In this document: positions 1 through 64,000 of the stretch, piece by piece
How positions within the stretch are numbered: the stretch's first letter is position 1
Layout of the letters: every line of letters starts with the position of its first letter
Virus record (IMG/VR): IMGVR_UViG_3300033984_000473
Location: 124,001 to 188,000 of that record
Strand: one strand, 5' to 3'
Length of the DNA stretch: 64,000 nt
The notes under the pieces: generated by a model
What the model saw: the letters and a program-made list of their open reading frames with translations, nothing else
Database searches by the model: none
What the model was told of the DNA's origin: nothing
Position numbers and translations under genes: made by a program

Positions 1-33
1 TAGTTTTTCATATTGTTTGTTTTTATTATAATA

Positions 34-41
34 CAAAGGTA
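34..41 (-). promoter_or_regulatory. Bacteroidota sigma-A type -7 promoter box TAnnTTTG (TACCTTTG); representative of about 25 copies
   Basis: Plus-strand caaaggta/caaagata/caaatata recurs just upstream of minus-strand genes (near 34, 4995, 8297, 9280, 20491, 23960, 28084, 30970, 34806, 36557, 41681, 43567, 47098, 49050, 51180, 51698, 53104, 54547, 55478, 55687, 58119, 58770, 60302, 63221), often with TTG(AC) about 20 nt further upstream. Matches the known Bacteroides/Flavobacterium consensus. Confidence 0.85.
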
Positions 42-56
42 CAACCTTTTTTTTTA

Positions 57-1103
57 TTATGCAAGTATTTTTTCTAAAATTTCTTCTTTTTTATAATCTT
101 TTTCTAAAGACTTGGCAAAGAATACTTTATCAGTAGTCATACCTTCTGTTAATTCAGCTAATTCTATGTTACCATCTAGTATTTCTAGACGTTTTGCGTA
201 GGATGGGCCAGTTATTTCCCTAACGAACTTCATTCTAGACGGTCTATTCTTGATTGAATCATCGATTTTTTCGATATCATTACATGACATAACGAACAAA
301 ACCTTGTTATACTCATTGTAAACTCCATCTAAGATACTTAATATAACGTCAAACGTAAATTTTACTTCATTATTCTTCATCAAACATGTTCTTTTATCGA
401 AATAGTTATCAAAATCTTCAAATAATACGATACAATTCTCTGGTACATCGTTAAACATCACCAATATATCCAAGTTATTATACTCTGGGTTAAGATAAAT
501 CGAATATATCGGTAAATTATACTTAAGAGAGAAGTATTTTACTAGTCTAGTCTTACCAGTTCCAGGAACACCATGTAATAAAGCACTTGTTTTACCACCG
601 TTTTTTAGCATATTGACAACATCATTCTCTATATCACTATATTGTTCGTTATCTATATACACTTTAGGTACTTCTCTAGTATATATCTGCCCTAACTTAT
701 CTGACCCCCATGGTGTCAACGCCATAACATTGACATGTTCCTCGTTGTTGACTATAGAGTGTATGAATTTCTCTACCTTATCTCTATGCCATCTTAAAAA
801 ATATAGCTCAGATATGATTTCTTTGGACTGCCAACCAGCTGTAAGCAAACGCTCACTTCTAGAAAACAAAACTGGAATACCATTTACGATAGCAAAAGCC
901 GAATAAGTAGATGGGTATTTTTTGTTAACAGTAATCTCGTTAACCAACTCAAACTTATATTTCGCACCTTTAACCAATGGTATTATCAACTTGCTCAAAT
1001 TGTTATCAAGTCTTGTATTTTGTGACACAAGATATTTCATTGCAGCCCAAATAGAAACCAATACACTTAATAAAACTCCAAATATTCCTAATAATCCTGT
1101 CAT
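57..1103 (-). CDS. AAA+ ATPase with N-terminal TM helix (BCS1-like)
   Basis: Walker A GVPGTGKT, Walker B LFEDFD, SRH-like RPSR; hydrophobic N-terminus. Confidence 0.8.
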   Translation of the reverse strand: MTGLLGIFGVLLSVLVSIWAAMKYLVSQNTRLDNNLSKLIIPLVKGAKYKFELVNEITVNKKYPSTYSAFAIVNGIPVLFSRSERLLTAGWQSKEIISELYFLRWHRDKVEKFIHSIVNNEEHVNVMALTPWGSDKLGQIYTREVPKVYIDNEQYSDIENDVVNMLKNGGKTSALLHGVPGTGKTRLVKYFSLKYNLPIYSIYLNPEYNNLDILVMFNDVPENCIVLFEDFDNYFDKRTCLMKNNEVKFTFDVILSILDGVYNEYNKVLFVMSCNDIEKIDDSIKNRPSRMKFVREITGPSYAKRLEILDGNIELAELTEGMTTDKVFFAKSLEKDYKKEEILEKILA

Positions 1104-1104
1104 A

Positions 1105-1335
1105 TTAGCATCTTAATGTTACTCCATCACTATCTTTACTCGGAAACGATGGTGCTGAATGTGTTTGGTTTAATTCTAATTGATGTTCTGGACCACCCAT
1201 GCTTGGGTCAATCTCATGCTTGAATACAAGATTCAAGTGTCTTTTAATCATTTCGGTTTCCACCTTCCCAATTTGAACTGGGTCTGAAACTTCGAAGTAT
1301 CCTTGAAGCCAGAATGCAAAATCTCTGCTTGTCAT
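1105..1335 (-). CDS. conserved phage hypothetical protein
   Basis: MTSRDFAFWLQGYFE N-terminus; tightly packed in operon. Confidence 0.7.
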   Translation of the reverse strand: MTSRDFAFWLQGYFEVSDPVQIGKVETEMIKRHLNLVFKHEIDPSMGGPEHQLELNQTHSAPSFPSKDSDGVTLRC

Positions 1336-1448
1336 AGTTATTGTTTTATATAGTTTTCATTTGAATCCAACACATACTCAATTAGAGTACCGCTATTTTT
1401 AATAATAAAGTTGGTTTTCTAGCGTATGGTCCTAAGTTATGTGCAAGG

Positions 1449-1631
1449 CTACTCCCCGACATAAGTCCACTTGAAATATAGGTTTACATAATCAAGTCCT
1501 GGTGCTACCGTAACATTATCTAAATACATATCCGATACGTCTCCAGCGTTCTTTTCAGTTTCTTGCGTAAACACTATATCATAATGCTCTGGAAACTCTT
1601 CTAAAATTGCTAATAATTCTTTCTTTGTCAT
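1449..1631 (-). CDS. hypothetical protein
   Basis: ORF with ATG on the operon strand. Confidence 0.6.
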   Translation of the reverse strand: MTKKELLAILEEFPEHYDIVFTQETEKNAGDVSDMYLDNVTVAPGLDYVNLYFKWTYVGE

Positions 1632-1761
1632 TTTGTTTTTAAATTTAATTCAGTGCTGATAATCCGCCCAGCACATAACAGCGGTTTTGCGTCAGTCTTT
1701 CTATTATAGTCATTCCAGAATGTATCATCTGGATTATAACTTGGATATTTATTACTCATTG

Positions 1762-2067
1762 TTAACCAAATTTAGGTTCTTGATGAACCACGTTAATATT
1801 TGGTTTTGTTTTTTTGACTGGCTTCTCGTAGTTTGGTAAGTAATCACCAAATTCTCTAAGCATATTTACCTTAGCTATGTAATGATATTTTATTTCAACA
1901 TCAAAGTCTTTAGCTAGGATATTCCAAGCTGTACCTTTTGTCATACCTTTATTAACCTTGCTAACTTTGGTCCAATCAGTAATATTACATTTAGCGTTGT
2001 TAAACATTAAAAGTAATTCTTGATTTGATACCATCATCCCAAGTCTTATCGCTTCAGACTTATTCAT
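1762..2067 (-). CDS. hypothetical protein
   Basis: ORF in operon. Confidence 0.7.
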   Translation of the reverse strand: MNKSEAIRLGMMVSNQELLLMFNNAKCNITDWTKVSKVNKGMTKGTAWNILAKDFDVEIKYHYIAKVNMLREFGDYLPNYEKPVKKTKPNINVVHQEPKFG

Positions 2068-2070
2068 TAT

Positions 2071-2529
2071 TTAACTATTTAATATTTTAACAATATTTTT
2101 AGCTTTTGCGAAGTCATCAATACCCAATTCTTTAAGAACCAAATAAGCTTTGAAGTCTTCATCAGAGTAATTTTCAATACCTTGAGTTTCCATAAATTCA
2201 AGTTTTGTTTTCAACAAATTATTCTTGATGTTTAAATCAGAAATTTCTTCTTCGTTTTCAATGATTTGATTTTTCAAGTCTTCCGAAGTTGATAATTGTG
2301 CCTTTAATTCGTACTCATACACCCAACCATCACCATTATAATCTTTACCATCTCTATGAGTCATAGATACTCGGTAAGAAGTTGTGTGTGAGTTATCAAC
2401 ACCAGTAACCTTAACTATAAATTTACTCATAGAAGTTCTTTCCGTACCACTAAAGTTAGACGTTGCGTATCCTTCTGGTGTTTTTAGAATCTCATAAGAT
2501 TCACCAATTTTAATTTTGTTTTTTCCCAT
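2071..2529 (-). CDS. hypothetical protein (C-terminal coiled coil)
   Basis: ORF; start moved to MGKNK after an A-rich leader. Confidence 0.65.
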   Translation of the reverse strand: MGKNKIKIGESYEILKTPEGYATSNFSGTERTSMSKFIVKVTGVDNSHTTSYRVSMTHRDGKDYNGDGWVYEYELKAQLSTSEDLKNQIIENEEEISDLNIKNNLLKTKLEFMETQGIENYSDEDFKAYLVLKELGIDDFAKAKNIVKILNS

Positions 2530-2576
2530 TTTTTGTTTGATTATAAACGTTATTATTTTTATTAATTCCCTCATTG

Positions 2577-2903
2577 TTATTCTACTTTATTTTTGTTATC
2601 TAAGATAAAGATTGCTGTGTCTTCCCAACTTTCATCATCATGAGCCATTATATATGAAATACCATCTTTCTCACCCATAAAGAATTCTTTACCACTAGCA
2701 CCCAAAGAAGATATTTGAAACGAGAAATAGTTATCCTCTAAATCTTCATCTTCTATTTGAATGTGCAATTCATCACCAACAATTTCCCATTTTTTATCTA
2801 ATAAAAGCTCTAATGGTGATTCATCACAATAACCCATTATTGTTTTTAATTCTTCAATGATAGCATCTCTTTCAGCTACGTGTTTTAAAATTCTGTCTTT
2901 CAT
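2577..2903 (-). CDS. hypothetical acidic protein
   Basis: ORF in operon. Confidence 0.7.
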   Translation of the reverse strand: MKDRILKHVAERDAIIEELKTIMGYCDESPLELLLDKKWEIVGDELHIQIEDEDLEDNYFSFQISSLGASGKEFFMGEKDGISYIMAHDDESWEDTAIFILDNKNKVE

Positions 2904-2904
2904 A

Positions 2905-3561
2905 TTATTCTGTTTTAGTTAATTCGATTTCTAAAGGCAAATTGCTCATTACATAGTCTAAGTTCAATACACTAGCATTCATAAACACACCGCCATCTGG
3001 GAAATCAACTCTACCATAAGCTTCATGTATGTGTCCGTGAACAAACAAAGCAAGGTTTGTCATTTCTGTTATTTTTTCTAACAAATAAGGACAACCTGTT
3101 GATGTTCCTCTTTTGGTTAAGTCCAAATAACCTTTGGCTGGACCATGTGTAATAAGAATATTGGTATCCAATGGAATCATATCCCAGTGAGCACAAATTT
3201 CAGTACCCTTACGATTAAATGCCCATGAATAGAACCATGGCTGAACTGGACTTCCCCAAATCTTAAACCCTTCAATCTCAACACCACTATCATTCAAGTA
3301 GATGATGTTAGGGTATTTCGCTAACATAGCTTCTATCTCATACTCTGGTGCTTGCTCAAAGAAGAAATCGTGATTACCAGCAATAAGAATCTTGTACTTA
3401 TATGGTAACTCATTATACCATGCTAAGAAAACTTCTATCTCTTGTTTGGTACCTCTACCAGAAACATCACCCGCATGGATTATACAATCACCCCCAGTCA
3501 AATACTTACTAGGGATGTGTTCGTGTTTTGAATGCGTATCGCTGATACATGTAATATTCAT
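2905..3561 (-). CDS. calcineurin-like metallophosphoesterase
   Basis: DTH, HAGD, GNHD, THGP, GHIHE motifs. Confidence 0.9.
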   Translation of the reverse strand: MNITCISDTHSKHEHIPSKYLTGGDCIIHAGDVSGRGTKQEIEVFLAWYNELPYKYKILIAGNHDFFFEQAPEYEIEAMLAKYPNIIYLNDSGVEIEGFKIWGSPVQPWFYSWAFNRKGTEICAHWDMIPLDTNILITHGPAKGYLDLTKRGTSTGCPYLLEKITEMTNLALFVHGHIHEAYGRVDFPDGGVFMNASVLNLDYVMSNLPLEIELTKTE

Positions 3562-4973
3562 TATGAAAAGTTTTCACTATTAGTGTTATCTTCCCATGAA
3601 CCACCAGCACCGCCACCACTGAATCCACCACCACCAAATCCATCAGTAAATCTTGGGTCTTGACCCTCATTAAACCCTTGGTCATCGTTATTTAACATAT
3701 CACCCAAAGCAGCACCTAAAACATCACCACCTATAGCTGTTCCTATAAGGCTTGAATCTGTGATGTAACCAATCACCATTGATTCAATGAAAGAATCATC
3801 TTGAGTTGGGTATTGTCTTCTCAAATCTCTACGTGCTTTATCCTTAAGTTCGTTGTCAAGTTTTTCTCTACGTTTAAATTCAGCTTCTCTTAAAGCCATA
3901 CGTTGATTGGTATCTGGAACAATGTTGTGTTTATGTTGCACCTCTGGGTACAACTCAGTGTAACTCATATCAACTGCCTTATAGTTTTTCGTACTACCAG
4001 TATCTTCTCTATGGTTCATGTATTGTTTAACATACTCATCATTATCAGTCACATATAAACCATTGGCATCTTTCTCAGTGATTCCTTTAGCAATCGGTGT
4101 GAAGTCTTGAATACGTTTCAAGTATTGACGCTTAGTGACATCACCATGCCAAATGTGATATAAGTCACCTTTAACATAACCTAATCTTTGTCCAACAACT
4201 CGTCTGAATTGTTCTGACCATTCGTTAACAGCATCAATATCATCGGTAAATGATTTTGTAATACATGAGTGACCGATTTGTCCAGCAGCAGCATGTGCCA
4301 TGATATGGTCTGCACCACCGATAAGAGCTTTGTCATATAATGGCATAGCATCTACAACACTTCGTCTAGCACCCCATGCAAATCCTACGTGACCATGACG
4401 GTCATAGTTAGAATCACTAGAGTAATCGGTTGTTGCGTAGTTGGCACCAAAGCTTCTCCACAACTTAGGATTTCTAAGTGATGGTGTTGCAACATCTCGT
4501 CTTTCAAACTCAACGTCAAAGTCTGGTTCAGTTTGGTCTTGGTCCAAGTGAACACAATATTCAAACAATTGAACCATTCTATTGTTTTTTGGTTGCAATT
4601 GCTCAACAGCATCAACCATCCAATTAAAGTTTGTGAATTTTACATCGGCATCAATCCAAAATACATATTTGAATTCTCTAGGTAAGTTTTTCATTACACC
4701 ATTTAACAAAGCTTCTTTATGCCAAAGAGTTGTATTTGTAGATACTCTTGTAATAAACTCAGTCAAAGGTAATTGTGGTTCTGAATCACCAATAACACAT
4801 TCCACGATTCTGTGGTTAAGGTGTTTGATTGATTCATAGAAGGTATTGAAGGCTGATAACCTATAAGGATTGTTTGTTGGGTTGTAGTAACACGCAACGA
4901 TTACAGCTTCTGGATGCGATTTGTATCTGTTAGGATAGAAAAAAAGATTGTAGAGTTTCTCTAAAAATTTCAT
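3561..4973 (-). CDS. glycosyltransferase-like protein with Gly-rich C-terminal tail
   Basis: WHKEALLN, WIDAD (DxD), GGAD, HIWHG; tail GFGGGGFSGGGAGGSW; start set at MKFLE downstream of the promoter box at ~4995. Confidence 0.65.
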   Translation of the reverse strand: MKFLEKLYNLFFYPNRYKSHPEAVIVACYYNPTNNPYRLSAFNTFYESIKHLNHRIVECVIGDSEPQLPLTEFITRVSTNTTLWHKEALLNGVMKNLPREFKYVFWIDADVKFTNFNWMVDAVEQLQPKNNRMVQLFEYCVHLDQDQTEPDFDVEFERRDVATPSLRNPKLWRSFGANYATTDYSSDSNYDRHGHVGFAWGARRSVVDAMPLYDKALIGGADHIMAHAAAGQIGHSCITKSFTDDIDAVNEWSEQFRRVVGQRLGYVKGDLYHIWHGDVTKRQYLKRIQDFTPIAKGITEKDANGLYVTDNDEYVKQYMNHREDTGSTKNYKAVDMSYTELYPEVQHKHNIVPDTNQRMALREAEFKRREKLDNELKDKARRDLRRQYPTQDDSFIESMVIGYITDSSLIGTAIGGDVLGAALGDMLNNDDQGFNEGQDPRFTDGFGGGGFSGGGAGGSWEDNTNSENFS

Positions 4974-5026
4974 TTGTTTTATTTTAAGTTCATACAAAGG
5001 TACTACTAATATTTTAAATAAACAAA

Positions 5027-5803
5027 TTATCCCCAACCTTTTTTTACTAATCTTTCAGAAGCTTCAATTACAGCTTCCTCATACCATTTATCATAAGAAG
5101 ATAAGATATATTTTGTGTGAAAATCACTTTCACCAGCAAAATTAGAAAGCATTTTTGTTTGACTCAAAGGCCCATGACCAATCCATGTTACAACCCAATT
5201 CTTGCTACCTAGTGTGACAATAAGTTGTGAGAAGAAATCGTTTAATTTATCACCAATTACAGTATTTGAATACCATTCATTCAACCAATTGGTTGCAAAT
5301 TTTTGTTGGTAATCGGTTTCGTAATCAATCCTTGATTGTAATGACTCAATCAAGGATTTACTACTATCGCCTTCTTTGTATAAACTAATCAATTCATTCA
5401 AGGTTGGTATAATGTATTTTTCTTTATAGAAATCATTAAAGAAGTTGGTTATAAATTCTTCATGGTACAATTGTTTTCTGGCACTGGTAAAATGATTAAG
5501 AGTTTCATTTAACATAATCATACTTCCATCAGAACCAGACGCTTTTTCCAAATAATCTGTAAGAACGTGTGTTAAGATTCTTTTCTTAGCGTTAAACCAA
5601 CGTTGGAAGTATTCGATTGAATTAACAGTTCCATCAATATCTGGACTCACAAACTCACCAAATATTTTTCTGTATACCAATACAAAATCTCTTGGACTTA
5701 TCTCTTTATAGCTATCTACTTCTGTAATAACAAAACTACTCTTTGAAGTTTTCACAGTATAGTTTTTTTCTAAAAACTCGGTAATTAATTTTTCATCTGT
5801 CAT
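5027..5803 (-). CDS. hypothetical protein
   Basis: 258-aa ORF; N-terminus EKLIxxFLxKNY shared with 9288..9767. Confidence 0.7.
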   Translation of the reverse strand: MTDEKLITEFLEKNYTVKTSKSSFVITEVDSYKEISPRDFVLVYRKIFGEFVSPDIDGTVNSIEYFQRWFNAKKRILTHVLTDYLEKASGSDGSMIMLNETLNHFTSARKQLYHEEFITNFFNDFYKEKYIIPTLNELISLYKEGDSSKSLIESLQSRIDYETDYQQKFATNWLNEWYSNTVIGDKLNDFFSQLIVTLGSKNWVVTWIGHGPLSQTKMLSNFAGESDFHTKYILSSYDKWYEEAVIEASERLVKKGWG

Positions 5804-5851
5804 TGGTTAAATCTTTTCACCAATATAACTCATACTAAAATAAAATAAAGA

Positions 5852-7771
5852 TTATAGATTGATTAATGATAAATTAATGTTCTTTTTCTCAATATCTACA
5901 CTAGATACAACCACATGAACCATATCACCAAGTCTTAATTTAGAACCAGTATTGTATCCTTTTACACAGTAATTAGCCATGTCAGCCGAATAAACATCAC
6001 CACCAATATCAGACAATTTGATAAGTCCTTCACACTTGTTTTCCAGGATTTCAACAAACACACCATACTCAGTAACCGAACTAATGATACCTTCAAACAC
6101 TTTACCAATGTTATCACTCATGTAAATACATTGCATGTACTTGATTGAATCTCTTTCAGCTTTTTGTGCTTTCTTTTCTCTCTCAGATAAGTGAAGACAT
6201 CTAGTTTCAAGCTTCTCTAACTTAGGCATAGTTGTTTTGTTCTCATCCAAATACAAACCTAACAACCTATGAACGATTACATCTGGGTAACGTCTGATTG
6301 GACTTGTAAAGTGTGAGTAGTCTTTAAACCCAAGACCATAGTGACCAATGTTTTTGGTTGTATAGTTTGCTTTCTGCATAGTTCTAACTACCAGATTATC
6401 AATCATATCCGACTCAGCAGTACCTCTTGAATCAACTAGCAACTGGTTAAGTGTTTTTGTTGTTTCTTCTGGGCTAGTTGTTCTAATCTCATAACCGAAT
6501 TGTTTAATGAACTCTTTAAGACTATCTAACTTAGTTTCGTTAGGTTTGTCGTGAGCTCTGTTAACATTTGGCAGTGCTCTTTTGTTAATGTATTGAGCAA
6601 CGTGTCTGTTAGCCAATAACATATATTCCTCGATAAGCTTGTTAGCATCTTTGGCAACCTTGAAGATGATACCTGTTGGTTTGTTGTTCTCGTCTAACTT
6701 GAACTTAACTTCTTGTTTATCAAAAGATATAGAACCCTTAGACAAACGAACCTTACGCATTTTTTGTGCTACTCTATTCAAATGTAAAACAGCGTACTCC
6801 AATTTACTAACTACTTTATCAGTACCACCTTTTGTTTCAATTATTGTTTGAGCTTCTTCATAAGTAAGTCTACAATCAGAGTTGATTACAGTTCTACCAA
6901 ACCATTCTTCTAACACATGTCCATTATGGTCCATTTTAAAGACAGCTGAGAAGCAAAGCTTATCTTCGTTAGGTCTTAACGAACATAGTCCGTTAGATAA
7001 GTTCTCTGGAAGCATAGGGACACATCTATCTACTAGGTAGACACTTGTTCCTCTAGCATACGCTTCTTTGTCTAATTCGGTATCTGGTCGTAAGTAATGT
7101 GATACATCGGCAATGTGAACACCCAAAAACAATTCACCGTTTACCCATTCAACACTCAAAGCATCATCAAAATCTTTTGCATCAGCTGGGTCGATGGTAA
7201 ATGTAAGTACATCACGCATATCTCTACGCTTATCAATTTCAGCTTGTGTAATCTCCGTTGATATTGCTCTGGCTTCTGCCAACACATCTTCTTCAAAGTC
7301 GTATGGTAAACCATATTCTTCAAGGATGCTATGGATTTCAGTTTCATGTTCACCAGAATTACCTAGAATTCTAATTACTTCACCATTAGGGTTCTTTGCG
7401 TTGTCTTTCCATTCAGTTAACTTAACAATAACCTTTTGACCTTCAGTCGCATTCATTGTTTTATTTAAAGGAACAAAGAAATCAATTGGAAGCTTGCTGC
7501 TATCTGGTACAAAGAAAGCAAACTTTTCACTCAATTGGAGTACACCAACGAATTCGGTTCTGAATCTCTCTACGATTTCAACAACTTCACCTTCTAAAGC
7601 TCTACCATTTCCAGTAATAACTTTTATTTTTACAGTATCTAAGTGTAACGCTTTGTTGGTGTTACTTTTGCTTAGATAAATGTCTTTTGGTAAATCTTGA
7701 CTTACCAAGTAAGCGGAGCCGCTAGCATTCATGCTAACTTTTCCTTCTAATATATCATCTATTTTAATCAT
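5852..7771 (-). CDS. rnr: ribonuclease R (RNB family)
   Basis: CSD domains, TIDPADAKDFDDALS catalytic motif, HFTSPIRRYPD, C-terminal S1. Confidence 0.95.
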   Translation of the reverse strand: MIKIDDILEGKVSMNASGSAYLVSQDLPKDIYLSKSNTNKALHLDTVKIKVITGNGRALEGEVVEIVERFRTEFVGVLQLSEKFAFFVPDSSKLPIDFFVPLNKTMNATEGQKVIVKLTEWKDNAKNPNGEVIRILGNSGEHETEIHSILEEYGLPYDFEEDVLAEARAISTEITQAEIDKRRDMRDVLTFTIDPADAKDFDDALSVEWVNGELFLGVHIADVSHYLRPDTELDKEAYARGTSVYLVDRCVPMLPENLSNGLCSLRPNEDKLCFSAVFKMDHNGHVLEEWFGRTVINSDCRLTYEEAQTIIETKGGTDKVVSKLEYAVLHLNRVAQKMRKVRLSKGSISFDKQEVKFKLDENNKPTGIIFKVAKDANKLIEEYMLLANRHVAQYINKRALPNVNRAHDKPNETKLDSLKEFIKQFGYEIRTTSPEETTKTLNQLLVDSRGTAESDMIDNLVVRTMQKANYTTKNIGHYGLGFKDYSHFTSPIRRYPDVIVHRLLGLYLDENKTTMPKLEKLETRCLHLSEREKKAQKAERDSIKYMQCIYMSDNIGKVFEGIISSVTEYGVFVEILENKCEGLIKLSDIGGDVYSADMANYCVKGYNTGSKLRLGDMVHVVVSSVDIEKKNINLSLINL

Positions 7772-7778
7772 TCAATTT

Positions 7779-8294
7779 TTAGTATTTTATGAACTGTTCA
7801 ATCAGTTCATTATATTTTTTTTCATCATTTTGTATCTTACCATAATACAACTTTGTCATCGGTTCGTATTCTTTTTGTTTCACTTTCAGATTTAATTGTT
7901 GTGTTTGCCACCATGGATAAATATCTCGATTAAAGTGATAAAACATCATACACGCATATCTATCTGCAATTATTTCTTCCTCGAAAATGTGTTCAGTAAA
8001 CTCTGTAAAGTCTTCAAAAGACAATTTTCGTAATATCTCACTTCTACCAAACTTAGTAATCCTTTTAAAATGAGCAACTTCGTGAACTATTATAAAGAAA
8101 ACCAGCTTATCACTATATTTGTCAATCAATTCAATATTCAAATATATACAATCCAGAGTGGCAATACCCAAAGGACCATTTAAACATCTGTCTTTAAAAG
8201 TTATACCACTATTTTCAATAAAGGTTACTAAATCGTTAAAATTTAATTTCCCATGCCTTGCTTTCAACGCTGTTATTATTGTTTCATCTATCAT
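7779..8294 (-). CDS. HExxH metallopeptidase-like protein
   Basis: HEVAH plus downstream EIIAD. Confidence 0.6.
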   Translation of the reverse strand: MIDETIITALKARHGKLNFNDLVTFIENSGITFKDRCLNGPLGIATLDCIYLNIELIDKYSDKLVFFIIVHEVAHFKRITKFGRSEILRKLSFEDFTEFTEHIFEEEIIADRYACMMFYHFNRDIYPWWQTQQLNLKVKQKEYEPMTKLYYGKIQNDEKKYNELIEQFIKY

Positions 8295-8329
8295 ACACAA
8301 AGATACTACAATTATTTGTTTATTGCAAT

Positions 8330-8354
8330 AAAAAAACCCACTAAATTTAGCGGG
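8330..8354 (-). terminator. intrinsic terminator
   Basis: CCCGCTAA-AT-TTAGTGGG hairpin followed by T-run on minus strand. Confidence 0.6.
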
Positions 8355-8362
8355 CCTCTATC

Positions 8363-8878
8363 TTAATGCCTATCAGCTGGCACTACATTTATCTTGAAAG
8401 TTTTAATTCTTCCGCTTGAAATTAGCTTATCACCAAATGCTTTGAATATTGGAATATGTTCCAATCTATCATCCCATAGTTCAATCTCAGTAACCTGTGG
8501 GTACTTATGTAGTAAAGATTCAATTGTTTTCATCTTAGCCACTTCTGTTGCACCACCTCTGTTGAAATGGTATTCATCAAACTCTAGGTTTTTGCTATCT
8601 AAGATTTCTTTAACTAGGTCAGTAAGTAGAACCATACGACCAGTAAGCATAACCATAACAGTTGATTGGTCTTGTTTTTCTACATTGTAAGCATCAATGA
8701 CCATTGGTACACTTGGCATGTCAAATATTTTCATATCTAAGCTTAGTGGTCTACCCCACCATCCTGGAAAAGGCCAATCTCTACCTGTCTGTTCTTTGTA
8801 ATGTTTCTTACCAAATTCTGGTAATGGTGTATCAACCAGTGTTCCGTCAAAATCGAATATCGATAATTTTGTTTTCAT
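8363..8878 (-). CDS. HAD phosphatase, Swiss-Army-Knife RNA-repair-like
   Basis: FDFDGTL, WW, LTGR, WDDR motifs. Confidence 0.8.
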   Translation of the reverse strand: MKTKLSIFDFDGTLVDTPLPEFGKKHYKEQTGRDWPFPGWWGRPLSLDMKIFDMPSVPMVIDAYNVEKQDQSTVMVMLTGRMVLLTDLVKEILDSKNLEFDEYHFNRGGATEVAKMKTIESLLHKYPQVTEIELWDDRLEHIPIFKAFGDKLISSGRIKTFKINVVPADRH

Positions 8879-8883
8879 AGTTT

Positions 8884-9264
8884 TTAATTTATGACCAACA
8901 ATCCGATTGTGATTACTATAAAAATCATTCCTAGTATGAATGACCCTTTATTTATTTTCACATAATCCTGTTGGTCTGTGGTTCCATTGGCCAATAGTGA
9001 CCCGTGTATTCTTTTTGTTGCTGAACCAATCAGTACTGCTGTTATCGGTCCATGTGCGTTAATAGTTTGTTTTAAAGCACCGTTTATTCTTTTCGTTTCA
9101 TATATCTTTTCCTTTCTCAATTTCTCGATTGAATCCAAGTTATTTTTCTCATAGTCATCTACTAACGTAAGAATGGTTTCTAGATTTGGTTTGGTTTTAT
9201 CTAATTCAATTTGAATCTTGCTACCTAATTTTCCTCGTCTAGTTTTTAATATGTTAAATTTCAT
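8884..9264 (-). CDS. hypothetical protein with C-terminal TM helix
   Basis: ORF; hydrophobic C-terminus. Confidence 0.7.
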   Translation of the reverse strand: MKFNILKTRRGKLGSKIQIELDKTKPNLETILTLVDDYEKNNLDSIEKLRKEKIYETKRINGALKQTINAHGPITAVLIGSATKRIHGSLLANGTTDQQDYVKINKGSFILGMIFIVITIGLLVIN

Positions 9265-9287
9265 TTTTCATTTCGTTTACAAAGGTA

Positions 9288-9767
9288 TTAATTATTTTTG
9301 AATAATCCTAATATTCTATAATAAATATTCTCTATAACTTCAATAATTTTATTTTTTATCTTTTCATACATAGTTTCTTGTTTGTATTGAAAATCCATAT
9401 AAAACAATTGACCAACTGGTGCTGACATAGGCTGAACTGGTACCAAATCCATGGCTATGGTTTGTGCGAACACTCTTCGAACCATTGGAAACGCTACGTT
9501 TTCAAATAAATTTTCAAGGGTTTGCCAGAAGAATTCTAAATCAATATCTGGTTTTATTTTGGTAGACCAAAGATGTATATAAAGCTTAGCTTCTTCTTCT
9601 TCAATGTTAAATACAGTGATTAACTCATTGGTTAGCTTGGTGCCGCAATGTGGTGTTTTAAATTTCCTATCATCGGAAAATGAGTATATTCCATCGTTAC
9701 CAACTTCGCTAGTATCAACGTAATAATTTTTTGACAAATAATCGTATATGAGTTTTTCCATATACAA
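9288..9767 (-). CDS. hypothetical protein carrying a T4 gp23-like major-capsid (Gol-region) segment
   Basis: AFPMVRRVFAQTIAMDLVPVQPMSAPVGQLFYMDF resembles the conserved gp23 VRR..D...VQPM..P.G motif. Confidence 0.7.
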   Translation of the reverse strand: MYMEKLIYDYLSKNYYVDTSEVGNDGIYSFSDDRKFKTPHCGTKLTNELITVFNIEEEEAKLYIHLWSTKIKPDIDLEFFWQTLENLFENVAFPMVRRVFAQTIAMDLVPVQPMSAPVGQLFYMDFQYKQETMYEKIKNKIIEVIENIYYRILGLFKNN

Positions 9768-9797
9768 TTATAGTCATAATAAAAATAAGTGTCAAGG

Positions 9798-10292
9798 TTA
9801 TTTAACAACTTTCGGCTTGATTACCGCAAACATTTTTTTACCTTCTAACTTAGGCATAGCTTCTGCTGACCCAAATTCTTCAACAGCAACAATCATTTTA
9901 AGTATTTGTTGTTGACCAATATCAATATGTTGCATTTGACGACCTCTAAACTGAAGGCTAATCTTAACCCTGTGACCTTTTTTAAGGAACTCAACCATGT
10001 GTTTGATTCGGTATTCCAAATCATTATCGGTTGTGTTTGGTCCAAGCTTGATTTCTTTTACATCTAATCCTTTGTTCTTAGGCTTTTTGCTTAATTCGTA
10101 TATGAACTTTTCATAGTTCATTATCTTACAAATTACTGGAACTGTCTTATCGTTGATAAGAACCAAATCCATGTTTCTAGACTCAGCGATTTGTAAGGCT
10201 GCTGATAACGCCATAACACCACCTTCTTCAGCGACACGCACTTCTTTTGCGATGATTTCTGAATTAAGCTTATGCTGTTTCTTTTTGTTCAT
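9798..10292 (-). CDS. infC: translation initiation factor IF-3
   Basis: N..I.A.EVR, DLV, PVICKIMNYEK, KEIKLGP, G.RVKISLQFRGRQ, PKLEGK. Confidence 0.93.
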   Translation of the reverse strand: MNKKKQHKLNSEIIAKEVRVAEEGGVMALSAALQIAESRNMDLVLINDKTVPVICKIMNYEKFIYELSKKPKNKGLDVKEIKLGPNTTDNDLEYRIKHMVEFLKKGHRVKISLQFRGRQMQHIDIGQQQILKMIVAVEEFGSAEAMPKLEGKKMFAVIKPKVVK

Positions 10293-10821
10293 TTACTATT
10301 TTTTTAATCAATTCTAATTCTAATTGTTTTATGAAATTTTCATCGGTAATTCTACTTAAGTTGTTTGACCAACCTATTTTATGTTTAAGGTTTTCATTAT
10401 AGGTAACTGGTTGAAACCATACAACATGCTTGCCTTGAAATTCGCCTGGGTTATCTCGTTCTGATTCATTTGGATTGTATAATTTGTATTTATAATATCT
10501 TATAGAATCTAACATTACATGGTCAAGTGCATCAATGATATAGATGGGCCCTACTGAAACATCAACATAAGCATATCTAGCCATCAAAAAAGATTGTGTA
10601 CCATCCAGACTTAAACTTAACTTACCATTAAACACATTCTCAATGCTATAAAAAACTACATCGATTTCAGAATCTGGGTTATTGGCTTTGATTTTTCTTA
10701 CATGAGTTTCAATATTAGTATCCAAGTCAGCAAAGTTTTTAAGACCTCTTGAATTAACGTACTTAAGTTCATCATTTTGAAAAAAAATTGGAAACGTACT
10801 ATTGTGAATCTTTGTTAACAT
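10270..10821 (-). CDS. hypothetical protein
   Basis: ORF overlapping neighbours. Confidence 0.7.
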   Translation of the reverse strand: MLTKIHNSTFPIFFQNDELKYVNSRGLKNFADLDTNIETHVRKIKANNPDSEIDVVFYSIENVFNGKLSLSLDGTQSFLMARYAYVDVSVGPIYIIDALDHVMLDSIRYYKYKLYNPNESERDNPGEFQGKHVVWFQPVTYNENLKHKIGWSNNLSRITDENFIKQLELELIKKIVNEQKETA

Positions 10822-11282
10822 AAATCTTCTAAGATAAATTGAATCAATTCTTCTATAGATTCAACCATTGGTATGTCATATGTATTACAAACAATATCAA
10901 CATTACCTTTTCGCCAGAAACCTTCTGGACACATAACAACTAACTTACCACTTTTTGAATGCAATCCTAATTCCAATAAAGAAATTGGTGACATAGTGTT
11001 AGGGTCAAATACCATGACGATGATGTCGGCACGTTCCATAGAATCTAATTCCCATTCTACTTGTGTTCTAAACTGCTCATCGTTAATGTTTTGTATCAAT
11101 GATGAATCCCAATCATCTCTACGAGGATTTAAGAATAAGATTGGTTTATCGGCCAATGCTTCGATAAGTGTTTTTTGCCAATTTATGGCTTTACCCATTT
11201 CAATTGAACCACCTAAGAAGACTTTTAAATCGTGGGTTAGGGGTATTGAGTTAGGTGCTTGTATTTCTATTGCTTTTCCCAT
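10815..11282 (-). CDS. nucleoside 2-deoxyribosyltransferase-like protein
   Basis: VFLGGSI, NPRR, QVEWE, SPISLLELG. Confidence 0.85.
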   Translation of the reverse strand: MGKAIEIQAPNSIPLTHDLKVFLGGSIEMGKAINWQKTLIEALADKPILFLNPRRDDWDSSLIQNINDEQFRTQVEWELDSMERADIIVMVFDPNTMSPISLLELGLHSKSGKLVVMCPEGFWRKGNVDIVCNTYDIPMVESIEELIQFILEDLC

Positions 11283-11545
11283 TTTGCTTGCTCTTTTAAT
11301 AATTCTTCTAATTCTTTTTCAGCATCAATGTGATGATAACAGTGAAGCTCATCCATCTCTACTTTATATGTAACTGGTGTATCTAGGTAAGCTCTAAATG
11401 AGATACCTCTTTTGTAAAAAACCCAAACTAGTATTGTTTTAATTTTACCAATAAAACCCACATAGAACATATTTCTAACGGTCATCTTAATGATTTTACC
11501 ACCAGTAATTGTTCTACACTCTAATTTTAAATCTAATTCTTCCAT
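11267..11545 (-). CDS. hypothetical protein
   Basis: ORF in operon. Confidence 0.6.
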   Translation of the reverse strand: MEELDLKLECRTITGGKIIKMTVRNMFYVGFIGKIKTILVWVFYKRGISFRAYLDTPVTYKVEMDELHCYHHIDAEKELEELLKEQAKWEKQ

Positions 11546-11552
11546 AAAACTT

Positions 11553-11753
11553 TTAATTTAAACCAATGTCCAAATTAGCAAGACCTTCATTGTCTTCATC
11601 TATATTCTTGTTAGGTTCAGCGTTGGTTATTGAAATATATTCAATAATTCCTTCTAGCTCATCCAACACGCTAACATCAATTGCTCCTGTAGCGTCTTCA
11701 TATTCAATCTCAACAATGTATTCTCCTAAATCGATTCTTCTTGTAATTAACAT
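11553..11753 (-). CDS. hypothetical acidic protein
   Basis: ORF in operon. Confidence 0.6.
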   Translation of the reverse strand: MLITRRIDLGEYIVEIEYEDATGAIDVSVLDELEGIIEYISITNAEPNKNIDEDNEGLANLDIGLN

Positions 11754-11758
11754 TTTTT

Positions 11759-11998
11759 TTAATAGTTCATAGTATTCGGGGTTATGTTACCAGCAATGAT
11801 GTCTGGAAGTACCTTTTCTTGGTAATCGTTCAGTAAAACTTCTCGATTAACAGTCCAATCCAAAGGTGGAAGCGTATAATCTTCAAAGTATGTATAACGA
11901 ATTATCCCACGAAGTGTTGGTCCAACTTCCTTTACGGAACCATCAGCCATCAAAGCTTCAAACTTACCTTCACCCACATGTTTTATTTCGCTATACAT
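11759..11998 (-). CDS. hypothetical protein
   Basis: ORF in operon. Confidence 0.6.
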   Translation of the reverse strand: MYSEIKHVGEGKFEALMADGSVKEVGPTLRGIIRYTYFEDYTLPPLDWTVNREVLLNDYQEKVLPDIIAGNITPNTMNY

Positions 11999-12019
11999 AC
12001 TCTATTAGATTATTATTTA

Positions 12020-13276
12020 TTATCCACCACTTACTTCATCATTAATATCATCCCATGGAAATGGTTCTGATTCCATTACACTCCCTACTGATATTGGTCT
12101 TGAAACTGATTTTTCTTTCGTTTCAAAGATATTTTCACTACCATCTTCATCATCTTCATCAACAGCTTTCATGATGTTTTTAGCAAACTTAGAAATGCTT
12201 TTGCTAGGTTTATCAATCATTGAACTACCGTACCCATCATAAGCGTATGAATAGTTAACAACATCAGCATCAGAAACCTTTAAGATAATTGGTTTATCGA
12301 AACCTAATTTCTTACCCTTCTCACCATCAAATGGTGAAACTTCAACTGTAGTCCAGTCGATTACTCTAGTAATCATACCAATTGATTGACCATCAATTTC
12401 AAATCTATAGTTCACATTGTTATCACCATAGGTTGGTCTAGGATAAACCTTAACGCTGTTAGCCAATTGAGCCATTGTTCCATCTTCTTCTTTGATAGAA
12501 ATATTGTACGACCCTTTCAATTTTTTAACATTGAAAATGCTTTCAAATGCTGATGGTCCTTCTTCGTGGATGTTTACTTCATTGATAACTGCTTTCACAA
12601 TATCAACAGTAATTGTTTCCAAGTTAGAGATGAATTGAACGCATTCTTGTTTGAATTGTTTGTGCACCAATACATCGTCAACGATTTCCTCAACAATTTC
12701 TGGTTTAAGGTCTTCAAATTTCTTAAGATAACGAATTCTTCCAGGTCTTTGGATAAGATTTCTATCAACATACAACTCATTTGTAGTTAATAAAAATACT
12801 CGTCTGTGGTCTGAATTCATCGCACCATCCATGATTGTTAGCATTGACGCTGACTCACCGAATACCTTCTCATACTCATCAATAAATATCGTAATATTTT
12901 GAGAAATACCATTTAAAAACACATGAATTCCCTTGATTGCGACATCCACTAGGATAATTGGTTGGTTTAATCTACTGGCGATAATTTTCGAACTAACAGT
13001 TTTACCAGTTCCTTTCAACCCATTCAATAGAATACCTAAGTTTCCATTGGTTGTGGCGTTGTAAGTTTTTACAACTCTGTTAACCAATTCAGTTTCTAAA
13101 CCATAAATCTTATAGTCAAAAACAAACCCATCACTACTCTTTGTTAAGAAGAAACGACCATACTCATCTATACCTACGTTATAGATTGCATTCTCTAAAT
13201 TGTCAAACTCCCTAGATGGATATGCTGGGTATAATCTGTTGCTATCCTCATTCCACACTTTTTTCACTTCTGCCAT
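12020..13276 (-). CDS. AAA+ ATPase
   Basis: GLKGTGKT, IFIDEYEK, LTTN, RPGRIRY. Confidence 0.88.
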   Translation of the reverse strand: MAEVKKVWNEDSNRLYPAYPSREFDNLENAIYNVGIDEYGRFFLTKSSDGFVFDYKIYGLETELVNRVVKTYNATTNGNLGILLNGLKGTGKTVSSKIIASRLNQPIILVDVAIKGIHVFLNGISQNITIFIDEYEKVFGESASMLTIMDGAMNSDHRRVFLLTTNELYVDRNLIQRPGRIRYLKKFEDLKPEIVEEIVDDVLVHKQFKQECVQFISNLETITVDIVKAVINEVNIHEEGPSAFESIFNVKKLKGSYNISIKEEDGTMAQLANSVKVYPRPTYGDNNVNYRFEIDGQSIGMITRVIDWTTVEVSPFDGEKGKKLGFDKPIILKVSDADVVNYSYAYDGYGSSMIDKPSKSISKFAKNIMKAVDEDDEDGSENIFETKEKSVSRPISVGSVMESEPFPWDDINDEVSGG

Positions 13277-13527
13277 TATTTGTTGTTTAATTTGTTTATA
13301 AATTCTAATTTTTCTTTCCTAGAAAGTTGTTTGATTCTGTATTCTTCTTTGCATGCGTTGCTTCTATCTACAGCTTCAAATGAGGCTCTTAGAGCAACTG
13401 GTAATCTAGTCTTGGTATATTTTGCACCTTTACCTTTATTGTGTGTTAAAATGCGTTTCTGTATGTCTGTTGTTATCCCAGTGTACAATGTACCATCGGC
13501 ACACTCTAAGATATAAACATACCACAT
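13276..13527 (-). CDS. GIY-YIG nuclease (UPF0213/YhbQ-like)
   Basis: WYVYILEC, LYTGITTD, HNKGKGAKYT. Confidence 0.9.
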   Translation of the reverse strand: MWYVYILECADGTLYTGITTDIQKRILTHNKGKGAKYTKTRLPVALRASFEAVDRSNACKEEYRIKQLSRKEKLEFINKLNNK

Positions 13528-13748
13528 TATAAATCAAAGGTAACGCTACCTGTGTTGTTGTTTGTCAATAAATTGTTAGGTGTTAACCCATGTTCAGCTA
13601 AGCAACTAGTAACTATTTGTTTCATAATCTGAGAATTCCCAGTAATTATCTTTCCTTGAGGGGTATTGTTTTGAATGCACTCCCATATAAACATGTCAAT
13701 CTTTCGTATTACATCTTCATGTTTAGTCCCATGTAAATCTATTTGCAT
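13527..13748 (-). CDS. Smr-domain-like protein
   Basis: IDLHG ... IITG motif. Confidence 0.7.
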   Translation of the reverse strand: MQIDLHGTKHEDVIRKIDMFIWECIQNNTPQGKIITGNSQIMKQIVTSCLAEHGLTPNNLLTNNNTGSVTFDL

Positions 13749-13750
13749 GA

Positions 13751-14203
13751 TTACCCAATTATTTCTAAAATTTTATCGATACATGCTGCTTGTGTGTTGT
13801 GCAAAAGAGGTCTAGCTTCTTCTAGTGTTACCCATTTGTAACCATCCATTTCTGGAAAATTACCACGGGCATCTTCCACATCAGAATTACACTTCAACTC
13901 AACAGCATCCCATTCAATCTTTGAATCAAAGTTTTCTAAACACACAAACGGATATAGTATCTTTCTTTTATGTGTATAGTTTACCGATTGCAAAGGGTAA
14001 ACAGTAAACTTATTACTATCTTTTAAATTTAGATTGGTTTCTTCATAGGTTTCCCTAAAAGCACCTTCTAAAAAAGTCTCATTTTCTTCTACCTTACCCT
14101 TTGGAATGCTGTAAAAATCTTCGGCATGATTTGTTGGATGACAAATCAACAGTTTTTTATCTTTTCTTATGATAAATAAACCAGCTGCTATTACCTTTGC
14201 CAT
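13751..14203 (-). CDS. Nudix hydrolase
   Basis: Nudix box PKG..E..E....GAFRETYEETNL; FPEMD. Confidence 0.9.
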   Translation of the reverse strand: MAKVIAAGLFIIRKDKKLLICHPTNHAEDFYSIPKGKVEENETFLEGAFRETYEETNLNLKDSNKFTVYPLQSVNYTHKRKILYPFVCLENFDSKIEWDAVELKCNSDVEDARGNFPEMDGYKWVTLEEARPLLHNTQAACIDKILEIIG

Positions 14204-14541
14204 TATAATAATGTTGCACCAACACTGTAATTGGTTAATTGCGTAGAACCGTTAGCATCAGCAACCATAATCATTGCTTCGCTAGTTATACCCATCATTT
14301 TAGATGGTTTAAGATTCATAACAAAAGGAAAGTTAAGTCCAACAAACGCATCTGGTTCAAAAATTGACCCTAAATTGGTTACGACTGTGTATTCATCTTG
14401 TTCATTGATTCCAAATATAACGTTTAACTTCAAAAGCTTATCACTTTTTTCTACACGCTCAGCAGCAACTACATGACCGATACGTATTTCTAGTTTTGAT
14501 TCTATCTCTAAAAATTCAGAGAATTCAATTTGTGGTTTCAT
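14203..14541 (-). CDS. tRNA-binding OB-fold protein (Trbp111/CsaA/MetRS C-terminal like)
   Basis: LEIRIGHV..AE, SDKLLKL, NLKPSKMMGITSEAMI. Confidence 0.85.
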   Translation of the reverse strand: MKPQIEFSEFLEIESKLEIRIGHVVAAERVEKSDKLLKLNVIFGINEQDEYTVVTNLGSIFEPDAFVGLNFPFVMNLKPSKMMGITSEAMIMVADANGSTQLTNYSVGATLL

Positions 14542-14707
14542 TGATATAATATTGTTCTGTTAATATTCTAATTTGTTCCTCGTTTTTTTTGATTGCACTA
14601 TATATCCATGGTGAATCATTTGTTTCTCTCAATTCAGTTAGTACTTCATTTGAGTTTACCAAAGCTGCTTTTAACGCTTTAAGTGTAGTAATCGATAATT
14701 TGTACAT
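14525..14707 (-). CDS. hypothetical protein
   Basis: short ORF in operon. Confidence 0.55.
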   Translation of the reverse strand: MYKLSITTLKALKAALVNSNEVLTELRETNDSPWIYSAIKKNEEQIRILTEQYYINETTN

Positions 14708-14718
14708 TCTTTTTATTT

Positions 14719-15144
14719 TTAAATTAAACCTCTACTTTCTAACCATTCCTCTACCTTACCCCAGTCAACAAAAGGTCTCCTTGAGATACTTAAATCATAT
14801 TTCAAAGGACAACCCAAAGCACTATCATCAATCATCAACGGAGCGTAGCTTTTAGGGCTTTCAGTCCATGTGTGTTGAGTCGGATTCGTTTGAATACCAT
14901 AAACTGGTATGTCATTGTCTGCGAACCATTTAACCACATCATTCAAACCATTATGGTCAACCGTACCATCATACTTTGTAAATGGTCGGTTGCTTCTCAT
15001 GGTGAAGATAATCAGTCTATGACCTTTATCTGTCAGTCTTTTCAATACTGGCACAGAACCTATATCTGACCCCACATCTGGGAAGCTATGTGAAACACAT
15101 GTCCCATCAAAATCAATATTAATCTCAATCGTATTATCTTCCAT
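14719..15144 (-). CDS. HAD-superfamily phosphatase (BT0820-like)
   Basis: IDFDGT, FTMR, SPK, IDD. Confidence 0.8.
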   Translation of the reverse strand: MEDNTIEINIDFDGTCVSHSFPDVGSDIGSVPVLKRLTDKGHRLIIFTMRSNRPFTKYDGTVDHNGLNDVVKWFADNDIPVYGIQTNPTQHTWTESPKSYAPLMIDDSALGCPLKYDLSISRRPFVDWGKVEEWLESRGLI

Positions 15145-15145
15145 C

Positions 15146-16741
15146 TTAAAATGTTGTAAACTCTCCGTTAATGAAGTTTATGTGTTGTGACCTTCCATCG
15201 TTATGGATAATCACATGTGATTGTAACCATGTGCTGGCCCCTTTATTATACCCAACTCTTAATTTGGTTGATGTTCCAACTGCCAGTGCTCCGTCTTTTC
15301 TTCCTGGACTATGGTAGTGACCTACGATAATCTTTGTGTTTAATTTACGGAACTGTAACAATGAACCACGACTTCCATTCGAACCAATATCGCCATGTTG
15401 TCCTAACTCCCAATCTTTAACCCTATATGTGGCACTTCTACCAAGAGTAATGAACTTAGGGAATTTCTCGTTGATGATACATGGGATAACACCTTTTACA
15501 TTGTAAGGGTCATTACCATATTGTTCTAACAACATATCAGACATTTTCATGTAAAGTCTTGAGTTCTTGTATGTTGGTTGTTTTTTCCAATCTTCATTCT
15601 TTAACCAACGGTCTAAGAAATCATCATGATTACTTCTAACAATCACAACGTTATCGAACTTAGCAAATGCATCCAATCCATCTAACATCAAATCAATCTC
15701 TTTACCTAAGTCATTGGTTCCAGCAACCTCTTTACCATATTGGATAAAAGGGTCTTTCATTTCATGGTGGCTAATAGAATTTCCATCAAAAACGTCATGA
15801 AGAATCACGTGTTTTGGTTTTAACGAATCTAACAATCCCATTGTTGAATCCAAAACTTCTTGGTCATGGTGTCCGTAGTGAATATCACCTAGAACAGCAG
15901 CAGCGATAGTGTTTAAACCACTAATACTTCCACCTTCAACTCTATAATATAAATCACTAAAGTTACCAGTTTTATCATCGGCAGTTACCTGTCTAACAAA
16001 GAATGTTTCATCATCTTTTATTTCAACAATAACAAAACCAAACGTGTGGTGAAACTCACCAGTCTTACCAGACTTAGAATCAGTATAGTTTTTCTTGGTT
16101 ACTGAACCTGTGGTAAGCATAATCTTAGGTTTGTTACCCTCTAGTACTGGTATCATTTCCATTTGTACCTTTGGACTACCAAAAATAGATGAATTAACAC
16201 CACTTAATGCTTGTAATCCAGTCATAGGGTTAACCGCAGTAGCTTGTATCTTGATATCTGATAGTATAGAAACGTACTTATGTATGTCATGTCTATTGGC
16301 ATCTAGGTATTTTACCACTTCATCAGCCCAAAACTCTTCATTTTCTTGTTCATTTGACCATATACTAGTCGGATTCTTATACCTACCAGCAATTACATGG
16401 ACATCTGCATTGATATATTCAGCATAGGCTTCAATATTCTTAAGGAAACCCTTATGTACTGGTGTGTTATTCTGTGCCCAAGTGATGATAAATCGTTTTT
16501 TAGTACCATCATGTACCTTAGCTTTAGCTTTTACGTACTGTTCTGGTTCGATTTCAGTCTTTTCTTTGAAATTTAATTTTTTAAACCATTTTCTTACAGT
16601 TCTTTCTGAAAGATTAAACTCATTACCTAATTTTATTGCTAATCGTTCAACAGTTAAATTATTTTCTAACCTATTATCATATTCTAATTTAAAACGTGAA
16701 ATTATTTCATCGGTTAAATCTTTAAATTTAAATTTACTCAT
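15146..16741 (-). CDS. HTH plus metallophosphoesterase/nuclease (T5 A1-like)
   Basis: N-terminal SERTVRKW helix; GDIH, HDVFD, SNHD, HGD, GHYH metallophosphoesterase motifs. Confidence 0.7.
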   Translation of the reverse strand: MSKFKFKDLTDEIISRFKLEYDNRLENNLTVERLAIKLGNEFNLSERTVRKWFKKLNFKEKTEIEPEQYVKAKAKVHDGTKKRFIITWAQNNTPVHKGFLKNIEAYAEYINADVHVIAGRYKNPTSIWSNEQENEEFWADEVVKYLDANRHDIHKYVSILSDIKIQATAVNPMTGLQALSGVNSSIFGSPKVQMEMIPVLEGNKPKIMLTTGSVTKKNYTDSKSGKTGEFHHTFGFVIVEIKDDETFFVRQVTADDKTGNFSDLYYRVEGGSISGLNTIAAAVLGDIHYGHHDQEVLDSTMGLLDSLKPKHVILHDVFDGNSISHHEMKDPFIQYGKEVAGTNDLGKEIDLMLDGLDAFAKFDNVVIVRSNHDDFLDRWLKNEDWKKQPTYKNSRLYMKMSDMLLEQYGNDPYNVKGVIPCIINEKFPKFITLGRSATYRVKDWELGQHGDIGSNGSRGSLLQFRKLNTKIIVGHYHSPGRKDGALAVGTSTKLRVGYNKGASTWLQSHVIIHNDGRSQHINFINGEFTTF

Positions 16742-17633
16742 TCATTTTGATTTTTAGTATTTTCGTTATTTTATCTATTTTTTCATTATATTTAATAATA
16801 ATTAATTTTATTTTATTATTTTTACAATATTCTTTTTTAATTATATCTGTTTTATTTTGTTCTTTAAAACGTTTTTCACCGCCAAAGTATTCAATAGCTT
16901 TATAATGTTGAATACCGTTAAATTCAATACATGTATTATAATCTGGTAAATAAAAATCAAATGGTAAAACATTTTTATTTTTACAGTCATCAAATTTATG
17001 TTGAGCTATGAATTTAATAGAATATTTGTTTAATAAATCTCTAATTTTATTTTCACCTTTAGATTCTTTACAAAAAGGACAATTTTGGCCCTTTAAATGA
17101 TTTTGTGGTGTTTGTTTAAATTCACTATGAATTGGACAAATAACCACTACCTTTTTATCAAAACCTAAATAATCAACTAATGAATAATCAAATTTATCCC
17201 CATGAACTAATTTAGCTTTTTGAATAAATTCTAATGTTTTTGTTTTTCTTTTTACAAAACTACATAATTCACAATCAGAACCTTTTAAATGATTCGATGG
17301 TGTTTGTTCAAACCCACCATGAGTTGGACAAATTATTTTAACTTTAGTATCATAATTAACATAATCAACCAAAGAATAATCAAATTTATCTCCATGAATT
17401 AATTTACTTTTTTTAATAAATTCATTAATAGATAACTTTTGTTTATTTTGTGAACATTTAGAACATCCATTACCACTTAAATGCCCACTAGCCCTTTGTT
17501 CAAACTCACCATGAGCTGGACAAATTATTTTTACTTTAAACTTACTTTCAATATAATCAATCAATGAATAATCATATGTATCACCATGAACTAATTTAGC
17601 TTTTTCAATAAATTTTAAATTTTTATCTATCAT
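16734..17633 (-). mobile_element. free-standing homing endonuclease (DUF723-type Zn repeats plus PD-(D/E)xK/Vsr-like domain)
   Basis: Three repeats HGDKxDYSLVDY..KVxIICPxHG.FxQ...HLxG.xC..C; C-terminal FDFYLP..CIEFNG.QHY; very low GC. Confidence 0.8.
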
Positions 17634-17655
17634 AATATTATTTTATAATAAATAT

Positions 17656-17823
17656 CTAGATAAAACTAAAAAGACAAACTTTAAACCATTTTCTTACTGT
17701 TCTTTCTGATTTACCAAAGAATTTAACCAAAATATTCATTCTATCATCCCATGATAAAGTTTTATCTTGATAAACACCCCTAGCATAGTCAATTTGTTCT
17801 GTAGTTAATTCTTTAAAATCCAT
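17656..17823 (-). pseudogene. orphaned 5' fragment of the 15146..16741 gene (55 aa)
   Basis: Translated by hand: MDFKELTTEQIDYARGVYQDKTLSWDDRMNILVKFFGKSERTVRKWFKVCLFSFI; shares SERTVRKWFK and a ~30-nt near-identical repeat with 16580-16609. Confidence 0.7.
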
Positions 17824-17900
17824 TTTATTATTTTAAAACTTGTTATTTTATACAAAAATACGAATTTAATTGTATATTTGCAACATTCATACCTAATTAT

Positions 17901-18671
17901 TTACAATTTAGGTATAAGATTTATTAAAAAATCTCTATCACTAGTGAATATAGGTGTTTCTAAGGCTACCCAGTTACGTCTAACAGCAGCTGCTTCACCA
18001 CTATAGTCAATATCTGCTACTCTTTTGATAACTACCCCACGTTTATACTTGGTTTTATAGTCATTCCAATTGATACCCTTCTCATTAAACAACATTTCCT
18101 GTTTATCACTACCAGATTTACCCTCTAATAGTTTGTGTGAAAAGTTAGCAGATGCGGCCATACTAATACTATTTCTAGTACAGTCTTGCTGTCTGAATAT
18201 CATAGCGTTAACCATTTCATCAACCGTAGGTACTTGGAATACACGAGCATCAAAGAAAGCTAATTTGTTTAAGCTTTCAGCTAACCCTTCCATACCTTGC
18301 ATCGTTGACCTTAGATGCCTTAACTGGTTGAACTTAGCAGTTGCCAAAGAGGCAGCAATACTTGTCATCTTTTGTACGCTGTAATCAAACCACGCACTAG
18401 TTTCAAGTGTGTCATAATCGCACAACACCACGCTGATTTCGTCAGATTGTGTGTAAGCAAACTTTGCACCTTGAATGTTCTCACATAAGAAGATTGCGGT
18501 TGCATCCATGTCATCGCTAAACCCATCATCGAATGGTTTGTTTAAGTTTTTAGTGAATTTAGAAAATCCTTTACCATCAAGTCTAATGATTGTAATTGTT
18601 CTTCTATTCAAAAAAGTTTTGGTTCTGTTTTCGTAGAATTCTTTCATTCTATCACCTAAAGATAAAGTCAT
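17901..18671 (-). CDS. tRNA(His) guanylyltransferase Thg1-like protein
   Basis: RLDGKGFSKFT, YTQSDEIS, FDAR, RQQDCTRNSI. Confidence 0.92.
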   Translation of the reverse strand: MTLSLGDRMKEFYENRTKTFLNRRTITIIRLDGKGFSKFTKNLNKPFDDGFSDDMDATAIFLCENIQGAKFAYTQSDEISVVLCDYDTLETSAWFDYSVQKMTSIAASLATAKFNQLRHLRSTMQGMEGLAESLNKLAFFDARVFQVPTVDEMVNAMIFRQQDCTRNSISMAASANFSHKLLEGKSGSDKQEMLFNEKGINWNDYKTKYKRGVVIKRVADIDYSGEAAAVRRNWVALETPIFTSDRDFLINLIPKL

Positions 18672-18672
18672 T

Positions 18673-19296
18673 TTATTTTTTGTTTAGTTTAAGAATGCAA
18701 GTAATTGCTATTCTTGGTTTTGTTGTTGAATTTTCGTTTGAATAATGAACCGAGAACTGATTATGTACAACGCAATCACCATACTTCAACTCTACTGGTG
18801 TAAAGTCTTCCATTGGAATTTCTGATGTGTATTGTGACATACCAGTCTTACCAGTTCTTGTTCTTAGATTTGACCCACAATTTTCGTGATTGATTATTTC
18901 TCGTTTACCATCCCAATCAGCATAAAACATCGTTGAAGTCGAAACATCAACGTCATGCAATGGAATCCAGAAGGTTAGAATGTCATCATCATTGTTATCA
19001 AAGTAAGCACCATCTTGATGTGGTGCTGTAATCTTGTAATCTGGATGTTTGATAAAATACTGCATGTTAATAACTTCACCATCATAACCCAATACATTTT
19101 TTATGTATTTGGCTAACTCCATAAACAGGTGATAACCATGGCAGTTCTGGATTTGTTTTACGTCACCATTCTTGGTTCTGAAAACATTTTCGTCTTTACA
19201 TTGCAAAGCAATTGTTTCAAAATCTCGACTGAAAAGGTCTAACAATTCTGTATTAAAAGCTTTTTTTAGTATTTCATATCCTTTTTCCATTACCAT
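18673..19296 (-). CDS. 2OG-Fe(II) dioxygenase (PhyH family)
   Basis: HQD, WIPL, H..S..N...R motifs. Confidence 0.85.
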   Translation of the reverse strand: MVMEKGYEILKKAFNTELLDLFSRDFETIALQCKDENVFRTKNGDVKQIQNCHGYHLFMELAKYIKNVLGYDGEVINMQYFIKHPDYKITAPHQDGAYFDNNDDDILTFWIPLHDVDVSTSTMFYADWDGKREIINHENCGSNLRTRTGKTGMSQYTSEIPMEDFTPVELKYGDCVVHNQFSVHYSNENSTTKPRIAITCILKLNKK

Positions 19297-19481
19297 GAGT
19301 CATAATCGGTTATATCCTTTTCAATTCCATAGTCTTCAAATCTTACCTTTACGTTAAGACCGATACCAGTATAAGAAATTAGATAAGAAACCTTACCAAG
19401 CTTTCCATGTAAAAAATTTACACTTTCTTCTAGCTTTGCAAGTGTTTCCACTTCTTTTTCGTTTAAGTTAAAGTCAGCCAT
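19290..19481 (-). CDS. hypothetical protein
   Basis: short ORF ending DITDYDSW. Confidence 0.6.
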   Translation of the reverse strand: MADFNLNEKEVETLAKLEESVNFLHGKLGKVSYLISYTGIGLNVKVRFEDYGIEKDITDYDSW

Positions 19482-20473
19482 TAAAATCTTTCTTTTTTAA
19501 GCCCTTCGTAGCTTGTTTTACTATTGATTGCACTAACAGCTAAACCGATTTGTTTTGCCATGCTAATAACATTTAGTTTATCATTACCAAAGATACCATT
19601 GTAATCTGTTGGTTTTCTTAATGAATCACTAATAACCAATTCAGTTAGTACTGAATTTTCAATACGAGCCAAAGCTGGTCCAGAACAGATACCATGACTG
19701 ATGATTGCTCTTACACTCTTGGCACCAGCTTCCATAATAACTTCAGCGGCTTTGCAAAGTGTTCCAGCAGTATCAACCATATCATCTAAGATGATTACGT
19801 TCTTACCACTAACATCACCAATGATAACCATATCATCAATAACGTTGGCTTGTTTACGAGTTTTATCCAACATAACATAATTGATTGAAATGTCATGGTA
19901 GTTAGCCAATTGGTCTTTCATACGTTTAACACGTTTACCAGAACCAGCATCTGGGCCACACAAGATTGTATCTTCATCATATATCGAAGCGATGTACGAA
20001 TCAAAAACATTTTTACCTTCTAAGTGTGTAACTGGGATATTGAAAAACCCTTGAATTTGGTCAGCATGTAAATCAAATGTGATAACACCTGTTGCTCCAC
20101 GATGCTCAATCATTTCAACCATAACCTTGGCACCGATAGGTCCACGTGATTGGTCTTTCTTGTCTTGACGAGCGTATGGGAAGTAAGGTAAGATTGGAAT
20201 AATCTCTCTAGCGGCTGCACGTTTGGCGGCATCTATCGCTAGATTTAACTTTATGATTTCATCTGAATTATTAGGGCTAGACAAGATATAAACTCGCTTG
20301 CCTCTAATTGATGATTCAAAATCCACACATAACTCACCATCAGAAAATTTCTGACTGTTGATTATGTCTAGCTTTACTTTCTCTTTTATCTTTGAATTGT
20401 TATTGATAAAATCAATAACACTATTGGCTAAATCTTCTCTACCATCTAACGCCACTAATACTGAATCATTCAT
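19481..20473 (-). CDS. prs: ribose-phosphate pyrophosphokinase (PRPP synthetase family)
   Basis: FSDGE, PYFPYARQDK, DLHADQIQGFF, PDAG, DDMVDTAGT; start set at MNDSV downstream of the promoter box. Confidence 0.92.
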   Translation of the reverse strand: MNDSVLVALDGREDLANSVIDFINNNSKIKEKVKLDIINSQKFSDGELCVDFESSIRGKRVYILSSPNNSDEIIKLNLAIDAAKRAAAREIIPILPYFPYARQDKKDQSRGPIGAKVMVEMIEHRGATGVITFDLHADQIQGFFNIPVTHLEGKNVFDSYIASIYDEDTILCGPDAGSGKRVKRMKDQLANYHDISINYVMLDKTRKQANVIDDMVIIGDVSGKNVIILDDMVDTAGTLCKAAEVIMEAGAKSVRAIISHGICSGPALARIENSVLTELVISDSLRKPTDYNGIFGNDKLNVISMAKQIGLAVSAINSKTSYEGLKKERF

Positions 20474-20528
20474 AGTTATATATTTTTTAACAAAGGTACA
20501 TAAAAATTTTTGAATAAACAAATGTTTA

Positions 20529-20702
20529 TTATTCTTTATTACTTTTTCTATTAAATAAATAAATAACACCAGCAATCAAAGATGCCGTTGCCAAGTATTT
20601 CAATACACTAACGAATAAAAATATTCCAAAGAAAATACCTTGTAAGACGAACAATACTAGTAATACTGCTATAAAAATTCCGATTAATTTTACTGTTTTC
20701 AT
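20529..20702 (-). CDS. small membrane protein
   Basis: two hydrophobic segments. Confidence 0.6.
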   Translation of the reverse strand: MKTVKLIGIFIAVLLVLFVLQGIFFGIFLFVSVLKYLATASLIAGVIYLFNRKSNKE

Positions 20703-20706
20703 AATT

Positions 20707-21069
20707 TTATTTTGTTTTTTTCCATTCTCTATCATGGAATTTTGTTTTATAAGTACCTAATTCAAAACTTCCACGATACAATATTATATCCAAAGCCATT
20801 GGCAATTCCAAGTATAATTTATCCCATTCAGCTTTTTGTTCATCCGAATACTCTGGCATTTCTTCGGTGTTAAAAGGGTCGAAACCTTCTGGAACACCAT
20901 TAAGAATAAGGTCAATCGCCTCATATATGTTATTCTCACCAAATGGTGGAATATTTTCCACACCATCATGACCGACAGCAACAATTTGGTTTTCGGTGTT
21001 TAGCGACCAACGTAAATGCTTGATTAGTTTTACGTGTTCTTCTTTTATTTCTAATTTTAATATACTCAT
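20707..21069 (-). CDS. hypothetical protein
   Basis: ORF in operon. Confidence 0.7.
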   Translation of the reverse strand: MSILKLEIKEEHVKLIKHLRWSLNTENQIVAVGHDGVENIPPFGENNIYEAIDLILNGVPEGFDPFNTEEMPEYSDEQKAEWDKLYLELPMALDIILYRGSFELGTYKTKFHDREWKKTK

Positions 21070-21347
21070 TACTCTATGATATTTTTTCTTTCGAAATTAA
21101 TAATATCACCTAACTTAAATTTGTTGATTGAATCTGTAAATCTAAATGATAAGTTACTACCATCTCTACTTGAAAAGTAATTACCGTCAATTACTTCGAC
21201 AGTATAGATTGACATTTGAGGTAGACTATCATCACCTTGCATTCCAGTGATAACAAATCGTGTTGGAGAATCAACATAATCATTATTTTGAGTTTTATTA
21301 CATGATATAAACAAACCTAAAATTAGTATTGCTATTATTTTTTTCAT
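21069..21347 (-). CDS. lipoprotein
   Basis: MKK-hydrophobic-FISC lipobox. Confidence 0.7.
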   Translation of the reverse strand: MKKIIAILILGLFISCNKTQNNDYVDSPTRFVITGMQGDDSLPQMSIYTVEVIDGNYFSSRDGSNLSFRFTDSINKFKLGDIINFERKNIIE

Positions 21348-21700
21348 TATTTTTTTACTTTAACAGAGTCAAGCAATTGCTGAACTCTTTTGTTATCTTT
21401 TTTCGCTTTAGCAAATTCTTTTGCCGCTCTTTCGTCAATAACTTCACAAATCGCTATTGCTCTTAGATTTACATAGTGCTTACCTTGATATTCACTTCCT
21501 TTCACTACAAACGCAACTGTAACAACTTCGTTTACCATAAAGGTATCCAAGGCATCTACATTGTCGTTAATGAAATCTAATTTTAATTTTTCTGGGTAAG
21601 CTTCATCAGTTTCAATGATAAATTCTATTTTTTTAAATTTATCACCAAATGTTTGTACTTCACCAATGTGTCTAATTGTTCCTTCTACAAAATAATGCAT
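21347..21700 (-). CDS. DUF3127 family OB-fold (ssDNA-binding-like) protein
   Basis: G.I..IGE.QTFG..FKK.EFIIET.E.YP, V.F...G.EY.GK.Y. Confidence 0.75.
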   Translation of the reverse strand: MHYFVEGTIRHIGEVQTFGDKFKKIEFIIETDEAYPEKLKLDFINDNVDALDTFMVNEVVTVAFVVKGSEYQGKHYVNLRAIAICEVIDERAAKEFAKAKKDNKRVQQLLDSVKVKK

Positions 21701-21701
21701 C

Positions 21702-22454
21702 TTATTTGTCGTTTTTATCGTCTCCGATTGCATGCGTTAATAATCTATTTACTACTTCTGTTACACCTTCAACTGCTGATTTCTTTACGTACTCAACCTT
21801 AAGCCCATAATTATCTAAATAATGCATCGGCTCTGGGTCGATGTAAATTATTTGACAATCGGTTCTCACATTTTGTAACATATCCAAAGTATAACCAATT
21901 TGTAAGCTTGTACCAATTATTAATAATATATTGGCATTACGAACTGCTTGATATGCTCTGTCAACATGTTTTGGATATTCACCAAACCATACAATATCTG
22001 GTCTAAGTTGTGAATCAAATTTATCATCTTTATCACCAATGTTGATGTCGTTGTATCCTATGTCTATTGATTCGCAAACATCAGAAAAAGGACCTCGACT
22101 ACCACCATAACAACCTTTGGCTTTGGTTAATTCACCATGCAAGTGTAATATATTGGTTGAGCCACCTCTTTCATGTAAATCATCAACGTTTTGAGTTGTG
22201 ATAGTTACATCATATTCTTCTTCCAAGGAAGCCAACGCTGTGTGAGCAGCATTCGGGTGAACATCTGGTAATTGTCGTCTTCTCTCGTTGTAGAAGTCCA
22301 ATACCATAGCTCTATCTTTTTTCCAACCTTCGATAGTTGCTACGTCCTCAACCTTATGGTTATTCCATAGGCCATCTTTGACATCTCTAAAGGTGAGGAT
22401 TCCAGATTCTTTGCTGATACCAGCACCACTAAAAATTACAATTTTCTTTTTCAT
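21702..22454 (-). CDS. cobB: Sir2/CobB family NAD-dependent deacylase
   Basis: GAGISKESGI.TFR, TQNVDDLHERGG, HLHG, RPDIVWFGE, GTSL. Confidence 0.92.
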   Translation of the reverse strand: MKKKIVIFSGAGISKESGILTFRDVKDGLWNNHKVEDVATIEGWKKDRAMVLDFYNERRRQLPDVHPNAAHTALASLEEEYDVTITTQNVDDLHERGGSTNILHLHGELTKAKGCYGGSRGPFSDVCESIDIGYNDINIGDKDDKFDSQLRPDIVWFGEYPKHVDRAYQAVRNANILLIIGTSLQIGYTLDMLQNVRTDCQIIYIDPEPMHYLDNYGLKVEYVKKSAVEGVTEVVNRLLTHAIGDDKNDK

Positions 22455-22753
22455 TATCTATTGTTTAATGTTCTTAAACCAGCAAAAAAGATTTTGATAC
22501 CCTTGATTATAATACCTAACCCACCAACATAACCGAAGTTATACCAGAAACCGTTATTGTTTATAGCGTAGATAGCAATGTTATCTGAGAAAAGACTACA
22601 AATGAATGCTGGGAACATAATCATACCATGCCAAACTCCACCCCAAAATCCATAAACTTCTTGATTTGGGTCAAGGAATTGTATATGTGCAACATCGGCA
22701 CATCCAGTTAATAACAACAGCACAAATGCTGCTAAGAATATTTTTGTTTTCAT
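22454..22753 (-). CDS. membrane lipoprotein
   Basis: LLTGC lipobox; GFW.G.WHG, NNG.WYNFG. Confidence 0.7.
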   Translation of the reverse strand: MKTKIFLAAFVLLLLTGCADVAHIQFLDPNQEVYGFWGGVWHGMIMFPAFICSLFSDNIAIYAINNNGFWYNFGYVGGLGIIIKGIKIFFAGLRTLNNR

Positions 22754-22959
22754 ATTTTTTTGTTTTTTATTATATCAAATGTTAAGTTATTATGTATCTT
22801 GATTTGGTCTGACCTATAATGTTTAATATCGCCACCGTCACATAAAACAATGCACCATATATCATTTTCAAATGTTCCACCATTTGTAACATAAATAGCA
22901 TAACCTTCTTTATCTTCTTCAACAATCACAGGTATTGGAGTTTTAAATTCTAACATCAT
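22750..22959 (-). CDS. hypothetical protein
   Basis: ORF in operon. Confidence 0.65.
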   Translation of the reverse strand: MMLEFKTPIPVIVEEDKEGYAIYVTNGGTFENDIWCIVLCDGGDIKHYRSDQIKIHNNLTFDIIKNKKI

Positions 22960-23318
22960 AGTGAATCTTTTATTTTTTTCAAACGAGCTTCAACCCGTCT
23001 GTTTACTTCTTCTTCAATAACTCTACTAGTACTTAAAGAAACAATCTTTTCCGTGATACCGTTGATTTTATCATCAACATGTCTAATCATGCTACTTTCA
23101 ATTTGTTTTAGTCTGAAGTTAACCCTTTCAGTCAACGCTGATTTTGTTTCTTTTGTTATACCTTCTGCGAAGAAATCTAATTCATCGTTTAGATACTTGG
23201 TTAATATCTCTTTGACTTCACTATTAGATAATAAAACTGTTTCATCTGAAGTAGTTTTAATCTTCATGTTATCAAATTTATTTGAGTTGTACGTTAATAA
23301 ATCACTAATCCTTGCCAT
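22956..23318 (-). CDS. hypothetical protein
   Basis: ORF in operon. Confidence 0.65.
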   Translation of the reverse strand: MARISDLLTYNSNKFDNMKIKTTSDETVLLSNSEVKEILTKYLNDELDFFAEGITKETKSALTERVNFRLKQIESSMIRHVDDKINGITEKIVSLSTSRVIEEEVNRRVEARLKKIKDSL

Positions 23319-23748
23319 TATAGTTAGCAGTTAATAAATTTAAAACCAAACCCCAATCATTCTCTGGGTCAAATCCAGCTTTGTCCTCAAACAAAACGTT
23401 CATGTAAGGTTTTTTATCATAACATCCATATCCGTTGGTTTGTGTCGGAACCTCTGGGTTCTCATTCACATACTTGAAATGAATATCATTCTTTTTGAAT
23501 AATTCCAAATACTCATCAACCTCGTTAGGGTGTGAACACGTATAAAGGAACATTACAATATCTGGTCGTTTGCTGATAAATTGTAACGTTTCTATAGCCA
23601 AAGGATAAAATTCATCGGGTGTACTACCAACAGTGTAATTAGGTTTAAGAATTGTACCATGAATATCAAAGGCCCAAAATGTTCGGTCCCAGTTTCTAGT
23701 AATTTTGTACTCGAAGTGATTCGTTAGAATCGATTTAGTTATACTCAT
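23305..23748 (-). CDS. HAD-like protein
   Basis: AFDIHGT, YTCS, NENPE, FEDKAGF. Confidence 0.7.
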   Translation of the reverse strand: MSITKSILTNHFEYKITRNWDRTFWAFDIHGTILKPNYTVGSTPDEFYPLAIETLQFISKRPDIVMFLYTCSHPNEVDEYLELFKKNDIHFKYVNENPEVPTQTNGYGCYDKKPYMNVLFEDKAGFDPENDWGLVLNLLTANYNGKD

Positions 23749-23750
23749 AG

Positions 23751-23930
23751 TTATGTTTCAAAAATGTTTCTAAAATCTAAAATGTTCATTGAGAAATATG
23801 TGTCTTCTACTTTGAAGAACACAGCACTTCCAATATATGTTAGGTTAGTTGGTTGCCATTCTTTGACTACGTTGAGTGGGAACGTTTGTTCACCTTCGTT
23901 GGCAACGCCTACTTTAACAAGGTCATTCAT
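23751..23930 (-). CDS. hypothetical protein (59 aa, not in ORF track)
   Basis: MNDLVKVGVANEGEQTF...FRNIFET; directly downstream of the promoter box at ~23960. Confidence 0.6.
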   Translation of the reverse strand: MNDLVKVGVANEGEQTFPLNVVKEWQPTNLTYIGSAVFFKVEDTYFSMNILDFRNIFET

Positions 23931-24019
23931 TAATGCTAAATTTAAAAATTGTTATTTAACAAAGGTACTAATACTTTTGTTAAAAAGCAAGAGAAACCTA
24001 AAAATTATAGTAAACTGTA

Positions 24020-24469
24020 TTACGGTACATAGTTTACAATCGTAACATACTCACCACGAAGTTCTTCGTCAATGATTGCTTCAATTGTAGCCCAATCACC
24101 ACCAGCTAACCCAGCACCAATCTTTGGTAAACCAAATGTTTTACCAGAAAATTTAGCTTTCATCAACTTCAACGCAGAACGCAAAGCATCATAGTCTAAA
24201 TCCATCTGACCACTTCGTCTTCCAGTATAGTCATATTGACCATACAAGTTAACAACTATTGGTTTTGTAGCTTCACTATATGAAATAGTACCTAGCTTGT
24301 TAATATCCCCTTGAACTGTCTTGCAGTCAGCAGCGTAAGCATCTGGGAATTTATGTTTGATTTGCGGGGCAATACCAGCACCCATAGTGTTGAAACAATT
24401 ACAACAGTGCCCAATTACTTCGTAGTTTTCGGCATCCTTAACAAGGTCACCATCGATATATCTAATCAT
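24020..24469 (-). CDS. macro domain ADP-ribose-processing protein
   Basis: GDL, HCCNCF.TMGAGIA, NLYGQ, PKIGAGLAGGDW. Confidence 0.9.
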   Translation of the reverse strand: MIRYIDGDLVKDAENYEVIGHCCNCFNTMGAGIAPQIKHKFPDAYAADCKTVQGDINKLGTISYSEATKPIVVNLYGQYDYTGRRSGQMDLDYDALRSALKLMKAKFSGKTFGLPKIGAGLAGGDWATIEAIIDEELRGEYVTIVNYVP

Positions 24470-24983
24470 TTTGTTTAAATTTTTTGTTTGCCATTTCAAT
24501 ACTAGCAGCGATTGTGTCAACTAAAGTATTATAAATGATTGGGTTATATAATTCGTTTTCTTTGGCAACAGCTTCCCACATGATGTCTAAATAACCCATA
24601 CGATAAGCATCGTCTGGTCTACCATAAATCATTTTTTGTGGTTCTCTACCTTGCCAGTAACCAAACTCCATATTGGTTGTTAGAGCAATAAGTTCTCTAG
24701 TTCTTGGTATCCAAAATAAGACACAATCAGCTTTTTTAAGACCATTATATTCCCACATAGGAATCCAAGCCTTGTCTTTATCTGATTCAGTCTTAGAAGT
24801 AAATTCTGGGATGATTAAATCACCTTCAAATCCTTGACGTTTAAATTCTTCAATAGCCTCAAAACGCCATGATGTTAAATGAGGTTGATTTCCTCTTACA
24901 GTTGGTCCAGCTAAGAAAACTGAAGGTCTGTTTATCGACCTTACAGTATCTTCTGATTCTTCATATCTATGTACTTGTACCAT
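24462..24983 (-). CDS. nucleoside 2-deoxyribosyltransferase-like protein
   Basis: VFLAGPT, SWR, WE, FWIPR, TTNMEFG. Confidence 0.8.
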   Translation of the reverse strand: MVQVHRYEESEDTVRSINRPSVFLAGPTVRGNQPHLTSWRFEAIEEFKRQGFEGDLIIPEFTSKTESDKDKAWIPMWEYNGLKKADCVLFWIPRTRELIALTTNMEFGYWQGREPQKMIYGRPDDAYRMGYLDIMWEAVAKENELYNPIIYNTLVDTIAASIEMANKKFKQND

Positions 24984-25480
24984 TATGAATTTTTGTTAAA
25001 TGTTTCTCTTACTCGCATAATGGCTTCACCTAACCAGTTTTTGCCTTGCCATTTGCTTTTGTCTTCGATGTTTCTGTGGTCAACACCCATTCCAATACCC
25101 CAAATCTTGTCGTATGGACTAGCCTCAACAATTTCTTTGTCATCAGTTTTCATTAACTCAACCTTTAGACTAGGATTTTGTGTGAATTTAGCCAAGTTAC
25201 CTTGATAAACAAATTCTCTACACACTTCATTCCATCTGTCTGTGTTAAAGTTTTTAACTGTACGACCCAAAGATTTTTGGTCAACTGGTCTAGAGGCAGC
25301 CATGATAGCATCGTGACTCTCTTGGTCGTTGAATGTCAATGCTTTCATCGCCATCATGTATTGCTCACAGCAATTATATTCGATTCCAGCAATGCTGAAT
25401 TTAGACGAATACCACTGACTGTAGATTCCATTCCAAAAGAATACGAATTCATCAGTTGTTTTTTCGTTTGTATTTTTCAT
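24983..25480 (-). CDS. NADAR (YbiA-like) family protein
   Basis: SQWY, EQYMMA.KA..F.D, KFTQN, EASPYD.IWGIG, G.NWLG. Confidence 0.92.
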   Translation of the reverse strand: MKNTNEKTTDEFVFFWNGIYSQWYSSKFSIAGIEYNCCEQYMMAMKALTFNDQESHDAIMAASRPVDQKSLGRTVKNFNTDRWNEVCREFVYQGNLAKFTQNPSLKVELMKTDDKEIVEASPYDKIWGIGMGVDHRNIEDKSKWQGKNWLGEAIMRVRETFNKNS

Positions 25481-25481
25481 T

Positions 25482-25871
25482 TTAAATAGTTTTTTTAGTC
25501 GTGCTTCTATGAAATTCAATCAATTCCACACTTTTTATTTCTAACCCTTTGGTATATGTGAAAGTTTCAAGTCTTTCTTTTATCATATCCAAGTGTTCCT
25601 GTGTTGGTTCTTCATCAAAGAAAATCACAACACCTTTATTGGTACCACCATCTATATCGTTACCCAACGCTACTGGTCTATACGTACCATTATCATCAGC
25701 TTCATTTCCGATAACATCATCGAAAAATTCTGCAACAGTTTCATCGATTAATTCGTCACCAACTTCACAATCACCAACGTGACCAGTTAGGTGTGCACAC
25801 ATTTCTCTTTCAAAGTTTCCAGCGTACTGATTAGTTTCAATCAATACAGCAAATTTAGCTCTCATTCCCAT
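25482..25871 (-). CDS. hypothetical protein
   Basis: YAGNFEREMCA..TG motif; ORF in operon. Confidence 0.7.
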   Translation of the reverse strand: MGMRAKFAVLIETNQYAGNFEREMCAHLTGHVGDCEVGDELIDETVAEFFDDVIGNEADDNGTYRPVALGNDIDGGTNKGVVIFFDEEPTQEHLDMIKERLETFTYTKGLEIKSVELIEFHRSTTKKTI

Positions 25872-26476
25872 TATTCTAAGTTTTTAAGTGCGTTAGCTTT
25901 ATGGTTTGCACTAATTTTGTCATACAAACCAGATACAAGACTATAAGTGTATTCAAATAATCTTCGGAATGGGTTATTTAACAACGTACCCAACAATGAT
26001 AAAGGCCAGTATGAAATCCAAGCTACAATCGAAGCTTTATTATCCAATCCTTTCGGCATGATTTTATTTGCGATATCTGATGTAGTTTTAACATCACTAC
26101 TATAAACACTAATACCAACAAGTCTTAATTTTTCACACAAATTAACGATATAGTTTGGTGCTTTTAATTCATCAACTTTATTAGCCACAGTTTTAAATTT
26201 TCGATATACTGATTTTACAAACTCATTCCATTTTAAGAATGACCATATAACCCCACATATCAAATACCCTACGATAAATAAAACGGTTACGAGTATGTTG
26301 GCGGTCATAAAGGTCCATGCAATACCACCGTAGTTCCAAATTAATAATGCGATAGCTAAACTAAAAGCTGTTGTCGCAGTTCCTTCTGATTGTAATTCTA
26401 GTGATATAATAATCACCAACGCTGCGATAATACTAAACCATAGTATGAATGTCGCACTTGCTAATAATGTTAACAT
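25871..26476 (-). CDS. membrane protein
   Basis: three N-terminal TM segments; WISYWP. Confidence 0.7.
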   Translation of the reverse strand: MLTLLASATFILWFSIIAALVIIISLELQSEGTATTAFSLAIALLIWNYGGIAWTFMTANILVTVLFIVGYLICGVIWSFLKWNEFVKSVYRKFKTVANKVDELKAPNYIVNLCEKLRLVGISVYSSDVKTTSDIANKIMPKGLDNKASIVAWISYWPLSLLGTLLNNPFRRLFEYTYSLVSGLYDKISANHKANALKNLE

Positions 26477-26488
26477 GTTTTTCTTTTT

Positions 26489-28054
26489 TTAAATTGTTAT
26501 TTTTGCTCTTTCTCTAATTTCTTCGAATGTGTAATCAACAAGGATTTCACCATTTCTAAATACTTCAACCAATTCATCTGTTACTGAATCAAAGTCAGCA
26601 TCCATTGATGTAACGGTTCTGTATGTACCATCATCATTCTTAACTAATTTAAGCTTTCCTTGCTTAGATTTTTTGAATGATTTTGTAATGTTACCATCAG
26701 CATCCATTTCAGTTGGTGACTTAACAATATTTCTTTCTTCACCATTAACAATTGCATAACATGCTTTGGTTGCGAAGTTTTGCGTATCTCTGTTGATATC
26801 TGCTTGTAGCAATTTACCACCCATACCCAACGCTAAGTTCTCTGGAGAGATTTTCAATTCATCTAACATTGCGTAGATTTCTCTGATTGAATCCAAATTT
26901 ACACCATCACCTTGAATAACACGTACTTGTGGTGGCAATACCTTGTAACCTTTTTCATTGGTTGTGTAACCAAATTTATCGAATAAGATGTTGAAGATTT
27001 CTTTTAAAGTCATCAATACATCACCAGAATCTGGGCGTATAACCAATTGATTCCCTGGAGTTGCTGGTCTTGATAAAACCAATTCTTTCAACTCAGTTCC
27101 CCAATACTCAGAACATGCTCTGAAAATGTTAAATGAATCTGATACACACGCAACCAATCCAGTAGGATAAGTTTTCAATACACGCATCATAAGTGCTAAC
27201 TCACCTTCTTCACCGTTTAGGGTCATGATTGAGTGCTCTGTTGCTGGGATTGATAAACCATACACAGTTTCTGTGTTATAAAGGTCACGGATTAATTTTG
27301 ATGCTACTACGGTGTCTGAACCTCTAAAGTTCACCAAGTGAGCAGAACCACCAATCTTAGCTGATTGTACACTTGATACACCACGGAAACCGAAGTCATT
27401 CAATACGAAATCAACAAGGAAGTCGATAAGGCCAGCATCATACGCTGTTCCTTTTACGAATGCGGCAGTAACGATTTTTCTTACTTCTCTAGAAAGTGAA
27501 GCAACGGTAATCGGATACCAAACTTGAAGCAATATTGACTCTAAGAAGTTGGTCAACCATGCACATTCTGGGTCAAGACTTTCAATTACGAATAACACAT
27601 TTTTAGTGTTAACGATAGTTCCTTCTGGAACCGCCTTGATGCTGATAGGTAATTTCCCATCATATTTGTCAACGATGTAATCAAACTTGCTTCTATCGAA
27701 TACACCATCACGACCAAAGATACCTAATTCATTACCTAACATATCGTTAGCTTCATCAACTTCTTCTTTTGTAATAGCAATACCCTCTAAGTATTGTTTA
27801 AGTACAATCTGTAAACCATAGAATACGGTTTCTGAAAATTTACCACCTCTTGATTCCATGTATGAAACCATCTTGGTCATTTCAGAACCATAGAATTTGT
27901 GGTGTGAATATTTGTAACCATCGGAACATAAGACCAAGTTATCTGGCTTAGTGATGATTTTAGTAAGGTATTTTTGCATACCTTCAATACTAGACCAGTC
28001 TTTATTTTGAATGGCTGTCGCTAAATTCGTAGCTAATTGTGTTTGTAAACTCAT
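26489..28054 (-). CDS. nadV: nicotinamide phosphoribosyltransferase
   Basis: SDGYK.SH, DFGFRG, PATEHS, VSDS, IRPDSG, IQGDG, GMGG.LLQ, KSKQG. Confidence 0.93.
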   Translation of the reverse strand: MSLQTQLATNLATAIQNKDWSSIEGMQKYLTKIITKPDNLVLCSDGYKYSHHKFYGSEMTKMVSYMESRGGKFSETVFYGLQIVLKQYLEGIAITKEEVDEANDMLGNELGIFGRDGVFDRSKFDYIVDKYDGKLPISIKAVPEGTIVNTKNVLFVIESLDPECAWLTNFLESILLQVWYPITVASLSREVRKIVTAAFVKGTAYDAGLIDFLVDFVLNDFGFRGVSSVQSAKIGGSAHLVNFRGSDTVVASKLIRDLYNTETVYGLSIPATEHSIMTLNGEEGELALMMRVLKTYPTGLVACVSDSFNIFRACSEYWGTELKELVLSRPATPGNQLVIRPDSGDVLMTLKEIFNILFDKFGYTTNEKGYKVLPPQVRVIQGDGVNLDSIREIYAMLDELKISPENLALGMGGKLLQADINRDTQNFATKACYAIVNGEERNIVKSPTEMDADGNITKSFKKSKQGKLKLVKNDDGTYRTVTSMDADFDSVTDELVEVFRNGEILVDYTFEEIRERAKITI

Positions 28055-28130
28055 ATTGTTAAATTTTTTGTTCTTATTTGATACAAAGGTACTAAAAGTT
28101 TTTTGGATAACCAAATATTATATCGATTAT

Positions 28131-28472
28131 TTATTCATTCGTATTCACGATTAAAACTTTTTTACCTAATTTGTTTGCTTTATTGATACTATCTTTAGTA
28201 CCCTTAGATTCCATATCCCAAAAAGCTACTACTAATTCAGAAGCTTCCACTATCTGGGTATTCCTTAAAAAACCAGCAATTTTGCCATAGGCTTTCCAAT
28301 CTGGTTTAAATATAAGAGTTTCAATACCATTTTCTTTGGCATAATCCTCACCCAACGTATCAGCACCAGCGGCACCACCACTTATTATCAATGTTATACC
28401 TAATGGTTGTAGTGTTTTCTTTACTAATTCATAATCAGTAAAGCCTCGACTACCTATAATAGCTACTTTCAT
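28131..28472 (-). CDS. SLOG superfamily (DUF2493/YspA-like) protein
   Basis: IIGSR.F, ISGGA.GAD, AG..RN, AFWD..SKGT. Confidence 0.85.
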   Translation of the reverse strand: MKVAIIGSRGFTDYELVKKTLQPLGITLIISGGAAGADTLGEDYAKENGIETLIFKPDWKAYGKIAGFLRNTQIVEASELVVAFWDMESKGTKDSINKANKLGKKVLIVNTNE

Positions 28473-29968
28473 TAGTAATTACTTAATGTACCCTTGTTAT
28501 TTCTAACAATAACACTAGTAGGTTTTAATTCTTTTGGGCTAGTTAACCCCATAGCACCCAAAACTTCACGAATTTCATGAATTACAGCTGTATGATAGTT
28601 AAAAACACGTACTTTTTTCTCTTCTGGGTTCAACGCACTGATTAAATGCTTGTTTTGAGTAGCAATTCCTACTGGACATGTGTTCATATTACACTCTCTA
28701 GCTTGAATACATCCTAAACTAAGCATAAATGCACGTGCTGCGTTAACAATATCAGCACCCAACGCCAATAATTTGATAATATCGAATGAGTTGCTAGCTT
28801 TTCCAGATGCAATAAGAGTAATTTTGTCTCTCAAGTCGTATTGTTTAAGTGTTTTATTAACAAAAATCAACGCATCTACTAGTGGCATACCAACATTATT
28901 GGTAAAAACTATCGGTGCAGCACCTGTTCCACCCTCTCCACCATCAATTGTGATGAAATCTGGGTATATTTTTAGTTCTTTCATAGTATACACCAACGAT
29001 ATGAACTCACTTTCATCACCTAGACATAGTTTTATACCTATAGGTAACCCATCAGATAGGTCTCTAAGCTCACTTATGAACTCTAATAACTCTTTATGGT
29101 TAGTAAATGCACTATGGTATGGGGGACTCATTACATCTACATGTGGTTCTACCCCACGTATGTCAGCAATTTCTTGAGTATTCTTAGATGCTGGGAGAAT
29201 ACCACCATGACCAGGCTTGGCCCCTTGTGATAATTTTATCTCTACCATCTTGATACTCTTATTATTTAATATAGTATCAAAAAATCTAGGTGTTGAAAAT
29301 ACACGTCTACCATCAACTGTTCTGCCAGCACCAAAGTAACCAGTTCCAATTTGGAAACATAAATCCCCACCATTCTCTACATGATAAGGACTAACACCAC
29401 CTTCACCTGTATTGTGATAGAAGTTACCTAGCTTGGCACCACCATTCAATGCTCGAACAGCAGCATCTGACAAAGCTCCGTAACTCATTGCACTAATGTT
29501 AAAGATACTAGCCGAATAAGGATGGCGACAGTTTTCACCACCAATCGTTACACGAGGCTCAGCAATCAATGAAATGTCTTTAGGGAACATAGAATGACCT
29601 AAGAACTCGTAACCTTCCTTATACACGTCTAATTGCGTTCCGAAGGGTGTTGTGTTGATTTCACCTTTGGCTTTTTGATAGACATCAGAACGTTTCTCAC
29701 GATTGTATGGTGTTCCGTTGGTATCGTGCTCAATAAAGTATTGTTGTATCTTTGAACGTTCCGACTCAAAAACCCATCTAAGTCTTGCAACTAATGGGTA
29801 GTTTTTAAGTAGAGCATGTTTTGTTTGGAATATGTCGTGAATCACAACAATTAACGCAACTAAAAACAAGGTTGCTAATATCCATAAACCTAAGCTTTGA
29901 ACTATGTAAGAAATTACACCCAAGGCTATTGTCCAATAAACAAAAAAGATTACGATTTTATCTCTCAT
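28472..29968 (-). CDS. FMN-binding glutamate synthase family protein
   Basis: SAMSYGALS, NTGEGG, EIKLSQGAKPGHGG, DGGEGGTGAAP, CIQA..C....CP.G. Confidence 0.9.
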   Translation of the reverse strand: MRDKIVIFFVYWTIALGVISYIVQSLGLWILATLFLVALIVVIHDIFQTKHALLKNYPLVARLRWVFESERSKIQQYFIEHDTNGTPYNREKRSDVYQKAKGEINTTPFGTQLDVYKEGYEFLGHSMFPKDISLIAEPRVTIGGENCRHPYSASIFNISAMSYGALSDAAVRALNGGAKLGNFYHNTGEGGVSPYHVENGGDLCFQIGTGYFGAGRTVDGRRVFSTPRFFDTILNNKSIKMVEIKLSQGAKPGHGGILPASKNTQEIADIRGVEPHVDVMSPPYHSAFTNHKELLEFISELRDLSDGLPIGIKLCLGDESEFISLVYTMKELKIYPDFITIDGGEGGTGAAPIVFTNNVGMPLVDALIFVNKTLKQYDLRDKITLIASGKASNSFDIIKLLALGADIVNAARAFMLSLGCIQARECNMNTCPVGIATQNKHLISALNPEEKKVRVFNYHTAVIHEIREVLGAMGLTSPKELKPTSVIVRNNKGTLSNY

Positions 29969-30951
29969 TAGTATTTGATTAATTTATCAGTCACCACTTT
30001 TTTCAAGAATGTTTTCATCAACTCAACGTGTTCTGGAACAATCTTATCTTCAACCTTAAAGCCATAGTCAACCTTTGGAATGTGCCCATCACCTTGACTT
30101 GGTTCTGTTATTACATTTAAGAAATCTTTTAAGTCGAACCAACGAACTTCAGCGATATCGTCAGAAGCTTCTGGACGACCCATTTGGTCCCATTCGTATG
30201 TCATAAACAATGTTGTCATGATACCAGATTCCTCTTTGGCGTATCTCCAATCTTCAACAGCTTGACTGCAAATATAAGTCATACCCAATGCTGATAACTT
30301 GGTTTCTTCCATCAACTCTCTACGAGCAGCCATTTCCCAGTTTACATCGTCACGGTCAACAAAACCACCAACAAATCTAAAAAGAGTTTCTGCTGGTTTT
30401 CTAGCCAAAAGGATTTGTCCTTCTCTAGCTACAACAACATCAACGGTTGCATAGGTTACTGGTCTTTGTTTTGAGATACCATAGATTATACCAGCTCTAA
30501 AATCTTCACTTTCTTCAACAGTTTGTGCTGCTAAACCTCTGATTTCAGTAGCGTTGTGAGATTCGATTGGTGTAAATTCTTCTACATGGTGTCTACCATG
30601 ATAGTGAGGGATAAAAGAATCACGACTACCGTAAATGATAGCTTGTTTCTCTGGAAATATAGTTCTGATAGTGTTATCAAGGTTTGTTGACCATTTTTCG
30701 TCACTTCTATTATCTTCTAAAGGTAGAACTATAACATTAGGATACGTATTTTGTATCATTTTCTTTCTGGTAGGAAAATCCAAAGGATTTCTTTTTGTAT
30801 TCTGGATTCTAGCGATACCTAGAAATACAATAACATTTGAGTGTTTGTTGGTTACATGGTTAAGTAACCCTTTATGACCATCATGTAGATAAGGCGTTTC
30901 AAATCTACCAATAATAATCCCAATTGCTTCCGCTTCGTTTAATTTTTTCAT
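29968..30951 (-). CDS. bifunctional NMN adenylyltransferase / ADP-ribose Nudix hydrolase (NadM-Nudix)
   Basis: GRF...LHDGH, NPL, ATEIR; Nudix box GGFVD......AARREL.EET; SDD. Confidence 0.9.
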   Translation of the reverse strand: MKKLNEAEAIGIIIGRFETPYLHDGHKGLLNHVTNKHSNVIVFLGIARIQNTKRNPLDFPTRKKMIQNTYPNVIVLPLEDNRSDEKWSTNLDNTIRTIFPEKQAIIYGSRDSFIPHYHGRHHVEEFTPIESHNATEIRGLAAQTVEESEDFRAGIIYGISKQRPVTYATVDVVVAREGQILLARKPAETLFRFVGGFVDRDDVNWEMAARRELMEETKLSALGMTYICSQAVEDWRYAKEESGIMTTLFMTYEWDQMGRPEASDDIAEVRWFDLKDFLNVITEPSQGDGHIPKVDYGFKVEDKIVPEHVELMKTFLKKVVTDKLIKY

Positions 30952-30978
30952 GTTTCTAATTTTATAATACAAAGGTAC

Positions 30979-31010
30979 AAAAAAAATCCCGATAAAACAA
31001 ATTATCGGGA
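30979..31010 (-). terminator. intrinsic terminator
   Basis: TCCCGATAA/TTATCGGGA stem plus T-run. Confidence 0.7.
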
Positions 31011-31020
31011 AATATTTTTA

Positions 31021-32373
31021 TTAAACTTTGAAACCCATTGATTGTTTCTCTTTTTCAACTTGACTTGAGTAGAATCCTTTGTAAGATTCATTTATAAGAC
31101 TCACAGTATCTTCAATACTCCAGTTTTCATCATCCTCAGACATTTCTTTGATGTTGTCAGCCAAGTTGGCAATGAACGCACCAGTAATGTTAACCTTCTT
31201 TCCATTTATCTTACCATTCAAGGCAGCATAAACTTCTTCTGTTTGCCATTTCTCTGGTAAGTGGATATTACATACCTTGATGATTTGGTTTTCATCTAAG
31301 AAACTGTAATCTAACGTGAAGTTAAATCTTCCAGGTCTTTCAGCCGCTTTATCAACAAGTCCTTTATCATTGGTAGAGGCCAAAAGGCTAATCTTACGTT
31401 TCTTAACACCATCAAAGAATGATAAGAACTGACCCAACAATCTAGTGTAACTTCCATTATCTCTTGAACCTAAGTACAAGTCAATATCATCCATAACGAT
31501 AACTGCGTTCTCAAAAATCTCACATGCTTCCATGATACTAGTTAAATCTTCCGAGTTACCGAAGTCTGGAATAACGAAAGTAACATTAGGTATTAACTTT
31601 CTAGCAATCTCACGTATGCTTTCAGTTTTACCTGTTCCTGGTTCTCCATTCAATAAGTACCTAGCGTTTCCACCTCTGGCTACACGAGAAATAAAGTGTT
31701 GAATATATTTCATTTGAACATCATTAAGGATAAGCTCATTGCTAGCTTCTTTGATGTTGATTATTTCGATTCCTTTGAAACGACCTTCTCTCAATTTAAC
31801 CTTGATACATTTACCTTTGTATTCAGAGTTATTAAATGAAAGGTTTTTGATTTTCTTAACCAACTCACCAAAAGCTTTATGGTCAATACCTTTTTTAGCT
31901 GTAAGGTGGAATTGGTTAACCAATTCATTACGACCATCTAAGAACATTTTGGTTTGGAAAATGTAATCATTTTCATCATTTTCAATTGTAGTACTAAACC
32001 AGTACGAACCAGTTACTTCAAAACCACCACCAAAATCAATTCTACCGATATTATCGCTAGTACCATAGGCTCTTACATTCAATTCTTTTTGTTTACCTTT
32101 GAAAGCATCATGCAAGTAAGAATTTATAATAGCAAATTCAATGAAGCTAATTTCTTCAGTATAAGAATTTACCATGTAATCTTCTTCTTCATCATCATCT
32201 TCTTCAGTCCCAGTGAAACCAACATTTACTTCGTCATCTTCACCTATGTAAATCTCTTCACCATCTAAATCACTAAAGTTGATTCTTTTAATCCCAAAGT
32301 TGCTATGGAATTCTTTAACAATTTTCTCAATCTCGTTAGGTGTTGCTCTAACTGCTTTTTTTCTACCACTCAT
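31021..32373 (-). CDS. AAA+ ATPase
   Basis: GEPGTGKT, VMDDID, ASTN, RPGRF. Confidence 0.88.
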   Translation of the reverse strand: MSGRKKAVRATPNEIEKIVKEFHSNFGIKRINFSDLDGEEIYIGEDDEVNVGFTGTEEDDDEEEDYMVNSYTEEISFIEFAIINSYLHDAFKGKQKELNVRAYGTSDNIGRIDFGGGFEVTGSYWFSTTIENDENDYIFQTKMFLDGRNELVNQFHLTAKKGIDHKAFGELVKKIKNLSFNNSEYKGKCIKVKLREGRFKGIEIINIKEASNELILNDVQMKYIQHFISRVARGGNARYLLNGEPGTGKTESIREIARKLIPNVTFVIPDFGNSEDLTSIMEACEIFENAVIVMDDIDLYLGSRDNGSYTRLLGQFLSFFDGVKKRKISLLASTNDKGLVDKAAERPGRFNFTLDYSFLDENQIIKVCNIHLPEKWQTEEVYAALNGKINGKKVNITGAFIANLADNIKEMSEDDENWSIEDTVSLINESYKGFYSSQVEKEKQSMGFKV

Positions 32374-32392
32374 ATTTGTTTGTTTTCGTTAA

Positions 32393-32986
32393 TTATACAT
32401 GATGGTCTACATTACCAATTCCTTTGGTCGCCATTATTGTTTTTATTTCATCGTAATGAACTGGAGCATAGTCCCAACCATTACAACCCATATCCAATAC
32501 TTTTCTTTCGTAGTATTCTGGGTTTTGAATCACCAAGCTTTGGTGACAATGACCATGCAAATGCCAGTCTCCGTGATGTGCTTTGTCCCATGATAAAATA
32601 GGATAGTGCATCATCATAATCCCTTGTTTTTTTCTAGGGGTGTCGCTATCATTGATACTAAGGTTAACATAATCGCTAATTGTTTCAAATCGATTCAATT
32701 TACGAATATCTCTCTCGTCATCATGATTTCCAAGAATAAAGTGTATCTTACCCTTCAATTCCTTTAAGATACGTTGTGTATCATTACCATTTCTATCAAA
32801 GGATAAATCCCCTAAATAGAATACGACATCATTGTCGCTAACTTTTGAATTCCAGTTGTTAATCAACGTTTCATTCATTTCTTCGACACTCTCAAAAGGT
32901 CGTTTGTCGTATTTAATCACATTTGTATGACAAAAGTGAAAATCCGATGCAAAAAAAACCTTTTGATGGTCTAATTTAATTCTCAT
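32393..32986 (-). CDS. calcineurin-like metallophosphoesterase
   Basis: SDFHF.H, LGD, GNHD, HYP, HGHCH. Confidence 0.9.
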   Translation of the reverse strand: MRIKLDHQKVFFASDFHFCHTNVIKYDKRPFESVEEMNETLINNWNSKVSDNDVVFYLGDLSFDRNGNDTQRILKELKGKIHFILGNHDDERDIRKLNRFETISDYVNLSINDSDTPRKKQGIMMMHYPILSWDKAHHGDWHLHGHCHQSLVIQNPEYYERKVLDMGCNGWDYAPVHYDEIKTIMATKGIGNVDHHV

Positions 32987-33579
32987 TTTTCTTCTTTTTC
33001 TAATTGTTCTTTCAATTTCAATAGAGCAGAGTTTGAATCACCTAATGTGAAAGTTGCTGTTCTATCTTTAACTGAATTAATTTTATTTATTTTTTGCTGC
33101 ACATCAACATCATCGATGCTTTCAGCTCGTTTGATAAACGATTCTCTCCTAATTGACCCTAGCAACCAGTTGATATGTTTATCACCTTTAAGGGCTTTTG
33201 TAATCAACCAATCATAAAAGATTTGGAATGATTGGTATGACATGAATGTATTGGTATCTTTACCAGTAACACCCATTTTTCTATCACCAATAAGCTTAGC
33301 AATCGGTGATTCTACTTTAGCATTCTCACTGAACATATTCTTTAGATTGCTCATGAATTGACTTTTGAATTCTTCAGTGTGAATACCCTCAAGGATATCT
33401 TCTGAAGAAAATAATGGTTCTCTGGTCAATACACATTTGAAATCACCTTTTGGTGTTTCCCAAACCTTCTCAACACTGGTTATTGGCATGTAAGACCTAA
33501 CTAGGTGATTAAGGAAATTTTTAGATTTCGGATTGTCAAGCATTTTATCTAAGCTTGCGTGAATTTGTTCTTCGTTCAT
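32983..33579 (-). CDS. hypothetical protein
   Basis: ORF in operon. Confidence 0.7.
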   Translation of the reverse strand: MNEEQIHASLDKMLDNPKSKNFLNHLVRSYMPITSVEKVWETPKGDFKCVLTREPLFSSEDILEGIHTEEFKSQFMSNLKNMFSENAKVESPIAKLIGDRKMGVTGKDTNTFMSYQSFQIFYDWLITKALKGDKHINWLLGSIRRESFIKRAESIDDVDVQQKINKINSVKDRTATFTLGDSNSALLKLKEQLEKEEK

Positions 33580-33585
33580 AGTGTT

Positions 33586-33960
33586 TTATGTATGTAAAAT
33601 AATGTAATTGTAAACTAAAAATAACTGCACATAGTGTAATACTTGGTCGAAACCAACAACATTAAAGAATTGGTAGTACTTCTCTAATTTGTAATACTTG
33701 CTCGTTTGTCGGCTTGTAAAATAATCTGTCATCCAATGTGACATAAAAATAACACTAAACGCAATCAAACCTGTTTGTAATGTAATCGGAACCACAACAG
33801 CAAACAATAAACTCCAAAATAACATAGTAGCACATGAATATACACCAACATGCATTGTTAAGTAATAGTTGCTGGTACTTTTTCTCGTAGCCATGTGTCT
33901 GGTTTGTAAAACAAAATCAGAAACCCAATGAGCTAATATGATATATAAAAATGCCCACAT
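33586..33960 (-). CDS. DUF3307-like membrane protein
   Basis: HWVSDFVLQ, H...Y, HW.TD, GFDQVLH. Confidence 0.8.
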   Translation of the reverse strand: MWAFLYIILAHWVSDFVLQTRHMATRKSTSNYYLTMHVGVYSCATMLFWSLLFAVVVPITLQTGLIAFSVIFMSHWMTDYFTSRQTSKYYKLEKYYQFFNVVGFDQVLHYVQLFLVYNYIILHT

Positions 33961-34349
33961 TATGCTTCAGAGATTATTGATGAAACCAATTTGTTATCAG
34001 CCAACCCTTTGTAATCTCTACTAAATAACCCCATCATTTGACCAGCGTTAGTTAAACCAGCATCTTTGTAAGATTTAACAATAGTTCTGATTTGTTCTTC
34101 AGTCATAAGACTTGGTAAATAAGGTTCCATGTATGATAACTCGACCAAAGATTCTGGGTTGTTAGTTAGTTTAAGGGATTTTTCCATCTTACGTAAGATA
34201 ATCAAAACTGTTCCATCAGTTGTTACAGTTCCCCTACCTTCTTCGTTTTGGATTTCACTTTTCAATAGACCTAGAAAGTTTTTTCTTTCCATTTCTTTTG
34301 CTTTGAATGCTGTCAAGAAGTCAGCATTGATTTTTTCTTTTAAAGACAT
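33960..34349 (-). CDS. GatB/YqeY domain protein
   Basis: MSLKEKI..D...A.KA, YLP..MTEE, GQMMG, G.AD.K.VS. Confidence 0.85.
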   Translation of the reverse strand: MSLKEKINADFLTAFKAKEMERKNFLGLLKSEIQNEEGRGTVTTDGTVLIILRKMEKSLKLTNNPESLVELSYMEPYLPSLMTEEQIRTIVKSYKDAGLTNAGQMMGLFSRDYKGLADNKLVSSIISEA

Positions 34350-34356
34350 TTTGCTT

Positions 34357-34788
34357 TTAATTTTTGATTAATATATAATAGTGGTAAAAATCATCACCAT
34401 CTATTGCGAAATAAGCGAACTTAATTTCATTTTTTTGTACTCTTTCTGATATAACCTTAAAGTTATCCTTGTATTCACTACATGCGAATCTAATGTATTT
34501 ATCATCACTTGGCTTTGCCCTAACCCTTTTTGATTCCATAACCAACTCTGGGTTGACTGGCTCATCTTCAGTTATCTTTTTAATAGTCGGAATTGCTGGA
34601 ACCTTAACAACTGGTTTTGGTTCTACCCTTTTTTTAGACTCAACCTTTGGAACAGGTTTTGGTGTTACCTTAGCTTTTACTGGTTCAACAACCTTAACCT
34701 CTGGTTTAACTTCGATTGGTCGTTCTCTCTTTTTAGGTTCTATAGCGACCACTGGCTTTCTTTCAGCTTTTTTACGTTCTATTGCCAT
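34357..34788 (-). CDS. hypothetical protein with K/P/V-rich low-complexity N-terminus
   Basis: ORF with own promoter box. Confidence 0.7.
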   Translation of the reverse strand: MAIERKKAERKPVVAIEPKKRERPIEVKPEVKVVEPVKAKVTPKPVPKVESKKRVEPKPVVKVPAIPTIKKITEDEPVNPELVMESKRVRAKPSDDKYIRFACSEYKDNFKVISERVQKNEIKFAYFAIDGDDFYHYYILIKN

Positions 34789-34839
34789 GACTTATTTTCA
34801 TATTACAAAAGTACTACAATTTTTCCTTGAATGCAACTT

Positions 34840-35334
34840 TTATTTGGTTAATTTTCTGTAAACTTCAAATCTAAACTTTAAACCATTCTCTTCCAGTATC
34901 TTATCACTGTCAATCAAATCCCATTCTTCAATCTTCAAACCTTCTAAAAAAGTATCACCCTCAATTGTGGAATAAATTTGAGTAAAGAATAACTTATCAG
35001 CATAAACAAAGGCTTCTTTGTATAAATCAGCTCCACCGATAACGAAAAGTTCTTTATCACTCTCTTTATATGACTCTAATAGTTTGGTGTAATCAGTGTG
35101 AACTTCAGCACCTTCTGCTTTATAGTCTTTATTTCTAGTAACTACCAAGTTATCTCTATTTGGAAGTGGTCGATATTTTTCTGGGATACTTTCCCAACAC
35201 TTTCTTCCCATAACAACTACGTGTCCTTTGGTGATATCTTTAAAGTGTTTCATATCTGTTGGCAAATGCCAAGGTAAATCATTATCTTTACCGATAACCA
35301 TATTGGTTGATGCTGCTACTATAATATTAATCAT
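34840..35334 (-). CDS. folA: dihydrofolate reductase
   Basis: IG..N.LPW.LP.D...F, MGRK.WESI, PLPNR, IGGA..Y, GDTF. Confidence 0.95.
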   Translation of the reverse strand: MINIIVAASTNMVIGKDNDLPWHLPTDMKHFKDITKGHVVVMGRKCWESIPEKYRPLPNRDNLVVTRNKDYKAEGAEVHTDYTKLLESYKESDKELFVIGGADLYKEAFVYADKLFFTQIYSTIEGDTFLEGLKIEEWDLIDSDKILEENGLKFRFEVYRKLTK

Positions 35335-35338
35335 GTTT

Positions 35339-35512
35339 TTATTTTTTTAAACTTTCTTCTGTTATGGACACTAGTGTTGCTTTGTCATAAGTCATTACGT
35401 CAAATACGACTGACCTTTTTTGGTCTAACCATCTTTTGAAGATTAGCTCACCTTTACCATTGAATAGATAAAGTTCTTTACCATGTATTTCTTTTCTAAA
35501 TGTTCCGTTCAT
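35339..35512 (-). CDS. hypothetical protein (57 aa, not in ORF track)
   Basis: MNGTFRKEIHGKELYLFNGKGELIFKRWL...; fills the operon gap. Confidence 0.6.
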   Translation of the reverse strand: MNGTFRKEIHGKELYLFNGKGELIFKRWLDQKRSVVFDVMTYDKATLVSITEESLKK

Positions 35513-35796
35513 TATTTCTCAAAAATTTTACTAATCTGTGTAAGTGTAAACTTGTGTAAGTTCTCTAAAATTATTTTTATCTTAATCTCGTCATTTATCG
35601 TTGAATACGATGTGACCAGTGTATAGATTTCATTTTCTTTTAATATATCATCTACTAGGTTTTCTTCACCGTCTTTGATTACGTTTCTTAATCGTTTTAT
35701 TTGTTTCATATCCAAATGATGAGCATATGATTCCAAATGTTCAATCATTTCATCTTCAGTGAAATCATCTAAGTCAAATTCTACTTCTCTAATCAT
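35512..35796 (-). CDS. hypothetical protein
   Basis: ORF in operon. Confidence 0.65.
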   Translation of the reverse strand: MIREVEFDLDDFTEDEMIEHLESYAHHLDMKQIKRLRNVIKDGEENLVDDILKENEIYTLVTSYSTINDEIKIKIILENLHKFTLTQISKIFEK

Positions 35797-36122
35797 TTTT
35801 CAATTTCTTTACGTTTTTCAGTTAATAAACCAACCATTTCGTTGTATCTATCATTATTATCATATTCATTAAGATAAGCATATAAGAATTTTACAGCACC
35901 TTCTAAGTGTTCTGGTGTAACACATGATTTGATGGTTGCTATTACTTTTTTAGAAGCCATCAAATCAGCACACTTATTACAATACAATTTTGGTTCAGAC
36001 CCATCAAATGTAATATAAGCAGTTCTGTCTTCGTTTAACTTAACGTAGTTTGTAATTGTTCTACATTTTTTGCATAAGTAGACTGGATTACCACCATTAA
36101 ATTTTATAACTGGATTACTCAT
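35793..36122 (-). CDS. hypothetical Zn-finger protein
   Basis: KFNGG...LC..C and C..C. Confidence 0.65.
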   Translation of the reverse strand: MSNPVIKFNGGNPVYLCKKCRTITNYVKLNEDRTAYITFDGSEPKLYCNKCADLMASKKVIATIKSCVTPEHLEGAVKFLYAYLNEYDNNDRYNEMVGLLTEKRKEIEK

Positions 36123-36540
36123 TATTTGATTCTAATAGTTCAAAACTTAAACCATGTGGAAATGATTTCTTATCTTTCATAGCAACAAATGTAAAGTTAG
36201 CTGCACATATATCCTCGATTACACCCATAGTGGTTTCTCTACTAACACTAATCTTTGTTTGTATTGAAGATTTACCTAGCGTTTTAATTTCAGCAATCAT
36301 TGTAATTAAATCACCTAAGAAAGCGGGTTTCTTAAAATCAATTCTATCAACACACGCTGTAACTGCACCATCAGCACCTGTACCATATAAAGCACGTCTT
36401 ACGACCTTAACACCAGCTATATCCATCTCGGCCATAACCTTACCACCGAATAATGTATCGGCATAGTTTAAATCTTGTGGGAACACTGTAAACGAATGTA
36501 CAGCAGTTAATCTGTTCTTTTGAGTTTTGTCAACAATCAT
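36115..36540 (-). CDS. acyl-CoA thioesterase (hotdog fold)
   Basis: VFP.DLN...TLFGG....MD, VTA, F..P...GD, G.SS, FTFVA. Confidence 0.88.
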   Translation of the reverse strand: MIVDKTQKNRLTAVHSFTVFPQDLNYADTLFGGKVMAEMDIAGVKVVRRALYGTGADGAVTACVDRIDFKKPAFLGDLITMIAEIKTLGKSSIQTKISVSRETTMGVIEDICAANFTFVAMKDKKSFPHGLSFELLESNNE

Positions 36541-36569
36541 AATATCTATTTTGATACAAAGGTACTAAA

Positions 36570-37079
36570 TTATTTTGTTTCTTCCAAGTCTTTTTTGACT
36601 TTATTTTCCAATTCACCAATATTCAAACAATAACAATCACCTTTGAATGTCCATGTACCATTTGGAATGTTATCGTCTAGTTCACCTTTCTTTCGAAACT
36701 TAGCTTCTTTGAAGAATTTCTCTTTATCTTTCCACCCGACTATCCATGCTCTGGTTAAATCATTATGAACAACAACAAAACAATAGTAATCACATTTCTG
36801 TTTGGTATTGAAAGCAAAGATGTTATAGGTGTGATGTGGTGCTGGTGGATAATTTTGTGCTTTGGTTTTAACATCAACCTTTATACCTTTGATTATCATA
36901 TCATAATCATAAGACCCTACGTATTTGGTTTTGTTTTTGTATTTATCCCAAACAATGATTTCACCCAAAGCACCTACTTCGTTTCCTTTTCCTTCAGTTA
37001 CAGACCCGTTTAATACATTAAACTCATAAAGCTCTTTGGCTCTTTTTCTTTGGTCATCAGTTATTAATATTTCTTCCAC
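36570..37079 (-). CDS. PD-(D/E)xK-like nuclease, putative
   Basis: GALGE, YD....G..VDVKT motif. Confidence 0.55.
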   Translation of the reverse strand: MEEILITDDQRKRAKELYEFNVLNGSVTEGKGNEVGALGEIIVWDKYKNKTKYVGSYDYDMIIKGIKVDVKTKAQNYPPAPHHTYNIFAFNTKQKCDYYCFVVVHNDLTRAWIVGWKDKEKFFKEAKFRKKGELDDNIPNGTWTFKGDCYCLNIGELENKVKKDLEETK

Positions 37080-37088
37080 ACATAACGA

Positions 37089-37376
37089 TTAAGCTTTTTC
37101 GTTATTGTCGGTAGATTCTTCAGTTGTAGTTGAAGGGATTAATAAAAGTCCTAACTGCTCAATGGCTTTATTTACCATATCTTCTTTGTGTGCGTACTCA
37201 TTTTGGTCTGCTACGTGAATCAAAGTTATCAACGCCTCACACATACAAGATATGTCAGTTAGTATCATTTCTTTCGCCTCTTCTCTAGTAGTTGGCGGTT
37301 CATTTTCTTGACCTTTTCCAATAAGTATTGGTTGGTCTCTTTCCGTATCGATATCGATTAAGATTGAATTTTTCAT
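37089..37376 (-). CDS. hypothetical protein
   Basis: ORF downstream of the promoter box at ~37394. Confidence 0.65.
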   Translation of the reverse strand: MKNSILIDIDTERDQPILIGKGQENEPPTTREEAKEMILTDISCMCEALITLIHVADQNEYAHKEDMVNKAIEQLGLLLIPSTTTEESTDNNEKA

Positions 37377-37448
37377 ATATGTTAATTTTTTTACAAATAT
37401 ACTAATTTTTTTATTAGAAAACAAGTATTTATTAGAAAAATATTTAAC

Positions 37449-37589
37449 ATGGCAAAAGCAACATCAACAACAACTTCTGGCAGACTTGAAAAGACTCACA
37501 AGAAGAGACCTGGAATTCATTCGAAATCGAAATCATCAAAAATGAAAAATTCTAAGAACTACTTAAAAAAATCGGTAGGTCAAGGTTAA
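37449..37589 (+). CDS. small basic protein (46 aa, not in ORF track)
   Basis: MAKATSTTTSGRLEKTHKKRPGIHSKSKSSKMKNSKNYLKKSVGQG; preceded by GTATTTAT, followed by a terminator. Confidence 0.7.
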   Translation: MAKATSTTTSGRLEKTHKKRPGIHSKSKSSKMKNSKNYLKKSVGQG

Positions 37590-37592
37590 AAC

Positions 37593-37619
37593 AAAAATGG
37601 GCCCATTGGGCCCTTTTTT
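37593..37619. terminator. bidirectional terminator
   Basis: A-run, GGGCCC-ATT-GGGCCC, T-run between convergent genes. Confidence 0.7.
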
Positions 37620-38181
37620 AATTTAATTCGTATGTCTTTTTTTCACCATTTGGTTTTGAATAAACCAAGTTATCAACTTTGATTGGCATGTCTTCCATAC
37701 CTTTCATTTTTTTTATGTATTTGTCAGCCGTTTTAGGTTTCAAATAAGCAATTGTTACGTGTGGGTGATAATCTGGAAAGTTATTTGTATTTGGAAATTT
37801 CTTAAACTTTGTATTCATTTTATGCATGTCATCACTATCAACGTCAAACTTTAAAACATCAAACTTTTCGTTGCTAAATGCTGATATCCCTTTGAACCCT
37901 ATCTTAGGTACTTTTACCTTATCAATTTCTTGTTCTATGTCTTCATCTGGTACGTCTGCATGCAAACCAAATAATATTGTCGCATGCGGCTCAGTTTCTC
38001 TACCATAGCTTGGGTCTTCTTTATCAATGTATAAATCTTCGTCATCAATTATGTCTTGTAACTTATCCCAATCTTCATTGGCTACATCCAAGAAAACCAT
38101 AAGACACCCATATTCGTTTTTATGGGTTTTGTGTTTACCTTCTTTTAATAAAGCCGCCCTTAATTCTTTTTTAATATTCAT
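37618..38181 (-). CDS. 2H phosphoesterase, Acb1/T4 57B-like
   Basis: two HxT motifs: EPHATILFG and YHPHVTIAY. Confidence 0.75.
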   Translation of the reverse strand: MNIKKELRAALLKEGKHKTHKNEYGCLMVFLDVANEDWDKLQDIIDDEDLYIDKEDPSYGRETEPHATILFGLHADVPDEDIEQEIDKVKVPKIGFKGISAFSNEKFDVLKFDVDSDDMHKMNTKFKKFPNTNNFPDYHPHVTIAYLKPKTADKYIKKMKGMEDMPIKVDNLVYSKPNGEKKTYELN

Positions 38182-38190
38182 ATAAAACTT

Positions 38191-39204
38191 TTATTTGTTT
38201 TTAAGTAAATCTTGTCGATTTCCTTTATTAGCTTTATGTAAGTCTTTTAACTTATCATAATTTCCAGCTTTTTTATTTGCCATATAAGCTTTTGAAGCGT
38301 CAGTACCAGCTGGCTGACCACCATGCAATAACAAGGCAAAATTAGTATCACTACAACACGCTAATGAATCATCATAATCGATTGGTAACCTTAATTTCTT
38401 AGCATCTTCAATACTATAAACTACAGTTGAATATCTTAGATTATTTTGTAAGATTGTTTCTTCGTTATTTTTATCCATTGATGCTATTAAATTCATATTT
38501 TTAGGTACAGAACCTCTATTTGATATCCAAAATTTTAATGATGTTGTATGTGTGTAAAATTTGATATTTGGGAAAGCATTTGCAACTTCAATCCAAGCCT
38601 TGAAATAAGCGTCAGAAAAGAAATCTCCACCCTCGTGTATTCTAAAGATATTGCTACGGTCTAAACCAGCATACGTAATTGACTCAATAATCAAATCTGC
38701 CATACCTTTAACTCCACCATCTTTTTGTGCTGTCATCAATAATGATAGGTTACTAAAAGCTTTCTTGTTTGTTTCTGGATATTGTGCTTGAGCTCTAGCG
38801 GCATAACACATGTGTTCTGTTTTATCACTAGCTTGTTTTAAAGATTTGTTGTCTTTAAACTTTTGTCCAGGTTTAGATGCAAAATTCTTACATACAGTGG
38901 CAAATGGACATGTATAACCAGCTGGTAAAGAAAAATAAGGCCAATCTAATTTAGCGTTTGCATTTGAAAATGTTAATAAACAAATATTTTTATCTACTTT
39001 TTCGGTAGGTGCTGCTTGACCATGTGCAAATGGGTCAAAATCATCTTCTTCTCTTAAATAAACATAAAGCTCATTCAAATTATGTATGTCTTCATCTAAA
39101 TCACCCGAAAATTGAAAATAGTCTTTAACGGTTTCAAATAATTTAACTGGTCCTTCATTTAAACTAGTTTTTATAATACCTTCTCTTAATAATTTTTTAA
39201 TCAT
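38191..39204 (-). CDS. phage Gp88-like protein
   Basis: N.KL...FSLPAGYTCP, CYA, FRIHEGGDF, FY.HT. Confidence 0.7.
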   Translation of the reverse strand: MIKKLLREGIIKTSLNEGPVKLFETVKDYFQFSGDLDEDIHNLNELYVYLREEDDFDPFAHGQAAPTEKVDKNICLLTFSNANAKLDWPYFSLPAGYTCPFATVCKNFASKPGQKFKDNKSLKQASDKTEHMCYAARAQAQYPETNKKAFSNLSLLMTAQKDGGVKGMADLIIESITYAGLDRSNIFRIHEGGDFFSDAYFKAWIEVANAFPNIKFYTHTTSLKFWISNRGSVPKNMNLIASMDKNNEETILQNNLRYSTVVYSIEDAKKLRLPIDYDDSLACCSDTNFALLLHGGQPAGTDASKAYMANKKAGNYDKLKDLHKANKGNRQDLLKNK

Positions 39205-39218
39205 TTGTTTCTTTTAAT

Positions 39219-39226
39219 ATAAATAT
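39219..39226 (-). promoter_or_regulatory. second promoter class ATATTTAT (putative late/phage-specific promoter)
   Basis: Sense-strand ATATTTAT shortly upstream of starts (mostly 10-40 nt) at 17648, 39219, 41093, 44788, 57317 (minus) and 60354, 37425 (plus, the latter GTATTTAT); also inside the three tRNA-operon cassettes. Confidence 0.65.
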
Positions 39227-39238
39227 ACCAAAAGAAAC

Positions 39239-39263
39239 AAAAAAATCCATACTAGGTATGGAT
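39239..39263 (-). terminator. intrinsic terminator
   Basis: ATCCATAC-CTA-GTATGGAT plus T-run. Confidence 0.7.
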
Positions 39264-39916
39264 TATTCTTCGTTTAATTGTTGTCTTACTTCTTTCTTAG
39301 CAACGTTTTTCTCTTTCTTTAACTCTTGTCTATGCCAGAACTTTTGACCGCTTCTCCAACCACCCCATGGAAACCCTTTGGCCGCCTTGTAAAGCATCTT
39401 CTCATTCTCAGCATCCATTTGATAAAGAACGTTATCATGTTCTCTACGGTGTGTGATATATGATTGAGTGATTTTAACAACCAACTCATAAGATAAGGTG
39501 CAACGATAGTGAACATCACTAAAACCACTTTTCCAATACTTTTTACGCCAGTCATCATAAACAACAAAAAACTTTTTAGCCGTTGGTGACAACGCTTCAT
39601 ACTTTTCCTTGTTAATCTCGTTTAATTTAGGATACTGGATATACCATTTTTTTGTTTTGTAATCTCTGAACTTGAAGTCTTTCTTTTTTGACCAGATTTT
39701 TTGTTTGCACGCATCCAAAGCTTCTTTAAACGCATCGGCATCGGCACGTCTAAGAATATCTTCTCTAAGAACCCATTCAGCATCAAACCCATGTGGAATG
39801 GGTTTCTCCAACTCAATATACCCTTGATTGCGAATGGCATCTGAAATCTCTTTGTCTTTAAGCTTAAGACGTATAATCTCTTTTTCCCTTAAATAATGTT
39901 TGTTTCGTTTTTTCAT
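39263..39916 (-). CDS. hypothetical basic protein
   Basis: 217-aa ORF. Confidence 0.7.
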   Translation of the reverse strand: MKKRNKHYLREKEIIRLKLKDKEISDAIRNQGYIELEKPIPHGFDAEWVLREDILRRADADAFKEALDACKQKIWSKKKDFKFRDYKTKKWYIQYPKLNEINKEKYEALSPTAKKFFVVYDDWRKKYWKSGFSDVHYRCTLSYELVVKITQSYITHRREHDNVLYQMDAENEKMLYKAAKGFPWGGWRSGQKFWHRQELKKEKNVAKKEVRQQLNEE

Positions 39917-40240
39917 TTACTCATAAATTTTTTTAATTTCATATGTTGAGCTAAAATTCATCTCAATGAAAAACCCTAACTCGTTTGTAAATAAATTTTC
40001 ATTAATAACGAACCCATCTGTATCATAATTAATATCTAAGTCATCTAAATAAATTAGTTGTTTTATATCATCTAAATGATATAAAGTTTTAACATAATGT
40101 ATTGATAACGAACCTCTATTAATTCTAATAAATAAATTAAATTCAGAAATTGGCGAAAATTCGTCACCTTCAATAATCGTTATTGGTAATAGTAAATAAA
40201 TTCGTTTTAATAAATCTTCTAAGGTCTCAAATTTTGTCAT
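39917..40240 (-). CDS. hypothetical protein
   Basis: ORF behind a promoter box. Confidence 0.55.
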   Translation of the reverse strand: MTKFETLEDLLKRIYLLLPITIIEGDEFSPISEFNLFIRINRGSLSIHYVKTLYHLDDIKQLIYLDDLDINYDTDGFVINENLFTNELGFFIEMNFSSTYEIKKIYE

Positions 40241-40294
40241 AATTTTATTTTTTCTACAAATATACGAATTAATTCGACTGATTGCAAGTTTTTG

Positions 40295-40389
40295 AGCAGA
40301 AAAGAGGAATCGAACCTCTGAATCTTCACGTAGTCATACGATTTTTTCTCCCTTGGAATTGGGTGTTTTACCAACTAAACTATTTCTGC
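40295..40389 (-). ncRNA. atypical tRNA-Gly(TCC)-like RNA with imperfect anticodon stem and ~25-nt extra arm
   Basis: acceptor GCAGAAA/TTTCTGC, D-loop AGTTGGTA, T-arm AGAGG-TTCGATT-CCTCT; insert contains a CGTA..TACG hairpin. Confidence 0.6.
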
Positions 40390-40392
40390 ATG

Positions 40393-41307
40393 TAACAAAG
40401 TGAGCGTAGCCACGTTCCTGTTTTATTTCATCATTTATCTTTTATAGAGTATTTTTGTTTTTGTTTTTAATAATATTGGTTCTAATTGCTGCTTCTCTCA
40501 TTTTTTCTCTAGCTTCTTCAGATAATACTCTTTTACCACCAACTAGTTTGCTTTTAACTAAATTTGATAGTTTAATTTTTTGTTCTTTACCATCTTCAGA
40601 ATCCCAATAATTTGTGATTTGTTTAGACATAAATTCTTTATATTCATCACCTCTTTCGAATAAACCACCATTAGGTATAAATCGACCATCTGAAATTGCT
40701 TTTTTTATCGAAGAACTTAAATTTTGCTTGTGTTCTTCAGTCCACAAATAATTAATAACACCTTCACCACCATCAGTTAAATTTAATAATGGTCCAGTTT
40801 TAATATCACGTCTTCCAATTTTCTTAATCATCAGTTTTTCAAATTCTAACGCTTCTAATTCATTTTCAGTTGTTAATATTTTTTCATAAAATATTTCAGA
40901 ATCTTTATTAATCATCTGTCTAATTTTAGATAAAACTGGTGATTTTAATTTGGTTCTTTTAGCTCGTCTGTAATGTTCATACATTCGTAATTTAGAACCC
41001 TTTCCAACATAAAATGGTGTTTCACCATCTTTTAAAACATAAACATAATACTCCATAATTTTCTACTTTATCTTAACTTATACCCGTTAGATATAAATAT
41101 CTTGATATTTTGAAAAAGCCACTACCCGTCTATCATCGCAATCCAAGTTCCCTTGCTAAGACTGTATGTGTTGCACCCCGTGTTGCGGTAGTAATAACGA
41201 TACTTCGTTGACAGTCCCACTTTTAGGCCTTCGTAGGTATCTCCTACCTCTTGGAGAGATGTCGTGAACTTCCTCTGTTGCCAGCGATGAATCCTCTTTC
41301 TTTGTTA
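40393..41307 (-). ncRNA. rnpB: RNase P RNA (divergent), interrupted by a GIY-YIG ORF; segments 41119-41307 and 40393-40441
   Basis: P1 TAACAAAG/CTTTGTTA, P2 TTCATCG/TGATGAA, P3 CTG-GCAA-CAG, P4 GAGGAAGTTCACG / ACAGGAACGTGGCT with bulged U, AGCAAG, GGGTAG and AGATAAATG conserved elements. Confidence 0.8.
40442..41056 (-). mobile_element. GIY-YIG homing endonuclease inside the RNase P RNA gene
   Basis: YYVY...FYVGKG...R, E..A..FE, GPLLNLTDGGEG, NUMOD-like tail; own ATATTTAT promoter. Confidence 0.85.
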
Positions 41308-41676
41308 TTCTATTTCTATTTTTTTAATCATTTCAAATGGTAAAAAACCATCCAACCTTGTTTCAGCTACATCAGCAAAATATGGCAAGTCTTCCAAATA
41401 GAACTCACCCATTGTAAAGTTGATACATAGGAACTTCCCTTTGGTAGCATCCCATTTAGCCACATGACCAGCTCTCCATCTATGACCGTTGTAATAAGCA
41501 CCATCAATAAGGTTTTCTTTAGGTATCATAACAGCAACCATTCTAATCAAACGATTAGCTTCCTTGATATCTTCATCTTTTCTTCTTAATTCAGCTTCAA
41601 TCATAGCATCGTTAATCTTATCAGCTTTTTCTTTACCGACAACTTCTACCAACTTATTATAATGTTCTGTTTTCAT
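41305..41676 (-). CDS. hypothetical protein
   Basis: IPK..L..GAYY.G..R...VA.W motif; own promoter box. Confidence 0.7.
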   Translation of the reverse strand: MKTEHYNKLVEVVGKEKADKINDAMIEAELRRKDEDIKEANRLIRMVAVMIPKENLIDGAYYNGHRWRAGHVAKWDATKGKFLCINFTMGEFYLEDLPYFADVAETRLDGFLPFEMIKKIEIE

Positions 41677-41721
41677 AATACAAAGGTATTAAATTAATTT
41701 GATATAAACAACTAATATCGT

Positions 41722-41780
41722 AATAAAGCTAAAAAATGTATAATAAACCAATAAGCTTTATTATACATTTTTTACTTTAT
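41722..41780. repeat. long AT-rich inverted repeat (hairpin) at the end of tRNA operon 1
   Basis: taaaaaatgtataataaa ... tttattatacatttttta arms flanked by ataaag/ctttat. Confidence 0.6.
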
Positions 41781-41802
41781 CGTTCTAGTAATCAAGTACT
41801 TG

Positions 41803-41877
41803 TGCATCCACTGGGGCTCGAACCCAGACAGCCCATATTAAAAGTATGGTGCCTTATTCCATTTTGGCTATAGATGC
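41803..41877 (-). tRNA. tRNA-Lys(TTT)
   Basis: CCATA-CTTTTAA-TATGG anticodon arm; cloverleaf. Confidence 0.85.
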
Positions 41878-41890
41878 TTTGTTAATCTAG

Positions 41891-41962
41891 TAGCCCCAAC
41901 GGGAATCGAACCCATTTCCCCCCGTTAAAAGCGGGGTGCATCGCCATCAATGCTTTGAAGCC
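41891..41962 (-). tRNA. tRNA-Lys(TTT)
   Basis: CCCCG-CTTTTAA-CGGGG. Confidence 0.85.
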
Positions 41963-41999
41963 ATAGTTGTAACTATCCCTTCAACGCATTGAAAGGCAG

Positions 42000-42035
42000 T
42001 TACTGTTTACTCTTTATGTTCTTTATTGTTTTCAT
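42000..42035 (-). CDS. putative Lys-rich leader peptide MKTIKNIKSKQ
   Basis: 11 codons, 4 Lys; stop overlaps a long hairpin (41969-42003) just upstream of the two tRNA-Lys genes. Confidence 0.45.
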   Translation of the reverse strand: MKTIKNIKSKQ

Positions 42036-42066
42036 ATCTTTATTTTAAATCAATTTTTTTTATTTG

Positions 42067-42142
42067 GCCTCCCAGAAGGATTCGAACCTTCCATCCATAA
42101 GCCCCCACTGGGCTCCGCTTTTCCTACTAAGCTATGGGACGC
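42067..42142 (-). tRNA. tRNA-His(GTG)-like, atypical (A33, G:G acceptor mismatch, encoded G-1 opposite C73)
   Basis: GAGCC-CAGTGGG-GGCTT; canonical T-arm. Confidence 0.55.
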
Positions 42143-42150
42143 ATATTTTG

Positions 42151-42222
42151 AGCGGGAGATGGGGTTCGAACCCACGACCCTCTGGTTGGTAACCAAATGC
42201 TCTACCACTGAGCTACTCCCGC
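42151..42222 (-). tRNA. tRNA-Gly(ACC)
   Basis: GCGGGAG acceptor, TTTGG-TTACCAA-CCAGA, U73. Confidence 0.85.
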
Positions 42223-42297
42223 AATTTTACCCAGAATCGTTTAACTGGGTGATAGTTAGCATGACTATCTTCGCTACATGCAACGATTTTTACTTTG

Positions 42298-42370
42298 AGC
42301 AGAAGACGGGGCTCGAACCCGCAACATCCAGCTTGGAAGGCTAGCACTCTACCAATTGAGCTACTTCTGC
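42298..42370 (-). tRNA. tRNA-Gly(TCC)
   Basis: CTAGC-CTTCCAA-GCTGG, U73. Confidence 0.92.
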
Positions 42371-42486
42371 ATTAATAACGTCAGTAGGACTTAAAGGGAA
42401 CCACTCATCTTTATCCCTTCATCAATGGGTCATTATCCCATATTTGGCGTAATCCATACATTGCTGCACGTCTATCCTACTTTTTG

Positions 42487-42559
42487 AGCCTCAAGTCGGA
42501 TTCGAACCAACGACATCTTGTTTACAAAACAAGTGCTCTACCAACTGAGCTATTGAGGC
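42487..42559 (-). tRNA. tRNA-Thr(TGT)
   Basis: CTTGT-TTTGTAA-ACAAG. Confidence 0.92.
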
Positions 42560-42571
42560 ATTTTAAATTAG

Positions 42572-42645
42572 AGCTCTGTGACGGTATCGAACCGACTCTA
42601 TTCTGGGTTACAAATCCAGTGCACCACCTCTTGTGCGTACAGAGC
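42572..42645 (-). tRNA. tRNA-Thr(TGT), divergent
   Basis: CTGGA-TTTGTAA-CCCAG; T-loop TTCGATA. Confidence 0.75.
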
Positions 42646-42713
42646 ATTGTAATTTTTATTGTCCACTTGAAAAGCCAAGTTCTGGTCAAAAATTTAAAAT
42701 CTACCCTAACGAG

Positions 42714-42795
42714 TGGGGCCGATAGGATTCGAACCTACTCAGCTTACGCAACGGTGTTACAGACCGCCCCAACTCTCCAACTTTGGCGAGACCCC
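42714..42795 (-). tRNA. tRNA-Tyr(GTA)
   Basis: GCGGT-CTGTAAC-ACCGT, long variable arm. Confidence 0.88.
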
Positions 42796-42852
42796 ATTTT
42801 TGATTTTTTGTCTAGCATTTTCCAGAAATCAATAAAACTACATACTCGCCAG

Positions 42853-42933
42853 TGGGCCTAGAGGGACTCGAACCCCCACGTCTTTCAAACTTGGGCTACA
42901 ACCAAGCGAGCCAGCCAATTGCTCAATAGACCC
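42853..42933 (-). tRNA. tRNA-Tyr(GTA), divergent
   Basis: CTTGG-TTGTAGC-CCAAG, long variable arm. Confidence 0.8.
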
Positions 42934-42941
42934 ATTAAGAA

Positions 42942-43001
42942 CAGAGTGATATTTTGGTTCAAATTAAAAGTTTGTTTTTGTTTACTTGCTGAAATCACTC
43001 T
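42942..43001 (-). ncRNA. anticodon-displaying stem RNA, member A (Lys UUU loop)
   Basis: AGAGTGAT/ATCACTCT stem, TTCAGCAA motif, CAAA-CTTTTAA-TTTG hairpin. Confidence 0.6.
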
Positions 43002-43010
43002 TTATCTCTG

Positions 43011-43082
43011 TTGTCCTACTAGGATTCGAACCTAGACGGACTGGCTCAAAACCAGTAATGCTAACCGTTACATTATAGGACA
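43011..43082 (-). tRNA. tRNA-Gln(TTG)
   Basis: U1-A72, ACTGG-TTTTGAG-CCAGT. Confidence 0.9.
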
Positions 43083-43088
43083 ATAATT

Positions 43089-43144
43089 CTAATTCTACGC
43101 AGACACTTACATCGTATGGGCCCCTATGAATCAGTAACAGTCTC
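43089..43144 (-). repeat. repeated structured spacer motif, copy 1 (copy 2 at 56601-56648)
   Basis: GAGACTGTTA-CTRATTC-ATAG...GCGTA-GAATTAG. Confidence 0.7.
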
Positions 43145-43150
43145 TTCTCG

Positions 43151-43238
43151 TCTAGATAACGGGACTCGAACCCGCATAATGCTTTTAAACAATTCTCGAT
43201 TCCAAATCGAGTCGGCTTCCAATTGCCTTCATATCTAG
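43151..43238 (-). tRNA. tRNA-Pro(TGG) with unusually long variable arm
   Basis: CTCGA-TTTGGAA-TCGAG; ~19-nt variable region. Confidence 0.75.
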
Positions 43239-43249
43239 TTAATTATCAG

Positions 43250-43322
43250 TCTAAATGGCAAGATTCGAACTTGCGGTCTCTACGGTCCAAGTGTAGCGGA
43301 TTTCCAACTTTCCCACATCTAG
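43250..43322 (-). tRNA. tRNA-Pro(TGG)
   Basis: CTACA-CTTGGAC-CGTAG, C1-G72, A73. Confidence 0.82.
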
Positions 43323-43337
43323 TTAATTTTTGAACAT

Positions 43338-43371
43338 AAAAAAACCCAGTCTAGATTTCTCTAACTGGGTT
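43338..43371 (-). terminator. attenuator terminator of tRNA operon 1
   Basis: AACCCAGTTAGA...TCTAGACTGGGTT followed by T-run, 16 nt before the first tRNA. Confidence 0.85.
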
Positions 43372-43397
43372 GTATAAATTAATACTTGCGTACTTTT

Positions 43398-43502
43398 CTA
43401 TCCTACAATCACATCCTTCAACATGACATACCCAGTCGTCCCGTTAGGCGTTCCGCCTTTAGGTTGATACTGTTTCGTTTGATATGTTGCTGTTGTTTTC
43501 AT
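43398..43502 (-). CDS. leader peptide 1: MKTTATYQTKQYQPKGGTPNGTTGYVMLKDVIVG
   Basis: 34 aa, translated by hand; 22 of residues 2-25 are K/T/Y/Q/P/G; contains antiterminator ACTGGGT (43430-43436). Confidence 0.75.
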   Translation of the reverse strand: MKTTATYQTKQYQPKGGTPNGTTGYVMLKDVIVG

Positions 43503-43530
43503 AATTTTTTGTTTGTTGAGTTTTACCTCG

Positions 43531-43600
43531 TTGTTTATAAATATACTCTTATTCTTAAAAGTTACACAAAGGTACTACATTTATTTTGATTTGTCAAGTT
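43531..43600 (-). promoter_or_regulatory. tRNA-operon dual promoter cassette, copy 1
   Basis: TTGAC..TACCTTTG-TGTA-ACTTTTAAGAATAAGAGT-ATATTTATAAACAA; near-identical at 58083-58152 and 60266-60334. Confidence 0.8.
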
Positions 43601-43602
43601 TT

Positions 43603-44037
43603 TTATGACTTTTTTTTAATTTTTTTTTGTTTTTTAATCTCATCCCTTATGTTTGCTGCTATTTCGTAGTCTTCATTCTCTACAGCTTCAGCTAATTTTT
43701 CATCTAATGTTTTTTCTAAGACAGGTTTTTCTGGTTTTATCGTTGTATATGGAATGTCAACCATCACCACTTTTACCAATTCACCACCAAAAGCATACCA
43801 TACTCTTTTCTCAAAATGGAAACCATCTTCTTCAAATGTCTCTATCTTGTCTGGCTCACCTAATTGCTCATCAATACTATCGATGTGTTCGATGTTATCA
43901 AGCATGTTGATAAGTCCTTTGATTTGTTCTTCTTTTTCAGCATCGAATTCTTTATTCTTAGCATCTTTTCTTAAAATCTTTTTTTTATTGTTCTTCCCTA
44001 AGAAGTCATTAAAAAGGTCGTCAAATTTATCTGTCAT
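43603..44037 (-). CDS. protein with C-terminal UvrB/UvrC (UVR) motif
   Basis: L..AVE.EDYE.AA.IRDEI. Confidence 0.75.
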   Translation of the reverse strand: MTDKFDDLFNDFLGKNNKKKILRKDAKNKEFDAEKEEQIKGLINMLDNIEHIDSIDEQLGEPDKIETFEEDGFHFEKRVWYAFGGELVKVVMVDIPYTTIKPEKPVLEKTLDEKLAEAVENEDYEIAANIRDEIKKQKKIKKKS

Positions 44038-44476
44038 TTTTTTTGATTTTATTTGTAATTTTTGTGTGCGTTTCTTTCGCATGATACTTAAACAATTCAA
44101 CTACGTTTATTCTATATAGATACATAAAAATACCAAAGAATGTTCCAGCCAAAGCATACATGATGCTCATTGTCATCCAGTAATCATTTGTTAATTGCAT
44201 GATACCATATACTACGATATCATAACCCAATGGGTTTAAAAATAACGCTAACGTTATCAATAAGTTTCCTATTGCTTGTTTTCCTATTTTAAAGAAGACA
44301 TAAGACAATAAAAATGATAGGAATGCCAACCCATAAAGAACGTGCATTGTACTCCAATAGTCGTTTGTTAACTGTGTCAGTTTGTAAACTAAAATGTCGA
44401 ACCCAAACGGGTTTAGAAAAGTCGCTATCATCAGACATGCTGTCCCTATCGCTTTTCTCGTTACTATTCTCTTCAC
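44027..44476 (-). CDS. membrane protein with internal tandem duplication
   Basis: two copies of AIG.....A.FLNP.G.DI.VY...QLTNDYW.TM...Y.LA. Confidence 0.75.
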   Translation of the reverse strand: MKRIVTRKAIGTACLMIATFLNPFGFDILVYKLTQLTNDYWSTMHVLYGLAFLSFLLSYVFFKIGKQAIGNLLITLALFLNPLGYDIVVYGIMQLTNDYWMTMSIMYALAGTFFGIFMYLYRINVVELFKYHAKETHTKITNKIKKNDR

Positions 44477-44582
44477 TATCCATTTTGTTTTATTTTAGGA
44501 CATATCCCACACTCTCAATTAAATGTACGACATCTTATTTTCTAGAACAAGGTAATGCGAATCAACTCATTACCAGTTTAAA

Positions 44583-44768
44583 TTACTTTACAGAATCTTT
44601 TGCTACCTTAGCGGTATCAACAGAAGTAGCTGTAGTGTCAACCTTAACTGAATCAGTAGCAACAGCTGTAGAATCAGTAGCAGTTGCATCAGTAGCTGTT
44701 GCATCGTTTTTACATGAAGTAAAAGATACTGCTACTAATAAAGCTAATGCGAAAATCATTTTTTTCAT
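44583..44768 (-). CDS. small Bacteroidota-type lipoprotein
   Basis: VSFTSC lipobox, TDSTAVATDS low-complexity tail. Confidence 0.8.
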   Translation of the reverse strand: MKKMIFALALLVAVSFTSCKNDATATDATATDSTAVATDSVKVDTTATSVDTAKVAKDSVK

Positions 44769-44826
44769 CTTGTCTTTGTTTTTGTTTATAAATATGTTAT
44801 TTTTTGGTTTTATTGGTACCCCACCA

Positions 44827-45147
44827 TTACTTTAAATACTTTCTAAATGCAAAGATACTCCTGGATTTAAGATAAGTCAAGTTATTTTCGTTGGCATAAG
44901 CCTCTTTTTCAAAAGAAATATTCACATATCCAACTCGATACAACGCTATCAAATACCACACATAAAATGGTAAGATTCCCAGCTCCAATTGCTGCATTAA
45001 ATGAATCTTTTCGTGATTTATTAGCTCTGGATATATATCACTTGCATCACCTATAAATATGAAGGGAAAGAAAGCTAACCCTCTTATCCCCTCACTATTC
45101 AATACCCATTCAAAGAATCGAATGGCTCTTCTACTTACTACTATCAT
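44827..45147 (-). CDS. HExxH zinc-peptidase-like membrane protein
   Basis: FPFIF, INHEKIH..QQ.E, ISFEKEAY. Confidence 0.75.
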   Translation of the reverse strand: MIVVSRRAIRFFEWVLNSEGIRGLAFFPFIFIGDASDIYPELINHEKIHLMQQLELGILPFYVWYLIALYRVGYVNISFEKEAYANENNLTYLKSRSIFAFRKYLK

Positions 45148-45968
45148 TATGATTTAAGTAGCAATTCTTTCATGTCTTTTACCAACTCTCTATGTCCACT
45201 ACCATATGGTTCCCACGCCAACCCCATTGCTTTAAGGTCGTAGTGTTTAACTATCGTTGAATACGATGTTTCACCTTCTGGAAACCCAACAATATAAATA
45301 CTATCAGCCAATTCAGCAGCAAGTCTTAAATCGTGTGTCGAAAAAATAATCGTATTGTATTCATTGCTTTTACCAATTCTAACAAATGATTCTTTCACTT
45401 TTTCGATGTTACCAACATCCAACCCAGAGAACGGTTCATCCAAAATCATAAAGTGTTTAGATGAAAGCATTTGCTCAATGATTGCAGTTCTTTGTCTTTG
45501 ACCACCAGATAATTCACAAGAATATTTGTCTTTGTGTTCCAACAATCCCCAATCAGTTAGATACTCTTTAATCTGAGCCTCTTTTTCAGCCTTTGTAAGC
45601 GTTGATTTTCTCAAAGCATACTCACAAATCTGTGTGATGGTTTTGTGTCTAAAAAGGGTGTATTTTTGGTCTACAAACCCTATGTCGCCCTCTGACAAGT
45701 TCTTTGCATCGTCAGCAACATCGGTAGTTAAGTCACTAATAAGCATTTGACCACTTAATGGCTTCAATAAACCAGTTAGTGTTTTGAATAAGGTAGATTT
45801 ACCTCTACCAGAACGACCAATAAAAGCAATTACTTGCCCAGTTGATTCATGTCCTTGTCTTATGATGTCTTTTTCTTCAAAAGAAACATCTTTAAGGATT
45901 GTTTTTCCATCGTAACCAGCACTTAGGTCTTTAACGTATAATAACGTTTGTTCAGCTTTATAACTCAT
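45147..45968 (-). CDS. ABC transporter ATP-binding subunit (NitT/TauT-like)
   Basis: GRSGRGKST, LSGGQRQR, ILDEPFSGLD, THD. Confidence 0.92.
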   Translation of the reverse strand: MSYKAEQTLLYVKDLSAGYDGKTILKDVSFEEKDIIRQGHESTGQVIAFIGRSGRGKSTLFKTLTGLLKPLSGQMLISDLTTDVADDAKNLSEGDIGFVDQKYTLFRHKTITQICEYALRKSTLTKAEKEAQIKEYLTDWGLLEHKDKYSCELSGGQRQRTAIIEQMLSSKHFMILDEPFSGLDVGNIEKVKESFVRIGKSNEYNTIIFSTHDLRLAAELADSIYIVGFPEGETSYSTIVKHYDLKAMGLAWEPYGSGHRELVKDMKELLLKS

Positions 45969-45971
45969 AGT

Positions 45972-46742
45972 TTAGTAATTTGAATATCTAAAGATTAATT
46001 TTCTTAATTTTGTGATAATGAAGTCTAAGGTTAAACCTACAACTACGATTATGATTTGCAATGCGATTACTTTACCAGCATCACCTAACTTATCATTGTT
46101 CTTGATAAGGAATCCAAGTCCACCAGCGGCCACAAGGATAGATTCAACGGTTACAAGCATCATCCATACGATTGCCAAGTTTTGTCTAACCAACTCAAAT
46201 ACGTAGTCAATACGACCTTTGATTACAACTTCCCATAAACATTCCCATCTGCTGCAACCTAATGTCCTAGCGTGGTCGAATTCTTCTTCTGGAATATCTT
46301 TAATCATTTGCATAAGACTTGTGGTTAAGAATGTTGTCATAAAAACAACAAGAACCCAGACTTGAAGTGTTCTAGCATCATTGATAAGAATTGCAATGTA
46401 AAATGCGATACCAGTCAAAGGTAGATATCTAAGCTTAGATATGAATGTACCAACTGGTTTAAAGAAAGGAATTGCAGATGAATAAGCAAACATAAGTGAA
46501 ATCACGATGGAAATCATTACAGCTTGACTACATAACCAAATTGAACTTGCAATGTGAACGACCAACCCATCGGCCCAAAGGTCTTTTAACCCATGCAATA
46601 CTTGTAGTGGTGTTGGGAAAAGGTGAGTATCACCAAAACTGTTAAGTCCCCAAAACGTTAATAGAATTACTAACCATGATGTCAGTATTGTCGTTTTACT
46701 AGAACCTTTAAGATTCTCAAACGGTTTAAATAATCTTTTCAT
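45972..46742 (-). CDS. ABC transporter permease (NitT/TauT-like)
   Basis: FPTP, multiple TMs, EAA-like FDHARTLGCSRW, GGLG. Confidence 0.88.
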   Translation of the reverse strand: MKRLFKPFENLKGSSKTTILTSWLVILLTFWGLNSFGDTHLFPTPLQVLHGLKDLWADGLVVHIASSIWLCSQAVMISIVISLMFAYSSAIPFFKPVGTFISKLRYLPLTGIAFYIAILINDARTLQVWVLVVFMTTFLTTSLMQMIKDIPEEEFDHARTLGCSRWECLWEVVIKGRIDYVFELVRQNLAIVWMMLVTVESILVAAGGLGFLIKNNDKLGDAGKVIALQIIIVVVGLTLDFIITKLRKLIFRYSNY

Positions 46743-47069
46743 TTAATCTTTTTTAAGTGTTAATTTATATGCTTCTCGGTCTTTAATCATTTTTTGTCTA
46801 AGTGCTTCCAAATCCACTTCTTTCTTTTTGGCTCTTGTAGAACCTTTAAAAGGTGTTCTTTCGATGATTGTGATTTGACGTTCAACTTTTACAATTGTTC
46901 TCATGCCATTCTTATCACCACATCTTTCTAAGATATCGGTAACACCATCAATAGTTTTGTAAGCTTTTGCTTTTAACTCATTATGAGTATAAGAAAATTC
47001 ATAGTTTGGTTGCTCATCAGCATAAAAACCTTTATTTTCTACATGTCCTAAAAATCTAGTTTCTTTCAT
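46743..47069 (-). CDS. hypothetical protein
   Basis: ORF behind a promoter box. Confidence 0.65.
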   Translation of the reverse strand: MKETRFLGHVENKGFYADEQPNYEFSYTHNELKAKAYKTIDGVTDILERCGDKNGMRTIVKVERQITIIERTPFKGSTRAKKKEVDLEALRQKMIKDREAYKLTLKKD

Positions 47070-47139
47070 TTTTAAGTGTTTTATAATTTCTACCTAACAA
47101 AGGTACAACTAATATTTTATATAACCAAATATTTTACAT

Positions 47140-47173
47140 AAAAAAAATCCCTAACTATGTGTTAAGGATTTTT
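47140..47173 (-). terminator. intrinsic terminator
   Basis: AATCCTTAAC...GTTAGGGATT plus T-run. Confidence 0.65.
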
Positions 47174-47190
47174 GTAAGTTTATGTTTCTG

Positions 47191-49005
47191 TTAGTTTAAC
47201 AAAGTGATTTCCACTCGTCTGTTTTTAGCTTTACCACTAGCAGTGTTGTTATTAGCTACTGGGTTAGTATCACCTTTACCATCAACCAATTGGAAACGGT
47301 CTTTAGAAATACCTCTACCAGTTAAGTAATTTACTACTGAATTAGCACGACCTTTAGATAATGATAAGTTAGAATCAGAGTTACCAACGTTATCTGTGTG
47401 ACCAACAATTCTCAATTTGGTTTGTTCAGCTTGTACTAGTAAGTTGTAGATTGCTTCTAAATCTTTTTCAGAACCAGCGATTTCTGAACTACCTGTTGCA
47501 AAGCTAATGTTCCATTGACCATCAGCCAATACTTTAGTTTTAGTGTCAGTATAAGTTATTTTATCAGCTTTACCAGAAGCAACATCAGTTACCGATTTCA
47601 AGAAGTATAAATTAACCGCATCTTCGTAAGGTACAACACCATCTTTACATGTTTCATTAAAACCACATGGGTTCAAGTCAGTCAAGTAAACCGATACTTG
47701 GTTATAAACCGCTTTGTATCTGTTGTTACCATCTGTGATTCCGTAGTATTGCATTGCATCAGCATAGTTAAACACTTTTGAACCACCGATATTGTAATCT
47801 AAACCATCTTTGGTACCTTTTTGACCTTTGAATAAATCATACCAGTATTTAGGTGTTTCAAAGTCATATGTTTTAGCAACACATTCAGATGCTTTAACAG
47901 CCCACTCATCATATTGTTTGATTTGATTAGAAGCAGTATATGTTTGTTTCAATATATTAACAACTTCTTTCTCATGTTGCAATGCCCATTCTTTAATAAC
48001 AACTAGTGTTGTTGCCATTTGGTTAACAAATTCTTTAGTTGAAACTACATCGGTGAAACCACTCAAAGCATCGAAAGCCATTTTATCACCAGGAGTCCAT
48101 GTAGTTGCCCCATCAATTTTGTGGTTAACTGTTTTACCAGTTAATTTACCATTCTCAACCACTTTTAAAGGAACAGTATAACCTGTTTTTTGTGACTTGA
48201 TAAGTTCTTTCACAGAGTTGATGTAGTCATCGTCTTGTGATGGTACGAAGTTAATCGCATTAGCATCATAAGTACTTGGGTCTGGATTCACTGGAATCTT
48301 ATTAGCAAAAGCATAGTTGATTGCAACAACCCAGTCACCATCACCGATTACAGAAGATATTACAGCACCTTTCATTGATTGTGGATTATCTTTCCAGATT
48401 TTTGGTCCGATTAATTTATCTTCACCATATGAAAGACCGTAAGCACCAATTACTTGTACGTGGTATTTACCTTTACCAAATTTTTCATCCAAAGCTTTTT
48501 GTGTAGTCGTAATATAGAACGGCACACCGTCACCCATAATACTTACACCAAACGCTGATTTATCTGATACTGGATATTGAGCACCCTTAGAGAATTCCTC
48601 AACGAATTTTAATTGCATATCACGTAACCCACCGACCATGTCTTGTCTTACGATTTCTAAGTTAACACCAGAAGCTTCCATAAGAGAACCTTGAGTTGTA
48701 CGTGGACCACCGTTAGCCACAATCATACCAGCGTTACCATTCCATGCATATTCTGCAATACGGATAAGACCTTTGTTTGCTACAGCTGTTGATGGCTGAT
48801 TAGACGGAGTTGGTAGCTTGGCACCACTCGTTACGTTGTTCAATTCATCAGTATTGATACTTAATGAAGTTAATTGCTTTGAAACAGCAACTCGTAATCC
48901 AGGTGATACGAAATAAACGATTCCTAATACGATTGCTAGACCTAATGCTAAGATTGTCCCCTCAGCTAAGGTAGTTAATTTTGGTTGTTTGAAGATTGCT
49001 CCCAT
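47191..49005 (-). CDS. membrane-anchored ABC substrate-binding-like protein with C-terminal OmpA domain
   Basis: N-terminal TM; ISFATGS, GHTD..G....N..LS..RA, N.T..G.AKNRRVEI. Confidence 0.85.
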   Translation of the reverse strand: MGAIFKQPKLTTLAEGTILALGLAIVLGIVYFVSPGLRVAVSKQLTSLSINTDELNNVTSGAKLPTPSNQPSTAVANKGLIRIAEYAWNGNAGMIVANGGPRTTQGSLMEASGVNLEIVRQDMVGGLRDMQLKFVEEFSKGAQYPVSDKSAFGVSIMGDGVPFYITTTQKALDEKFGKGKYHVQVIGAYGLSYGEDKLIGPKIWKDNPQSMKGAVISSVIGDGDWVVAINYAFANKIPVNPDPSTYDANAINFVPSQDDDYINSVKELIKSQKTGYTVPLKVVENGKLTGKTVNHKIDGATTWTPGDKMAFDALSGFTDVVSTKEFVNQMATTLVVIKEWALQHEKEVVNILKQTYTASNQIKQYDEWAVKASECVAKTYDFETPKYWYDLFKGQKGTKDGLDYNIGGSKVFNYADAMQYYGITDGNNRYKAVYNQVSVYLTDLNPCGFNETCKDGVVPYEDAVNLYFLKSVTDVASGKADKITYTDTKTKVLADGQWNISFATGSSEIAGSEKDLEAIYNLLVQAEQTKLRIVGHTDNVGNSDSNLSLSKGRANSVVNYLTGRGISKDRFQLVDGKGDTNPVANNNTASGKAKNRRVEITLLN

Positions 49006-49265
49006 TTTTAATTTTTGTTTTTAGTTTATACTATTTAATTTTAACTCTACAAAGGTAGTTATAATTTTCGACACTACCAAATTTATTATGAATTATTTTT
49101 ATTTTTTTTTTCGCTATCGGAGAAACTATCCTCATCGACCTAAAACTCTTTTAGCTACCATCTTACTTGTTTAGGCTCGGCCATCCCACTAATATAATTG
49201 TCCACTACTTCCAAATCAGATAATGAGTCATGATTCTTACTCGAACAGTTTTTTTTAAATTTTTC

Positions 49266-50399
49266 TTAGAACATATCTCCGAACCCACCAGATTTCAATT
49301 TGTCACTTGATGACAAGTTGTATTCTGGGTTAGAGTATTGTTTAGCATCTGGAATGATGTCAGCACCAACTTTAATCTTGTCAGCAACAGCGTTCAAGTT
49401 TGCGTACAATTCATCAGAATCCAAGGTATAGTTGCTTGTGATACTTTCGATATCTTTCAAGTTACCAGCGGTAATTGCGATATCAGCAGCAATCGTAGAT
49501 GTAACAACATCCAAAGCGTAATCAAATTCCCAACCTTTAGCGAAGCCCATTGCTGATTTAGCGGCAGACGTAGCAGCGTTTGATTTTTGACCAAAGTCAT
49601 AGTCTTTTTTAAGCATGATGATAGTCGCATCAAAGTCTTGGATTTTAATATCCATTGCAGTTTCAACTAGCGTAAGCTTTTGTCCCATTTTCTTCATAAT
49701 GTTAGCACGAGAACCATATTTTTGAACGAAATCTTTTGATTGGTTCAATTGGTTTGCTACACGTTGTGATTCAGCCAACAACTTTTGTAAGCTAGAAGCA
49801 TAATCAACATAAGCATCTTCACCTTTAGCCGCAACACCTTTTTCTTTAACCATTTCATCCATGGCTTGTTTAATAGTTCCAGCTTTACCTTGCAAGGATA
49901 GTATTTTGTTTTGACCTTGTTCAGCTTCTTTTTCTGACCTGTCAGCTTCAATTTCCATTTCTTGTTTCAATGACACAATGTTTTGTTTTGCTACTCTAAA
50001 TGTTTGTTGGTTTACAAGCATTTTTTGTCTTTCAATTTCTAACTGAGCAAATGGGTCATACTTGATAAGTGCTTTGTGAATTGCTCTTGTGAATACACGA
50101 ATACCCTTAACAATTACTGGTGCCATAATAACTCCAGCAACAATAAATACACCCGTAGCGAATACTGCTAATAATTGACCAATCGCTTGGAATACTGGTG
50201 GTAACACGTATGTCCATGTTAAATAACCAACACCGATAAGTGCCGCTAATTTAAAGAACCAGAACATGTTTTTCTCTCCTTTTCTAAAGGTATCAACCTT
50301 TGTTGAAATTTCATTCTCACTATAATTCTTCATCATAGGTAAGTTCATCAAATTTGCATTAAATGCAGTTTGTGTCGATGTTTGTGTTTGTGTTTGCAT
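49266..50399 (-). CDS. two-TM coiled-coil protein
   Basis: two TM helices then a long heptad region. Confidence 0.75.
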   Translation of the reverse strand: MQTQTQTSTQTAFNANLMNLPMMKNYSENEISTKVDTFRKGEKNMFWFFKLAALIGVGYLTWTYVLPPVFQAIGQLLAVFATGVFIVAGVIMAPVIVKGIRVFTRAIHKALIKYDPFAQLEIERQKMLVNQQTFRVAKQNIVSLKQEMEIEADRSEKEAEQGQNKILSLQGKAGTIKQAMDEMVKEKGVAAKGEDAYVDYASSLQKLLAESQRVANQLNQSKDFVQKYGSRANIMKKMGQKLTLVETAMDIKIQDFDATIIMLKKDYDFGQKSNAATSAAKSAMGFAKGWEFDYALDVVTSTIAADIAITAGNLKDIESITSNYTLDSDELYANLNAVADKIKVGADIIPDAKQYSNPEYNLSSSDKLKSGGFGDMF

Positions 50400-50408
50400 A
50401 ATCTTTTT

Positions 50409-51146
50409 TTATTTTAAATTGTTATTAATTCCTTGTTTTACTAATTCGATAGAATTAACTATCTTATCTTTAGCCATGTTGTTGGCTGTTAATTTGTTAT
50501 CAACTTCACTAATCATTGGACCATATTTGCTATCGATTACGGATAGTTTGTTTTGACGGTCAGCGATTTGAATTTGTAATTGCTCCAATTGTTGTTTCAT
50601 CAAATCCAATTCACCCATAAGTGATTGATTTTCATGGTTTTTTTGGTCAACAATCTCTTGTCTTTTAGAATTCCCTTTTACTACGAAATCATTGTAAACC
50701 TTATTGATTTCATTTAGATAAAAATCTGATTGTGAAATCAATTTGCTTTTGTTTATGGTTTTATCCATACCAGAACCCATCGCAAATGCCATAGTGTATA
50801 TCTGAGGATTGTCAACCCCAGCACCGATAACTGCTTGATAGAATTCATAGAAATCATATCCAGGTTGATTCAAAGAATCAAACCCATTGGTATATGTCGC
50901 TAAAGCTTTTGCTAATTGTTCTTCGCTAACACCTTGAGTTGATGGTGTTGAAGTAAATGTTGGTGTAACAACTGCTGGTTCTGATTTTGGAAAACCAAAG
51001 CTGCTGAATACACTAGTTTCCTCTGGTTGAGGCGTTGAACTTGGAAACTTAGTTACAGACGTTGCTGCTGGACTAGGAGTAGTTTGTTCTACTGGTTTAT
51101 CGTTAGGTGTTTCTTCACTAACAATAAATAAATCTTTTAATCCCAT
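50409..51146 (-). CDS. coiled-coil hypothetical protein
   Basis: MGLKDLF, P/S/T linker, N.PG.D.YEF, coiled coil. Confidence 0.75.
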   Translation of the reverse strand: MGLKDLFIVSEETPNDKPVEQTTPSPAATSVTKFPSSTPQPEETSVFSSFGFPKSEPAVVTPTFTSTPSTQGVSEEQLAKALATYTNGFDSLNQPGYDFYEFYQAVIGAGVDNPQIYTMAFAMGSGMDKTINKSKLISQSDFYLNEINKVYNDFVVKGNSKRQEIVDQKNHENQSLMGELDLMKQQLEQLQIQIADRQNKLSVIDSKYGPMISEVDNKLTANNMAKDKIVNSIELVKQGINNNLK

Positions 51147-51202
51147 GTTTTATTTTTTAGTTTTTTAACTTGTTGAGTACAAAGGTATGAATAATATTTG
51201 AC

Positions 51203-51673
51203 TTATGCAAATTTTTCTGGTATTTTTTCTATGTGTCTTGTCAAAATAATTCTAGAACACCATGCAAAGCTTTCTGTTTGCTGGAAATACCCTTCTAAAA
51301 TTTTATAGTGTGACCTATCACAATCCCATAACGCATCTTCGATTCCTTGAGTGAATTGTTTCATGTTGGTAGGTACAACTCTAGGTACTAGAACTTCTAT
51401 AGTTTCTTTAAGATATTTTTCTTCTAGCTTATGATACCATTTACGGTTTTCATAGAAACGTTTAGTTCTGGCTTCTTCTTTAGCTTCTCTGTCTGGGTCT
51501 TTGCTACTAATGTATATTTGTTGTGGTTTTTCTAATATTTCCCATTCAGCGGTTTCTTCTGGAGAAACTTCAATGATAACTCTAGTTTTTATCATATCAG
51601 TACTTAACGTTGGTAAGTGCAACGCTATGATATATTCACCTACATATTGACCTAATTGGTAATTTAAACCCAT
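51203..51673 (-). CDS. hypothetical protein
   Basis: ORF behind a promoter box. Confidence 0.7.
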   Translation of the reverse strand: MGLNYQLGQYVGEYIIALHLPTLSTDMIKTRVIIEVSPEETAEWEILEKPQQIYISSKDPDREAKEEARTKRFYENRKWYHKLEEKYLKETIEVLVPRVVPTNMKQFTQGIEDALWDCDRSHYKILEGYFQQTESFAWCSRIILTRHIEKIPEKFA

Positions 51674-51706
51674 AACTTATTTTTTTTTTACATTACAAAG
51701 GTACAT

Positions 51707-51746
51707 AAAAAAAATGACACTACCAAAGATAATGTCATTTTTTTTT
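51707..51746. terminator. terminator hairpin
   Basis: A-run, TGACA..TGTCA, T-run. Confidence 0.6.
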
Positions 51747-51993
51747 AAGAACAGTGACTTACGGGAATCTCACCTTGATTCTAGAAATCGTTCCTTTAAC
51801 TTCGCCCCCTGTATCATTGGAGATTTAACCCAATTAGATGCCCATGGTCAGCCACAGCTCTTTTTCTCATATCCCAAATGTGGGAAAGGGAGCCACCTTT
51901 AAAGTACGTAAGTATGTTCTTATTAATTGATTTGATTCTGCTTTACATAGACCATCGAAGGACGATATACATACATTGGACCAAACCTATTTG

Positions 51994-52110
51994 TACAAAG
52001 AGTAGGATTCGAACCTACGTAACTCCCTACGTCATGCTTCCAAACTGAAAAGGAATCGAACCTTACACACGAATTCAAGGGGGAGTGCTTTACCACTAAG
52101 CTATCTCCGT
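51994..52110 (-). ncRNA. tRNA-like RNA with ~50-nt insert in the anticodon loop containing a second T-arm
   Basis: acceptor ACGGAGA/TCTTTGT, D-arm, CTCCC/GGGAG stem, inner AAGG-TTCGATT-CCTT, outer GTAGG-TTCGAAT-CCTAC. Confidence 0.65.
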
Positions 52111-52199
52111 ATTTGAGGCTGAGGCCTCTGCGTTGTGTAGACTATTCATCATCTATTACAATTCTAGCTTTCCTTTCTCAAGGGAACAACACAATAAGT

Positions 52200-52346
52200 T
52201 AGACAACAAGATTAACTTTTTTCTTTTTCGTGCTCTAACCATTAAGCTAACCGCCCAGTGTCTTAGGACAGTATGGGACTCGAACCCATATCACGAGCTT
52301 AACAGGCTATAGATTTTTTGTTGCTGAAATAATCTTTCAATGTCTA
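52200..52346 (-). ncRNA. circularly permuted tRNA-like RNA (YrlA/Y-RNA-like), member B (Asn GUU loop)
   Basis: terminal stem, TTCAGCAA, AGC-CTGTTAA-GCT, T-arm, loop-closed acceptor ACTGTCC/GGGCGGT, D-arm, AAAAAAGTTAATCTTG. Confidence 0.75.
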
Positions 52347-52390
52347 GTTACAAACTAAGCAATTTCTCACTTAGCTTATATTTTTGGGTA

Positions 52391-53026
52391 TTATTTTCCT
52401 TGTCCAGAAACGTTAATTGACCCTACTGAACCAGCTTTAGCTCTTTCGATACCAGCAGCTCTTTCAGCATCTAATTGTAAATACAATTTAGTTACTTGTT
52501 CACTTAAGAACTCGTTTTGGTTAGCCAACGTACCAATCTTAGCAGCGTTTTCAGCAGCAATAGCTTTATTCTCTGAGTGAATCAATTTGATTTCATTCTC
52601 GTATTGAGATTTAAGGCTAGAAACTACCGTAGCAACTTCTTTTTTGATTAATCCATCAGTGTTAGACTTAACCTCGTCTAACTCTTTACGCAATGAACTC
52701 AATTCACTAGCTGGAATTACTGTTTTCCCAACGCTTGTTAAGTATTCATTAACAACACGGTCTGTGTTAGCTCTGAAACTTAAATCTAAATCAACTTTCA
52801 ATTGACGCTCTTTTTCAGCAAAAGCTACATCTAATGATATAATCGCTTCTTCTTTGTTAGCAACTTGTAAAGTTAATTCTTCAGCTTGCTCAACCATTTT
52901 ATTGATTGTGTTAGTGGCAGAAGCTAATTCGCTTACTGCTTTCGTAATTTGTTGTGCAGCTTGTCCTAAGACAATCTCTGTGCTAGCACTTGCTTTCTTT
53001 GCGGGTGTTGTTTTTGTTACAGCCAT
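52391..53026 (-). CDS. coiled-coil hypothetical protein
   Basis: 211 aa, heptad-rich, own promoter. Confidence 0.75.
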   Translation of the reverse strand: MAVTKTTPAKKASASTEIVLGQAAQQITKAVSELASATNTINKMVEQAEELTLQVANKEEAIISLDVAFAEKERQLKVDLDLSFRANTDRVVNEYLTSVGKTVIPASELSSLRKELDEVKSNTDGLIKKEVATVVSSLKSQYENEIKLIHSENKAIAAENAAKIGTLANQNEFLSEQVTKLYLQLDAERAAGIERAKAGSVGSINVSGQGK

Positions 53027-53193
53027 TTTTTTTTTCTTTGTTTTTTTGTTTATTATGTTATTATGTTATTATGTTATTGTATTATTCTCTACTTATTATA
53101 CTACAAAGATACTACATTTTTCATTAAAAGTCAAGTAAAAATGAATATTTTTTTAATCTTTTTTACACTTTTAATAAGCTGTAAATCAAGCTG

Positions 53194-53556
53194 TTACCCA
53201 GCCAAATACATACTATTTGACATCAACGCATGTCTTGCAAAATCGGTCTCATCTTGGACGTATTCATTGAACTCAGATTGCTCTAATTCAACTATGTCTT
53301 CGACTTCCCAATTGAACATATCAATGATTTTGTCATAGTTATTGCTGTTGTCAACTGGTGTTGTTAAATCTAATCTAACTTTCATATCTCCAGCTTCAAC
53401 TTTTTTGGTAATGTCTGCTAATTGTTTAAGTGCTTCTTTCTTGTAAGCAACAACGGCTTTGGTATAAGCTTCAATGTGTTGTGCTTTATTTTCTTGAATC
53501 TTAGCAATTAAATCTGCTTTGTTAACCTTGATGGTTCTGTTTCCGTTTCTTCTCAT
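53194..53556 (-). CDS. hypothetical protein
   Basis: ORF in operon. Confidence 0.75.
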   Translation of the reverse strand: MRRNGNRTIKVNKADLIAKIQENKAQHIEAYTKAVVAYKKEALKQLADITKKVEAGDMKVRLDLTTPVDNSNNYDKIIDMFNWEVEDIVELEQSEFNEYVQDETDFARHALMSNSMYLAG

Positions 53557-53577
53557 TGGAATTTATTTTTACGTATG

Positions 53578-53955
53578 TTATTGTATGATATCTCCGACTT
53601 CAACATTTAAGAACAAATCCTCATCAATGTCTTTTTTAATCGTTAACGTTTCGTTAGGCCTTTTGATTGTAATGTAGTTGTCTTTTAAATCTGCTTTTTC
53701 GTTTTCTGAACGACAATTAGCACAATCTTTATTTACAACAATACCGACTGGTAATTTAGTTTCAGAACTTGACCAATAACGCTTATCAGCTACCTTAACG
53801 TCACTTTCTGTAGGTTCGTCTTGATTGCGATAATCAGAAGAATCTGAAAGGATTACAGCATCATAAGTTTCAACGTTTTCTGTTGGTTGTTCAGTTTTAG
53901 GTTTACATGAAACAGTTAAACCTAAAACCAAAGCTACTAAAAACATTTTTTTCAT
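53578..53955 (-). CDS. lipoprotein
   Basis: LTVSC lipobox. Confidence 0.75.
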   Translation of the reverse strand: MKKMFLVALVLGLTVSCKPKTEQPTENVETYDAVILSDSSDYRNQDEPTESDVKVADKRYWSSSETKLPVGIVVNKDCANCRSENEKADLKDNYITIKRPNETLTIKKDIDEDLFLNVEVGDIIQ

Positions 53956-54128
53956 TATGTTCTACTTTTTAGAACTTCAATTTCTTTGTTGATTCTTTTG
54001 ATATCAGAATCATTCAAAGGAACTTTAACGTCAGTTGTTTTCTTTTGTGTTTTCACACCACTTTTTAATTGCTTCTCAAGCATTTCGATTACTCTAGACT
54101 GTCTAGAACGTTTTGCAGCTGTTGCCAT
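53955..54128 (-). CDS. hypothetical basic protein (57 aa, not in ORF track)
   Basis: MATAAKRSRQSRVIEMLEKQLKSG...EIEVLKSRT. Confidence 0.65.
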   Translation of the reverse strand: MATAAKRSRQSRVIEMLEKQLKSGVKTQKKTTDVKVPLNDSDIKRINKEIEVLKSRT

Positions 54129-54147
54129 AGTTAAATTTATTTATTTG

Positions 54148-54252
54148 TAGATGGTACAGGATTCGAACCTGTGAATCTCTTTGTATAGGTATCATACATA
54201 CCACATCAAGACTTTATGTATGCTCAACCTTAAGCCACTCGGTCAACCGTCT
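54148..54252 (-). ncRNA. tRNA-like RNA with extended anticodon arm and no canonical anticodon loop
   Basis: acceptor AGACGGT/ACCATCT, D-loop GAGTGGCTTAA, CATACATA/TATGTATG stem, T-arm ACAGG-TTCGAAT-CCTGT. Confidence 0.55.
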
Positions 54253-54376
54253 ATTTAATGAGAATTTGGGCCATCGGTATCTCATAATTGTTAGTCCTTC
54301 CTTAGCTAACACCCTTACCCAAGCCGTTCCTATGGGCTGGTAAATTTCACTATACTATAGGAGTCAAGTGAATACT

Positions 54377-54452
54377 TGGTGGTACCGAGTGGATTCGAAC
54401 CACTGACACCCGCATCTTCAGTGCGGTGCTCTACCAACTGAGCTACGGTACC
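54377..54452 (-). tRNA. tRNA-Phe(GAA) with encoded CCA
   Basis: CCGCA-CTGAAGA-TGCGG. Confidence 0.93.
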
Positions 54453-54596
54453 TTTTTATCTCGTAGTTTTTAAGGCTCAAGTGATTACATTGCTGCTCAC
54501 TCTAAGTAACCGTGATATAGTACAAACCTATGATATTTCTATACTACAAAGATACTAATCTTTTTTTAAAGTTGCAACCTTTGTATCGTTTTTTTT

Positions 54597-55082
54597 TTAA
54601 CTTTTTCTAGCTAAAATATACTCATATTGTGAGTCAGTATTTGTATTGCCATATACATAGTTTGGAATTCTAGTTAAACACATGTCTTCTAGAACTTTAT
54701 CCAATGGACAACCTTCACCATATTCAAAATAGATAGCACCATATTCAACATAGCTCTCATCAGAATCAAAAGCTTCAACTTCGTTGATATCTCTAACATT
54801 TATGTTTTCATCACTGATAACACAAATTGATTCATAACCTTTTCTATATTTAAAAGCACCTATTTGCTCAAATAACCCTTTACCAATTATGTATTCATCT
54901 TCTTTTGATAAATCTGGAACTACAACCATGTATTCACATTCCAATAAGTCTTTGTGACTATATAGACCACCTTTGAATTCAACTGTTTGTATATTAAATT
55001 GGTTAAGGATTTGGCGAACTCTAGTAACCACATCTGGGTTAGCTCTATTAGACTTCGCCAAATAAACCTTTGGTATGTTCAT
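54597..55082 (-). CDS. hypothetical protein
   Basis: ORF in operon. Confidence 0.7.
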   Translation of the reverse strand: MNIPKVYLAKSNRANPDVVTRVRQILNQFNIQTVEFKGGLYSHKDLLECEYMVVVPDLSKEDEYIIGKGLFEQIGAFKYRKGYESICVISDENINVRDINEVEAFDSDESYVEYGAIYFEYGEGCPLDKVLEDMCLTRIPNYVYGNTNTDSQYEYILARKS

Positions 55083-55429
55083 TATTTCTTACCTTTGGTA
55101 GCTGGAGCCTCGTCAGCAAACCATTCATCATAGATTGATTGTGCTTCCACAAGTTGAACTTCTTTCAAAGCTAAATCCATTTTTGTTCTGTGTAATTCAG
55201 CCACCCATTTAGCAGCGTTGAAATCAGCACCACCTGGACGTAGAGAGTAAGTGTTCTCTGGAGCCAAGTCAGTCAAGTCATTTAACTTGCTATTCAATTG
55301 CAATTTCTCTTTTCTTAGGTTTGCGATGAAAGACTCAACTTCCAATACGGCAGCATCTGCTAAATTTTTCGCTCTGTTTCCTAATGTTGCTGAACTATCC
55401 GCTGATAGCATTTGTGCAAATTTACTCAT
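55082..55429 (-). CDS. hypothetical protein
   Basis: ORF behind a promoter box. Confidence 0.75.
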   Translation of the reverse strand: MSKFAQMLSADSSATLGNRAKNLADAAVLEVESFIANLRKEKLQLNSKLNDLTDLAPENTYSLRPGGADFNAAKWVAELHRTKMDLALKEVQLVEAQSIYDEWFADEAPATKGKK

Positions 55430-55526
55430 AATTTTCTAGTTTTAAATTAAATTGTTTTTGTTTATTTTTTAGATTACAAAGGTATGAAATGTTTTTGACC
55501 TGTGCAAGTTTTTTTTAAAGTTTTTT

Positions 55527-55682
55527 TTAGTCGAGGTAAATATCAAACCATTCAACAGCGTAGAAGTCTAACCACATTCCCATTTCTAAATAGAATTGGA
55601 AAATTCTCTCGTCTCCACCGATTTCCATACGTAGTTTCTCTATGATGTAATCGGCCATGTATTGTAATATCTTTCTTTTCAT
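55527..55682 (-). CDS. hypothetical protein (51 aa, not in ORF track)
   Basis: MKRKILQYMADYIIEKL...FDIYLD; ATG lies 4 nt after the TAnnTTTG box, so possibly near-leaderless. Confidence 0.55.
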   Translation of the reverse strand: MKRKILQYMADYIIEKLRMEIGGDERIFQFYLEMGMWLDFYAVEWFDIYLD

Positions 55683-55709
55683 AATACAAAGGTACTAATT
55701 AGTTTTTTA

Positions 55710-56087
55710 TTATCCAAACAATGTGTTGTGTTTTTTTGAAAATTTTTTAGCAATTCTTTTATAAAACTCTGTTAGTAGCGAACTAGGAATCTTAATCCCT
55801 TCATCTTCAAATATATCCAAGATTTCTTTAGGTGTAAACGTTCCTTCAACAATACCATCTGACCATTGGTCACTCCAAAGTCCCCAAGACTTTTTACCTA
55901 CAATAACAGCTTTTACTATATTAGGGTGTCTTGATACTATTGGGACTCCATTTCTAAAATCTCCATTGTCAAATTTTCTGAATGTGAATTTTCCTTCTGT
56001 TTCGTTGACATCAAATTCAACCTTTACGATAGCACCACAAAAAGATAGGATGCCTTTCCTATTTGATTTAAGGAAGAAGTTGAACAT
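55710..56087 (-). CDS. hypothetical protein
   Basis: ORF; the frame stays open 36 codons further upstream. Confidence 0.6.
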   Translation of the reverse strand: MFNFFLKSNRKGILSFCGAIVKVEFDVNETEGKFTFRKFDNGDFRNGVPIVSRHPNIVKAVIVGKKSWGLWSDQWSDGIVEGTFTPKEILDIFEDEGIKIPSSLLTEFYKRIAKKFSKKHNTLFG

Positions 56088-56238
56088 TTCATTGAAATTA
56101 TCGGAATACTTGGTTAGCTTTTTTTGATGTCTGCTACCAGTTTCCTTTTTACGTAACTCTATACGTTCTTGTCTTGTTAACGGGCTCCCAAGCGGTCACC
56201 CCCATTTTGTGTGTTTTTCATAACATTTATATTTGTTG

Positions 56239-56311
56239 TTGAGGAAGAGGGACTTGAACCCTACTCTACCACCCGTCTAGGTGGTCTTCTAACCAGTTAA
56301 AGTATTCCCCA
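56239..56311 (-). tRNA. atypical tRNA with 6-nt anticodon loop (TAGACG; Val-like or undetermined)
   Basis: acceptor TGGGGAA/TTCCTCA, D- and T-arms present, CCACC/GGTGG stem. Confidence 0.5.
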
Positions 56312-56400
56312 AAATTACCAGAGGTTGCCAGATAGAATTTATAATACCTGTGTTTTCAACCTTTCTCCGTAAATAAAATTACCAGAAGTTACCAGATTTG

Positions 56401-56519
56401 CAGCGGCACCAGGAATCGAACCTAGAACAATGGCGTGACAGGCTATATTGAATGCTGAACGTAATCTTCTTAATCAGATTAACTTTTTTAACATTGTTAT
56501 ACCATTTAACTATACCGCT
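56401..56519 (-). ncRNA. tRNA-Asp-like RNA with the Y-like module inserted in the anticodon arm, member C
   Basis: AGCGGTA/TGCCGCT acceptor, G73, D and T arms; insert AAAAAAGTTAATCT-loop-AGATTACGTTCAGCA-...-GC-CTGTCAC-GC. Confidence 0.7.
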
Positions 56520-56521
56520 AG

Positions 56522-56594
56522 TGGAGCCACGGAGATTCGAACTCCGTTCTGCTGGGTGCAAGCCAACTATTTTCGCCCAGTAAACTATGACCCC
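56522..56594 (-). tRNA. tRNA-Ala(TGC)
   Basis: GTTGG-CTTGCAC-CCAGC; G3:U70 identity pair. Confidence 0.88.
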
Positions 56595-56600
56595 AATTTT

Positions 56601-56648
56601 CTAATTCTACGCTTACAATATGTAGTTCTATGAATTAGTAACAGTCTC
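56601..56648 (-). repeat. repeated structured spacer motif, copy 2
   Basis: GAGACTGTTA-CTAATTC-ATAG...GCGTA-GAATTAG. Confidence 0.7.
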
Positions 56649-56659
56649 ATCTGTAACTA

Positions 56660-57298
56660 TTATTCTCTACCTTGAAACCATCCTTGTAATAGGTAATTTT
56701 CAAGTTCTTCTTTTTTAATCTTTTTGTTAATACTATCTTTGGTTATCCAACATGTACCATATTGGCTATTTGTCTTACCAGTTCCAGTACCCTTTTTCTT
56801 TTCAGACATCAATTTTTTAGTTTCTTCTGAATGATTTCTATCATTCCAATCGAACCTTTTTATTTTACCAGTTAACAACATATTTGTCATATGTGTTGAA
56901 GCTTTATCTCTATGTATTTTAGCAAATTCTTCATCATTTTTTAATTTGTCAGCAAAAGCTTTTCCAGCACAAACTGAACGATGTTTTTGTTGTTCATCGC
57001 TGATAAAACCACCACTTCCACCACCCATTAAATTCATACAGTTTTTATCTGTTATCATTTCTGGTGTGATAGTTTTTATCTCAGCTTCAACCAACAATTC
57101 TCTTGTTTCAAAGAACTCTAAAATTTCTTTATTGAAATTCTCAATCCCATACTTACGCATTGAAGCTCTTAATCTTCTACCGCTACCTAAGTAACCATCA
57201 TTTATGTCATTCGTACTATGCATCCCTACATAATATCTTCCTGTTACATTACATGTTGTTTTATACAAATAATGTATTGTTTTTTCTTTTCTTGTCAT
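56660..57298 (-). mobile_element. GIY-YIG homing endonuclease (Seg-like, NUMOD3) inside tRNA operon 2
   Basis: YLYKTT...G.YYVGMH, YLGSG, YG..NF.KEIL, HSEETK..MS; own ATATTTAT promoter. Confidence 0.87.
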
Positions 57299-57350
57299 TG
57301 TCGTATATCTTTTATTATAAATATACGACAAAGTACAAAAAAGTCAAGGG

Positions 57351-57422
57351 CGGTCTATGAGAGAATCGAACTCTCATCTCTACCGTGACAGGGTAGCATC
57401 CTAGCCGTTGAACGAATAGACC
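57351..57422 (-). tRNA. tRNA-Asp(GTC)
   Basis: CTACC-CTGTCAC-GGTAG, G73. Confidence 0.9.
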
Positions 57423-57431
57423 TTATATTTG

Positions 57432-57503
57432 TAGCCCGTAGGGGAGTTGAACCCCTCTTTCTAGGTTGAAAACCGAGCGTCCTTACCGATAGACGAACGG
57501 GCC
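57432..57503 (-). tRNA. tRNA-Glu(TTC)
   Basis: CTCGG-TTTTCAA-CCTAG. Confidence 0.87.
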
Positions 57504-57511
57504 ATTTTTTG

Positions 57512-57584
57512 CGGAACACACGGGAGTCGAACCCGCAATCTCTTAAGTGACAGTCAAGGATGTTACCATCAACACCTCTGTTCC
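57512..57584 (-). tRNA. tRNA-Asp(GTC), divergent
   Basis: CTTGA-CTGTCAC-TTAAG, G73. Confidence 0.85.
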
Positions 57585-57678
57585 AATTTAGAGTTTCTTT
57601 CCACTCTCAAGTCAACGATGTCTATTATTTCCCCTAGTTACTGTGCCGACCATCGCATTTGCACACGTTCTTTAATTG

Positions 57679-57751
57679 TACTACCAACGGGATTCGAACC
57701 CGTGTTTTACCCGTGAAAGGGGCACGTCCTTACCGACTAGACGATGGTAGC
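57679..57751 (-). tRNA. tRNA-Glu(TTC)
   Basis: TGCCC-CTTTCAC-GGGTA. Confidence 0.9.
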
Positions 57752-57815
57752 ATAGGTGTCCCGTCACTCGTGCACGAGCCATGGCATTACGGGACCGATG
57801 TTTTTCCATATTCTG

Positions 57816-57888
57816 TGGTTCCAGTGGGGCTCGAACCCACGACACCTAGAGCTTCAATCTAGTGCTCTACCAACTGAGCTACAGAACC
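57816..57888 (-). tRNA. tRNA-Phe(GAA)
   Basis: CTAGA-TTGAAGC-TCTAG. Confidence 0.92.
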
Positions 57889-57904
57889 AATTATTTTATT
57901 GCAT

Positions 57905-57934
57905 AAAAAAAGTCTGACTTATTAGGTCAGACTT
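57905..57934 (-). terminator. attenuator terminator of tRNA operon 2
   Basis: AAGTCTGAC-CTAATAA-GTCAGACTT plus T-run, 16 nt before tRNA-Phe. Confidence 0.85.
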
Positions 57935-57959
57935 ATCATTTTGTTAGATTAACTACTCG

Positions 57960-58049
57960 TTAACTTATGACAGTGTTTGACCTTCCGAAAGAGTAATCCT
58001 CTTCGGCTGCGAAAAATGCGATATCAAATATGTTAGTTAATGTTCTCAT
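57960..58049 (-). CDS. leader peptide 2: MRTLTNIFDIAFFAAEEDYSFGRSNTVIS
   Basis: 29 aa; 11 of residues 8-21 are F/D/E/A; antiterminator AGGTCAAAC (57975-57983). Confidence 0.75.
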   Translation of the reverse strand: MRTLTNIFDIAFFAAEEDYSFGRSNTVIS

Positions 58050-58082
58050 AGTTTTTTATTTTTGTGGGTTTCCCCTTTTTGT

Positions 58083-58152
58083 TTGTTTATAAATATACTC
58101 TTATTCTTAAAAGTTATACAAAGGTACTACTTTTTTTAATACAAGTCAAGTT
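58083..58152 (-). promoter_or_regulatory. tRNA-operon dual promoter cassette, copy 2
   Basis: near-identical to 43531-43600. Confidence 0.8.
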
Positions 58153-58156
58153 TTTT

Positions 58157-58474
58157 TTAATCTTTTTTTAATATTTTTTGTAACTTCCTAAGTGTCAGCA
58201 GTTCTAATAATACGTCACCATGACATTTTTCTGGCTTACAGAAGCAACCTAGTGTCTTACCTTCTAATTCATCTAGGGATTCCATCAACTCTGGGCTAGC
58301 CAATACATATTCTTTGTACTTAGATAATGCTTCTTCTTTTGAATCCACTATTTCTTTTGCCAGTGTTGGTCTATCTTTGATTATCGTATAAGGACAACCC
58401 CATTTGGAACCTCTACCTATATAAACATCGAAAGCTTCATCTTTCATGTTAACAATCTTGGTTATATTACTCAT
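58157..58474 (-). CDS. DUF4326 family protein
   Basis: DVYIGRGSKWG.P, L.GK.LGCFC.P..CHGDVL. Confidence 0.88.
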   Translation of the reverse strand: MSNITKIVNMKDEAFDVYIGRGSKWGCPYTIIKDRPTLAKEIVDSKEEALSKYKEYVLASPELMESLDELEGKTLGCFCKPEKCHGDVLLELLTLRKLQKILKKD

Positions 58475-58754
58475 CTTTAAAAATTTTATCTTTAAATCTC
58501 CAGTACCAACCTTTTAAGCCACTAGATACTCTATCATCTTCTTCAGCACAGAAACTTTCAAAAGGTCTTACTTTTAAGTCTAACCATAATTTGCTAGTTG
58601 CTACATTCAAACTAGGATATTTTTTAAATGAATCATCGTAACGCTCTTCATATTCTTTATAATTAGTAAAAATATGAAAATCATTTCGTAACGCTACTTG
58701 TGTTACCATATAATGAATCCAAATCTTATATTTATCATCTTCGCTAAACTCCAT
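58467..58754 (-). CDS. hypothetical protein
   Basis: ORF behind a promoter box. Confidence 0.65.
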   Translation of the reverse strand: MEFSEDDKYKIWIHYMVTQVALRNDFHIFTNYKEYEERYDDSFKKYPSLNVATSKLWLDLKVRPFESFCAEEDDRVSSGLKGWYWRFKDKIFKDE

Positions 58755-58809
58755 TGTTTATTTTTTTTACAAAGGTACAATTAAAAAATGACAATAGCAA
58801 ATATATTTG

Positions 58810-58893
58810 TGACCAAGGTGAGACTCGAACTCACACTCCCTAATGGGAACCAGCTTCTTAGACTGGCGGGTCTACCAATTCCCCCACTCGGCC
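58810..58893 (-). tRNA. tRNA-Leu(AAG)
   Basis: CCAGT-CTAAGAA-GCTGG, long variable arm, A73. Confidence 0.87.
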
Positions 58894-58898
58894 AAATA

Positions 58899-58979
58899 CA
58901 AGATAGTTTTGTGGGATTGAACCACTTAGTTTTGTGTATGAGACAAAATTTTAACCGTTTTGTTTGCAGTAACTATCTT
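58899..58979 (-). ncRNA. anticodon-displaying stem RNA, member D (CAU loop plus T-arm)
   Basis: AAGATAGT/ACTATCTT stem, TACTGCAA, TTTTGT-CTCATAC-ACAAAA, GTGG-TTCAATC-CCAC. Confidence 0.65.
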
Positions 58980-58983
58980 TTAG

Positions 58984-59058
58984 TACATCTTGTAGGATTC
59001 GAACCTACGACTTCCACCTTGTAAGGATGGCACTCTGAACCAACTGAGTTAAAGATGC
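58984..59058 (-). tRNA. tRNA-Val(TAC)
   Basis: CCATC-CTTACAA-GGTGG. Confidence 0.9.
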
Positions 59059-59064
59059 ATATTG

Positions 59065-59145
59065 TACCCATGGCGAGAGTCGAACTCGCACCCCTTTCGA
59101 GCCTAGTTTCTAAGACTAGTGTGTCTACCATTCCACCACACGGGC
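59065..59145 (-). tRNA. tRNA-Leu(TAG)
   Basis: CTAGT-CTTAGAA-ACTAG, long variable arm. Confidence 0.9.
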
Positions 59146-59204
59146 AAATTTCGGTCTATAAGGTCAGACCGACAACCAGAGCCTTCTCCCTAGGGAGATG
59201 CCAG

Positions 59205-59289
59205 TAGCCGAAGTGGGACTCGAACCCACACGCCCATTACTGAGCACTGGATTTTAAGTCCAGCGTGTCTACCATTCCACCATTCGGCC
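59205..59289 (-). tRNA. tRNA-Leu(TAA)
   Basis: CTGGA-CTTAAAA-TCCAG, long variable arm. Confidence 0.92.
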
Positions 59290-59299
59290 AAATTATCTT

Positions 59300-59524
59300 C
59301 TATTCAGAAGATATCATTTGTTTAGCTTTCCCTTCATATAAGTCAGCAAGGTTTATTTTTCCTTCAGTGTTGGTCAATCCTTCCAAAAGACCACTAGCTT
59401 CCCATTTTTCAATGATTTTAGCTTTTTGATATTCACCAACACATCTATGATGCATAAACTTTCTATCATGAATAGCCGCAACTCCTTGGCTATGTTCTCC
59501 GCAATGTGCACATGTAAATGTCAT
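59300..59524 (-). CDS. small Zn-ribbon protein fused to a major-capsid N-terminus-like segment
   Basis: CAHC...HHRC then IIEKWEASGLLEGL...NLADLYEGKAKQMI. Confidence 0.6.
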   Translation of the reverse strand: MTFTCAHCGEHSQGVAAIHDRKFMHHRCVGEYQKAKIIEKWEASGLLEGLTNTEGKINLADLYEGKAKQMISSE

Positions 59525-59553
59525 AATTTTTAGTTTTAATTTTTGTTATTTTG

Positions 59554-59625
59554 TAGGAATAGGGAATTTTGAAATCCCGACCTATTGTATGTAACACAAT
59601 CGCTCTCCCTCTGAGCTACACTCCT
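59554..59625 (-). tRNA. tRNA-Val(TAC), divergent
   Basis: ATTGT-GTTACAT-ACAAT; T-loop TTCAAAA. Confidence 0.75.
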
Positions 59626-59635
59626 AATTGATAGC

Positions 59636-60019
59636 TTATACTACCTTTATAAATTCTCCTTTGTCAATGGCTTTTGAAATCCATCTATTTAAGTCTGAAC
59701 CTTTCATTTCAGCTTCAAAGGTTGTTGTACCTAAATCTTCTGATAATTGAATTCCAGGAACAGAATCAAATATTGGTTCTCTATCTTCAACCGTTGCAAT
59801 TGGAAACTGATATGTTCCAACACTCAATTCTACTTTGTAATATAAATTACCACTTACATAATGACTAAATTTAGCCATATTTTTTGACTTATACAAGTCT
59901 TTCTTTACTTCGTTTTTATCAAACGCTTTTGCTTCCATATACATTGTTGTTTTTATTTGTCCAGATGAAGCATAAGTAACAAAAGAACCTATTTCAACTA
60001 TTTCTTCATTATTTTCCAT
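59636..60019 (-). CDS. hypothetical protein
   Basis: ORF inside tRNA operon 3. Confidence 0.7.
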   Translation of the reverse strand: MENNEEIVEIGSFVTYASSGQIKTTMYMEAKAFDKNEVKKDLYKSKNMAKFSHYVSGNLYYKVELSVGTYQFPIATVEDREPIFDSVPGIQLSEDLGTTTFEAEMKGSDLNRWISKAIDKGEFIKVV

Positions 60020-60036
60020 CTTTTCTTTTTTTTTAG

Positions 60037-60108
60037 AGGCACCGACTGGATTCGAACCAGTGTACGAGGTTTTGCAAACCCCTACCTAAACCACTCGGCC
60101 ACGGTGCC
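60037..60108 (-). tRNA. tRNA-Cys(GCA)
   Basis: GGGGT-TTGCAAA-ACCTC, U73. Confidence 0.92.
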
Positions 60109-60115
60109 ATTAAAT

Positions 60116-60145
60116 AAAAAACCCACCTAATTTCTTAGATGGGTT
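60116..60145 (-). terminator. attenuator terminator of tRNA operon 3
   Basis: AACCCATCTAA-GAAA-TTAGGTGGGTT plus T-run, just before tRNA-Cys. Confidence 0.85.
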
Positions 60146-60172
60146 CCATTGTTATAGTATTTAATTACTTAC

Positions 60173-60250
60173 TTAACAAGCATAACCCATCCTGTCTGCT
60201 ACTAGCAAACATAAGACTAAAAGGACTACTACGTTGTTAAAATTTTTCAT
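60173..60250 (-). CDS. leader peptide 3: MKNFNNVVVLLVLCLLVADRMGYAC
   Basis: 25 aa; residues 7-17 are all V/L/C; antiterminator GGATGGGTT (60184-60192). Confidence 0.75.
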   Translation of the reverse strand: MKNFNNVVVLLVLCLLVADRMGYAC

Positions 60251-60265
60251 TGTTATATTTTTTGT

Positions 60266-60334
60266 TTGTTTATAAATATACTCTTATCTCTAAAAGTTAT
60301 ACAAAGGTACGAAACATTTTTGTAATAGTCAAGC
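60266..60334 (-). promoter_or_regulatory. tRNA-operon dual promoter cassette, copy 3
   Basis: near-identical to the other copies; hairpin loop AGAA changes to GAGA. Confidence 0.8.
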
Positions 60335-60374
60335 TTTTTTATGTTTTTTTTTGATATTTATAGTAAAAAAGATT

Positions 60375-61118
60375 ATGAAACTTTATAAACTATACGAAAC
60401 ACTAATGTCCGAGGTTGAAAACCCTTCTTGTGTTTCTAAATTTGGTCAAGAATTATTTGGTGATGAATTAGGTGGTAAAGAACGCAATACACCGATTGAA
60501 AACAATTACTTAGAATTGATTAAAGATTTCACTGATAATATGTATGGTGAAGAAACTACAAATCAATTCATCAACGCTCTTACCAATCTTAAAAATTGTA
60601 TGAGCCAATATCCAGATGTTCTAGTTCCAGAATCATCAACAGTTTATAGAGGAACGATGATACCATTGACTTACTTCATCAATAACAAACAACCCATAGA
60701 TATTCAAGGCCCTAACAATTATACTTACAAAGCCAATAGTCCAGTTCAAAGTTGGTCAATAAGCTACGAAACAGCTTCTAATTTTGGTTCACATGAAACT
60801 CTTAATGAAATTGCTAATCATATTGGTCACGTAGAAACTTCTAGTAGAGAAGACTTGGCTAGATTATTACAAACACTGGTAAACGAGGATATGCGACTTT
60901 CTTTTGTATTTGCTTACAAAACATCACCAGATGAATTTATCTTTAAATCAGAAGCTTTTAGCAAACTATCTAAAATGGAACATGAAGTTGAACTTATTAG
61001 ATTTACCAACAAACCAATCCACGTAACCGCATATTTCAACGATAATGAGGACAATCATTTATCCGAAGATTCAATCAATTTAATAAAAGCAATTAATGAA
61101 GCTATTTCGTTAAGATAA
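60375..61118 (+). CDS. ADP-ribosyltransferase-fold protein (R-S-E type), putative
   Basis: TVYRG, QSWS..Y..A..F, EHEVE; preceded by ATATTTAT. Confidence 0.55.
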   Translation: MKLYKLYETLMSEVENPSCVSKFGQELFGDELGGKERNTPIENNYLELIKDFTDNMYGEETTNQFINALTNLKNCMSQYPDVLVPESSTVYRGTMIPLTYFINNKQPIDIQGPNNYTYKANSPVQSWSISYETASNFGSHETLNEIANHIGHVETSSREDLARLLQTLVNEDMRLSFVFAYKTSPDEFIFKSEAFSKLSKMEHEVELIRFTNKPIHVTAYFNDNEDNHLSEDSINLIKAINEAISLR

Positions 61119-61155
61119 CTTGACTATTTAAAAAAAATTGTCTATAATTGTATCT

Positions 61156-61485
61156 ATGATTGGATATGTTTACCTTTTATTACAAATTGATACCGATGGC
61201 CACGAGAGCCACAAGATTGGTATTACCAAAAATGACCCACAACTTAGGGTTAAGCAGCTGCAAACGGGTAACCCAAACAAAATAAGTCTTTTAAGAAAGT
61301 ATCAATCCAAGAACTACTTGAAGGTGGAACGTTGGTTACACCGTAAACACTCTGGCTCCAAAACTGAAGCCAAGAATGAATGGCGTGTGCTTGCCGATGA
61401 ATTCGTTTTCTCATTCATAAGCGATTGCCAAGAAGCTGATGAAACTATCAATTTCCTATTGGAAAATAACTCGCTGTACGATTAA
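61156..61485 (+). CDS. T5orf172/MUG113 GIY-YIG-like protein
   Basis: GYVYLL, KIGIT, R.KQLQTGNP, E..LH, NEW. Confidence 0.85.
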   Translation: MIGYVYLLLQIDTDGHESHKIGITKNDPQLRVKQLQTGNPNKISLLRKYQSKNYLKVERWLHRKHSGSKTEAKNEWRVLADEFVFSFISDCQEADETINFLLENNSLYD

Positions 61486-61486
61486 A

Positions 61487-61990
61487 TTAAGTATTAAAGA
61501 TTTCTTTAAACGCATCTAAGAAAGCTTGTTTAGCTTCAGCATGTGTCATACAAACAAATTCTTCATTGTCAACCAAAACCATGTTTTCCCACTCAATGTG
61601 TAACATGTCAGCATCAGCTTTTTTAACTTCTACATTCAATGGATAATCAAAACCATATTTAGCTCCAATCAATAACATCAAGTTATTCTCATACAACTTA
61701 TAGTCTGGAAGTCTAGATTTGATTGGTGTTGGCATGTCAAGCATATAAGCTTCACTAGCATCGTGCATAAGAGCCGCTTTTTTGTTTTCTTGCGATACTC
61801 TAGCAGCACAATTAACGCTGTGTTGAGCAACAGAATAATGACGGTTCAAATGACCACCAAACCTTGGCATTGAAGCCAAGGCATGTGCGATATCTTCAAT
61901 ACAAATCATATCCATCTCTGGTTCAAAAATGTTAACGAAAAGCCCAGAGTTTGTTCTTATCGTATCTTTTGGGGCATCAAATATATTCAT
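61487..61990 (-). CDS. HD-domain phosphohydrolase (YfdR-like 5'-deoxynucleotidase)
   Basis: EDIAHALA..PRFGGH, YSVAQHS, LMHDASEAY..D.P.P.K. Confidence 0.88.
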   Translation of the reverse strand: MNIFDAPKDTIRTNSGLFVNIFEPEMDMICIEDIAHALASMPRFGGHLNRHYSVAQHSVNCAARVSQENKKAALMHDASEAYMLDMPTPIKSRLPDYKLYENNLMLLIGAKYGFDYPLNVEVKKADADMLHIEWENMVLVDNEEFVCMTHAEAKQAFLDAFKEIFNT

Positions 61991-61993
61991 AGT

Positions 61994-63205
61994 TTAAATG
62001 TTAGTTGCCGAGATTGGCAAGTTATAGAAATCTCTTCTTATTGTTACTAAAAGTGCATCTACTAATCCTGGGTTTACCTTGTTTGGTAAATCAGATTTAT
62101 CAAATACCTCGTCCATATTTGCTATGGCTTCATCGGCCATGACAATCAACCCATCTAAATCAACTTCACCACGTCTAATCTTAAGAAGTTCTTCAGCATC
62201 TGGTCGTCTAACGATGATACCTTTACCTTCTCCGATTTCTGTAGCCATATTGATAAGTCGCATACAATGCATCATGTTCTTACCATCAATCTTTTGACCA
62301 TGACCTTGAACTTCAACGTATCTGGTTACATTTCTTTTATCTAACCATTCTTGGTATTCTTTAAAGTCTTTACAGTGCTCTGAATAACCATCTTTGTTAT
62401 AAACGATTGTACTGATTGTTTTTTCACCTTTAGGAATACTAGAAAGACGTAGTTGATTTGAGATACCATAGTTAATGACCCCATCTTCATCTTCATGACC
62501 AGTGTTTACAAGTCCTTTATATCCAAGACCCATTGGCTTACCAGCATCTTTTAGAACAGCCTTTCTTTGGTTGCGTTCTACTTCTGAAAATTTATCAGAG
62601 TGACACATTTCACCAACACTGTCATAAAATAAAGCATACGTATCCCTAGCGTTAGGTATGTTTACAGCACCTATGAATTTTTCATCGTACTTCCCAGAGT
62701 TCCATATTTTCCATGGAATTGATTTCTCACCTTCAAGTACATAACAGAAATCCAATAGGTCTTTACGAACTACTTTGTCCTGTTCCCAGTTTTGTTTCTT
62801 GTTAAGTCCTTTGGCTTTTTTGATTTGCTGTCTAGCGTAACCACCGAAAGAATCTTTACACGCTTTGGTGATGAAATCTTCCTTGTGAGCAATGATAATG
62901 TCAAACAAAGGGTTCTTTGTGACGATACAATCTTCTGGACTGTTAAGGAGCTCAAGAACAGTTGGGTTGTTTGTACTCATAAGTTCTAAGAACCTTTTAA
63001 GTTCCCAACCCGTCCAATCTTTATTGATATTCAACTGTTCAACATATCCAGTACCCAAGATATTATCAATAGGCAAGATGTAAACGAATTTTTTATCCAC
63101 ATCAGACGTTGGTGTCTGCGTACCATAGGCTTGACTACCAATAATGCATTCAAAAAGAATCAATCCATTCTCTTTAAGGTAATCGTATGTAATTTTCTGT
63201 GTCAT
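61994..63205 (-). CDS. nucleotidyltransferase (YcgL/DNA pol beta-like family)
   Basis: GSQAYGT.TP.SDVD, NP..LE.L, K.MMH..RL. Confidence 0.85.
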   Translation of the reverse strand: MTQKITYDYLKENGLILFECIIGSQAYGTQTPTSDVDKKFVYILPIDNILGTGYVEQLNINKDWTGWELKRFLELMSTNNPTVLELLNSPEDCIVTKNPLFDIIIAHKEDFITKACKDSFGGYARQQIKKAKGLNKKQNWEQDKVVRKDLLDFCYVLEGEKSIPWKIWNSGKYDEKFIGAVNIPNARDTYALFYDSVGEMCHSDKFSEVERNQRKAVLKDAGKPMGLGYKGLVNTGHEDEDGVINYGISNQLRLSSIPKGEKTISTIVYNKDGYSEHCKDFKEYQEWLDKRNVTRYVEVQGHGQKIDGKNMMHCMRLINMATEIGEGKGIIVRRPDAEELLKIRRGEVDLDGLIVMADEAIANMDEVFDKSDLPNKVNPGLVDALLVTIRRDFYNLPISATNI

Positions 63206-63288
63206 ATTCTTAATTTTTAACAAAGGTATGTATAATTTATTAAACTACCAAACATTTTTACATTTTAATTCCAGTAAGATAGATAAAT

Positions 63289-63996
63289 TTACTTAAATTT
63301 ACGTTCTACTTCCATCCTCTTTAAACATTCGAAAGGTGTTTCGTTGGGGTTAAGTGTATAATTACATCCAATAACACCACCCTTCCAACTACCAGTTCTT
63401 TCACCAACTTCTTCATTAAAGTTTATCTCAATAACATGTCTAGTTTTAATTTGTAAACCAAACCATCTCTTCCAATATCTTTTAACTTGATGAATCGTTG
63501 CTTTTATATTTTGAATGTCGCCAGAATTTAATTGATAAGCATAATCATGCACTTCATATAATATTTTATCGGACCATTTATCTGAATCCCAAAAATCATC
63601 ACCTTTTTCTTCTTTTTTCCAACCATCTTTAAGTAAGTATTCAGTTTTTAAATGGTTATACGCCCATGGAAAATCAAATGATAGTTTATGGAAACCTCTA
63701 ACCCAAAATTGGTTTGGAAATCCACTGTCAATATGGTAAAACATAAGACCATATGTTTTTGATTCAGAAGTATTACCTCTACCAGTATCATACGGTAAAT
63801 GAATATATAAATTACCCCAAGAATAAAAACATAATATCAACGATATCGGTATTAACCATAAACTAATGAATGGTAACACTAATAAAAGTAACGTTGTTAA
63901 ATTAGTGTTAATTTGTGGTCTAGGGTCGAAATAACCATTATTTTCATATGTTAAATAGAAACCATTACCTTTACTACTTTTAGGATAAAAAGACAC
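63289..63996 (-). CDS. hypothetical membrane protein (5' end probably beyond the window edge)
   Basis: TM segment; C-terminal F..EVGERTGSWKGG..GC. Confidence 0.65.
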   Translation of the reverse strand: MSFYPKSSKGNGFYLTYENNGYFDPRPQINTNLTTLLLLVLPFISLWLIPISLILCFYSWGNLYIHLPYDTGRGNTSESKTYGLMFYHIDSGFPNQFWVRGFHKLSFDFPWAYNHLKTEYLLKDGWKKEEKGDDFWDSDKWSDKILYEVHDYAYQLNSGDIQNIKATIHQVKRYWKRWFGLQIKTRHVIEINFNEEVGERTGSWKGGVIGCNYTLNPNETPFECLKRMEVERKFK

Positions 63997-64000
63997 CCAT

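Follow-up and report, generated by a model that had tools for sequence, protein, structure and literature searches.

Candidate leader-peptide attenuators matched in amino-acid composition to the tRNA operons of a large freshwater phage

To our knowledge, all ribosome-mediated attenuators described to date regulate genes for amino-acid biosynthesis or for aminoacyl-tRNA synthetases. The pheST attenuator of Escherichia coli, with its pheM leader, is a cellular system that senses one amino acid and controls phenylalanyl-tRNA synthetase. The his attenuator of Salmonella is reportedly derepressed when tRNA-His is lowered (hisR mutants), so leaders of this kind can read the amount of a tRNA as well as amino-acid supply. 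A cellular tRNA array operon is known from Anabaena; it is reported to be off unless translational stress of a general kind induces it (PMC8421152), and the text of that report uses none of the words leader, attenuator and terminator. Literature searches found no prior description of leader-peptide attenuators controlling phage tRNA operons.

The window analysed here is a stretch of 64,000 nucleotides from a large freshwater phage (IMG/VR record IMGVR_UViG_3300033984_000473, positions 124,001 to 188,000). A preliminary description had proposed that three tRNA operons within it share one architecture: a near-identical promoter cassette of ~70 bp, a leader ORF of 25-34 codons, a late segment of that ORF complementary to the 5' arm of an intrinsic terminator, the terminator itself and then the tRNA genes. 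Every one of these elements was located on the minus strand, in the order promoter, conserved block, leader ORF, intrinsic terminator and tRNA genes (Table 1). The promoters are of the Bacteroidota type (-33/-7; TTGAC, 18 nt, TACCTTTG) in all three cassettes, and between promoter and leader ORF ~42 transcribed bases are nearly identical, giving near-identity over ~67 bp in total. The 20-mer core of this block has three exact copies in the window against 0.08 expected (three or fewer mismatches allowed). The transcribed part begins with a small hairpin, the loop of which is AGAA in cassettes 1 and 2 and GAGA in cassette 3 with the stem unchanged. The leader ORFs lie 52-69 nt downstream of the -7 box and possess initiation signals of the Bacteroidota type, lacking a Shine-Dalgarno sequence. 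The genes that would be regulated are tRNAs and a few small ORFs, not genes for amino-acid biosynthesis or synthetases.

Table 1. Positions of the cassette elements and of the genes within the three tRNA operons (window coordinates)
Feature	Position	Strand	Description
Cassette 1 promoter	43567-43597	-	TTGAC (43593-43597), 18 nt, TACCTTTG (43567-43574)
Cassette 1 conserved transcript start	43531-43561	-	Small hairpin CUUUUA-NNNN-UAAGAG, then GTATATTTATAAACAA
Leader ORF 1	43398-43502	-	34 codons, MKTTATYQTKQYQPKGGTPNGTTGYVMLKDVIVG; K/T/Y/Q/P/G account for 17 of codons 2-20
Antiterminator strand 1	43429-43438	-	Codons 22-25; complementary to terminator 5' arm, -13.2 kcal/mol
Intrinsic terminator 1	43338-43371	-	Stem AACCCAGTTAGA / TCTAGACTGGGTT and T run; tRNA-Pro starts 15 nt on
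tRNA operon 1	41802-43322	-	Pro, Pro, Gln, Tyr, Tyr, Thr, Thr, Gly, Gly, His, Lys, Lys
Second Thr(TGT), operon 1	42572-42645		Found by Rfam, read by eye
Cassette 2 promoter	58119-58149	-	TTGAC, 18 nt, TACCTTTG
Cassette 2 conserved transcript start	58083-58113	-	Hairpin and GTATATTTATAAACAA
Leader ORF 2	57960-58049	-	29 codons, MRTLTNIFDIAFFAAEEDYSFGRSNTVIS; codons 8-18 are F/D/A/E save one Ile
Antiterminator strand 2	57967-57982	-	Codons 23-28, GGTCAAACACTGTCAT; partner ATGATAAGTCTGACC overlaps terminator 5' arm
Intrinsic terminator 2	57905-57934	-	tRNA-Phe starts 16 nt on
tRNA operon 2	56238-57888	-	Phe, Glu, Asp, Glu, Asp, GIY-YIG-like ORF, Ala, tRNA-like gene, tRNA with 8-nt anticodon loop
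GIY-YIG-like ORF, operon 2	56660-57331		
tRNA-like gene, operon 2	56401-56519		With insertion
tRNA gene, operon 2	56238-56311		8-nt anticodon loop
Cassette 3 promoter	60302-60332	-	TTGAC, 18 nt, TACCTTTG
Cassette 3 conserved transcript start	60266-60296	-	Hairpin stem kept, loop GAGA
Leader ORF 3	60173-60250	-	25 codons, MKNFNNVVVLLVLCLLVADRMGYAC; codons 7-17 exclusively V/L/C
Antiterminator strand 3	60183-60193	-	Codons 20-23, AGGATGGGTTA; complementary to terminator 5' arm, -14.4 kcal/mol
Intrinsic terminator 3	60116-60146	-	tRNA-Cys starts 7 nt on
tRNA operon 3	58809-60108	-	Cys, ORF, Val, ORF, Leu, Leu, Val, Leu
ORF, operon 3	59636-60019		127 aa, between Cys and Val
ORF, operon 3	59300-59524		74 aa, between Val and Leu

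The core of each leader had been described as composed of amino acids that the tRNAs encoded behind it carry, and this held when leader residues were compared with the tRNA sets of the operons by permutation of amino-acid labels. Residues cognate to the leader's own operon number 47 of 85 in the three window leaders (20.8 ± 5.4 expected), a count reached in none of 1,000,000 permutations. Within codons 2-20, own-set residues account for 17/19 (leader 1), 10/19 (leader 2) and 11/19 (leader 3). The match extends to isoacceptors, as the leaders contain codons for each isoacceptor encoded downstream, also in the sequence of phage Tunturi_5; the Leu codons of leader 3 (CTT, TTA, TTG, CTA), for example, fit the tRNA-Leu anticodons aag, taa and tag. 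Exceptions to the match are a start common to all leaders independent of the operon (M-[K/R]-[N/T]-x-x-N-I), the lack of a His codon in leader 1 despite a downstream tRNA-His, and the presence of Ile in some type-C leaders. Leader 3 (MKNFNNVVVLLVLCLLVA...) has the appearance of a hydrophobic signal peptide or membrane helix.

A fourth cassette was identified in the same phage, ~21 kb beyond the window (L112, contig positions 209118-213507). Its leader (MRTINIHMISISNWRRNSHQ...) carries S/H/W/I/M/N/R codons; behind it lie a terminator, an ORF of 59 aa and the tRNA genes Ser, His, His, Trp, Ile, Met and Asn (three copies). Taken together, the four leaders of this phage have 64 cognate residues out of 117, where 30.4 ± 6.1 would be expected (none of 1,000,000 permutations). 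The layout was also seen on ~45 other phage contigs, including those of the cultured Tunturiibacter phage Tunturi_5 and of a 642-kb phage, and where tRNAs are grouped otherwise the leader composition shifts accordingly. A leader with seven Gln codons precedes four tRNA-Gln genes (L263), while ...AASWAPSYEPSSAYES... precedes Tyr, Pro, Ser, Trp, Glu, Glu and Ala (L270). On one contig (L015), a leader reading ...NHIHEHQIWH... stands before Trp, Trp and His, and a second, ...IISRIIRRR..., before Ile, Arg, Arg and Arg. The leader of Tunturi_5 (MKTLCLSSYCLSSSLSLS...) is followed by Leu, Cys, Leu, Leu, Tyr, Leu, Ser, Ser and Ser, and that of LR756502.1 (...NLNMNLNTLTVVNNTL...) by Asn, Asn, Leu, Val, Ile, Thr and others. 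The own-set fraction averages 0.52 over 18 independent designs, compared with 0.29 ± 0.025 for permuted pairings of leader and operon (0/1,000,000), and it remains 0.517 against 0.307 (0/1,000,000) after removal of the four designs of this phage.

This tracking, present within one phage and over 18-20 independent designs down to isoacceptor codons, weighs against the view that the attenuator is real but senses general translation capacity, the amino-acid specificity of the leader being of little consequence. The signal might then be the distance by which ribosomes trail the polymerase, the infection stage or translation stress of whatever kind. A ribosome slowed for any reason within the sensor region would release the antiterminator, the N-terminal motif is common to all leaders, and the cyanobacterial tRNA array is reportedly induced by general translational stress (PMC8421152), but a general sensor has no need of composition that follows tRNA content, and such a sensor is considered unlikely.

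The match is also confined to the reading frame of the ORF. The own-set fraction is 0.60 in this frame as opposed to 0.28 and 0.21 in the other two, and the ORF frame scores highest in 20/20 designs (Wilcoxon p about 9e-5). In type-D leaders Ser is retained while its codon family changes between TCG and AGC, and the length, start, stop and frame of the leader ORFs are conserved among relatives. These features argue against an element acting at the RNA level without translation, in which a protein or a directly bound tRNA (as in a T-box) would select between terminator and antiterminator and the ORF would be incidental. Such alternatives of terminator and antiterminator are common in many ribosome-independent systems, and the hairpin and AT-rich block at the start of the transcript are conserved. 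In an Rfam search of positions 40000-61000 (E ≤ 1), however, only tRNAs and sub-threshold chance matches were found, with no T-box or known leader family at gathering score, and an RNA-level element of this kind appears very unlikely.

An intrinsic terminator separates leader and tRNAs in all three window cassettes; its hairpin has a folding energy between -11 and -15 kcal/mol and a T run comes directly after it. The first tRNA gene starts 7-16 nt past the T run, which leaves no space for a promoter of the tRNAs' own. Two relatives, L010 and L013, have a TAnnTTTG box resembling a promoter in the interval from the type-B terminator to tRNA-Phe, and this box could bypass the attenuator. The complementarity proposed between the late ORF segment and the 5' arm of the downstream terminator proved specific to each cassette: over 27 cassettes, pairing with the own arm averages -14.1 kcal/mol compared with -8.8 kcal/mol for swapped arms (0/200,000 permutations), and in a 4x4 matrix of arms within this phage the own arm gives the strongest pairing in every row. 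Covariation of terminator and antiterminator was likewise detected. The antiterminator helix of cassette 3 (type C) is 96.3% paired in nine relatives, as against 27-64% when slid, and includes two compensatory pairs at synonymous sites, while the long-range helix of type B is retained in eight relatives.

Complementarity to the 5' arm of its own terminator is not needed by a micropeptide, which weighs against the idea that the products of these small ORFs are functional micropeptides, each gene having its own terminator, the tRNAs arising from constitutive leak-through and the match reflecting local codon bias. The likeness of leader 3 to a signal peptide or membrane helix would suit that idea, as would the conservation of each leader type as a peptide family among relatives. 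On the other hand, four distinct compositions in one phage each fit their own operon, as do unrelated designs in other phages, and the order of residues in the sensor cores varies while composition is retained. Micropeptides are regarded as a highly improbable explanation.

Each cassette is, with good probability, a ribosome-mediated transcription attenuator of the trp/his kind with a tRNA operon as its output. Attenuation sensing the amino acids of the downstream tRNAs, as the preliminary description had suggested, is supported by composition tracking, frame specificity, isoacceptor codons and own-arm complementarity. Host RNA polymerase would start at the Bacteroidota-type promoter and transcribe the short leader ORF, the first ~17-20 codons of which would demand the aminoacyl-tRNAs encoded downstream. 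With cognate tRNAs plentiful, the ribosome would reach the last part of the ORF and cover the antiterminator segment, or let it refold, so that the terminator hairpin could form and transcription would end 7-16 nt ahead of the first tRNA gene. Were any sampled tRNA scarce or uncharged, the ribosome would stall at the sensor codons and leave the late-ORF segment free to pair with the 5' arm of the terminator as an antiterminator, and polymerase would go on to transcribe the tRNA genes, together with the few small protein genes interspersed with them. The predicted outcome is negative-feedback supply control, the operon being made on demand and silenced when its own products have brought decoding back to speed.

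Folding with ribosome footprints masked, as a model of ribosome position, predicts upstream pairing of the terminator's 5' arm for A-site positions up to codon 19 (codon 17 in cassette 3) and loss of this pairing beyond. The arm is also predicted to pair upstream in the absence of a ribosome or with a ribosome held at the start codon; a distinct 1:2 structure, which would force termination without translation, was found only in cassette 1. The minimum-free-energy fold contains the terminator in every case, so the switch would have to be kinetic. In cassette 1 and type D the stop codon lies ~10 codons beyond the antiterminator strand, so a ribosome at the stop would leave the strand uncovered.

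In a freshwater metatranscriptome, one contig of 152 nt is identical to positions 57902-58053. It begins at the leader start of cassette 2 and extends 3 nt beyond the U run, ending before tRNA-Phe, and, as one contig carrying no strand information, weakly supports termination at this point. Another metatranscriptome contig runs across terminator 3. We infer that the leaders are translated and that stalling causes read-through; the same holds for the sign and magnitude of the in vivo response and for what depletes the tRNAs in nature, with host anticodon nucleases or starvation as the proposed trigger.

The apparent role of the cassettes is thus that of a switch by which a large freshwater phage transcribes tRNA genes only when ribosomes lack those tRNAs. 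A wider proposal is put forward tentatively, at slightly less than even confidence: that the tRNA genes of large phages from several bacterial phyla are organized into self-regulating, codon-resolved modules, each using a composite leader peptide to monitor continuously how well the cell decodes the module's own codons and firing only when decoding declines. The tRNA genes would then be an inducible counter-measure against host shut-off and host defences that cleave or deplete tRNAs, rather than a constitutive supplement to codon usage, and, if true, this would be the first case of tRNA-gene transcription fed back directly from tRNA supply at the ribosome.

Like the trp, his, leu, thr, ilv and pheA attenuators of Proteobacteria, the phage cassettes combine a short, putatively translated leader rich in regulatory codons with an intrinsic terminator and an antiterminator overlapping its 5' arm, and the position of the ribosome would report aminoacyl-tRNA supply. 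They differ in being phage-borne, in their Bacteroidota-type initiation signals without Shine-Dalgarno sequences and in having no sequence or Rfam match to known leader families. Classical leaders repeat only one or two kinds of amino acid in a run, whereas the phage leaders mix 2-15 amino acids and several isoacceptor codons; the seven-Gln leader is an exception closer to the classical run. The output of the classical systems is enzymes, while that of the cassettes is tRNA genes. In T-box riboswitches, too, the choice of terminator or antiterminator upstream of translation-related genes depends on the state of one particular tRNA, but they are untranslated, have a stem I architecture and bind uncharged tRNA through a specifier loop and T-box sequence, whereas the signal in the phage cassettes is reading-frame-specific and no T-box was detected. 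The Anabaena array (PMC8421152) is likewise a tRNA cluster that stays off until translation suffers; its induction is by general stress, in contrast to the operon-specific leaders described here. With pheST of E. coli the cassettes would share the logic of attenuation acting on a translation-machinery gene that serves the sensed tRNA, but the phage cassettes would control the tRNA genes themselves, giving a direct feedback loop on tRNA supply.

The tRNA genes listed in the preliminary description were recovered with ARAGORN and Rfam; the second tRNA-Thr(TGT) was found by Rfam only, and its anticodon loop was read to confirm it. Reading and alignment of the upstream regions bore out the single architecture proposed for the three tRNA operons. 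The window (~124001-188000 of a 232,931-bp contig, IMGVR_UViG_3300033984_000473) has a G+C content of ~33%, and the sequencing runs containing parts of it are mostly freshwater metatranscriptomes. All of the cassette features under discussion lie on the minus strand. Each cassette begins with a promoter consisting of TTGAC, 18 nt and TACCTTTG, of the Bacteroidota -33/-7 type (TTG ... TAnnTTTG). The first ~42 bases of the transcript are near-identical in all three cassettes and form a small hairpin (CUUUUA, 4 nt, UAAGAG) followed by GTATATTTATAAACAA; in cassette 3 the loop of this hairpin is changed and the stem kept. A 20-mer core of this block has three exact matches in the window, against 0.08 expected with up to three mismatches. 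An A-rich spacer leads to a leader ORF with an ATG start (34, 29 and 25 codons in cassettes 1, 2 and 3), followed after 25-26 nt by the terminator, a G+C-rich hairpin and T run, with the first tRNA gene 15, 16 and 7 nt further on. The structural hallmarks that define a leader-peptide attenuator are present in these cassettes.

The hairpin and TATATTTATAA of the conserved block recur over cassette types and phages. TATATTTATAA was rejected as a cassette-specific signal: the same block stands directly upstream of a GIY-YIG-like ORF and a one-mismatch copy precedes a 61-aa ORF. This AT-rich block might be where translation starts, an element that stabilises the RNA, or an additional promoter recognised by a phage polymerase. 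A search of IMG/VR with the 20-mer returned only the window's contig and, in an unrelated phage, one copy ahead of a protein gene; this match is compatible with chance in AT-rich DNA.

Each leader had been described as built from the amino acids of the tRNAs behind it, and permutation confirmed this. Over codons 2-20, 17/19, 10/19 and 11/19 residues of leaders 1-3 are cognate to their own operon, and only 0-4 of the 19 fall in the set of any single other operon. When the 20 amino-acid labels were shuffled, with leader sequences and set sizes kept, none of 1,000,000 permutations reached the observed 47 cognate residues of 85 (20.8 +/- 5.4 expected). Leader codons are also present for each isoacceptor downstream; leader 3, for instance, has Leu codons CTT, TTA, TTG and CTA, and the tRNA-Leu anticodons of operon 3 are aag, taa and tag. 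The own-set fraction is 0.60 in the ORF frame versus 0.28 and 0.21 in the two other frames, the ORF frame being highest in 20/20 designs (Wilcoxon p ~9e-5). In leaders of type D, one of four cassette types (A-D) in the window's phage and its close relatives, one Ser position alternates between the TCG and AGC codon families with Ser preserved. This frame specificity and codon switch both suggest that selection acts on the amino acids the leaders encode, and so on decoding.

A fourth cassette (L112) was found on the same contig, ~21 kb past the window's end, by a scan of IMG/VR with a pattern of the promoter and first transcribed bases. It consists of the same promoter block, leader MRTINIHMISISNWRRNSHQVSGMFNCEGGTEV, a terminator, a 59-aa ORF and tRNAs Ser, His, His, Trp, Ile, Met and three Asn; in relatives, operons of this type extend to Arg and Ser(gct). 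With this operon included, the four split nearly all 20 amino acids, each leader core being drawn from its own share, and 64 of the 117 pooled residues are cognate (30.4 +/- 6.1 expected; 0/1,000,000). L112 also carries, behind the conserved 5' block and ahead of its leader ORF, an extra 36-codon ORF rich in K/R/T that relatives lack.

Relatives were collected by two routes, through the 127-aa ORF of operon 3 (and then an alignment of its relatives) and through the promoter pattern; a script required a hairpin and T run near a same-strand tRNA and a short ORF ending just upstream of the hairpin. The arrangement is present in ~45 distinct contigs. A blastn search of isolated phages for close DNA relatives gave tRNA-level matches only. 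Close relatives retain the four types, and in their leaders residue order drifts but composition does not (type C, V/L/C cores: VVVLLVLCLLVA, IVLVLCLLVA, ILVLSLCLCLLVV and LQVLLLCLLVVV). Leader composition tracks tRNA content in related phages: divergent phages regroup their tRNAs and the leaders change accordingly, as listed here.

Leaders and downstream tRNAs in divergent phages
Phage or locus	Leader	tRNAs
L015	MKNRNHIHEHQIWH...	Trp, Trp, His
L015 (second cassette)	MKNNTNIISRIIRRRN...	Ile, Arg, Arg, Arg
L263	MVNITINIQQQQQQQT...	four tRNA-Gln
L270	...AASWAPSYEPSSAYES...	Tyr, Pro, Ser, Trp, Glu, Glu, Ala
L265	MNAICNILPLFKSPKVKPLFYLVPKV...	Leu, Leu, Tyr, Leu, Val, Pro, Phe
L272	MLTITNIQRTSLHTSSPISQRCSLPLCSPS...	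Gln, Ser, Ser, Cys, His, Pro, Arg, Thr, Thr, Leu
L275	MKQLVIIKHIKHVIAK...	Lys, Lys, Ile, Val, Ile
Tunturi_5	MKTLCLSSYCLSSSLSLSDGW..., terminator, 7 nt gap	Leu, Cys, Leu, Leu, Tyr, Leu, Ser, Ser, Ser
LR756502.1 (642-kb uncultured phage)	...NLNMNLNTLTVVNNTL...	Asn, Asn, Leu, Val, Ile, Thr, Val, Thr, Leu

Tunturi_5 (PP885688.1) is a cultured jumbo phage of Tunturiibacter psychrotolerans (Acidobacteriota), and the Ser codons of its leader (AGT/AGC, TCC/TCT and TCG) match its three tRNA-Ser anticodons (gct, gga and cga). Over 18 independent designs, the mean own-operon cognate fraction is 0.52 versus 0.29 +/- 0.025 for permuted leader-operon pairings (0/1,000,000), and 0.517 versus 0.307 (0/1,000,000) without the four designs of the window's phage. 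The sequence comparisons thus show a widespread, modular element with just the evolutionary lability to be expected of a codon-matched sensor. A pattern derived from the divergent L015 cassettes retrieved noise and L015's own contig only. The promoter-plus-leader pattern gave only chance matches among those listed for bacterial genomes, so no cellular counterpart was found among them; two candidates were rejected, L284 being a Flavobacterium promoter ahead of an ordinary gene and L373 an unrelated tRNA-Val.

Nearly all leaders start with M-[K/R]-[N/T]-x-x-N-I irrespective of the amino acids sensed (noted in the window, L015, L263, L272, L274, L276, L279, L404 and L405), which suggests either common descent of all cassette types or a need for efficient initiation and early elongation. 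In two relatives (L010 and L013), a promoter-like TACCTTTG box lies between the terminator of type B, the type preceding tRNA-Phe, and that tRNA, and might allow transcription that avoids the attenuator. The window also has a solitary second tRNA-Phe(gaa) with its own TAnnTTTG box, without leader ORF or terminator; it may be a constitutive copy alongside the attenuated one.

The complementarity described between a late segment of each ORF and the 5' arm of its terminator holds across 27 cassettes, at -14.1 kcal/mol for own arms versus -8.8 for swapped arms (0/200,000 permutations). In 26 cassettes the stop codon is a steady 19-33 nt from the arm; L265, the remaining one, was mis-parsed. In the window's phage, the best duplex of each leader among the four arms is with its own. 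Within single cassette types the same comparison is weak (p 0.04 to 0.8, with hairpins mis-parsed in a few sequences) because arms of one type are too similar, and it is superseded by the cross-design test. Covariation of terminator and antiterminator was also found: the type C helix is 96.3% paired in a MAFFT alignment of 9 sequences, versus 27-64% when slid by 1-3 columns, and contains two double-sided changes (U:A to C:G at a synonymous Gly, G:C to A:U at a synonymous Val), a score matched by 4/500 shuffles. A simple ungapped register analysis failed for type A.

The window leaders were folded with the ribosome footprint masked codon by codon and the terminator 3' arm withheld, mimicking the moment before its synthesis. 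The terminator 5' arm pairs with the late-ORF segment (codons 22-25, 23-28 and 20-23 in cassettes 1, 2 and 3) while the A site is at or before codon 19 (cassettes 1 and 2) or 17 (cassette 3), the range where matched residues concentrate; this pairing is gone once the ribosome is further along. The helix of cassette 2 is longer and interrupted, and is kept in 8 relatives. Confidence in the mechanistic details is lowered by several points. The minimum-free-energy fold always contains the terminator, and the choice must therefore be kinetic; a ribosome held at the start codon likewise allows the antiterminator; an obvious upstream 1:2 helix occurs in cassette 1 only; and in cassette 1 and type D the stop codon lies ~10 codons beyond the antiterminator strand. 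The case for the existence of the proposed switch is not weakened by them.

Contigs of four metatranscriptome runs, which are of low depth, were compared with 57300-60400; they are too short and unstranded for measuring read-through. A 152-nt contig from one run is identical to the window; it starts 4 nt ahead of the start codon of leader 2 and ends 3 nt beyond the U run, short of tRNA-Phe, a weak indication of the RNA expected from a terminated leader. A 151-nt contig from another run crosses terminator 3 into tRNA-Cys and could stem from read-through transcription or from carried-over DNA.

The arrays hold further genes. The 127-aa ORF inside operon 3 belongs to a family of ~100-127 aa found within tRNA arrays of dozens of large phages (relatives L242-L283, L404 (gp277) and L405), usually just behind the first tRNA(s) of an attenuator-controlled operon. 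Pfam gave one sub-threshold match and PHROGs a family of unknown function; its AlphaFold model has a pLDDT of 71, and Foldseek against the PDB returned nothing with E below 0.5. GIY-YIG-type ORFs resembling homing endonucleases lie within or adjoining tRNA operons. A tRNA-like gene whose anticodon loop has 8 nt (ARAGORN anticodon 'agac') is kept at the end of type-B operons in several phages (also L010, L013 and L252); its product may read a quadruplet or be unusual in some other way. The lengths of the overlong tRNA matches (96-119 nt) suggest insertions or introns. Suppressor-type tRNAs reading UGA or UAG occur inside or near attenuated operons of related phages (anticodon tca in L247, L250 and L253; cta in L074), which hints at stop-codon recoding in part of the phage group.

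Coordinates of features in the window or, where named, in another locus
Feature	Position	Strand
Conserved block (~first 30 transcribed bases), three cassettes	43531-43561, 58083-58113, 60266-60296	-
TATATTTATAA block upstream of GIY-YIG-like ORF	57315-57325
One-mismatch copy of TATATTTATAA	44786-44796
61-aa ORF	44583-44768
Second tRNA-Thr(TGT)	42572-42645
tRNA-Phe behind leader 2	57888
152-nt RNA contig	57902-58053
151-nt RNA contig	60086-60236
127-aa ORF	59636-60019	-
GIY-YIG-type ORF splitting operon 2 between tRNA-Asp and tRNA-Ala	56660-57331	-
GIY-YIG-type ORF	40442-41056	-
tRNA-like gene, 8-nt loop	56238-56311	-
Overlong tRNA matches	51994-52110, 56401-56519, 40294-40389	-
T-arm-like fragments	near 54142-54179 and 52261-52291
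Lone tRNA-Phe(gaa)	54377-54452	-
TAnnTTTG box of lone tRNA-Phe	~54548-54555
Promoter-like box, L010	~10960-11000
Promoter-like box, L013	~10945-10985
Extra 36-codon ORF, L112	~2373-2480	-

Phage tRNAs are usually explained by codon-usage compensation and, lately, by the replacement of tRNAs destroyed by host defences. The question addressed here concerns the regulation of phage tRNA genes and the reason that large phages have almost complete sets of tRNAs. If each tRNA operon has a demand-sensing switch, the phage would monitor its decoding capacity amino acid by amino acid, each operon would be induced only when its own tRNAs are lost, and the grouping of tRNAs into operons would be explained. 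The trigger in nature might be host defences that target tRNAs, host shut-off, codon demand or starvation. Leader sequence should then foretell which tRNAs the neighbouring operon of an unannotated phage genome contains, and the leaders could double as off-the-shelf reporters for ribosomes that stall at codons of choice. With Tunturi_5 as a cultured carrier on Tunturiibacter psychrotolerans, an experimental system is at hand.

In an Rfam search of the region only tRNA families reached the gathering score, and thus no known leader family or T-box was detected. Translational attenuation was not known to the preliminary description for phage tRNA arrays, and full-text literature searches likewise turned up no account of tRNA genes, phage or cellular, being controlled through leader peptides. 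The words leader, attenuator and terminator are absent from a paper on a stress-induced tRNA array of Anabaena (PMC8421152), and the paper describing Tunturi_5 counts 43 tRNAs with no mention of leaders. Comparative evidence supports the reading of the cassettes as ribosome-mediated attenuators, and the logic proposed for them is the same as that of trp/his-type attenuation. The genes behind the phage cassettes, being tRNA genes, are not of the class that leader-peptide attenuators usually regulate. Attenuation would gain a new class of target, because the sensed molecule is also the product, and a new leader design in the form of composite leaders sampling individual isoacceptors.

What the first reader, a model, noticed from the sequence alone, without database searches (positions are those of the whole stretch)
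42942..58979. Family of four stem-TTCAGCA RNAs, each displaying a different anticodon loop
Members A (42942-43001, Lys UUU), B (Asn GUU), C (Asp GUC) and D (58899-58979, CAU plus a T-arm) share an AAGA-started stem followed by T(T/A)C(A/T)GCA, an A-rich linker, a 7-nt CT-NNN anticodon-like loop, and a closing arm ending TCT(T)G. Stem sequences differ but stay paired. A, C and D lie inside the attenuated operons. Established: tRNA-Lys(UUU), tRNA-fMet and GUN-anticodon tRNAs are targets of PrrC, VapC and colicin E5-type nucleases. Inference: these RNAs are decoys or sensors for anticodon nucleases, or scaffolds for an RNA-repair protein.
Basis: partly seen in the sequence, partly recalled or inferred. 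Interest (0 to 1): 0.75.

Follow-up and report, generated by a model that had tools for sequence, protein, structure and literature searches.

The report
Phage small RNAs displaying tRNA parts
The four elements are real members of a large, apparently undescribed family of jumbo-phage small RNAs: a conserved stem-plus-UU(A)CAGCAA "handle", strikingly like the enigmatic Class I RNAs of Dictyostelium, carries pieces of tRNA (an anticodon hairpin, a T arm, or a whole circularly permuted tRNA), but what they do has not been shown.

Summary
All four elements lie on the minus strand inside tRNA arrays of a freshwater jumbo phage (233-kb IMG/VR record).

- **The shared module.** It is a 6-9 bp helix with conserved ends (5' AAG ... 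CU(U)G(U) 3'). The motif U(U/A/G)C(A/U)GCAA follows the 5' strand, and an A-rich stretch precedes the 3' strand.
- **The helix covaries.** In 65 homologues it is 95% paired, and every pair shows compensatory changes.
- **The cargo differs.** A carries only a tRNA-Lys-like anticodon hairpin, and D carries an anticodon hairpin plus a T arm. B is a complete circularly permuted tRNA-like cloverleaf. C is a tRNA-Asp whose anticodon stem is interrupted by the same module folded as a hairpin.
- **The family is large.** I found at least 151 distinct members in 85 loci fetched from phage contigs. None turned up in the bacterial genomes searched.
- **Closest known relatives.** Rfam's Dictyostelium Class I RNA model hits five short members at 22-36 bits, below its threshold of 41.5, and every RNA-intrinsic Class I feature is shared. 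B also has the topology of bacterial Y RNA (YrlA), but no Ro60, RtcB, splicing endonuclease or RRM gene is present.
- **Function is inferred, not shown.** I favour a protein-binding handle that displays tRNA mimics to tRNA-directed enzymes, for example as anticodon-nuclease decoys. The main rival is a maturation pathway for split or permuted tRNAs.

The parts
42942..43001 (-). Member A (short type). Handle 5' strand AGAGUGAU is at 42994-43001 and the motif UUCAGCAA at 42986-42993. The Lys-like anticodon hairpin CAAA-CUUUUAA-UUUG is at 42960-42974. The handle 3' strand AUCACUCU is at 42943-42950, followed by G at 42942. A lies 9 nt after tRNA-Gln and 9 nt before tRNA-Tyr.
   Evidence: Sequence. 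It scores 74.8 bits with model R1 and 70.5 bits with R2. There are 22 distinct orthologues, and all 8 helix pairs show compensatory changes.
52205..52339 (-). Member B, a circularly permuted tRNA-like RNA. In order along the RNA:
- handle 5' strand AAGAUUA, 52330-52336
- motif UUUCAGCAA, 52321-52329
- anticodon hairpin AGC-CUGUUAA-GCU, 52296-52308 (anticodon GUU at 52301-52303)
- T arm, 52273-52289
- acceptor stem closed by a 9-nt loop, 52250-52272
- D arm, 52232-52247
- A-rich stretch
- handle 3' strand UAAUCUU, 52208-52214
   Evidence: Sequence. It scores 38.4 bits with R2, E = 1.3e-5. RNAalifold on 20 orthologues predicts all five helices on its own, and 19 of 26 pairs have compensatory changes. 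It gives a weak YrlA hit of 24.7 bits. Orthologues sit in the same place after the 211-aa gene.
56401..56519 (-). Member C, a tRNA-Asp(GUC) carrying the handle as an internal hairpin.
- The 48-nt insertion is at 56444-56491 and splits the 5' strand of the anticodon stem after position 29.
- The hairpin UAAUCU / AGAUUA is at 56462-56481.
- The motif GUUCAGCAU is at 56452-56460.
- The anticodon is at 56437-56439.
- The acceptor ends are open, and G73, G10 and C38 are kept.
   Evidence: Rfam tRNA hit of 42.3 bits covering model positions 1-71 in 119 nt. Sequence. Homologous interrupted tRNAs occur in other phages, with covarying hairpins and loops that always read G...AA(A).
58899..58979 (-). Member D. 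Handle 5' strand AAGAUAGU is at 58972-58979 and the motif UACUGCAA at 58964-58971. After an A-rich linker with a GG come the anticodon hairpin UUUUGU-CUCAUAC-ACAAAA (CAU) and the T arm GUGG-UUCAAUC-CCAC. The handle 3' strand ACUAUCUU is at 58900-58907, followed by G at 58899. D lies 4 nt after tRNA-Val and 6 nt before tRNA-Leu.
   Evidence: Sequence. It scores 43.2 bits with R2, E = 1.2e-6. Orthologues in G001, G002 and L011 have covarying T stems and different anticodons.

Best explanation
A-D belong to one family of phage small RNAs that are transcribed within tRNA arrays and built from two modules.

**Module 1, the handle.** It is a short helix whose outer end reads 5' AAG ... CU(U)G(U) 3'. 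That outer end is either the RNA's two termini or, in C, is closed by a loop. The inner end runs into the single-stranded motif UU(A)CAGCAA on one strand and an A-rich stretch on the other.

**Module 2, the cargo.** It is a piece of tRNA: an anticodon hairpin alone (A), a hairpin plus T arm (D), a whole cloverleaf with its acceptor stem closed by a loop (B), or a normal tRNA in which the handle sits in the anticodon stem (C).

**What is shown.** The architecture, its conservation and covariation, its restriction to phage tRNA arrays among what was searched, and its close likeness to Dictyostelium Class I RNAs.

**What is inferred.**
- The handle is a binding or processing site for a protein that is still unknown.
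- The cargo works as a tRNA mimic that is not used in decoding.
- Released from the array by the processing of the neighbouring tRNAs, these RNAs would present anticodon loops or tRNA elbows to tRNA-directed enzymes during infection.
- Most plausibly they act as decoys or sponges for host anticodon nucleases and other tRNA-targeting defences. This is the modular logic of Y RNAs, in which a protein-binding stem is joined to a tRNA-like domain.

My confidence is about 0.9 in the family and its architecture, and about 0.3 in the decoy or adaptor function.
For: **Family and helix**
- The four hits compare with 0.17 expected by chance.
- The closing helix is 95% paired with compensatory changes at all 8 pairs in 18 A-type sequences and again in 65 sequences. 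No shuffle out of 500 reached the observed covariation, and slid registers pair only 35-45%.
- Models R1 and R2 recognise the different types across each other.

**Breadth**
- The A-type pattern hits 30 IMG/VR contigs, and the pattern for T-arm-bearing members hits 113 stretches of IMG/VR contigs.
- There are 151 distinct members in 85 loci. The AAG / CU(U)G ends emerged although they were not imposed in the search.
- Some contigs carry several copies.

**Cargo is tRNA-like**
- In B-type RNAs the T arm, acceptor hairpin, D arm and the split anticodon stem all covary.
- C retains the tRNA-Asp identity nucleotides.

**Not needed for decoding**
- Lys UUU, Asn GUU, Asp GUC and Met CAU all have two or three canonical copies in the same genome.

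**Loop selected, stem free**
- CUUUUAA is kept over the stems UCAAA/UUUGA, UUGA/UCAA, UUUGA/UCAAA and UAUC/GAUA.

**Likeness to Class I RNAs**
- RF01414 hits five short members end to end at 22-36 bits.
- The shared features are listed in PMC7919456 and can be seen in its sequences.

**Expression**
- Freshwater metatranscriptome contigs cover B exactly, at higher depth than the neighbouring gene.
Against: - No partner protein was identified. Ro60, RtcB, RRM and splicing-endonuclease genes are absent, and no protein is a universal neighbour of the elements.
- Many members lack an anticodon hairpin, so an anticodon decoy cannot be the function of the whole family.
- C keeps everything a working tRNA-Asp needs, which fits a real tRNA as well as a mimic.
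- No data bear on mature ends, cleavage or binding. The RNA evidence consists only of assembled contigs, and it could include DNA carry-over.
- Single-sequence folding energies are only modestly better than shuffles, with z from -0.7 to -2.2.
- The host is unknown, so no specific nuclease can be named.
Confidence: 0.4

Rival explanations
1. The elements are tRNA maturation intermediates. In this reading the handle is an intron-like or processing element. C would be spliced to a normal tRNA-Asp. B would be a permuted gene that is joined at the handle and opened at the acceptor loop, as in Cyanidioschyzon. The phage RNA ligase would do the joining.
For: - B has the 3' half before the 5' half with a complete, covarying cloverleaf.
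- C keeps the Asp identity elements and open acceptor ends.
- The two parts of the split anticodon stem covary (CG/CG changes to CU/AG).
- The genome has other tRNAs with 23-50 nt insertions in the anticodon loop.
- An RNA ligase gene of family PF09414 is present in G000, G001, G002 and G004.
Against: - There is no splicing endonuclease or RtcB, and no bulge-helix-bulge motif is visible around the junctions.
- The insertion point varies (26/27, 28/29, 29/30), and so does the distance from the handle to the junction.
- A, D, E and F have no acceptor stem and can never become tRNAs.
- Acceptor loops in B orthologues are as short as 4-6 nt, and discriminator bases are inconsistent.
- The anticodon changes between orthologues while the rest is kept.
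- The anticodons are redundant with canonical copies.
- No spliced or circular joint was seen, although that evidence is weak.
Confidence: 0.2
2. The elements are processing or stability punctuation of the tRNA operon. The handle would be a nuclease entry site or a protective structure that helps cut or stabilise the polycistronic tRNA transcript, and the cargo would be incidental.
For: - The elements sit 2-10 nt from neighbouring tRNAs and are always on the same strand.
- The helix ends are conserved, as expected of a cleavage signal.
Against: - In C-type RNAs the same 'ends' are enclosed in a hairpin loop inside a tRNA.
- The cargo is itself conserved and covaries (T arms, acceptor hairpins, the Lys loop).
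- Most tRNA junctions in the arrays have no such element.
Confidence: 0.1
3. The elements are neutral debris: decaying tRNA pseudogenes and rearrangement scars made by recombination driven by homing endonucleases in the arrays.
For: - GIY-YIG endonuclease genes lie inside the arrays and are the commonest neighbours of the elements.
- Cargo ranges from a whole tRNA down to almost nothing.
Against: - Orthologous elements are kept at the same positions in phages whose anchor protein is only 59-79% identical.
- Compensatory changes are massive.
- The 8-nt motif and the helix ends are conserved in 151 members.
Confidence: 0.05
4. The elements are bacterial-type Y RNAs (YrlA) that work with a Ro60 (Rsr) protein.
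For: - B has the YrlA topology: the ends pair, and the tRNA-like domain has a closed acceptor stem.
- B gives a weak RF02553 hit of 24.7 bits.
Against: - The score is far below the gathering score of 69.
- The handle sequence differs from the Ro-binding helix.
- There is no TROVE gene in this record or in two complete relatives of 362 and 368 kb.
Confidence: 0.03

Closest known systems
Class I RNAs of dictyostelid social amoebae (Rfam RF01414; Kjellin et al. 2021, PMC7919456)
   Same: - Length is about 60 nt in the short types.
- A short helix joins the 5' and 3' ends, with structure conserved rather than sequence.
- A single-stranded motif directly follows the 5' strand: CUUACAGCAA in Dictyostelium, UU(A)CAGCAA here.
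- An A-rich stretch precedes the 3' strand.
- The start is AAG and the end CUG(U), with the G paired to the C.
- Both are multi-copy in a genome, and the rest of the RNA is variable.
- A few members in each carry large cargo.
- RF01414 aligns five phage elements end to end at 22-36 bits.
   Different: - The scores are below Rfam's gathering score of 41.5.
- The A and D types are not hit by the Rfam model.
- The phage RNAs lie in phage tRNA arrays, not behind a DUSE promoter.
- Their cargo is recognisably tRNA-derived.
- The module also occurs as an internal hairpin.
- The phages have no RRM gene.
- Class I RNAs were reported as unique to Dictyostelia.
YrlA, the bacterial Y RNA with a tRNA-like domain (Rfam RF02553; Chen et al. 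2014, PMC4201824)
   Same: Both have a modular design: a terminal protein-binding helix plus a tRNA-like domain made of a T arm, D arm and an acceptor stem closed by a loop. That is the same permuted topology as B and many of its relatives.
   Different: - The helix has a different sequence.
- No Ro60 or RtcB gene is nearby or anywhere in complete relatives.
- Many phage members keep an anticodon hairpin, which YrlA lacks.
- Short members have no tRNA-like domain at all.
Circularly permuted and intron-containing tRNA genes of Cyanidioschyzon merolae and some archaea (from my own knowledge; the literature search found no phage case)
   Same: In B the 3' half of the tRNA is encoded upstream of the 5' half. 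In C the same sequence element occupies the corresponding position as an insertion. That is the pairing seen between permuted junctions and intron positions in those organisms.
   Different: - There is no bulge-helix-bulge motif and no splicing endonuclease.
- The junction lies in the anticodon-stem 5' strand at a variable position.
- The anticodons are redundant with canonical tRNAs.
- Most family members cannot yield a tRNA.
Phage tRNAs that counter tRNA-cleaving defences such as PrrC and PARIS (established background, not a sequence family)
   Same: The genomic setting is the same (phage tRNA arrays). The anticodons displayed are ones that known anticodon nucleases target: Lys UUU, the GUN family and CAU.
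   Different: Those are complete, chargeable tRNAs that replace cleaved host tRNAs. Most of the elements here cannot be charged and would have to act as mimics.

Membership tests
Dictyostelium Class I RNA (RF01414) | Infernal score at or above the Rfam gathering score of 41.5 bits | tested here: not met
   The best phage element scores 36.1 bits (E-type, outside the window). The others score 33.4, 29.7, 25.2 and 22.2. A and D gave no hit at E <= 10. The authors' own candidate cut-off of 25 bits is passed by four elements.
Dictyostelium Class I RNA (RF01414) | Short helix joining the 5' and 3' ends, kept by compensatory changes | tested here: met
   The helix is 95% paired, and all 8 pairs show changes on both sides in 65 sequences. 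The same holds in 18 A-type sequences.
Dictyostelium Class I RNA (RF01414) | Conserved motif of about 11 nt (CUUACAGCAA) directly after the 5' strand of the helix | tested here: met
   Among 151 members the motif is TTCAGCAA in 100, TACAGCAA in 31, TCAGCAA in 8, TGCAGCAA in 7 and TACTGCAA in 4. E-type elements read GUUACAGCAAUU.
Dictyostelium Class I RNA (RF01414) | Conserved start AAG and end CUGU, with the C paired to the 5' G | tested here: met
   The commonest ends among hits that were not selected on them are AA|AAG and AA|AGA at the 5' side and CTT|GT, TCT|GT and CTT|GA at the 3' side. The feature is described.
Dictyostelium Class I RNA (RF01414) | DUSE promoter about 60 nt upstream, as an independent gene | tested here: not met
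   The elements lie 2-10 nt from flanking tRNAs in phage arrays. A eukaryotic promoter is not applicable.
Dictyostelium Class I RNA (RF01414) | Bound by the RRM protein Rnp1A | not testable with these tools
   No RRM_1 domain is encoded in G000-G004. Host proteins are unknown.
YrlA / Y RNA (RF02553) | Ro60 (TROVE) gene in the genome, usually adjacent | tested here: not met
   PF05731 is absent from G000 and from G001-G004, which include two complete genomes.
YrlA / Y RNA (RF02553) | Match to the family model, including the Ro-binding helix | tested here: not met
   The score is 24.7 bits against a gathering score of 69, and only the tRNA-like part aligns.
YrlA / Y RNA (RF02553) | tRNA-like domain with T arm, D arm and an acceptor stem closed by a loop | tested here: met
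   Met for B and its orthologues. Not met for A and D.
Circularly permuted tRNA gene (Cyanidioschyzon or archaeal type) | 3' half encoded upstream of the 5' half, together forming a full cloverleaf | tested here: met
   Shown for B.
Circularly permuted tRNA gene (Cyanidioschyzon or archaeal type) | Bulge-helix-bulge motif at the termini, and a splicing endonuclease to cut it | tested here: not met
   No such motif is visible around the junctions. PF01974 is absent.
Circularly permuted tRNA gene (Cyanidioschyzon or archaeal type) | Circular intermediate and a mature, chargeable tRNA | tested here: inconclusive
   Only assembled metatranscriptome contigs were available. No circular or spliced joint was seen, and C was not covered.

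The most novel reading that the evidence does not exclude
The stem-UU(A)CAGCAA handle may be an RNA module shared between bacteriophages and dictyostelid amoebae, either by descent or transfer or by convergence on one conserved binding partner.

On this reading, jumbo phages use the handle to display interchangeable tRNA parts (anticodon loops, elbows, whole permuted tRNAs). These would serve as decoys or adaptors against tRNA-targeting immunity.

That would give the first relatives of Class I RNAs outside Dictyostelia, the first functional clue for them (tRNA biology), and the first circularly permuted tRNA-like genes in a virus of bacteria.
Probability: 0.25. Interest if true: 0.9.

Novelty: new variant of a known kind. 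Interest (0 to 1): 0.8.

Why it matters
- **Phage tRNA arrays hold more than tRNAs.** They are now seen as counter-measures to tRNA-cleaving defences. This family suggests the arrays also encode a second class of products: tRNA mimics on a common handle.
- **An unexplained RNA class gains relatives.** Class I RNAs of Dictyostelium are abundant, affect development and have had no known mechanism for twenty years. They were reported as unique to that group. Close look-alikes fused to tRNA parts in phages would give a testable hypothesis about what the handle binds.
- **Permuted and interrupted tRNA genes in a phage.** They occur here without the archaeal or eukaryotic splicing enzymes. Either there is an unknown RNA-processing route or they are a new kind of tRNA mimicry.
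- **The system is tractable.** The RNAs are short and the motifs sharp, and there are already dozens of natural variants.

Tried and rejected
**Protein partners sought and not found**
- The archaeal-type tRNA splicing endonuclease (PF01974) is absent.
- RRM proteins like the Class I binder are absent.
- I looked for a conserved neighbouring protein by running tblastn with all window ORFs against 141 loci fetched only by RNA patterns. Nothing is universal. The top hits are homing-endonuclease-like genes. I therefore did not run a complex prediction, for want of a candidate.

**RNA-level checks**
- Known Rfam families gave only tRNA, a weak YrlA hit and sub-threshold Dicty_Class_I hits. No ribozyme or riboswitch model matched.
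- From memory I compared the motif with hammerhead, twister, pistol, hairpin, K-turn, T-loop and GNRA signatures. None fits. These are recollections, not tests.

**Read evidence**
- Four runs were laid on 51950-57900. They were contigs only.
- B is covered and C is not, and no informative joints were seen.

**Searches in bacteria**
- The A-type pattern in 185,579 species genomes gave 4 chance hits inside ORFs, with no helix.
- Model R2 found nothing in 155 bacterial genomes (151 of them Bacteroidota), but only 32-150 candidates per genome were scored, so this is a weak test.

**Literature**
- Searches for permuted tRNAs in phages, tRNA introns in huge phages, anticodon-nuclease decoys and the motif string found no description of this family.

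Full report
**Setting.** The window is bases 124001-188000 of a 232,931-bp IMG/VR virus record estimated to be about 64% complete. It has 34% G+C, and nearly all genes are on the minus strand. Sequencing runs place the phage in lake and freshwater metagenomes. ARAGORN and Rfam find 26-28 tRNAs in the window and about 50 in the record, all on the minus strand and clustered in arrays.

**The observation.** Read 5' to 3' on the minus strand, the four elements are as follows.
- **A (42942-43001):** AGAGUGAU-UUCAGCAA-11 nt-CAAA CUUUUAA UUUG-9 nt-AUCACUCU-G.
- **D (58899-58979):** AAGAUAGU-UACUGCAA-linker-UUUUGU CUCAUAC ACAAAA-CUAA-GUGG UUCAAUC CCAC-AAA-ACUAUCUU-G.
- **B:** its motif is at 52321-52329 and its helix closes 129 nt (52208-52336). 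Between the strands lie an anticodon hairpin (GUU), a T arm, the acceptor 3' strand, a 9-nt loop, the acceptor 5' strand and a D arm. B is therefore a circularly permuted tRNA-like gene.
- **C:** its motif is at 56452-56460, inside a 119-nt sequence that Rfam aligns to the whole tRNA model (42.3 bits). The acceptor stem, D arm, T arm and a GUC loop with C38 and G73 are all in place. A 48-nt insertion splits the 5' strand of the anticodon stem (AUG | insertion | GC, pairing with GC CAU). The insertion contains the A-rich stretch, a hairpin UAAUCU/AGAUUA, and GUUCAGCAU.

B and C share the strings AAAAAAGUUAAUCU and AAGAUUA(C/U)(G/U)UUCAGCA. C is thus the same module with its two 'ends' joined by a loop.

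Against chance, the combined signature (motif, helix of at least 7 bp, AAG/CUG ends) occurs 4 times in the window, against a mean of 0.17 and a maximum of 2 in 100 dinucleotide shuffles.

**More members in the genome and in relatives.**
- The same record has members E (G000 220752-220814) and F (220978-221025) next to further tRNAs, and a 235-nt RNA closed by the same handle at 221113-221347.
- I used the 211-aa protein upstream of B as an anchor. Seventeen related jumbo-phage loci were fetched, with protein identity of 59-98% and contigs up to 368 kb.
- Most carry a B orthologue at the same position, and often a second permuted tRNA-like gene about 40 nt further on.
- The two complete relatives, G001 (362 kb) and G002 (368 kb), each carry A, B, D and E-type orthologues plus a large-cargo member.

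**Breadth.**
- A pattern specific for the A type hits 30 IMG/VR contigs, giving 22 distinct sequences.
- A pattern for handle plus T arm hits 113 stretches on contigs of 4-425 kb.
- In all the DNA fetched there are 151 distinct members in 85 loci with the AAG...CU(U)G signature. I had not imposed that signature in the search that found them.
- Motif variants are UUCAGCAA (100), UACAGCAA (31), UCAGCAA (8), UGCAGCAA (7) and UACUGCAA (4).
- The A-type pattern finds only four chance matches inside ORFs in 185,579 bacterial and archaeal species genomes.
- A covariance model finds nothing in 155 bacterial genomes. That is a weak test, because few candidates were scored per genome.

**Structure.**
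- In 18 A-type sequences all eight helix pairs show changes on both sides, and 95% of cells pair. Slid registers pair only 35-45%.
- Model R1, built from those sequences, also finds D, E and F types.
- In the resulting 65-sequence alignment the helix is again 95% paired, with a covariation score of 0.62 against 0.20 for shuffles (0 of 500 reached it). That alignment is fitted to the model, which favours the structure, but the MAFFT-based result is independent of it.
- Model R2, which models the helix only, was run on the window with filters off. It scores A at 70.5, D at 43.2 and B at 38.4 bits, and nothing else scores above 16.
- For 20 B-type orthologues RNAalifold predicts, unaided, the closing helix, a 3-bp anticodon stem, the T arm, a 7-bp acceptor hairpin and the D arm. 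Of 26 pairs, 19 are kept through double changes.
- The two nucleotides after the D arm pair with the two after the anticodon hairpin and covary (CG/CG in most, CU/AG in L129 and L130). A full anticodon stem therefore forms across the break.
- Single-sequence folding is only modestly better than shuffles, with z from -0.7 to -2.2. The case rests on comparison between sequences.

**C-type relatives.** Interrupted tRNAs with the handle as a hairpin occur in many contigs, with anticodons GUC, UUC, CUC, GUU and GUA. The hairpin stems covary: UAAUCU/AGAUUA, GUCAUCUU/AAGAUGAU, CUACUCU/AGAGUAG, ACAUUCU/AGAAUGU. The loops always begin with G and end with AA(A), so the CUG(U) and AAAG 'termini' are retained inside a loop. 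The insertion point varies between 26/27, 28/29 and 29/30.

**Cargo.** Across the family the cargo takes one of five forms:
- an anticodon hairpin alone
- a hairpin plus T arm
- a T arm plus acceptor hairpin plus D arm, with no anticodon hairpin
- a full permuted cloverleaf
- an A/U-rich stretch with no evident structure

About half of the members with a T arm have no detectable anticodon hairpin.

Anticodons differ between orthologues. B is GUU in most, UUU in L012, and absent in L009. D is CAU, CAU, CGA or UAA. C is GUC here and UUC in L014.

In contrast, the Lys loop CUUUUAA of the A type is kept while its stem changes by compensation, in members found without requiring the hairpin.

The four anticodons in the window duplicate canonical tRNAs of the same genome.

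**Comparison with known families.** Rfam offers three matches.
- **tRNA:** this matches C only.
- **YrlA:** B scores 24.7 bits against a gathering score of 69. B shares YrlA's topology, but there is no TROVE gene in this record or in complete relatives, and no RtcB.
- **Dicty_Class_I_RNA (RF01414):** it aligns five short elements from three phage genomes end to end at 36.1, 33.4, 29.7, 25.2 and 22.2 bits (gathering score 41.5). The best E-value is 4.4e-5 to 7e-4, depending on the search space.

The paper that defines Class I RNAs lists their features (PMC7919456):
- 42-65 nt long
- a short end-joining stem kept by compensatory changes
- an unstructured 11-nt motif next to the 5' strand
- a conserved start AAG and end CUGU, with the C paired to the 5' G
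- a variable remainder
- many gene copies
- binding by the RRM protein Rnp1A
- no homologues found outside Dictyostelia

The D. discoideum sequences read GUUGAC-CUUACAGCAA-...-AAGAAAACC..-GUCAAC-UG. Phage element E reads (AA)AGAAUAG-UUACAGCAA-...-GAAAAACCAUG-CUAUUCU-G.

Every RNA-intrinsic feature is shared. The promoter context is not, the partner protein cannot be tested, and the phages encode no RRM domain. I therefore call the handle 'Class I-like' without filing the elements as members of that family.

**Mechanism.** What is shown is a conserved two-module RNA in phage tRNA operons. What follows is inference.

The conserved single-stranded motif and helix ends look like a protein recognition or processing site. 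They keep their sequence whether they are true termini or a closed loop, which argues for recognition of the structure rather than of free ends.

The cargo looks like tRNA mimicry rather than decoding capacity, for three reasons: the anticodons are redundant, the acceptor stems are closed or absent, and the Lys loop is conserved while its stem covaries. Phage tRNA arrays are widely thought to offset tRNA-cleaving defences, which is background knowledge. On that basis I favour the view that these RNAs present tRNA parts to tRNA-directed enzymes as decoys, sponges or adaptors. My confidence in this is about 0.3.

The main rival, at about 0.2, is a maturation route for interrupted and permuted tRNAs using the phage RNA ligase.
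- For it: C's intact identity set, and other insertion-bearing tRNAs in the genome.
- Against it: no endonuclease gene, variable junctions, members that cannot become tRNAs, and very short acceptor loops.

**Read evidence.** Logan contigs of three freshwater metatranscriptomes and one DNA run were laid on 51950-57900. In one RNA run, B and the adjacent insertion-bearing tRNA are covered without mismatch at word depth of about 100-190, against about 55 for the next bin. C has no coverage. No spliced or circular joint appears. Contigs cannot show small-RNA ends, and RNA libraries can hold DNA, so this shows at most that the region is present in RNA libraries.

**Verdict.** The finding is real. 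Its function is open.

Noticed in passing
window 51994-52110 (-): A tRNA (Rfam 54 bits, 117 nt) has an insertion of about 44-50 nt at the 3' side of the anticodon loop. The insertion contains a T-arm-like hairpin (AAGG UUCGAUU CCUU) and ends in AUGACGUA. The same arrangement is conserved downstream of the B orthologues in L009 and L012, with other apparent anticodons. This is a second class of interrupted tRNA, unlike the handle.
   Followed up: partly
G000 76875-77003, 120528-120627, 120902-121001 (outside the window); window 40294-40389: Several further tRNAs of 95-129 nt carry predicted 23-34 nt insertions in the anticodon loop (ARAGORN with introns allowed). One has a UUA (ochre-reading) anticodon, and a CUA (amber-reading) tRNA lies at G000 218099-218172. 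This may hint at stop-codon reading, which I did not examine.
   Followed up: no
G000 221113-221347 (outside the window); G001 58124-58322; G002 218565-218759: RNAs of 195-235 nt are closed by the same handle (UUCUGCAA variant) and have shared flanks (UCUAGA ... GAGAUA). The large cargo matches no Rfam family. Two Dictyostelium Class I RNAs (DdR-66 and DdR-67) likewise carry large cargo.
   Followed up: partly
window 42380-42480 (-): A spacer of about 100 nt between tRNA-Thr and tRNA-Gly is closed by AGUAGGA/UCCUACU. It contains GUGCAGCAAUG and two internal hairpins. Model R2 does not recognise it, so it may be a different structured RNA.
   Followed up: no
window 56238-56311 (-): A tRNA-like gene (Rfam 39.6 bits) for which ARAGORN reports an 8-nt anticodon loop with a four-base anticodon (agac).
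   Followed up: no
window 40442-41056 (-) and 56660-57331 (-); also 43603-44100 (-): GIY-YIG homing-endonuclease-like genes and a UVR-motif protein sit inside the tRNA arrays. Their relatives are the commonest neighbours of handle RNAs in other phages (20-23 of 141 loci).
   Followed up: partly
window 61994-63223 (-), 37618-38181 (-), 63289-63996 (-): The window encodes an RlaP-family nucleotidyltransferase (RNA repair pathway, 82 bits), a 2H phosphoesterase of LigT/Acb1 type, and an Acb3-like anti-CBASS protein. An RNA ligase gene (PF09414) lies at G000 194552-194863. None is linked to the RNAs by adjacency across phages.
   Followed up: partly
G000 about 222294-222653 (L059 5795-6154, -), outside the window: A tmRNA-like sequence scores 44.4 bits, just under the gathering score of 47 (E = 4e-15).
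   Followed up: no
window 45147-46742 (-), 47191-49005 (-): An ABC-transporter ATPase and permease pair and a 604-aa OmpA-domain protein are encoded between the tRNA arrays. These are unusual cargo for a phage.
   Followed up: no
window 42572-42645 (-): Rfam calls a tRNA here (38.9 bits) that ARAGORN does not report.
   Followed up: no

Follow-up and report, generated by a model that had tools for sequence, protein, structure and literature searches.

Module 1, which precedes a 12-tRNA operon on the minus strand of the genome of a large uncultured phage, very probably encodes a ribosome-mediated leader-peptide transcription attenuator that gates this operon, and it appears to be one of four paralogous modules that would together gate the phage's tRNA set. 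The reading is founded on the architecture of the module, on a match in composition between the leader and the tRNAs encoded behind it, on two mutually exclusive and covarying RNA pairings (termed 2:3 and 3:4 below), and on the lack of any other promoter in front of the tRNA genes; translation of the leader and termination at the hairpin are what these features predict. An attenuator had been proposed at this site in the preliminary description, and the sequence-level predictions of that proposal are supported, with the feature proving larger, a system of four parts. By the window we mean the whole stretch of 64,000 nucleotides that was analysed. It lies on a 233-kb IMG/VR contig, has a GC content of 34%, uses the standard genetic code, carries phage-typical auxiliary genes, and has nearly all of its genes on the minus strand.

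The putative promoter of module 1 (43567-43597, minus strand) consists of TTG(ACA), a 20-nt spacer, and TACCTTTG, a TTGACA-N20-TACCTTTG layout that we take to be the -33/-7 promoter of the Bacteroidota type. The window contains 29 copies of TACCTTTG where 3 would be expected, nearly all of them on the coding strand and upstream of genes, and sites of the form TTG-N20-TAnnTTTG number 33 on the minus strand versus 9 on the plus strand. A sigma-70 consensus scan is uninformative here, given that the promoters are of the Bacteroidota type. The promoter 19-mer occurs mainly in genomes of Flavobacteriaceae, which points to a Flavobacteriia-like bacterium, probably a member of that class, as the host of the phage. 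The three modules in the window have in common a 45-nt block (43531-43575, minus strand) that covers the -7 box and part of the 5′ UTR; it is matched 3 times at ≤2 mismatches, against 0 expected, and has no other copy in the window. Further downstream, an A-rich stretch precedes the ATG of the leader ORF, as it does in 43 of the 43 distinct modules assembled from this phage and its relatives. Between the 45-nt block and the A-rich start region, a small hairpin can be drawn in two of the window modules (43510-43530 and 58065-58080) and in many relatives, examples being GAGG-UAAA-ACUC and GGGG-AAA-CCC; its sequence varies among modules with the pairing kept, and it is absent from module 3.

A scan for TTG-N20-TAnnTTTG found no second promoter-like site between 43567 and 41711, and none between the leader promoter and the end of the array in any of the three window modules. 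As the sole such site of each array precedes the leader, the tRNAs of this phage would be made only by polymerases that pass the hairpin. In the relatives L006 (369-760), L015, and L008, the family B modules possess a second TTG-N20-TACCTTTG promoter between the terminator and the first tRNA, so read-through is not the sole route of expression in every relative.

The leader ORF of module 1 (43502-43398, minus strand) starts with ATG and comprises 34 codons followed by TAG, exactly as first translated. The earlier count of 22 residues from Lys, Thr, Tyr, Gln, Pro, and Gly among the 24 at positions 2-25 is also correct, and, relative to the amino-acid composition of long ORFs in the same window, the enrichment corresponds to a binomial P of 3e-9 for this segment and of 1e-6 for the whole peptide. 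We define the sensor segment as those codons that lie far enough upstream for a stalled ribosome to leave region 2, the 5′ strand of the antiterminator, free; in module 1 it consists of codons 2-17, and 15 of these 16 codons specify amino acids that the tRNAs downstream serve. Cognate codons extend further, into region 2 itself (codons 19-25), where a stall would favor termination over read-through. Because ~30 nt separate region 2 from the stop codon downstream of it, a ribosome that terminates there would not cover region 2. From this distance it had been concluded that control would have to be purely kinetic; the gap stands, but the need for purely kinetic control is eased by a predicted anti-antiterminator helix between regions 1 and 2. 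Recoding of the stop codon was also considered and is not supported, as the ORF coverage of the window fits the standard code and the leaders of relatives end in TAA, not TAG.

The regulated array (41802-43322, minus strand) begins 15 nt past the U-run of the terminator and encodes, in order, Pro, Pro, Gln, Tyr, Tyr, Thr, Thr, Gly(UCC), Gly(ACC), His, Lys, and Lys tRNAs. The number of 12 given at the outset holds: ARAGORN finds 11, and Rfam adds one at 42572-42645, which ARAGORN at relaxed settings calls as a second Thr(UGU). The leader had been described as matched to the amino acids served downstream, and for six of them it is; the array serves seven, the exception being tRNA-His(GUG) at 42066-42141, for which leader A has no codon. 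Across the three window modules, the U-run ends 8-25 nt upstream of the first tRNA.

From the sensor codons to the first tRNA, the transcript of module 1 harbors four segments with alternative pairing partners. Region 1 (ACATATC ... CAGT; 43469-43487, minus strand) lies within the sensor codons and is predicted to pair with region 2 (GACTGGGTATGT; 43426-43437, minus strand), which spans codons 22-26 and would supply the 5′ strand of the antiterminator. An inner hairpin (AGGC GGAAC GCCT; 43446-43458, minus strand) is situated between the sensor codons and region 2, and an AT-rich spacer hairpin (43381-43394, minus strand) between the stop codon and region 3. Region 3 (ACAACCCAGTTAGA; 43360-43373, minus strand) is the 5′ arm of the terminator and can pair either with region 2 or with region 4 (43338-43355, minus strand), the terminator 3′ arm, after which comes a run of seven U. 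A simple consensus terminator scan does not return the hairpin of module 1, whose loop or bulge lies beyond the limits of that scan.

The core pairing on which the attenuator was originally proposed, ACTGGGT at 43430-43436 with ACCCAGT at 43364-43370, together with its TGT/ACA extension, is present position by position. With the extension included, the 2:3 duplex is predicted at -14.1 kcal/mol versus -14.2 kcal/mol for the terminator hairpin. The segment 43335-43445, folded alone, adopts the antiterminator as its minimum-energy structure, and a longer transcript folds so as to form the terminator, with another helix within the ORF. That the antiterminator excludes the terminator, as had been claimed, follows from their sharing of region 3, and the 2:3 pairing moreover covaries with the terminator arm. 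The predicted 1:2 helix joins 43469-43487 with 43426-43437, encloses a small conserved hairpin, and is the minimum-energy fold of the ORF-only segment (z = -4.4); in nearly all modules, folding predicts that region 2, as long as region 3 is not yet transcribed, pairs with the sensor codons behind it. At 91% paired and invariant, the ACATAY/GTATGT 1:2 helix carries no covariation information for or against. Added to 2:3 and 3:4, the 1:2 helix gives the classical four-region attenuator layout, in which region 1 may act as an anti-antiterminator. The inner hairpin, which shows one compensatory pair in the RNAalifold consensus and has a counterpart in all four families, could possibly act as a transcription pause signal. 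At the position of the spacer hairpin, the aligned relatives keep a hairpin of different sequence.

The same order of elements (promoter, small ORF, GC hairpin with U-run, and tRNA array) recurs in all three modules of the window, and a fourth module lies on the same 233-kb contig outside it; that this architecture is repeated three times beyond module 1, each leader fitting its own tRNA set, speaks for the attenuator reading. Module 2 (family B; 57905-58149, minus strand) comprises a promoter at 58119-58149, an ORF at 57960-58049, region 2 at 57975-57983, and a terminator at 57905-57934, followed by Phe, Glu, Asp, Glu, Asp, and then Ala tRNAs. Module 3 (family C; 60116-60332, minus strand) has its promoter at 60302-60332, ORF at 60173-60250, region 2 at 60184-60193, and terminator at 60116-60146, and it leads into Cys, Val, Leu, Leu, Val, and Leu tRNAs. 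The leader of the fourth module (family D; locus L018, or L068:6768-6869) starts with MRTINIHMISISNWRRNSH and precedes tRNAs for Ser, His, Trp, Ile, Met, Asn, and Arg. The D module of this phage additionally contains a very basic 36-codon ORF (L068:6637-6747) between the conserved UTR and the leader, as well as two ORFs, one of 59 aa and one HNH-like, that separate the terminator from the first tRNA.

Relatives were gathered with the promoter 19-mer from nine IMG/VR contigs and many metagenome contigs. Most of the metagenome matches proved to be unrelated host-type promoters (e.g., one upstream of a pyrF-like gene) and were removed, which left 43 distinct modules in four leader families; an exact 22-mer of the UTR matches the source contig only. 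At least 11 further family D modules (about a dozen) have other promoters and stand outside the 43; they came from a 15-mer motif scan, mostly noise, whose output was then passed through a peptide filter. The leader ORFs of the 43 modules are 24-34 codons long and intact in every case. Family A has a core like KTTTTYQTQYQPKGGKPQG and an array for Pro, Gln, Tyr, Thr, Gly, and Lys; family B, a core like IFDFAFFAAEADE and an array for Phe, Glu, Asp, and Ala; family C, a core like VVVLLVLCLLV and an array for Cys, Val, and Leu; and family D, a core like RTINIHMISISNWRRNSH and an array for Ser, His, Trp, Ile, Met, Asn, and Arg. The amino-acid sets of the four families do not overlap and sum to all 20.

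How well does each leader fit its array? In the sensor segment, the pooled cognate fraction is 0.97 for family A (background 0.31), 0.93 for family D (0.29), 0.62 for family B (0.25), and 0.58 for family C (0.16), the values for B and C being depressed solely by six N-terminal residues that the two families share and that look like the beginning of family D. Read in either alternative frame, the same nucleotides yield cognate fractions of 0.09-0.35 and many stops, versus none in the ORF frame. For the leaders of the phage in the window, taken whole, the binomial P is 1e-6 for A, 1e-4 for C, 7e-5 for D, and a marginal 0.06 for B. Seen from the side of the arrays, 92-97% of the tRNAs have their amino acid represented in their own leader. 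Conservation of the ORF in relatives had been named as a check on the proposal, and 11 distinct family A relatives do retain the ORF, in frame and with a composition rich in cognate residues. Substitutions among relatives remain inside the cognate set: Thr and Lys replace each other, Ala5 gives way to Thr or Lys, and in L004, Asn20 has become Gln through two base changes. The C-terminal tails of the leaders diverge freely, and conservation peaks where RNA pairing or cognate codons are required.

The correspondence extends from amino acids to anticodons. Leu codons TTR and CTN accompany Leu tRNAs with UAA/CAA and UAG/AAG anticodons, Arg codons AGA and CGY accompany UCU and ACG, Ser codons AGY and TCR accompany GCU and UGA, and Gly codons GGC and GGR accompany ACC/GCC and UCC; where an array has the matching isoacceptors, its leader draws on the two codon boxes of Leu, Arg, and Ser alike and on the two classes of Gly. 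The use of several synonymous codons per amino acid had been noted before and taken as the mark of a broad sensor. The codons are present, but their match to the anticodons calls for an amended interpretation, suggesting that the attenuator resolves individual tRNA isoacceptors.

Covariation ties each leader to its own terminator. In the family A alignment, the seven ACTGGGT/ACCCAGT pairs are formed in 97% of cells, three of them with compensatory changes, and the terminator itself is conserved across relatives with compensatory pairs. In families A, C, and D, a segment around codons 18-24 is complementary to the 5′ arm of the terminator, with z values of -2 to -5.6 relative to shuffled ORFs. 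Pairing of an ORF with its own terminator averages -13.2 kcal/mol versus -8.9 kcal/mol for cross-family pairs, and when terminators were permuted among modules, 0 of 20,000 trials reached the observed pairing (p ≤ 5e-5 across as well as within families). Individual swaps are evident: region 2 and the terminator read GGTCAAGG/CCTTGACC in L007 and L271 versus GTCGGGT/ACCCGAC in other D members, and ATCGGGT/ACCCGAT in L058, and family C contains GTGGGC/GCCCAT versus ATGGGTT/AACCCAT. Fixed-column pair counts understate the pairing in family D, where the helix register shifts between sequences. The antiterminator of family B is weak, at 5-6 bp, and no better than in shuffled ORFs.

Taken as an attenuator, module 1 would operate as follows. 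Transcription would start from the promoter at 43597-43567, and a ribosome would load on the A-rich leader and translate the 34-codon ORF. When decoding is fast, the ribosome would traverse region 2, which would then be covered or recaptured by region 1, leaving regions 3 and 4 to form the terminator, and RNA polymerase would halt 15 nt short of the first tRNA. If a Lys, Thr, Tyr, Gln, Pro, or Gly codon within codons 2-18 is decoded slowly, the charged cognate tRNA being scarce, the ribosome would stall on region 1; region 2, left free, would pair with region 3, no terminator would form, and the polymerase would enter the 12 tRNA genes. The newly made tRNAs would restore decoding speed and shut the operon off. 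This polarity would hold with or without a role for the 1:2 helix. With an output consisting of the very tRNAs that read the sensor codons, the circuit would amount to negative feedback on decoding capacity.

What would such a circuit sense in nature? The tRNA clusters of large phages are thought to replace host tRNAs that have been lost to shut-off or to anticodon nucleases, and a corresponding trigger for the present system, host tRNA loss through host shut-off or an anticodon-nuclease defense rather than amino-acid starvation, is suggested by the isoacceptor-level choice of codons, by the uselessness of extra tRNA in starvation, and by the nearby RNA-repair and counter-defense genes. Extended to the whole set, the proposal is that of a closed-loop controller of tRNA supply, whose four leaders cover 20 amino acids, sample isoacceptors, and each induce the needed replacement operon upon destruction of host tRNA, and to this we would give about an even chance. 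The live alternative concerns the signal, not the device: the same attenuator hardware might respond to a host that is starved for amino acids or under general translation stress, with an output tuned to host physiology. We consider this doubtful, albeit worth keeping in view. The classical attenuators (trp, his, thr, and ilv) respond to levels of charged tRNA, which drop on starvation, and the analyses of composition, pairing, and codons do not separate low from uncharged tRNA. However, additional tRNA is no cure for starvation, and its induction would bring no benefit; the leaders track the anticodons of their arrays down to the Leu, Arg, and Ser boxes and the Gly classes, a refinement that an amino-acid sensor would not need; and the genome encodes a Thg1-like protein, RlaP, and an Acb3-like protein, which belong to RNA repair and counter-defense.

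Explanations that dispense with the device altogether are unlikely. It could be argued that nothing is regulated here, that the leaders are ordinary or spurious short genes, the terminators leaky, the read-through constitutive, and the match in composition a product of coincidence or shared ancestry. Short ORFs and hairpins with U-runs are indeed common in AT-rich DNA, the consensus scan showed no excess of terminator-like sites, and modules within a family share descent and hence are not independent; yet four independent leader families each fit their own array, and in one frame only, with substitutions confined to the cognate set, region 2 covarying with the terminator arm even within families, C-terminal tails diverging as those of a functional peptide would not, and arrays devoid of another promoter, all of which makes the absence of regulation very improbable. 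Just as improbable is a switch that works without ribosomes, in which the leader RNA binds tRNA in the manner of a T-box, or a phage protein, with the ORF as a bystander. Alternative structures of regions 1-4 do not require a ribosome, and the strongly conserved 5′ UTR could mark the binding site of a factor, but Rfam, even at E ≤ 10, offers no match to a T-box or another family, all 43 modules have an intact ORF with a frame-specific composition, and every leader carries codons for 3-7 amino acids, unlike a single specifier. More improbable still is that the peptides themselves are the product, for instance a small hydrophobic membrane peptide in family C, and that the hairpin merely ends the gene: the core VVVLLVLCLLV does resemble a transmembrane segment, yet families A and D, with the same promoter, UTR, and layout, encode hydrophilic peptides of low complexity, and conservation is highest at the RNA pairings and cognate codons and lowest in the tails.

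As a ribosome-mediated attenuator, the system is best compared with the multivalent attenuators of cellular operons. Short codon-rich leaders that serve several amino acids at once are known from thr (Thr and Ile) and ilvGMEDA (Leu, Val, and Ile), and related leaders precede trp, his, leu, and pheA, all of them textbook examples. Attenuators of the thr/ilv type likewise have a terminator and a mutually exclusive antiterminator near the end of the ORF, the 1:2 helix being a predicted one here, and they regulate biosynthetic enzymes, whereas the genes controlled here would be those of tRNAs. The phage system further differs from the thr/ilv type in that four leaders split 20 amino acids at 3-7 each, in that the codons track isoacceptors, and in its viral setting with promoters of the Bacteroidota type. 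The usual targets of the class are genes for biosynthesis, transport, or aminoacyl-tRNA synthetases, and the genes downstream here are tRNAs. Nearest in logic is E. coli pheST with its pheM leader, in which leader-peptide feedback likewise acts on the translation apparatus and not on biosynthesis; there, however, the regulated gene product is a cellular aminoacyl-tRNA synthetase for one amino acid, and here it would be viral tRNAs. T-box riboswitches likewise read the state of a specific tRNA and toggle between terminator and antiterminator ahead of translation-related genes, but they bind uncharged tRNA through a specifier codon and the T-box sequence, with neither ribosome nor ORF, in contrast to the ORF conserved in frame here.

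Database searches returned no known counterpart. None of the Rfam leader families (Thr_leader, His_leader, Leu_leader, Trp_leader, Phe_leader, etc.) matches, and over the whole window only tRNAs attain the gathering score; at E ≤ 10, the interval 43300-43640 gives four sub-threshold chance matches to sRNA or lncRNA families and no T-box of the RF00230 type. The promoter-plus-UTR pattern has no match among the genomes of 185,579 species, represented by one genome each, and leaders A and D have neither nucleotide nor peptide matches among GenBank phages. In the full-text literature searched, which omits some journals, we found no prior description of a leader-peptide attenuator on tRNA genes; a paper naming a tRNA operon alongside pheL turned out to be unrelated to such attenuators. 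Likewise, for the tRNA arrays of T4, T5, vibriophages, and mycobacteriophages, no description of codon-sensing attenuators was found in the literature searched.

Leader-peptide attenuation of tRNA genes is a departure from attenuators as usually drawn. Genes for tRNAs are generally thought to be controlled at their promoters, by growth rate and the stringent response, and not by their own codons, and little is known about when, and in what amounts, phages express their tRNA arrays. An attenuator on a tRNA operon would constitute direct feedback from decoding speed to tRNA synthesis, and, if the proposal is true, the system would be without precedent in two respects, as a sensor of tRNA depletion in a virus and as a control of tRNA genes through translation of the codons that their products read. 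With 20 amino acids split over four sensors, ~130 codons would suffice for a virus to survey the entire decoding capacity of its host. The link between phage tRNA arrays and host defenses that target tRNA is thereby made testable, attenuation would be extended to viruses infecting Bacteroidota, and the modules would offer compact parts whose output depends on how much of a particular tRNA is available. Coupling of transcription and translation has been little studied in Flavobacteriia-like hosts.

The tRNA complement of the phage has several further peculiarities. A lone tRNA-Phe (54377-54452) has its own promoter (54547-54577) and no leader ORF, so at least some tRNA of this phage escapes control by an attenuator. 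The Gly tRNA with anticodon ACC (42150-42222) is unusual, and a tRNA at 56238-56311 is called with a four-base anticodon, 'agac', a call also obtained for relatives L006 and L088. Three tRNA-like genes (51994-52110, 56401-56519, and 40294-40389) are over-long, at 96-119 nt, and may carry inserts or introns. An amber-suppressor-like tRNA with a CUA anticodon (L068:58-131) is found near the D module of a near-identical contig, and a tRNA with a UCA anticodon in the family A array of L022. ORFs resembling GIY-YIG endonucleases (40442-41056 and 56660-57331) have been inserted in the tRNA arrays or next to them; their resemblance is to homing endonucleases, and they probably play a part in array turnover. 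The tRNA arrays of T4, T5, vibriophages, and mycobacteriophages are likewise interspersed with homing-endonuclease-like ORFs.

Elsewhere in the window, genes for an RNase R-like protein (5852-7771), a Thg1-like protein (17901-18671; tRNA 5′-end repair or guanylyltransferase), the RNA-repair nucleotidyltransferase RlaP (61994-63223), and an Acb3-like inhibitor of CBASS (63289-63996) make up a context of RNA maintenance and counter-defense that fits a role in tRNA supply. Genes for NAD salvage are present as well, comprising PRPP synthetase (19481-20575), nicotinamide phosphoribosyltransferase (26489-28114), and a cytidylyltransferase/NUDIX protein (29968-30972), along with a Sir2-family protein (21702-22454) and a glutamate-synthase-domain protein (28472-29968). 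Just upstream of module 1 lie an ABC transporter ATPase and permease pair (45147-46742) and a 604-aa OmpA-domain protein (47191-49005), the ATPase region being the only part with nucleotide similarity (68%) to the 462-kb uncultured phage LR756500.1.
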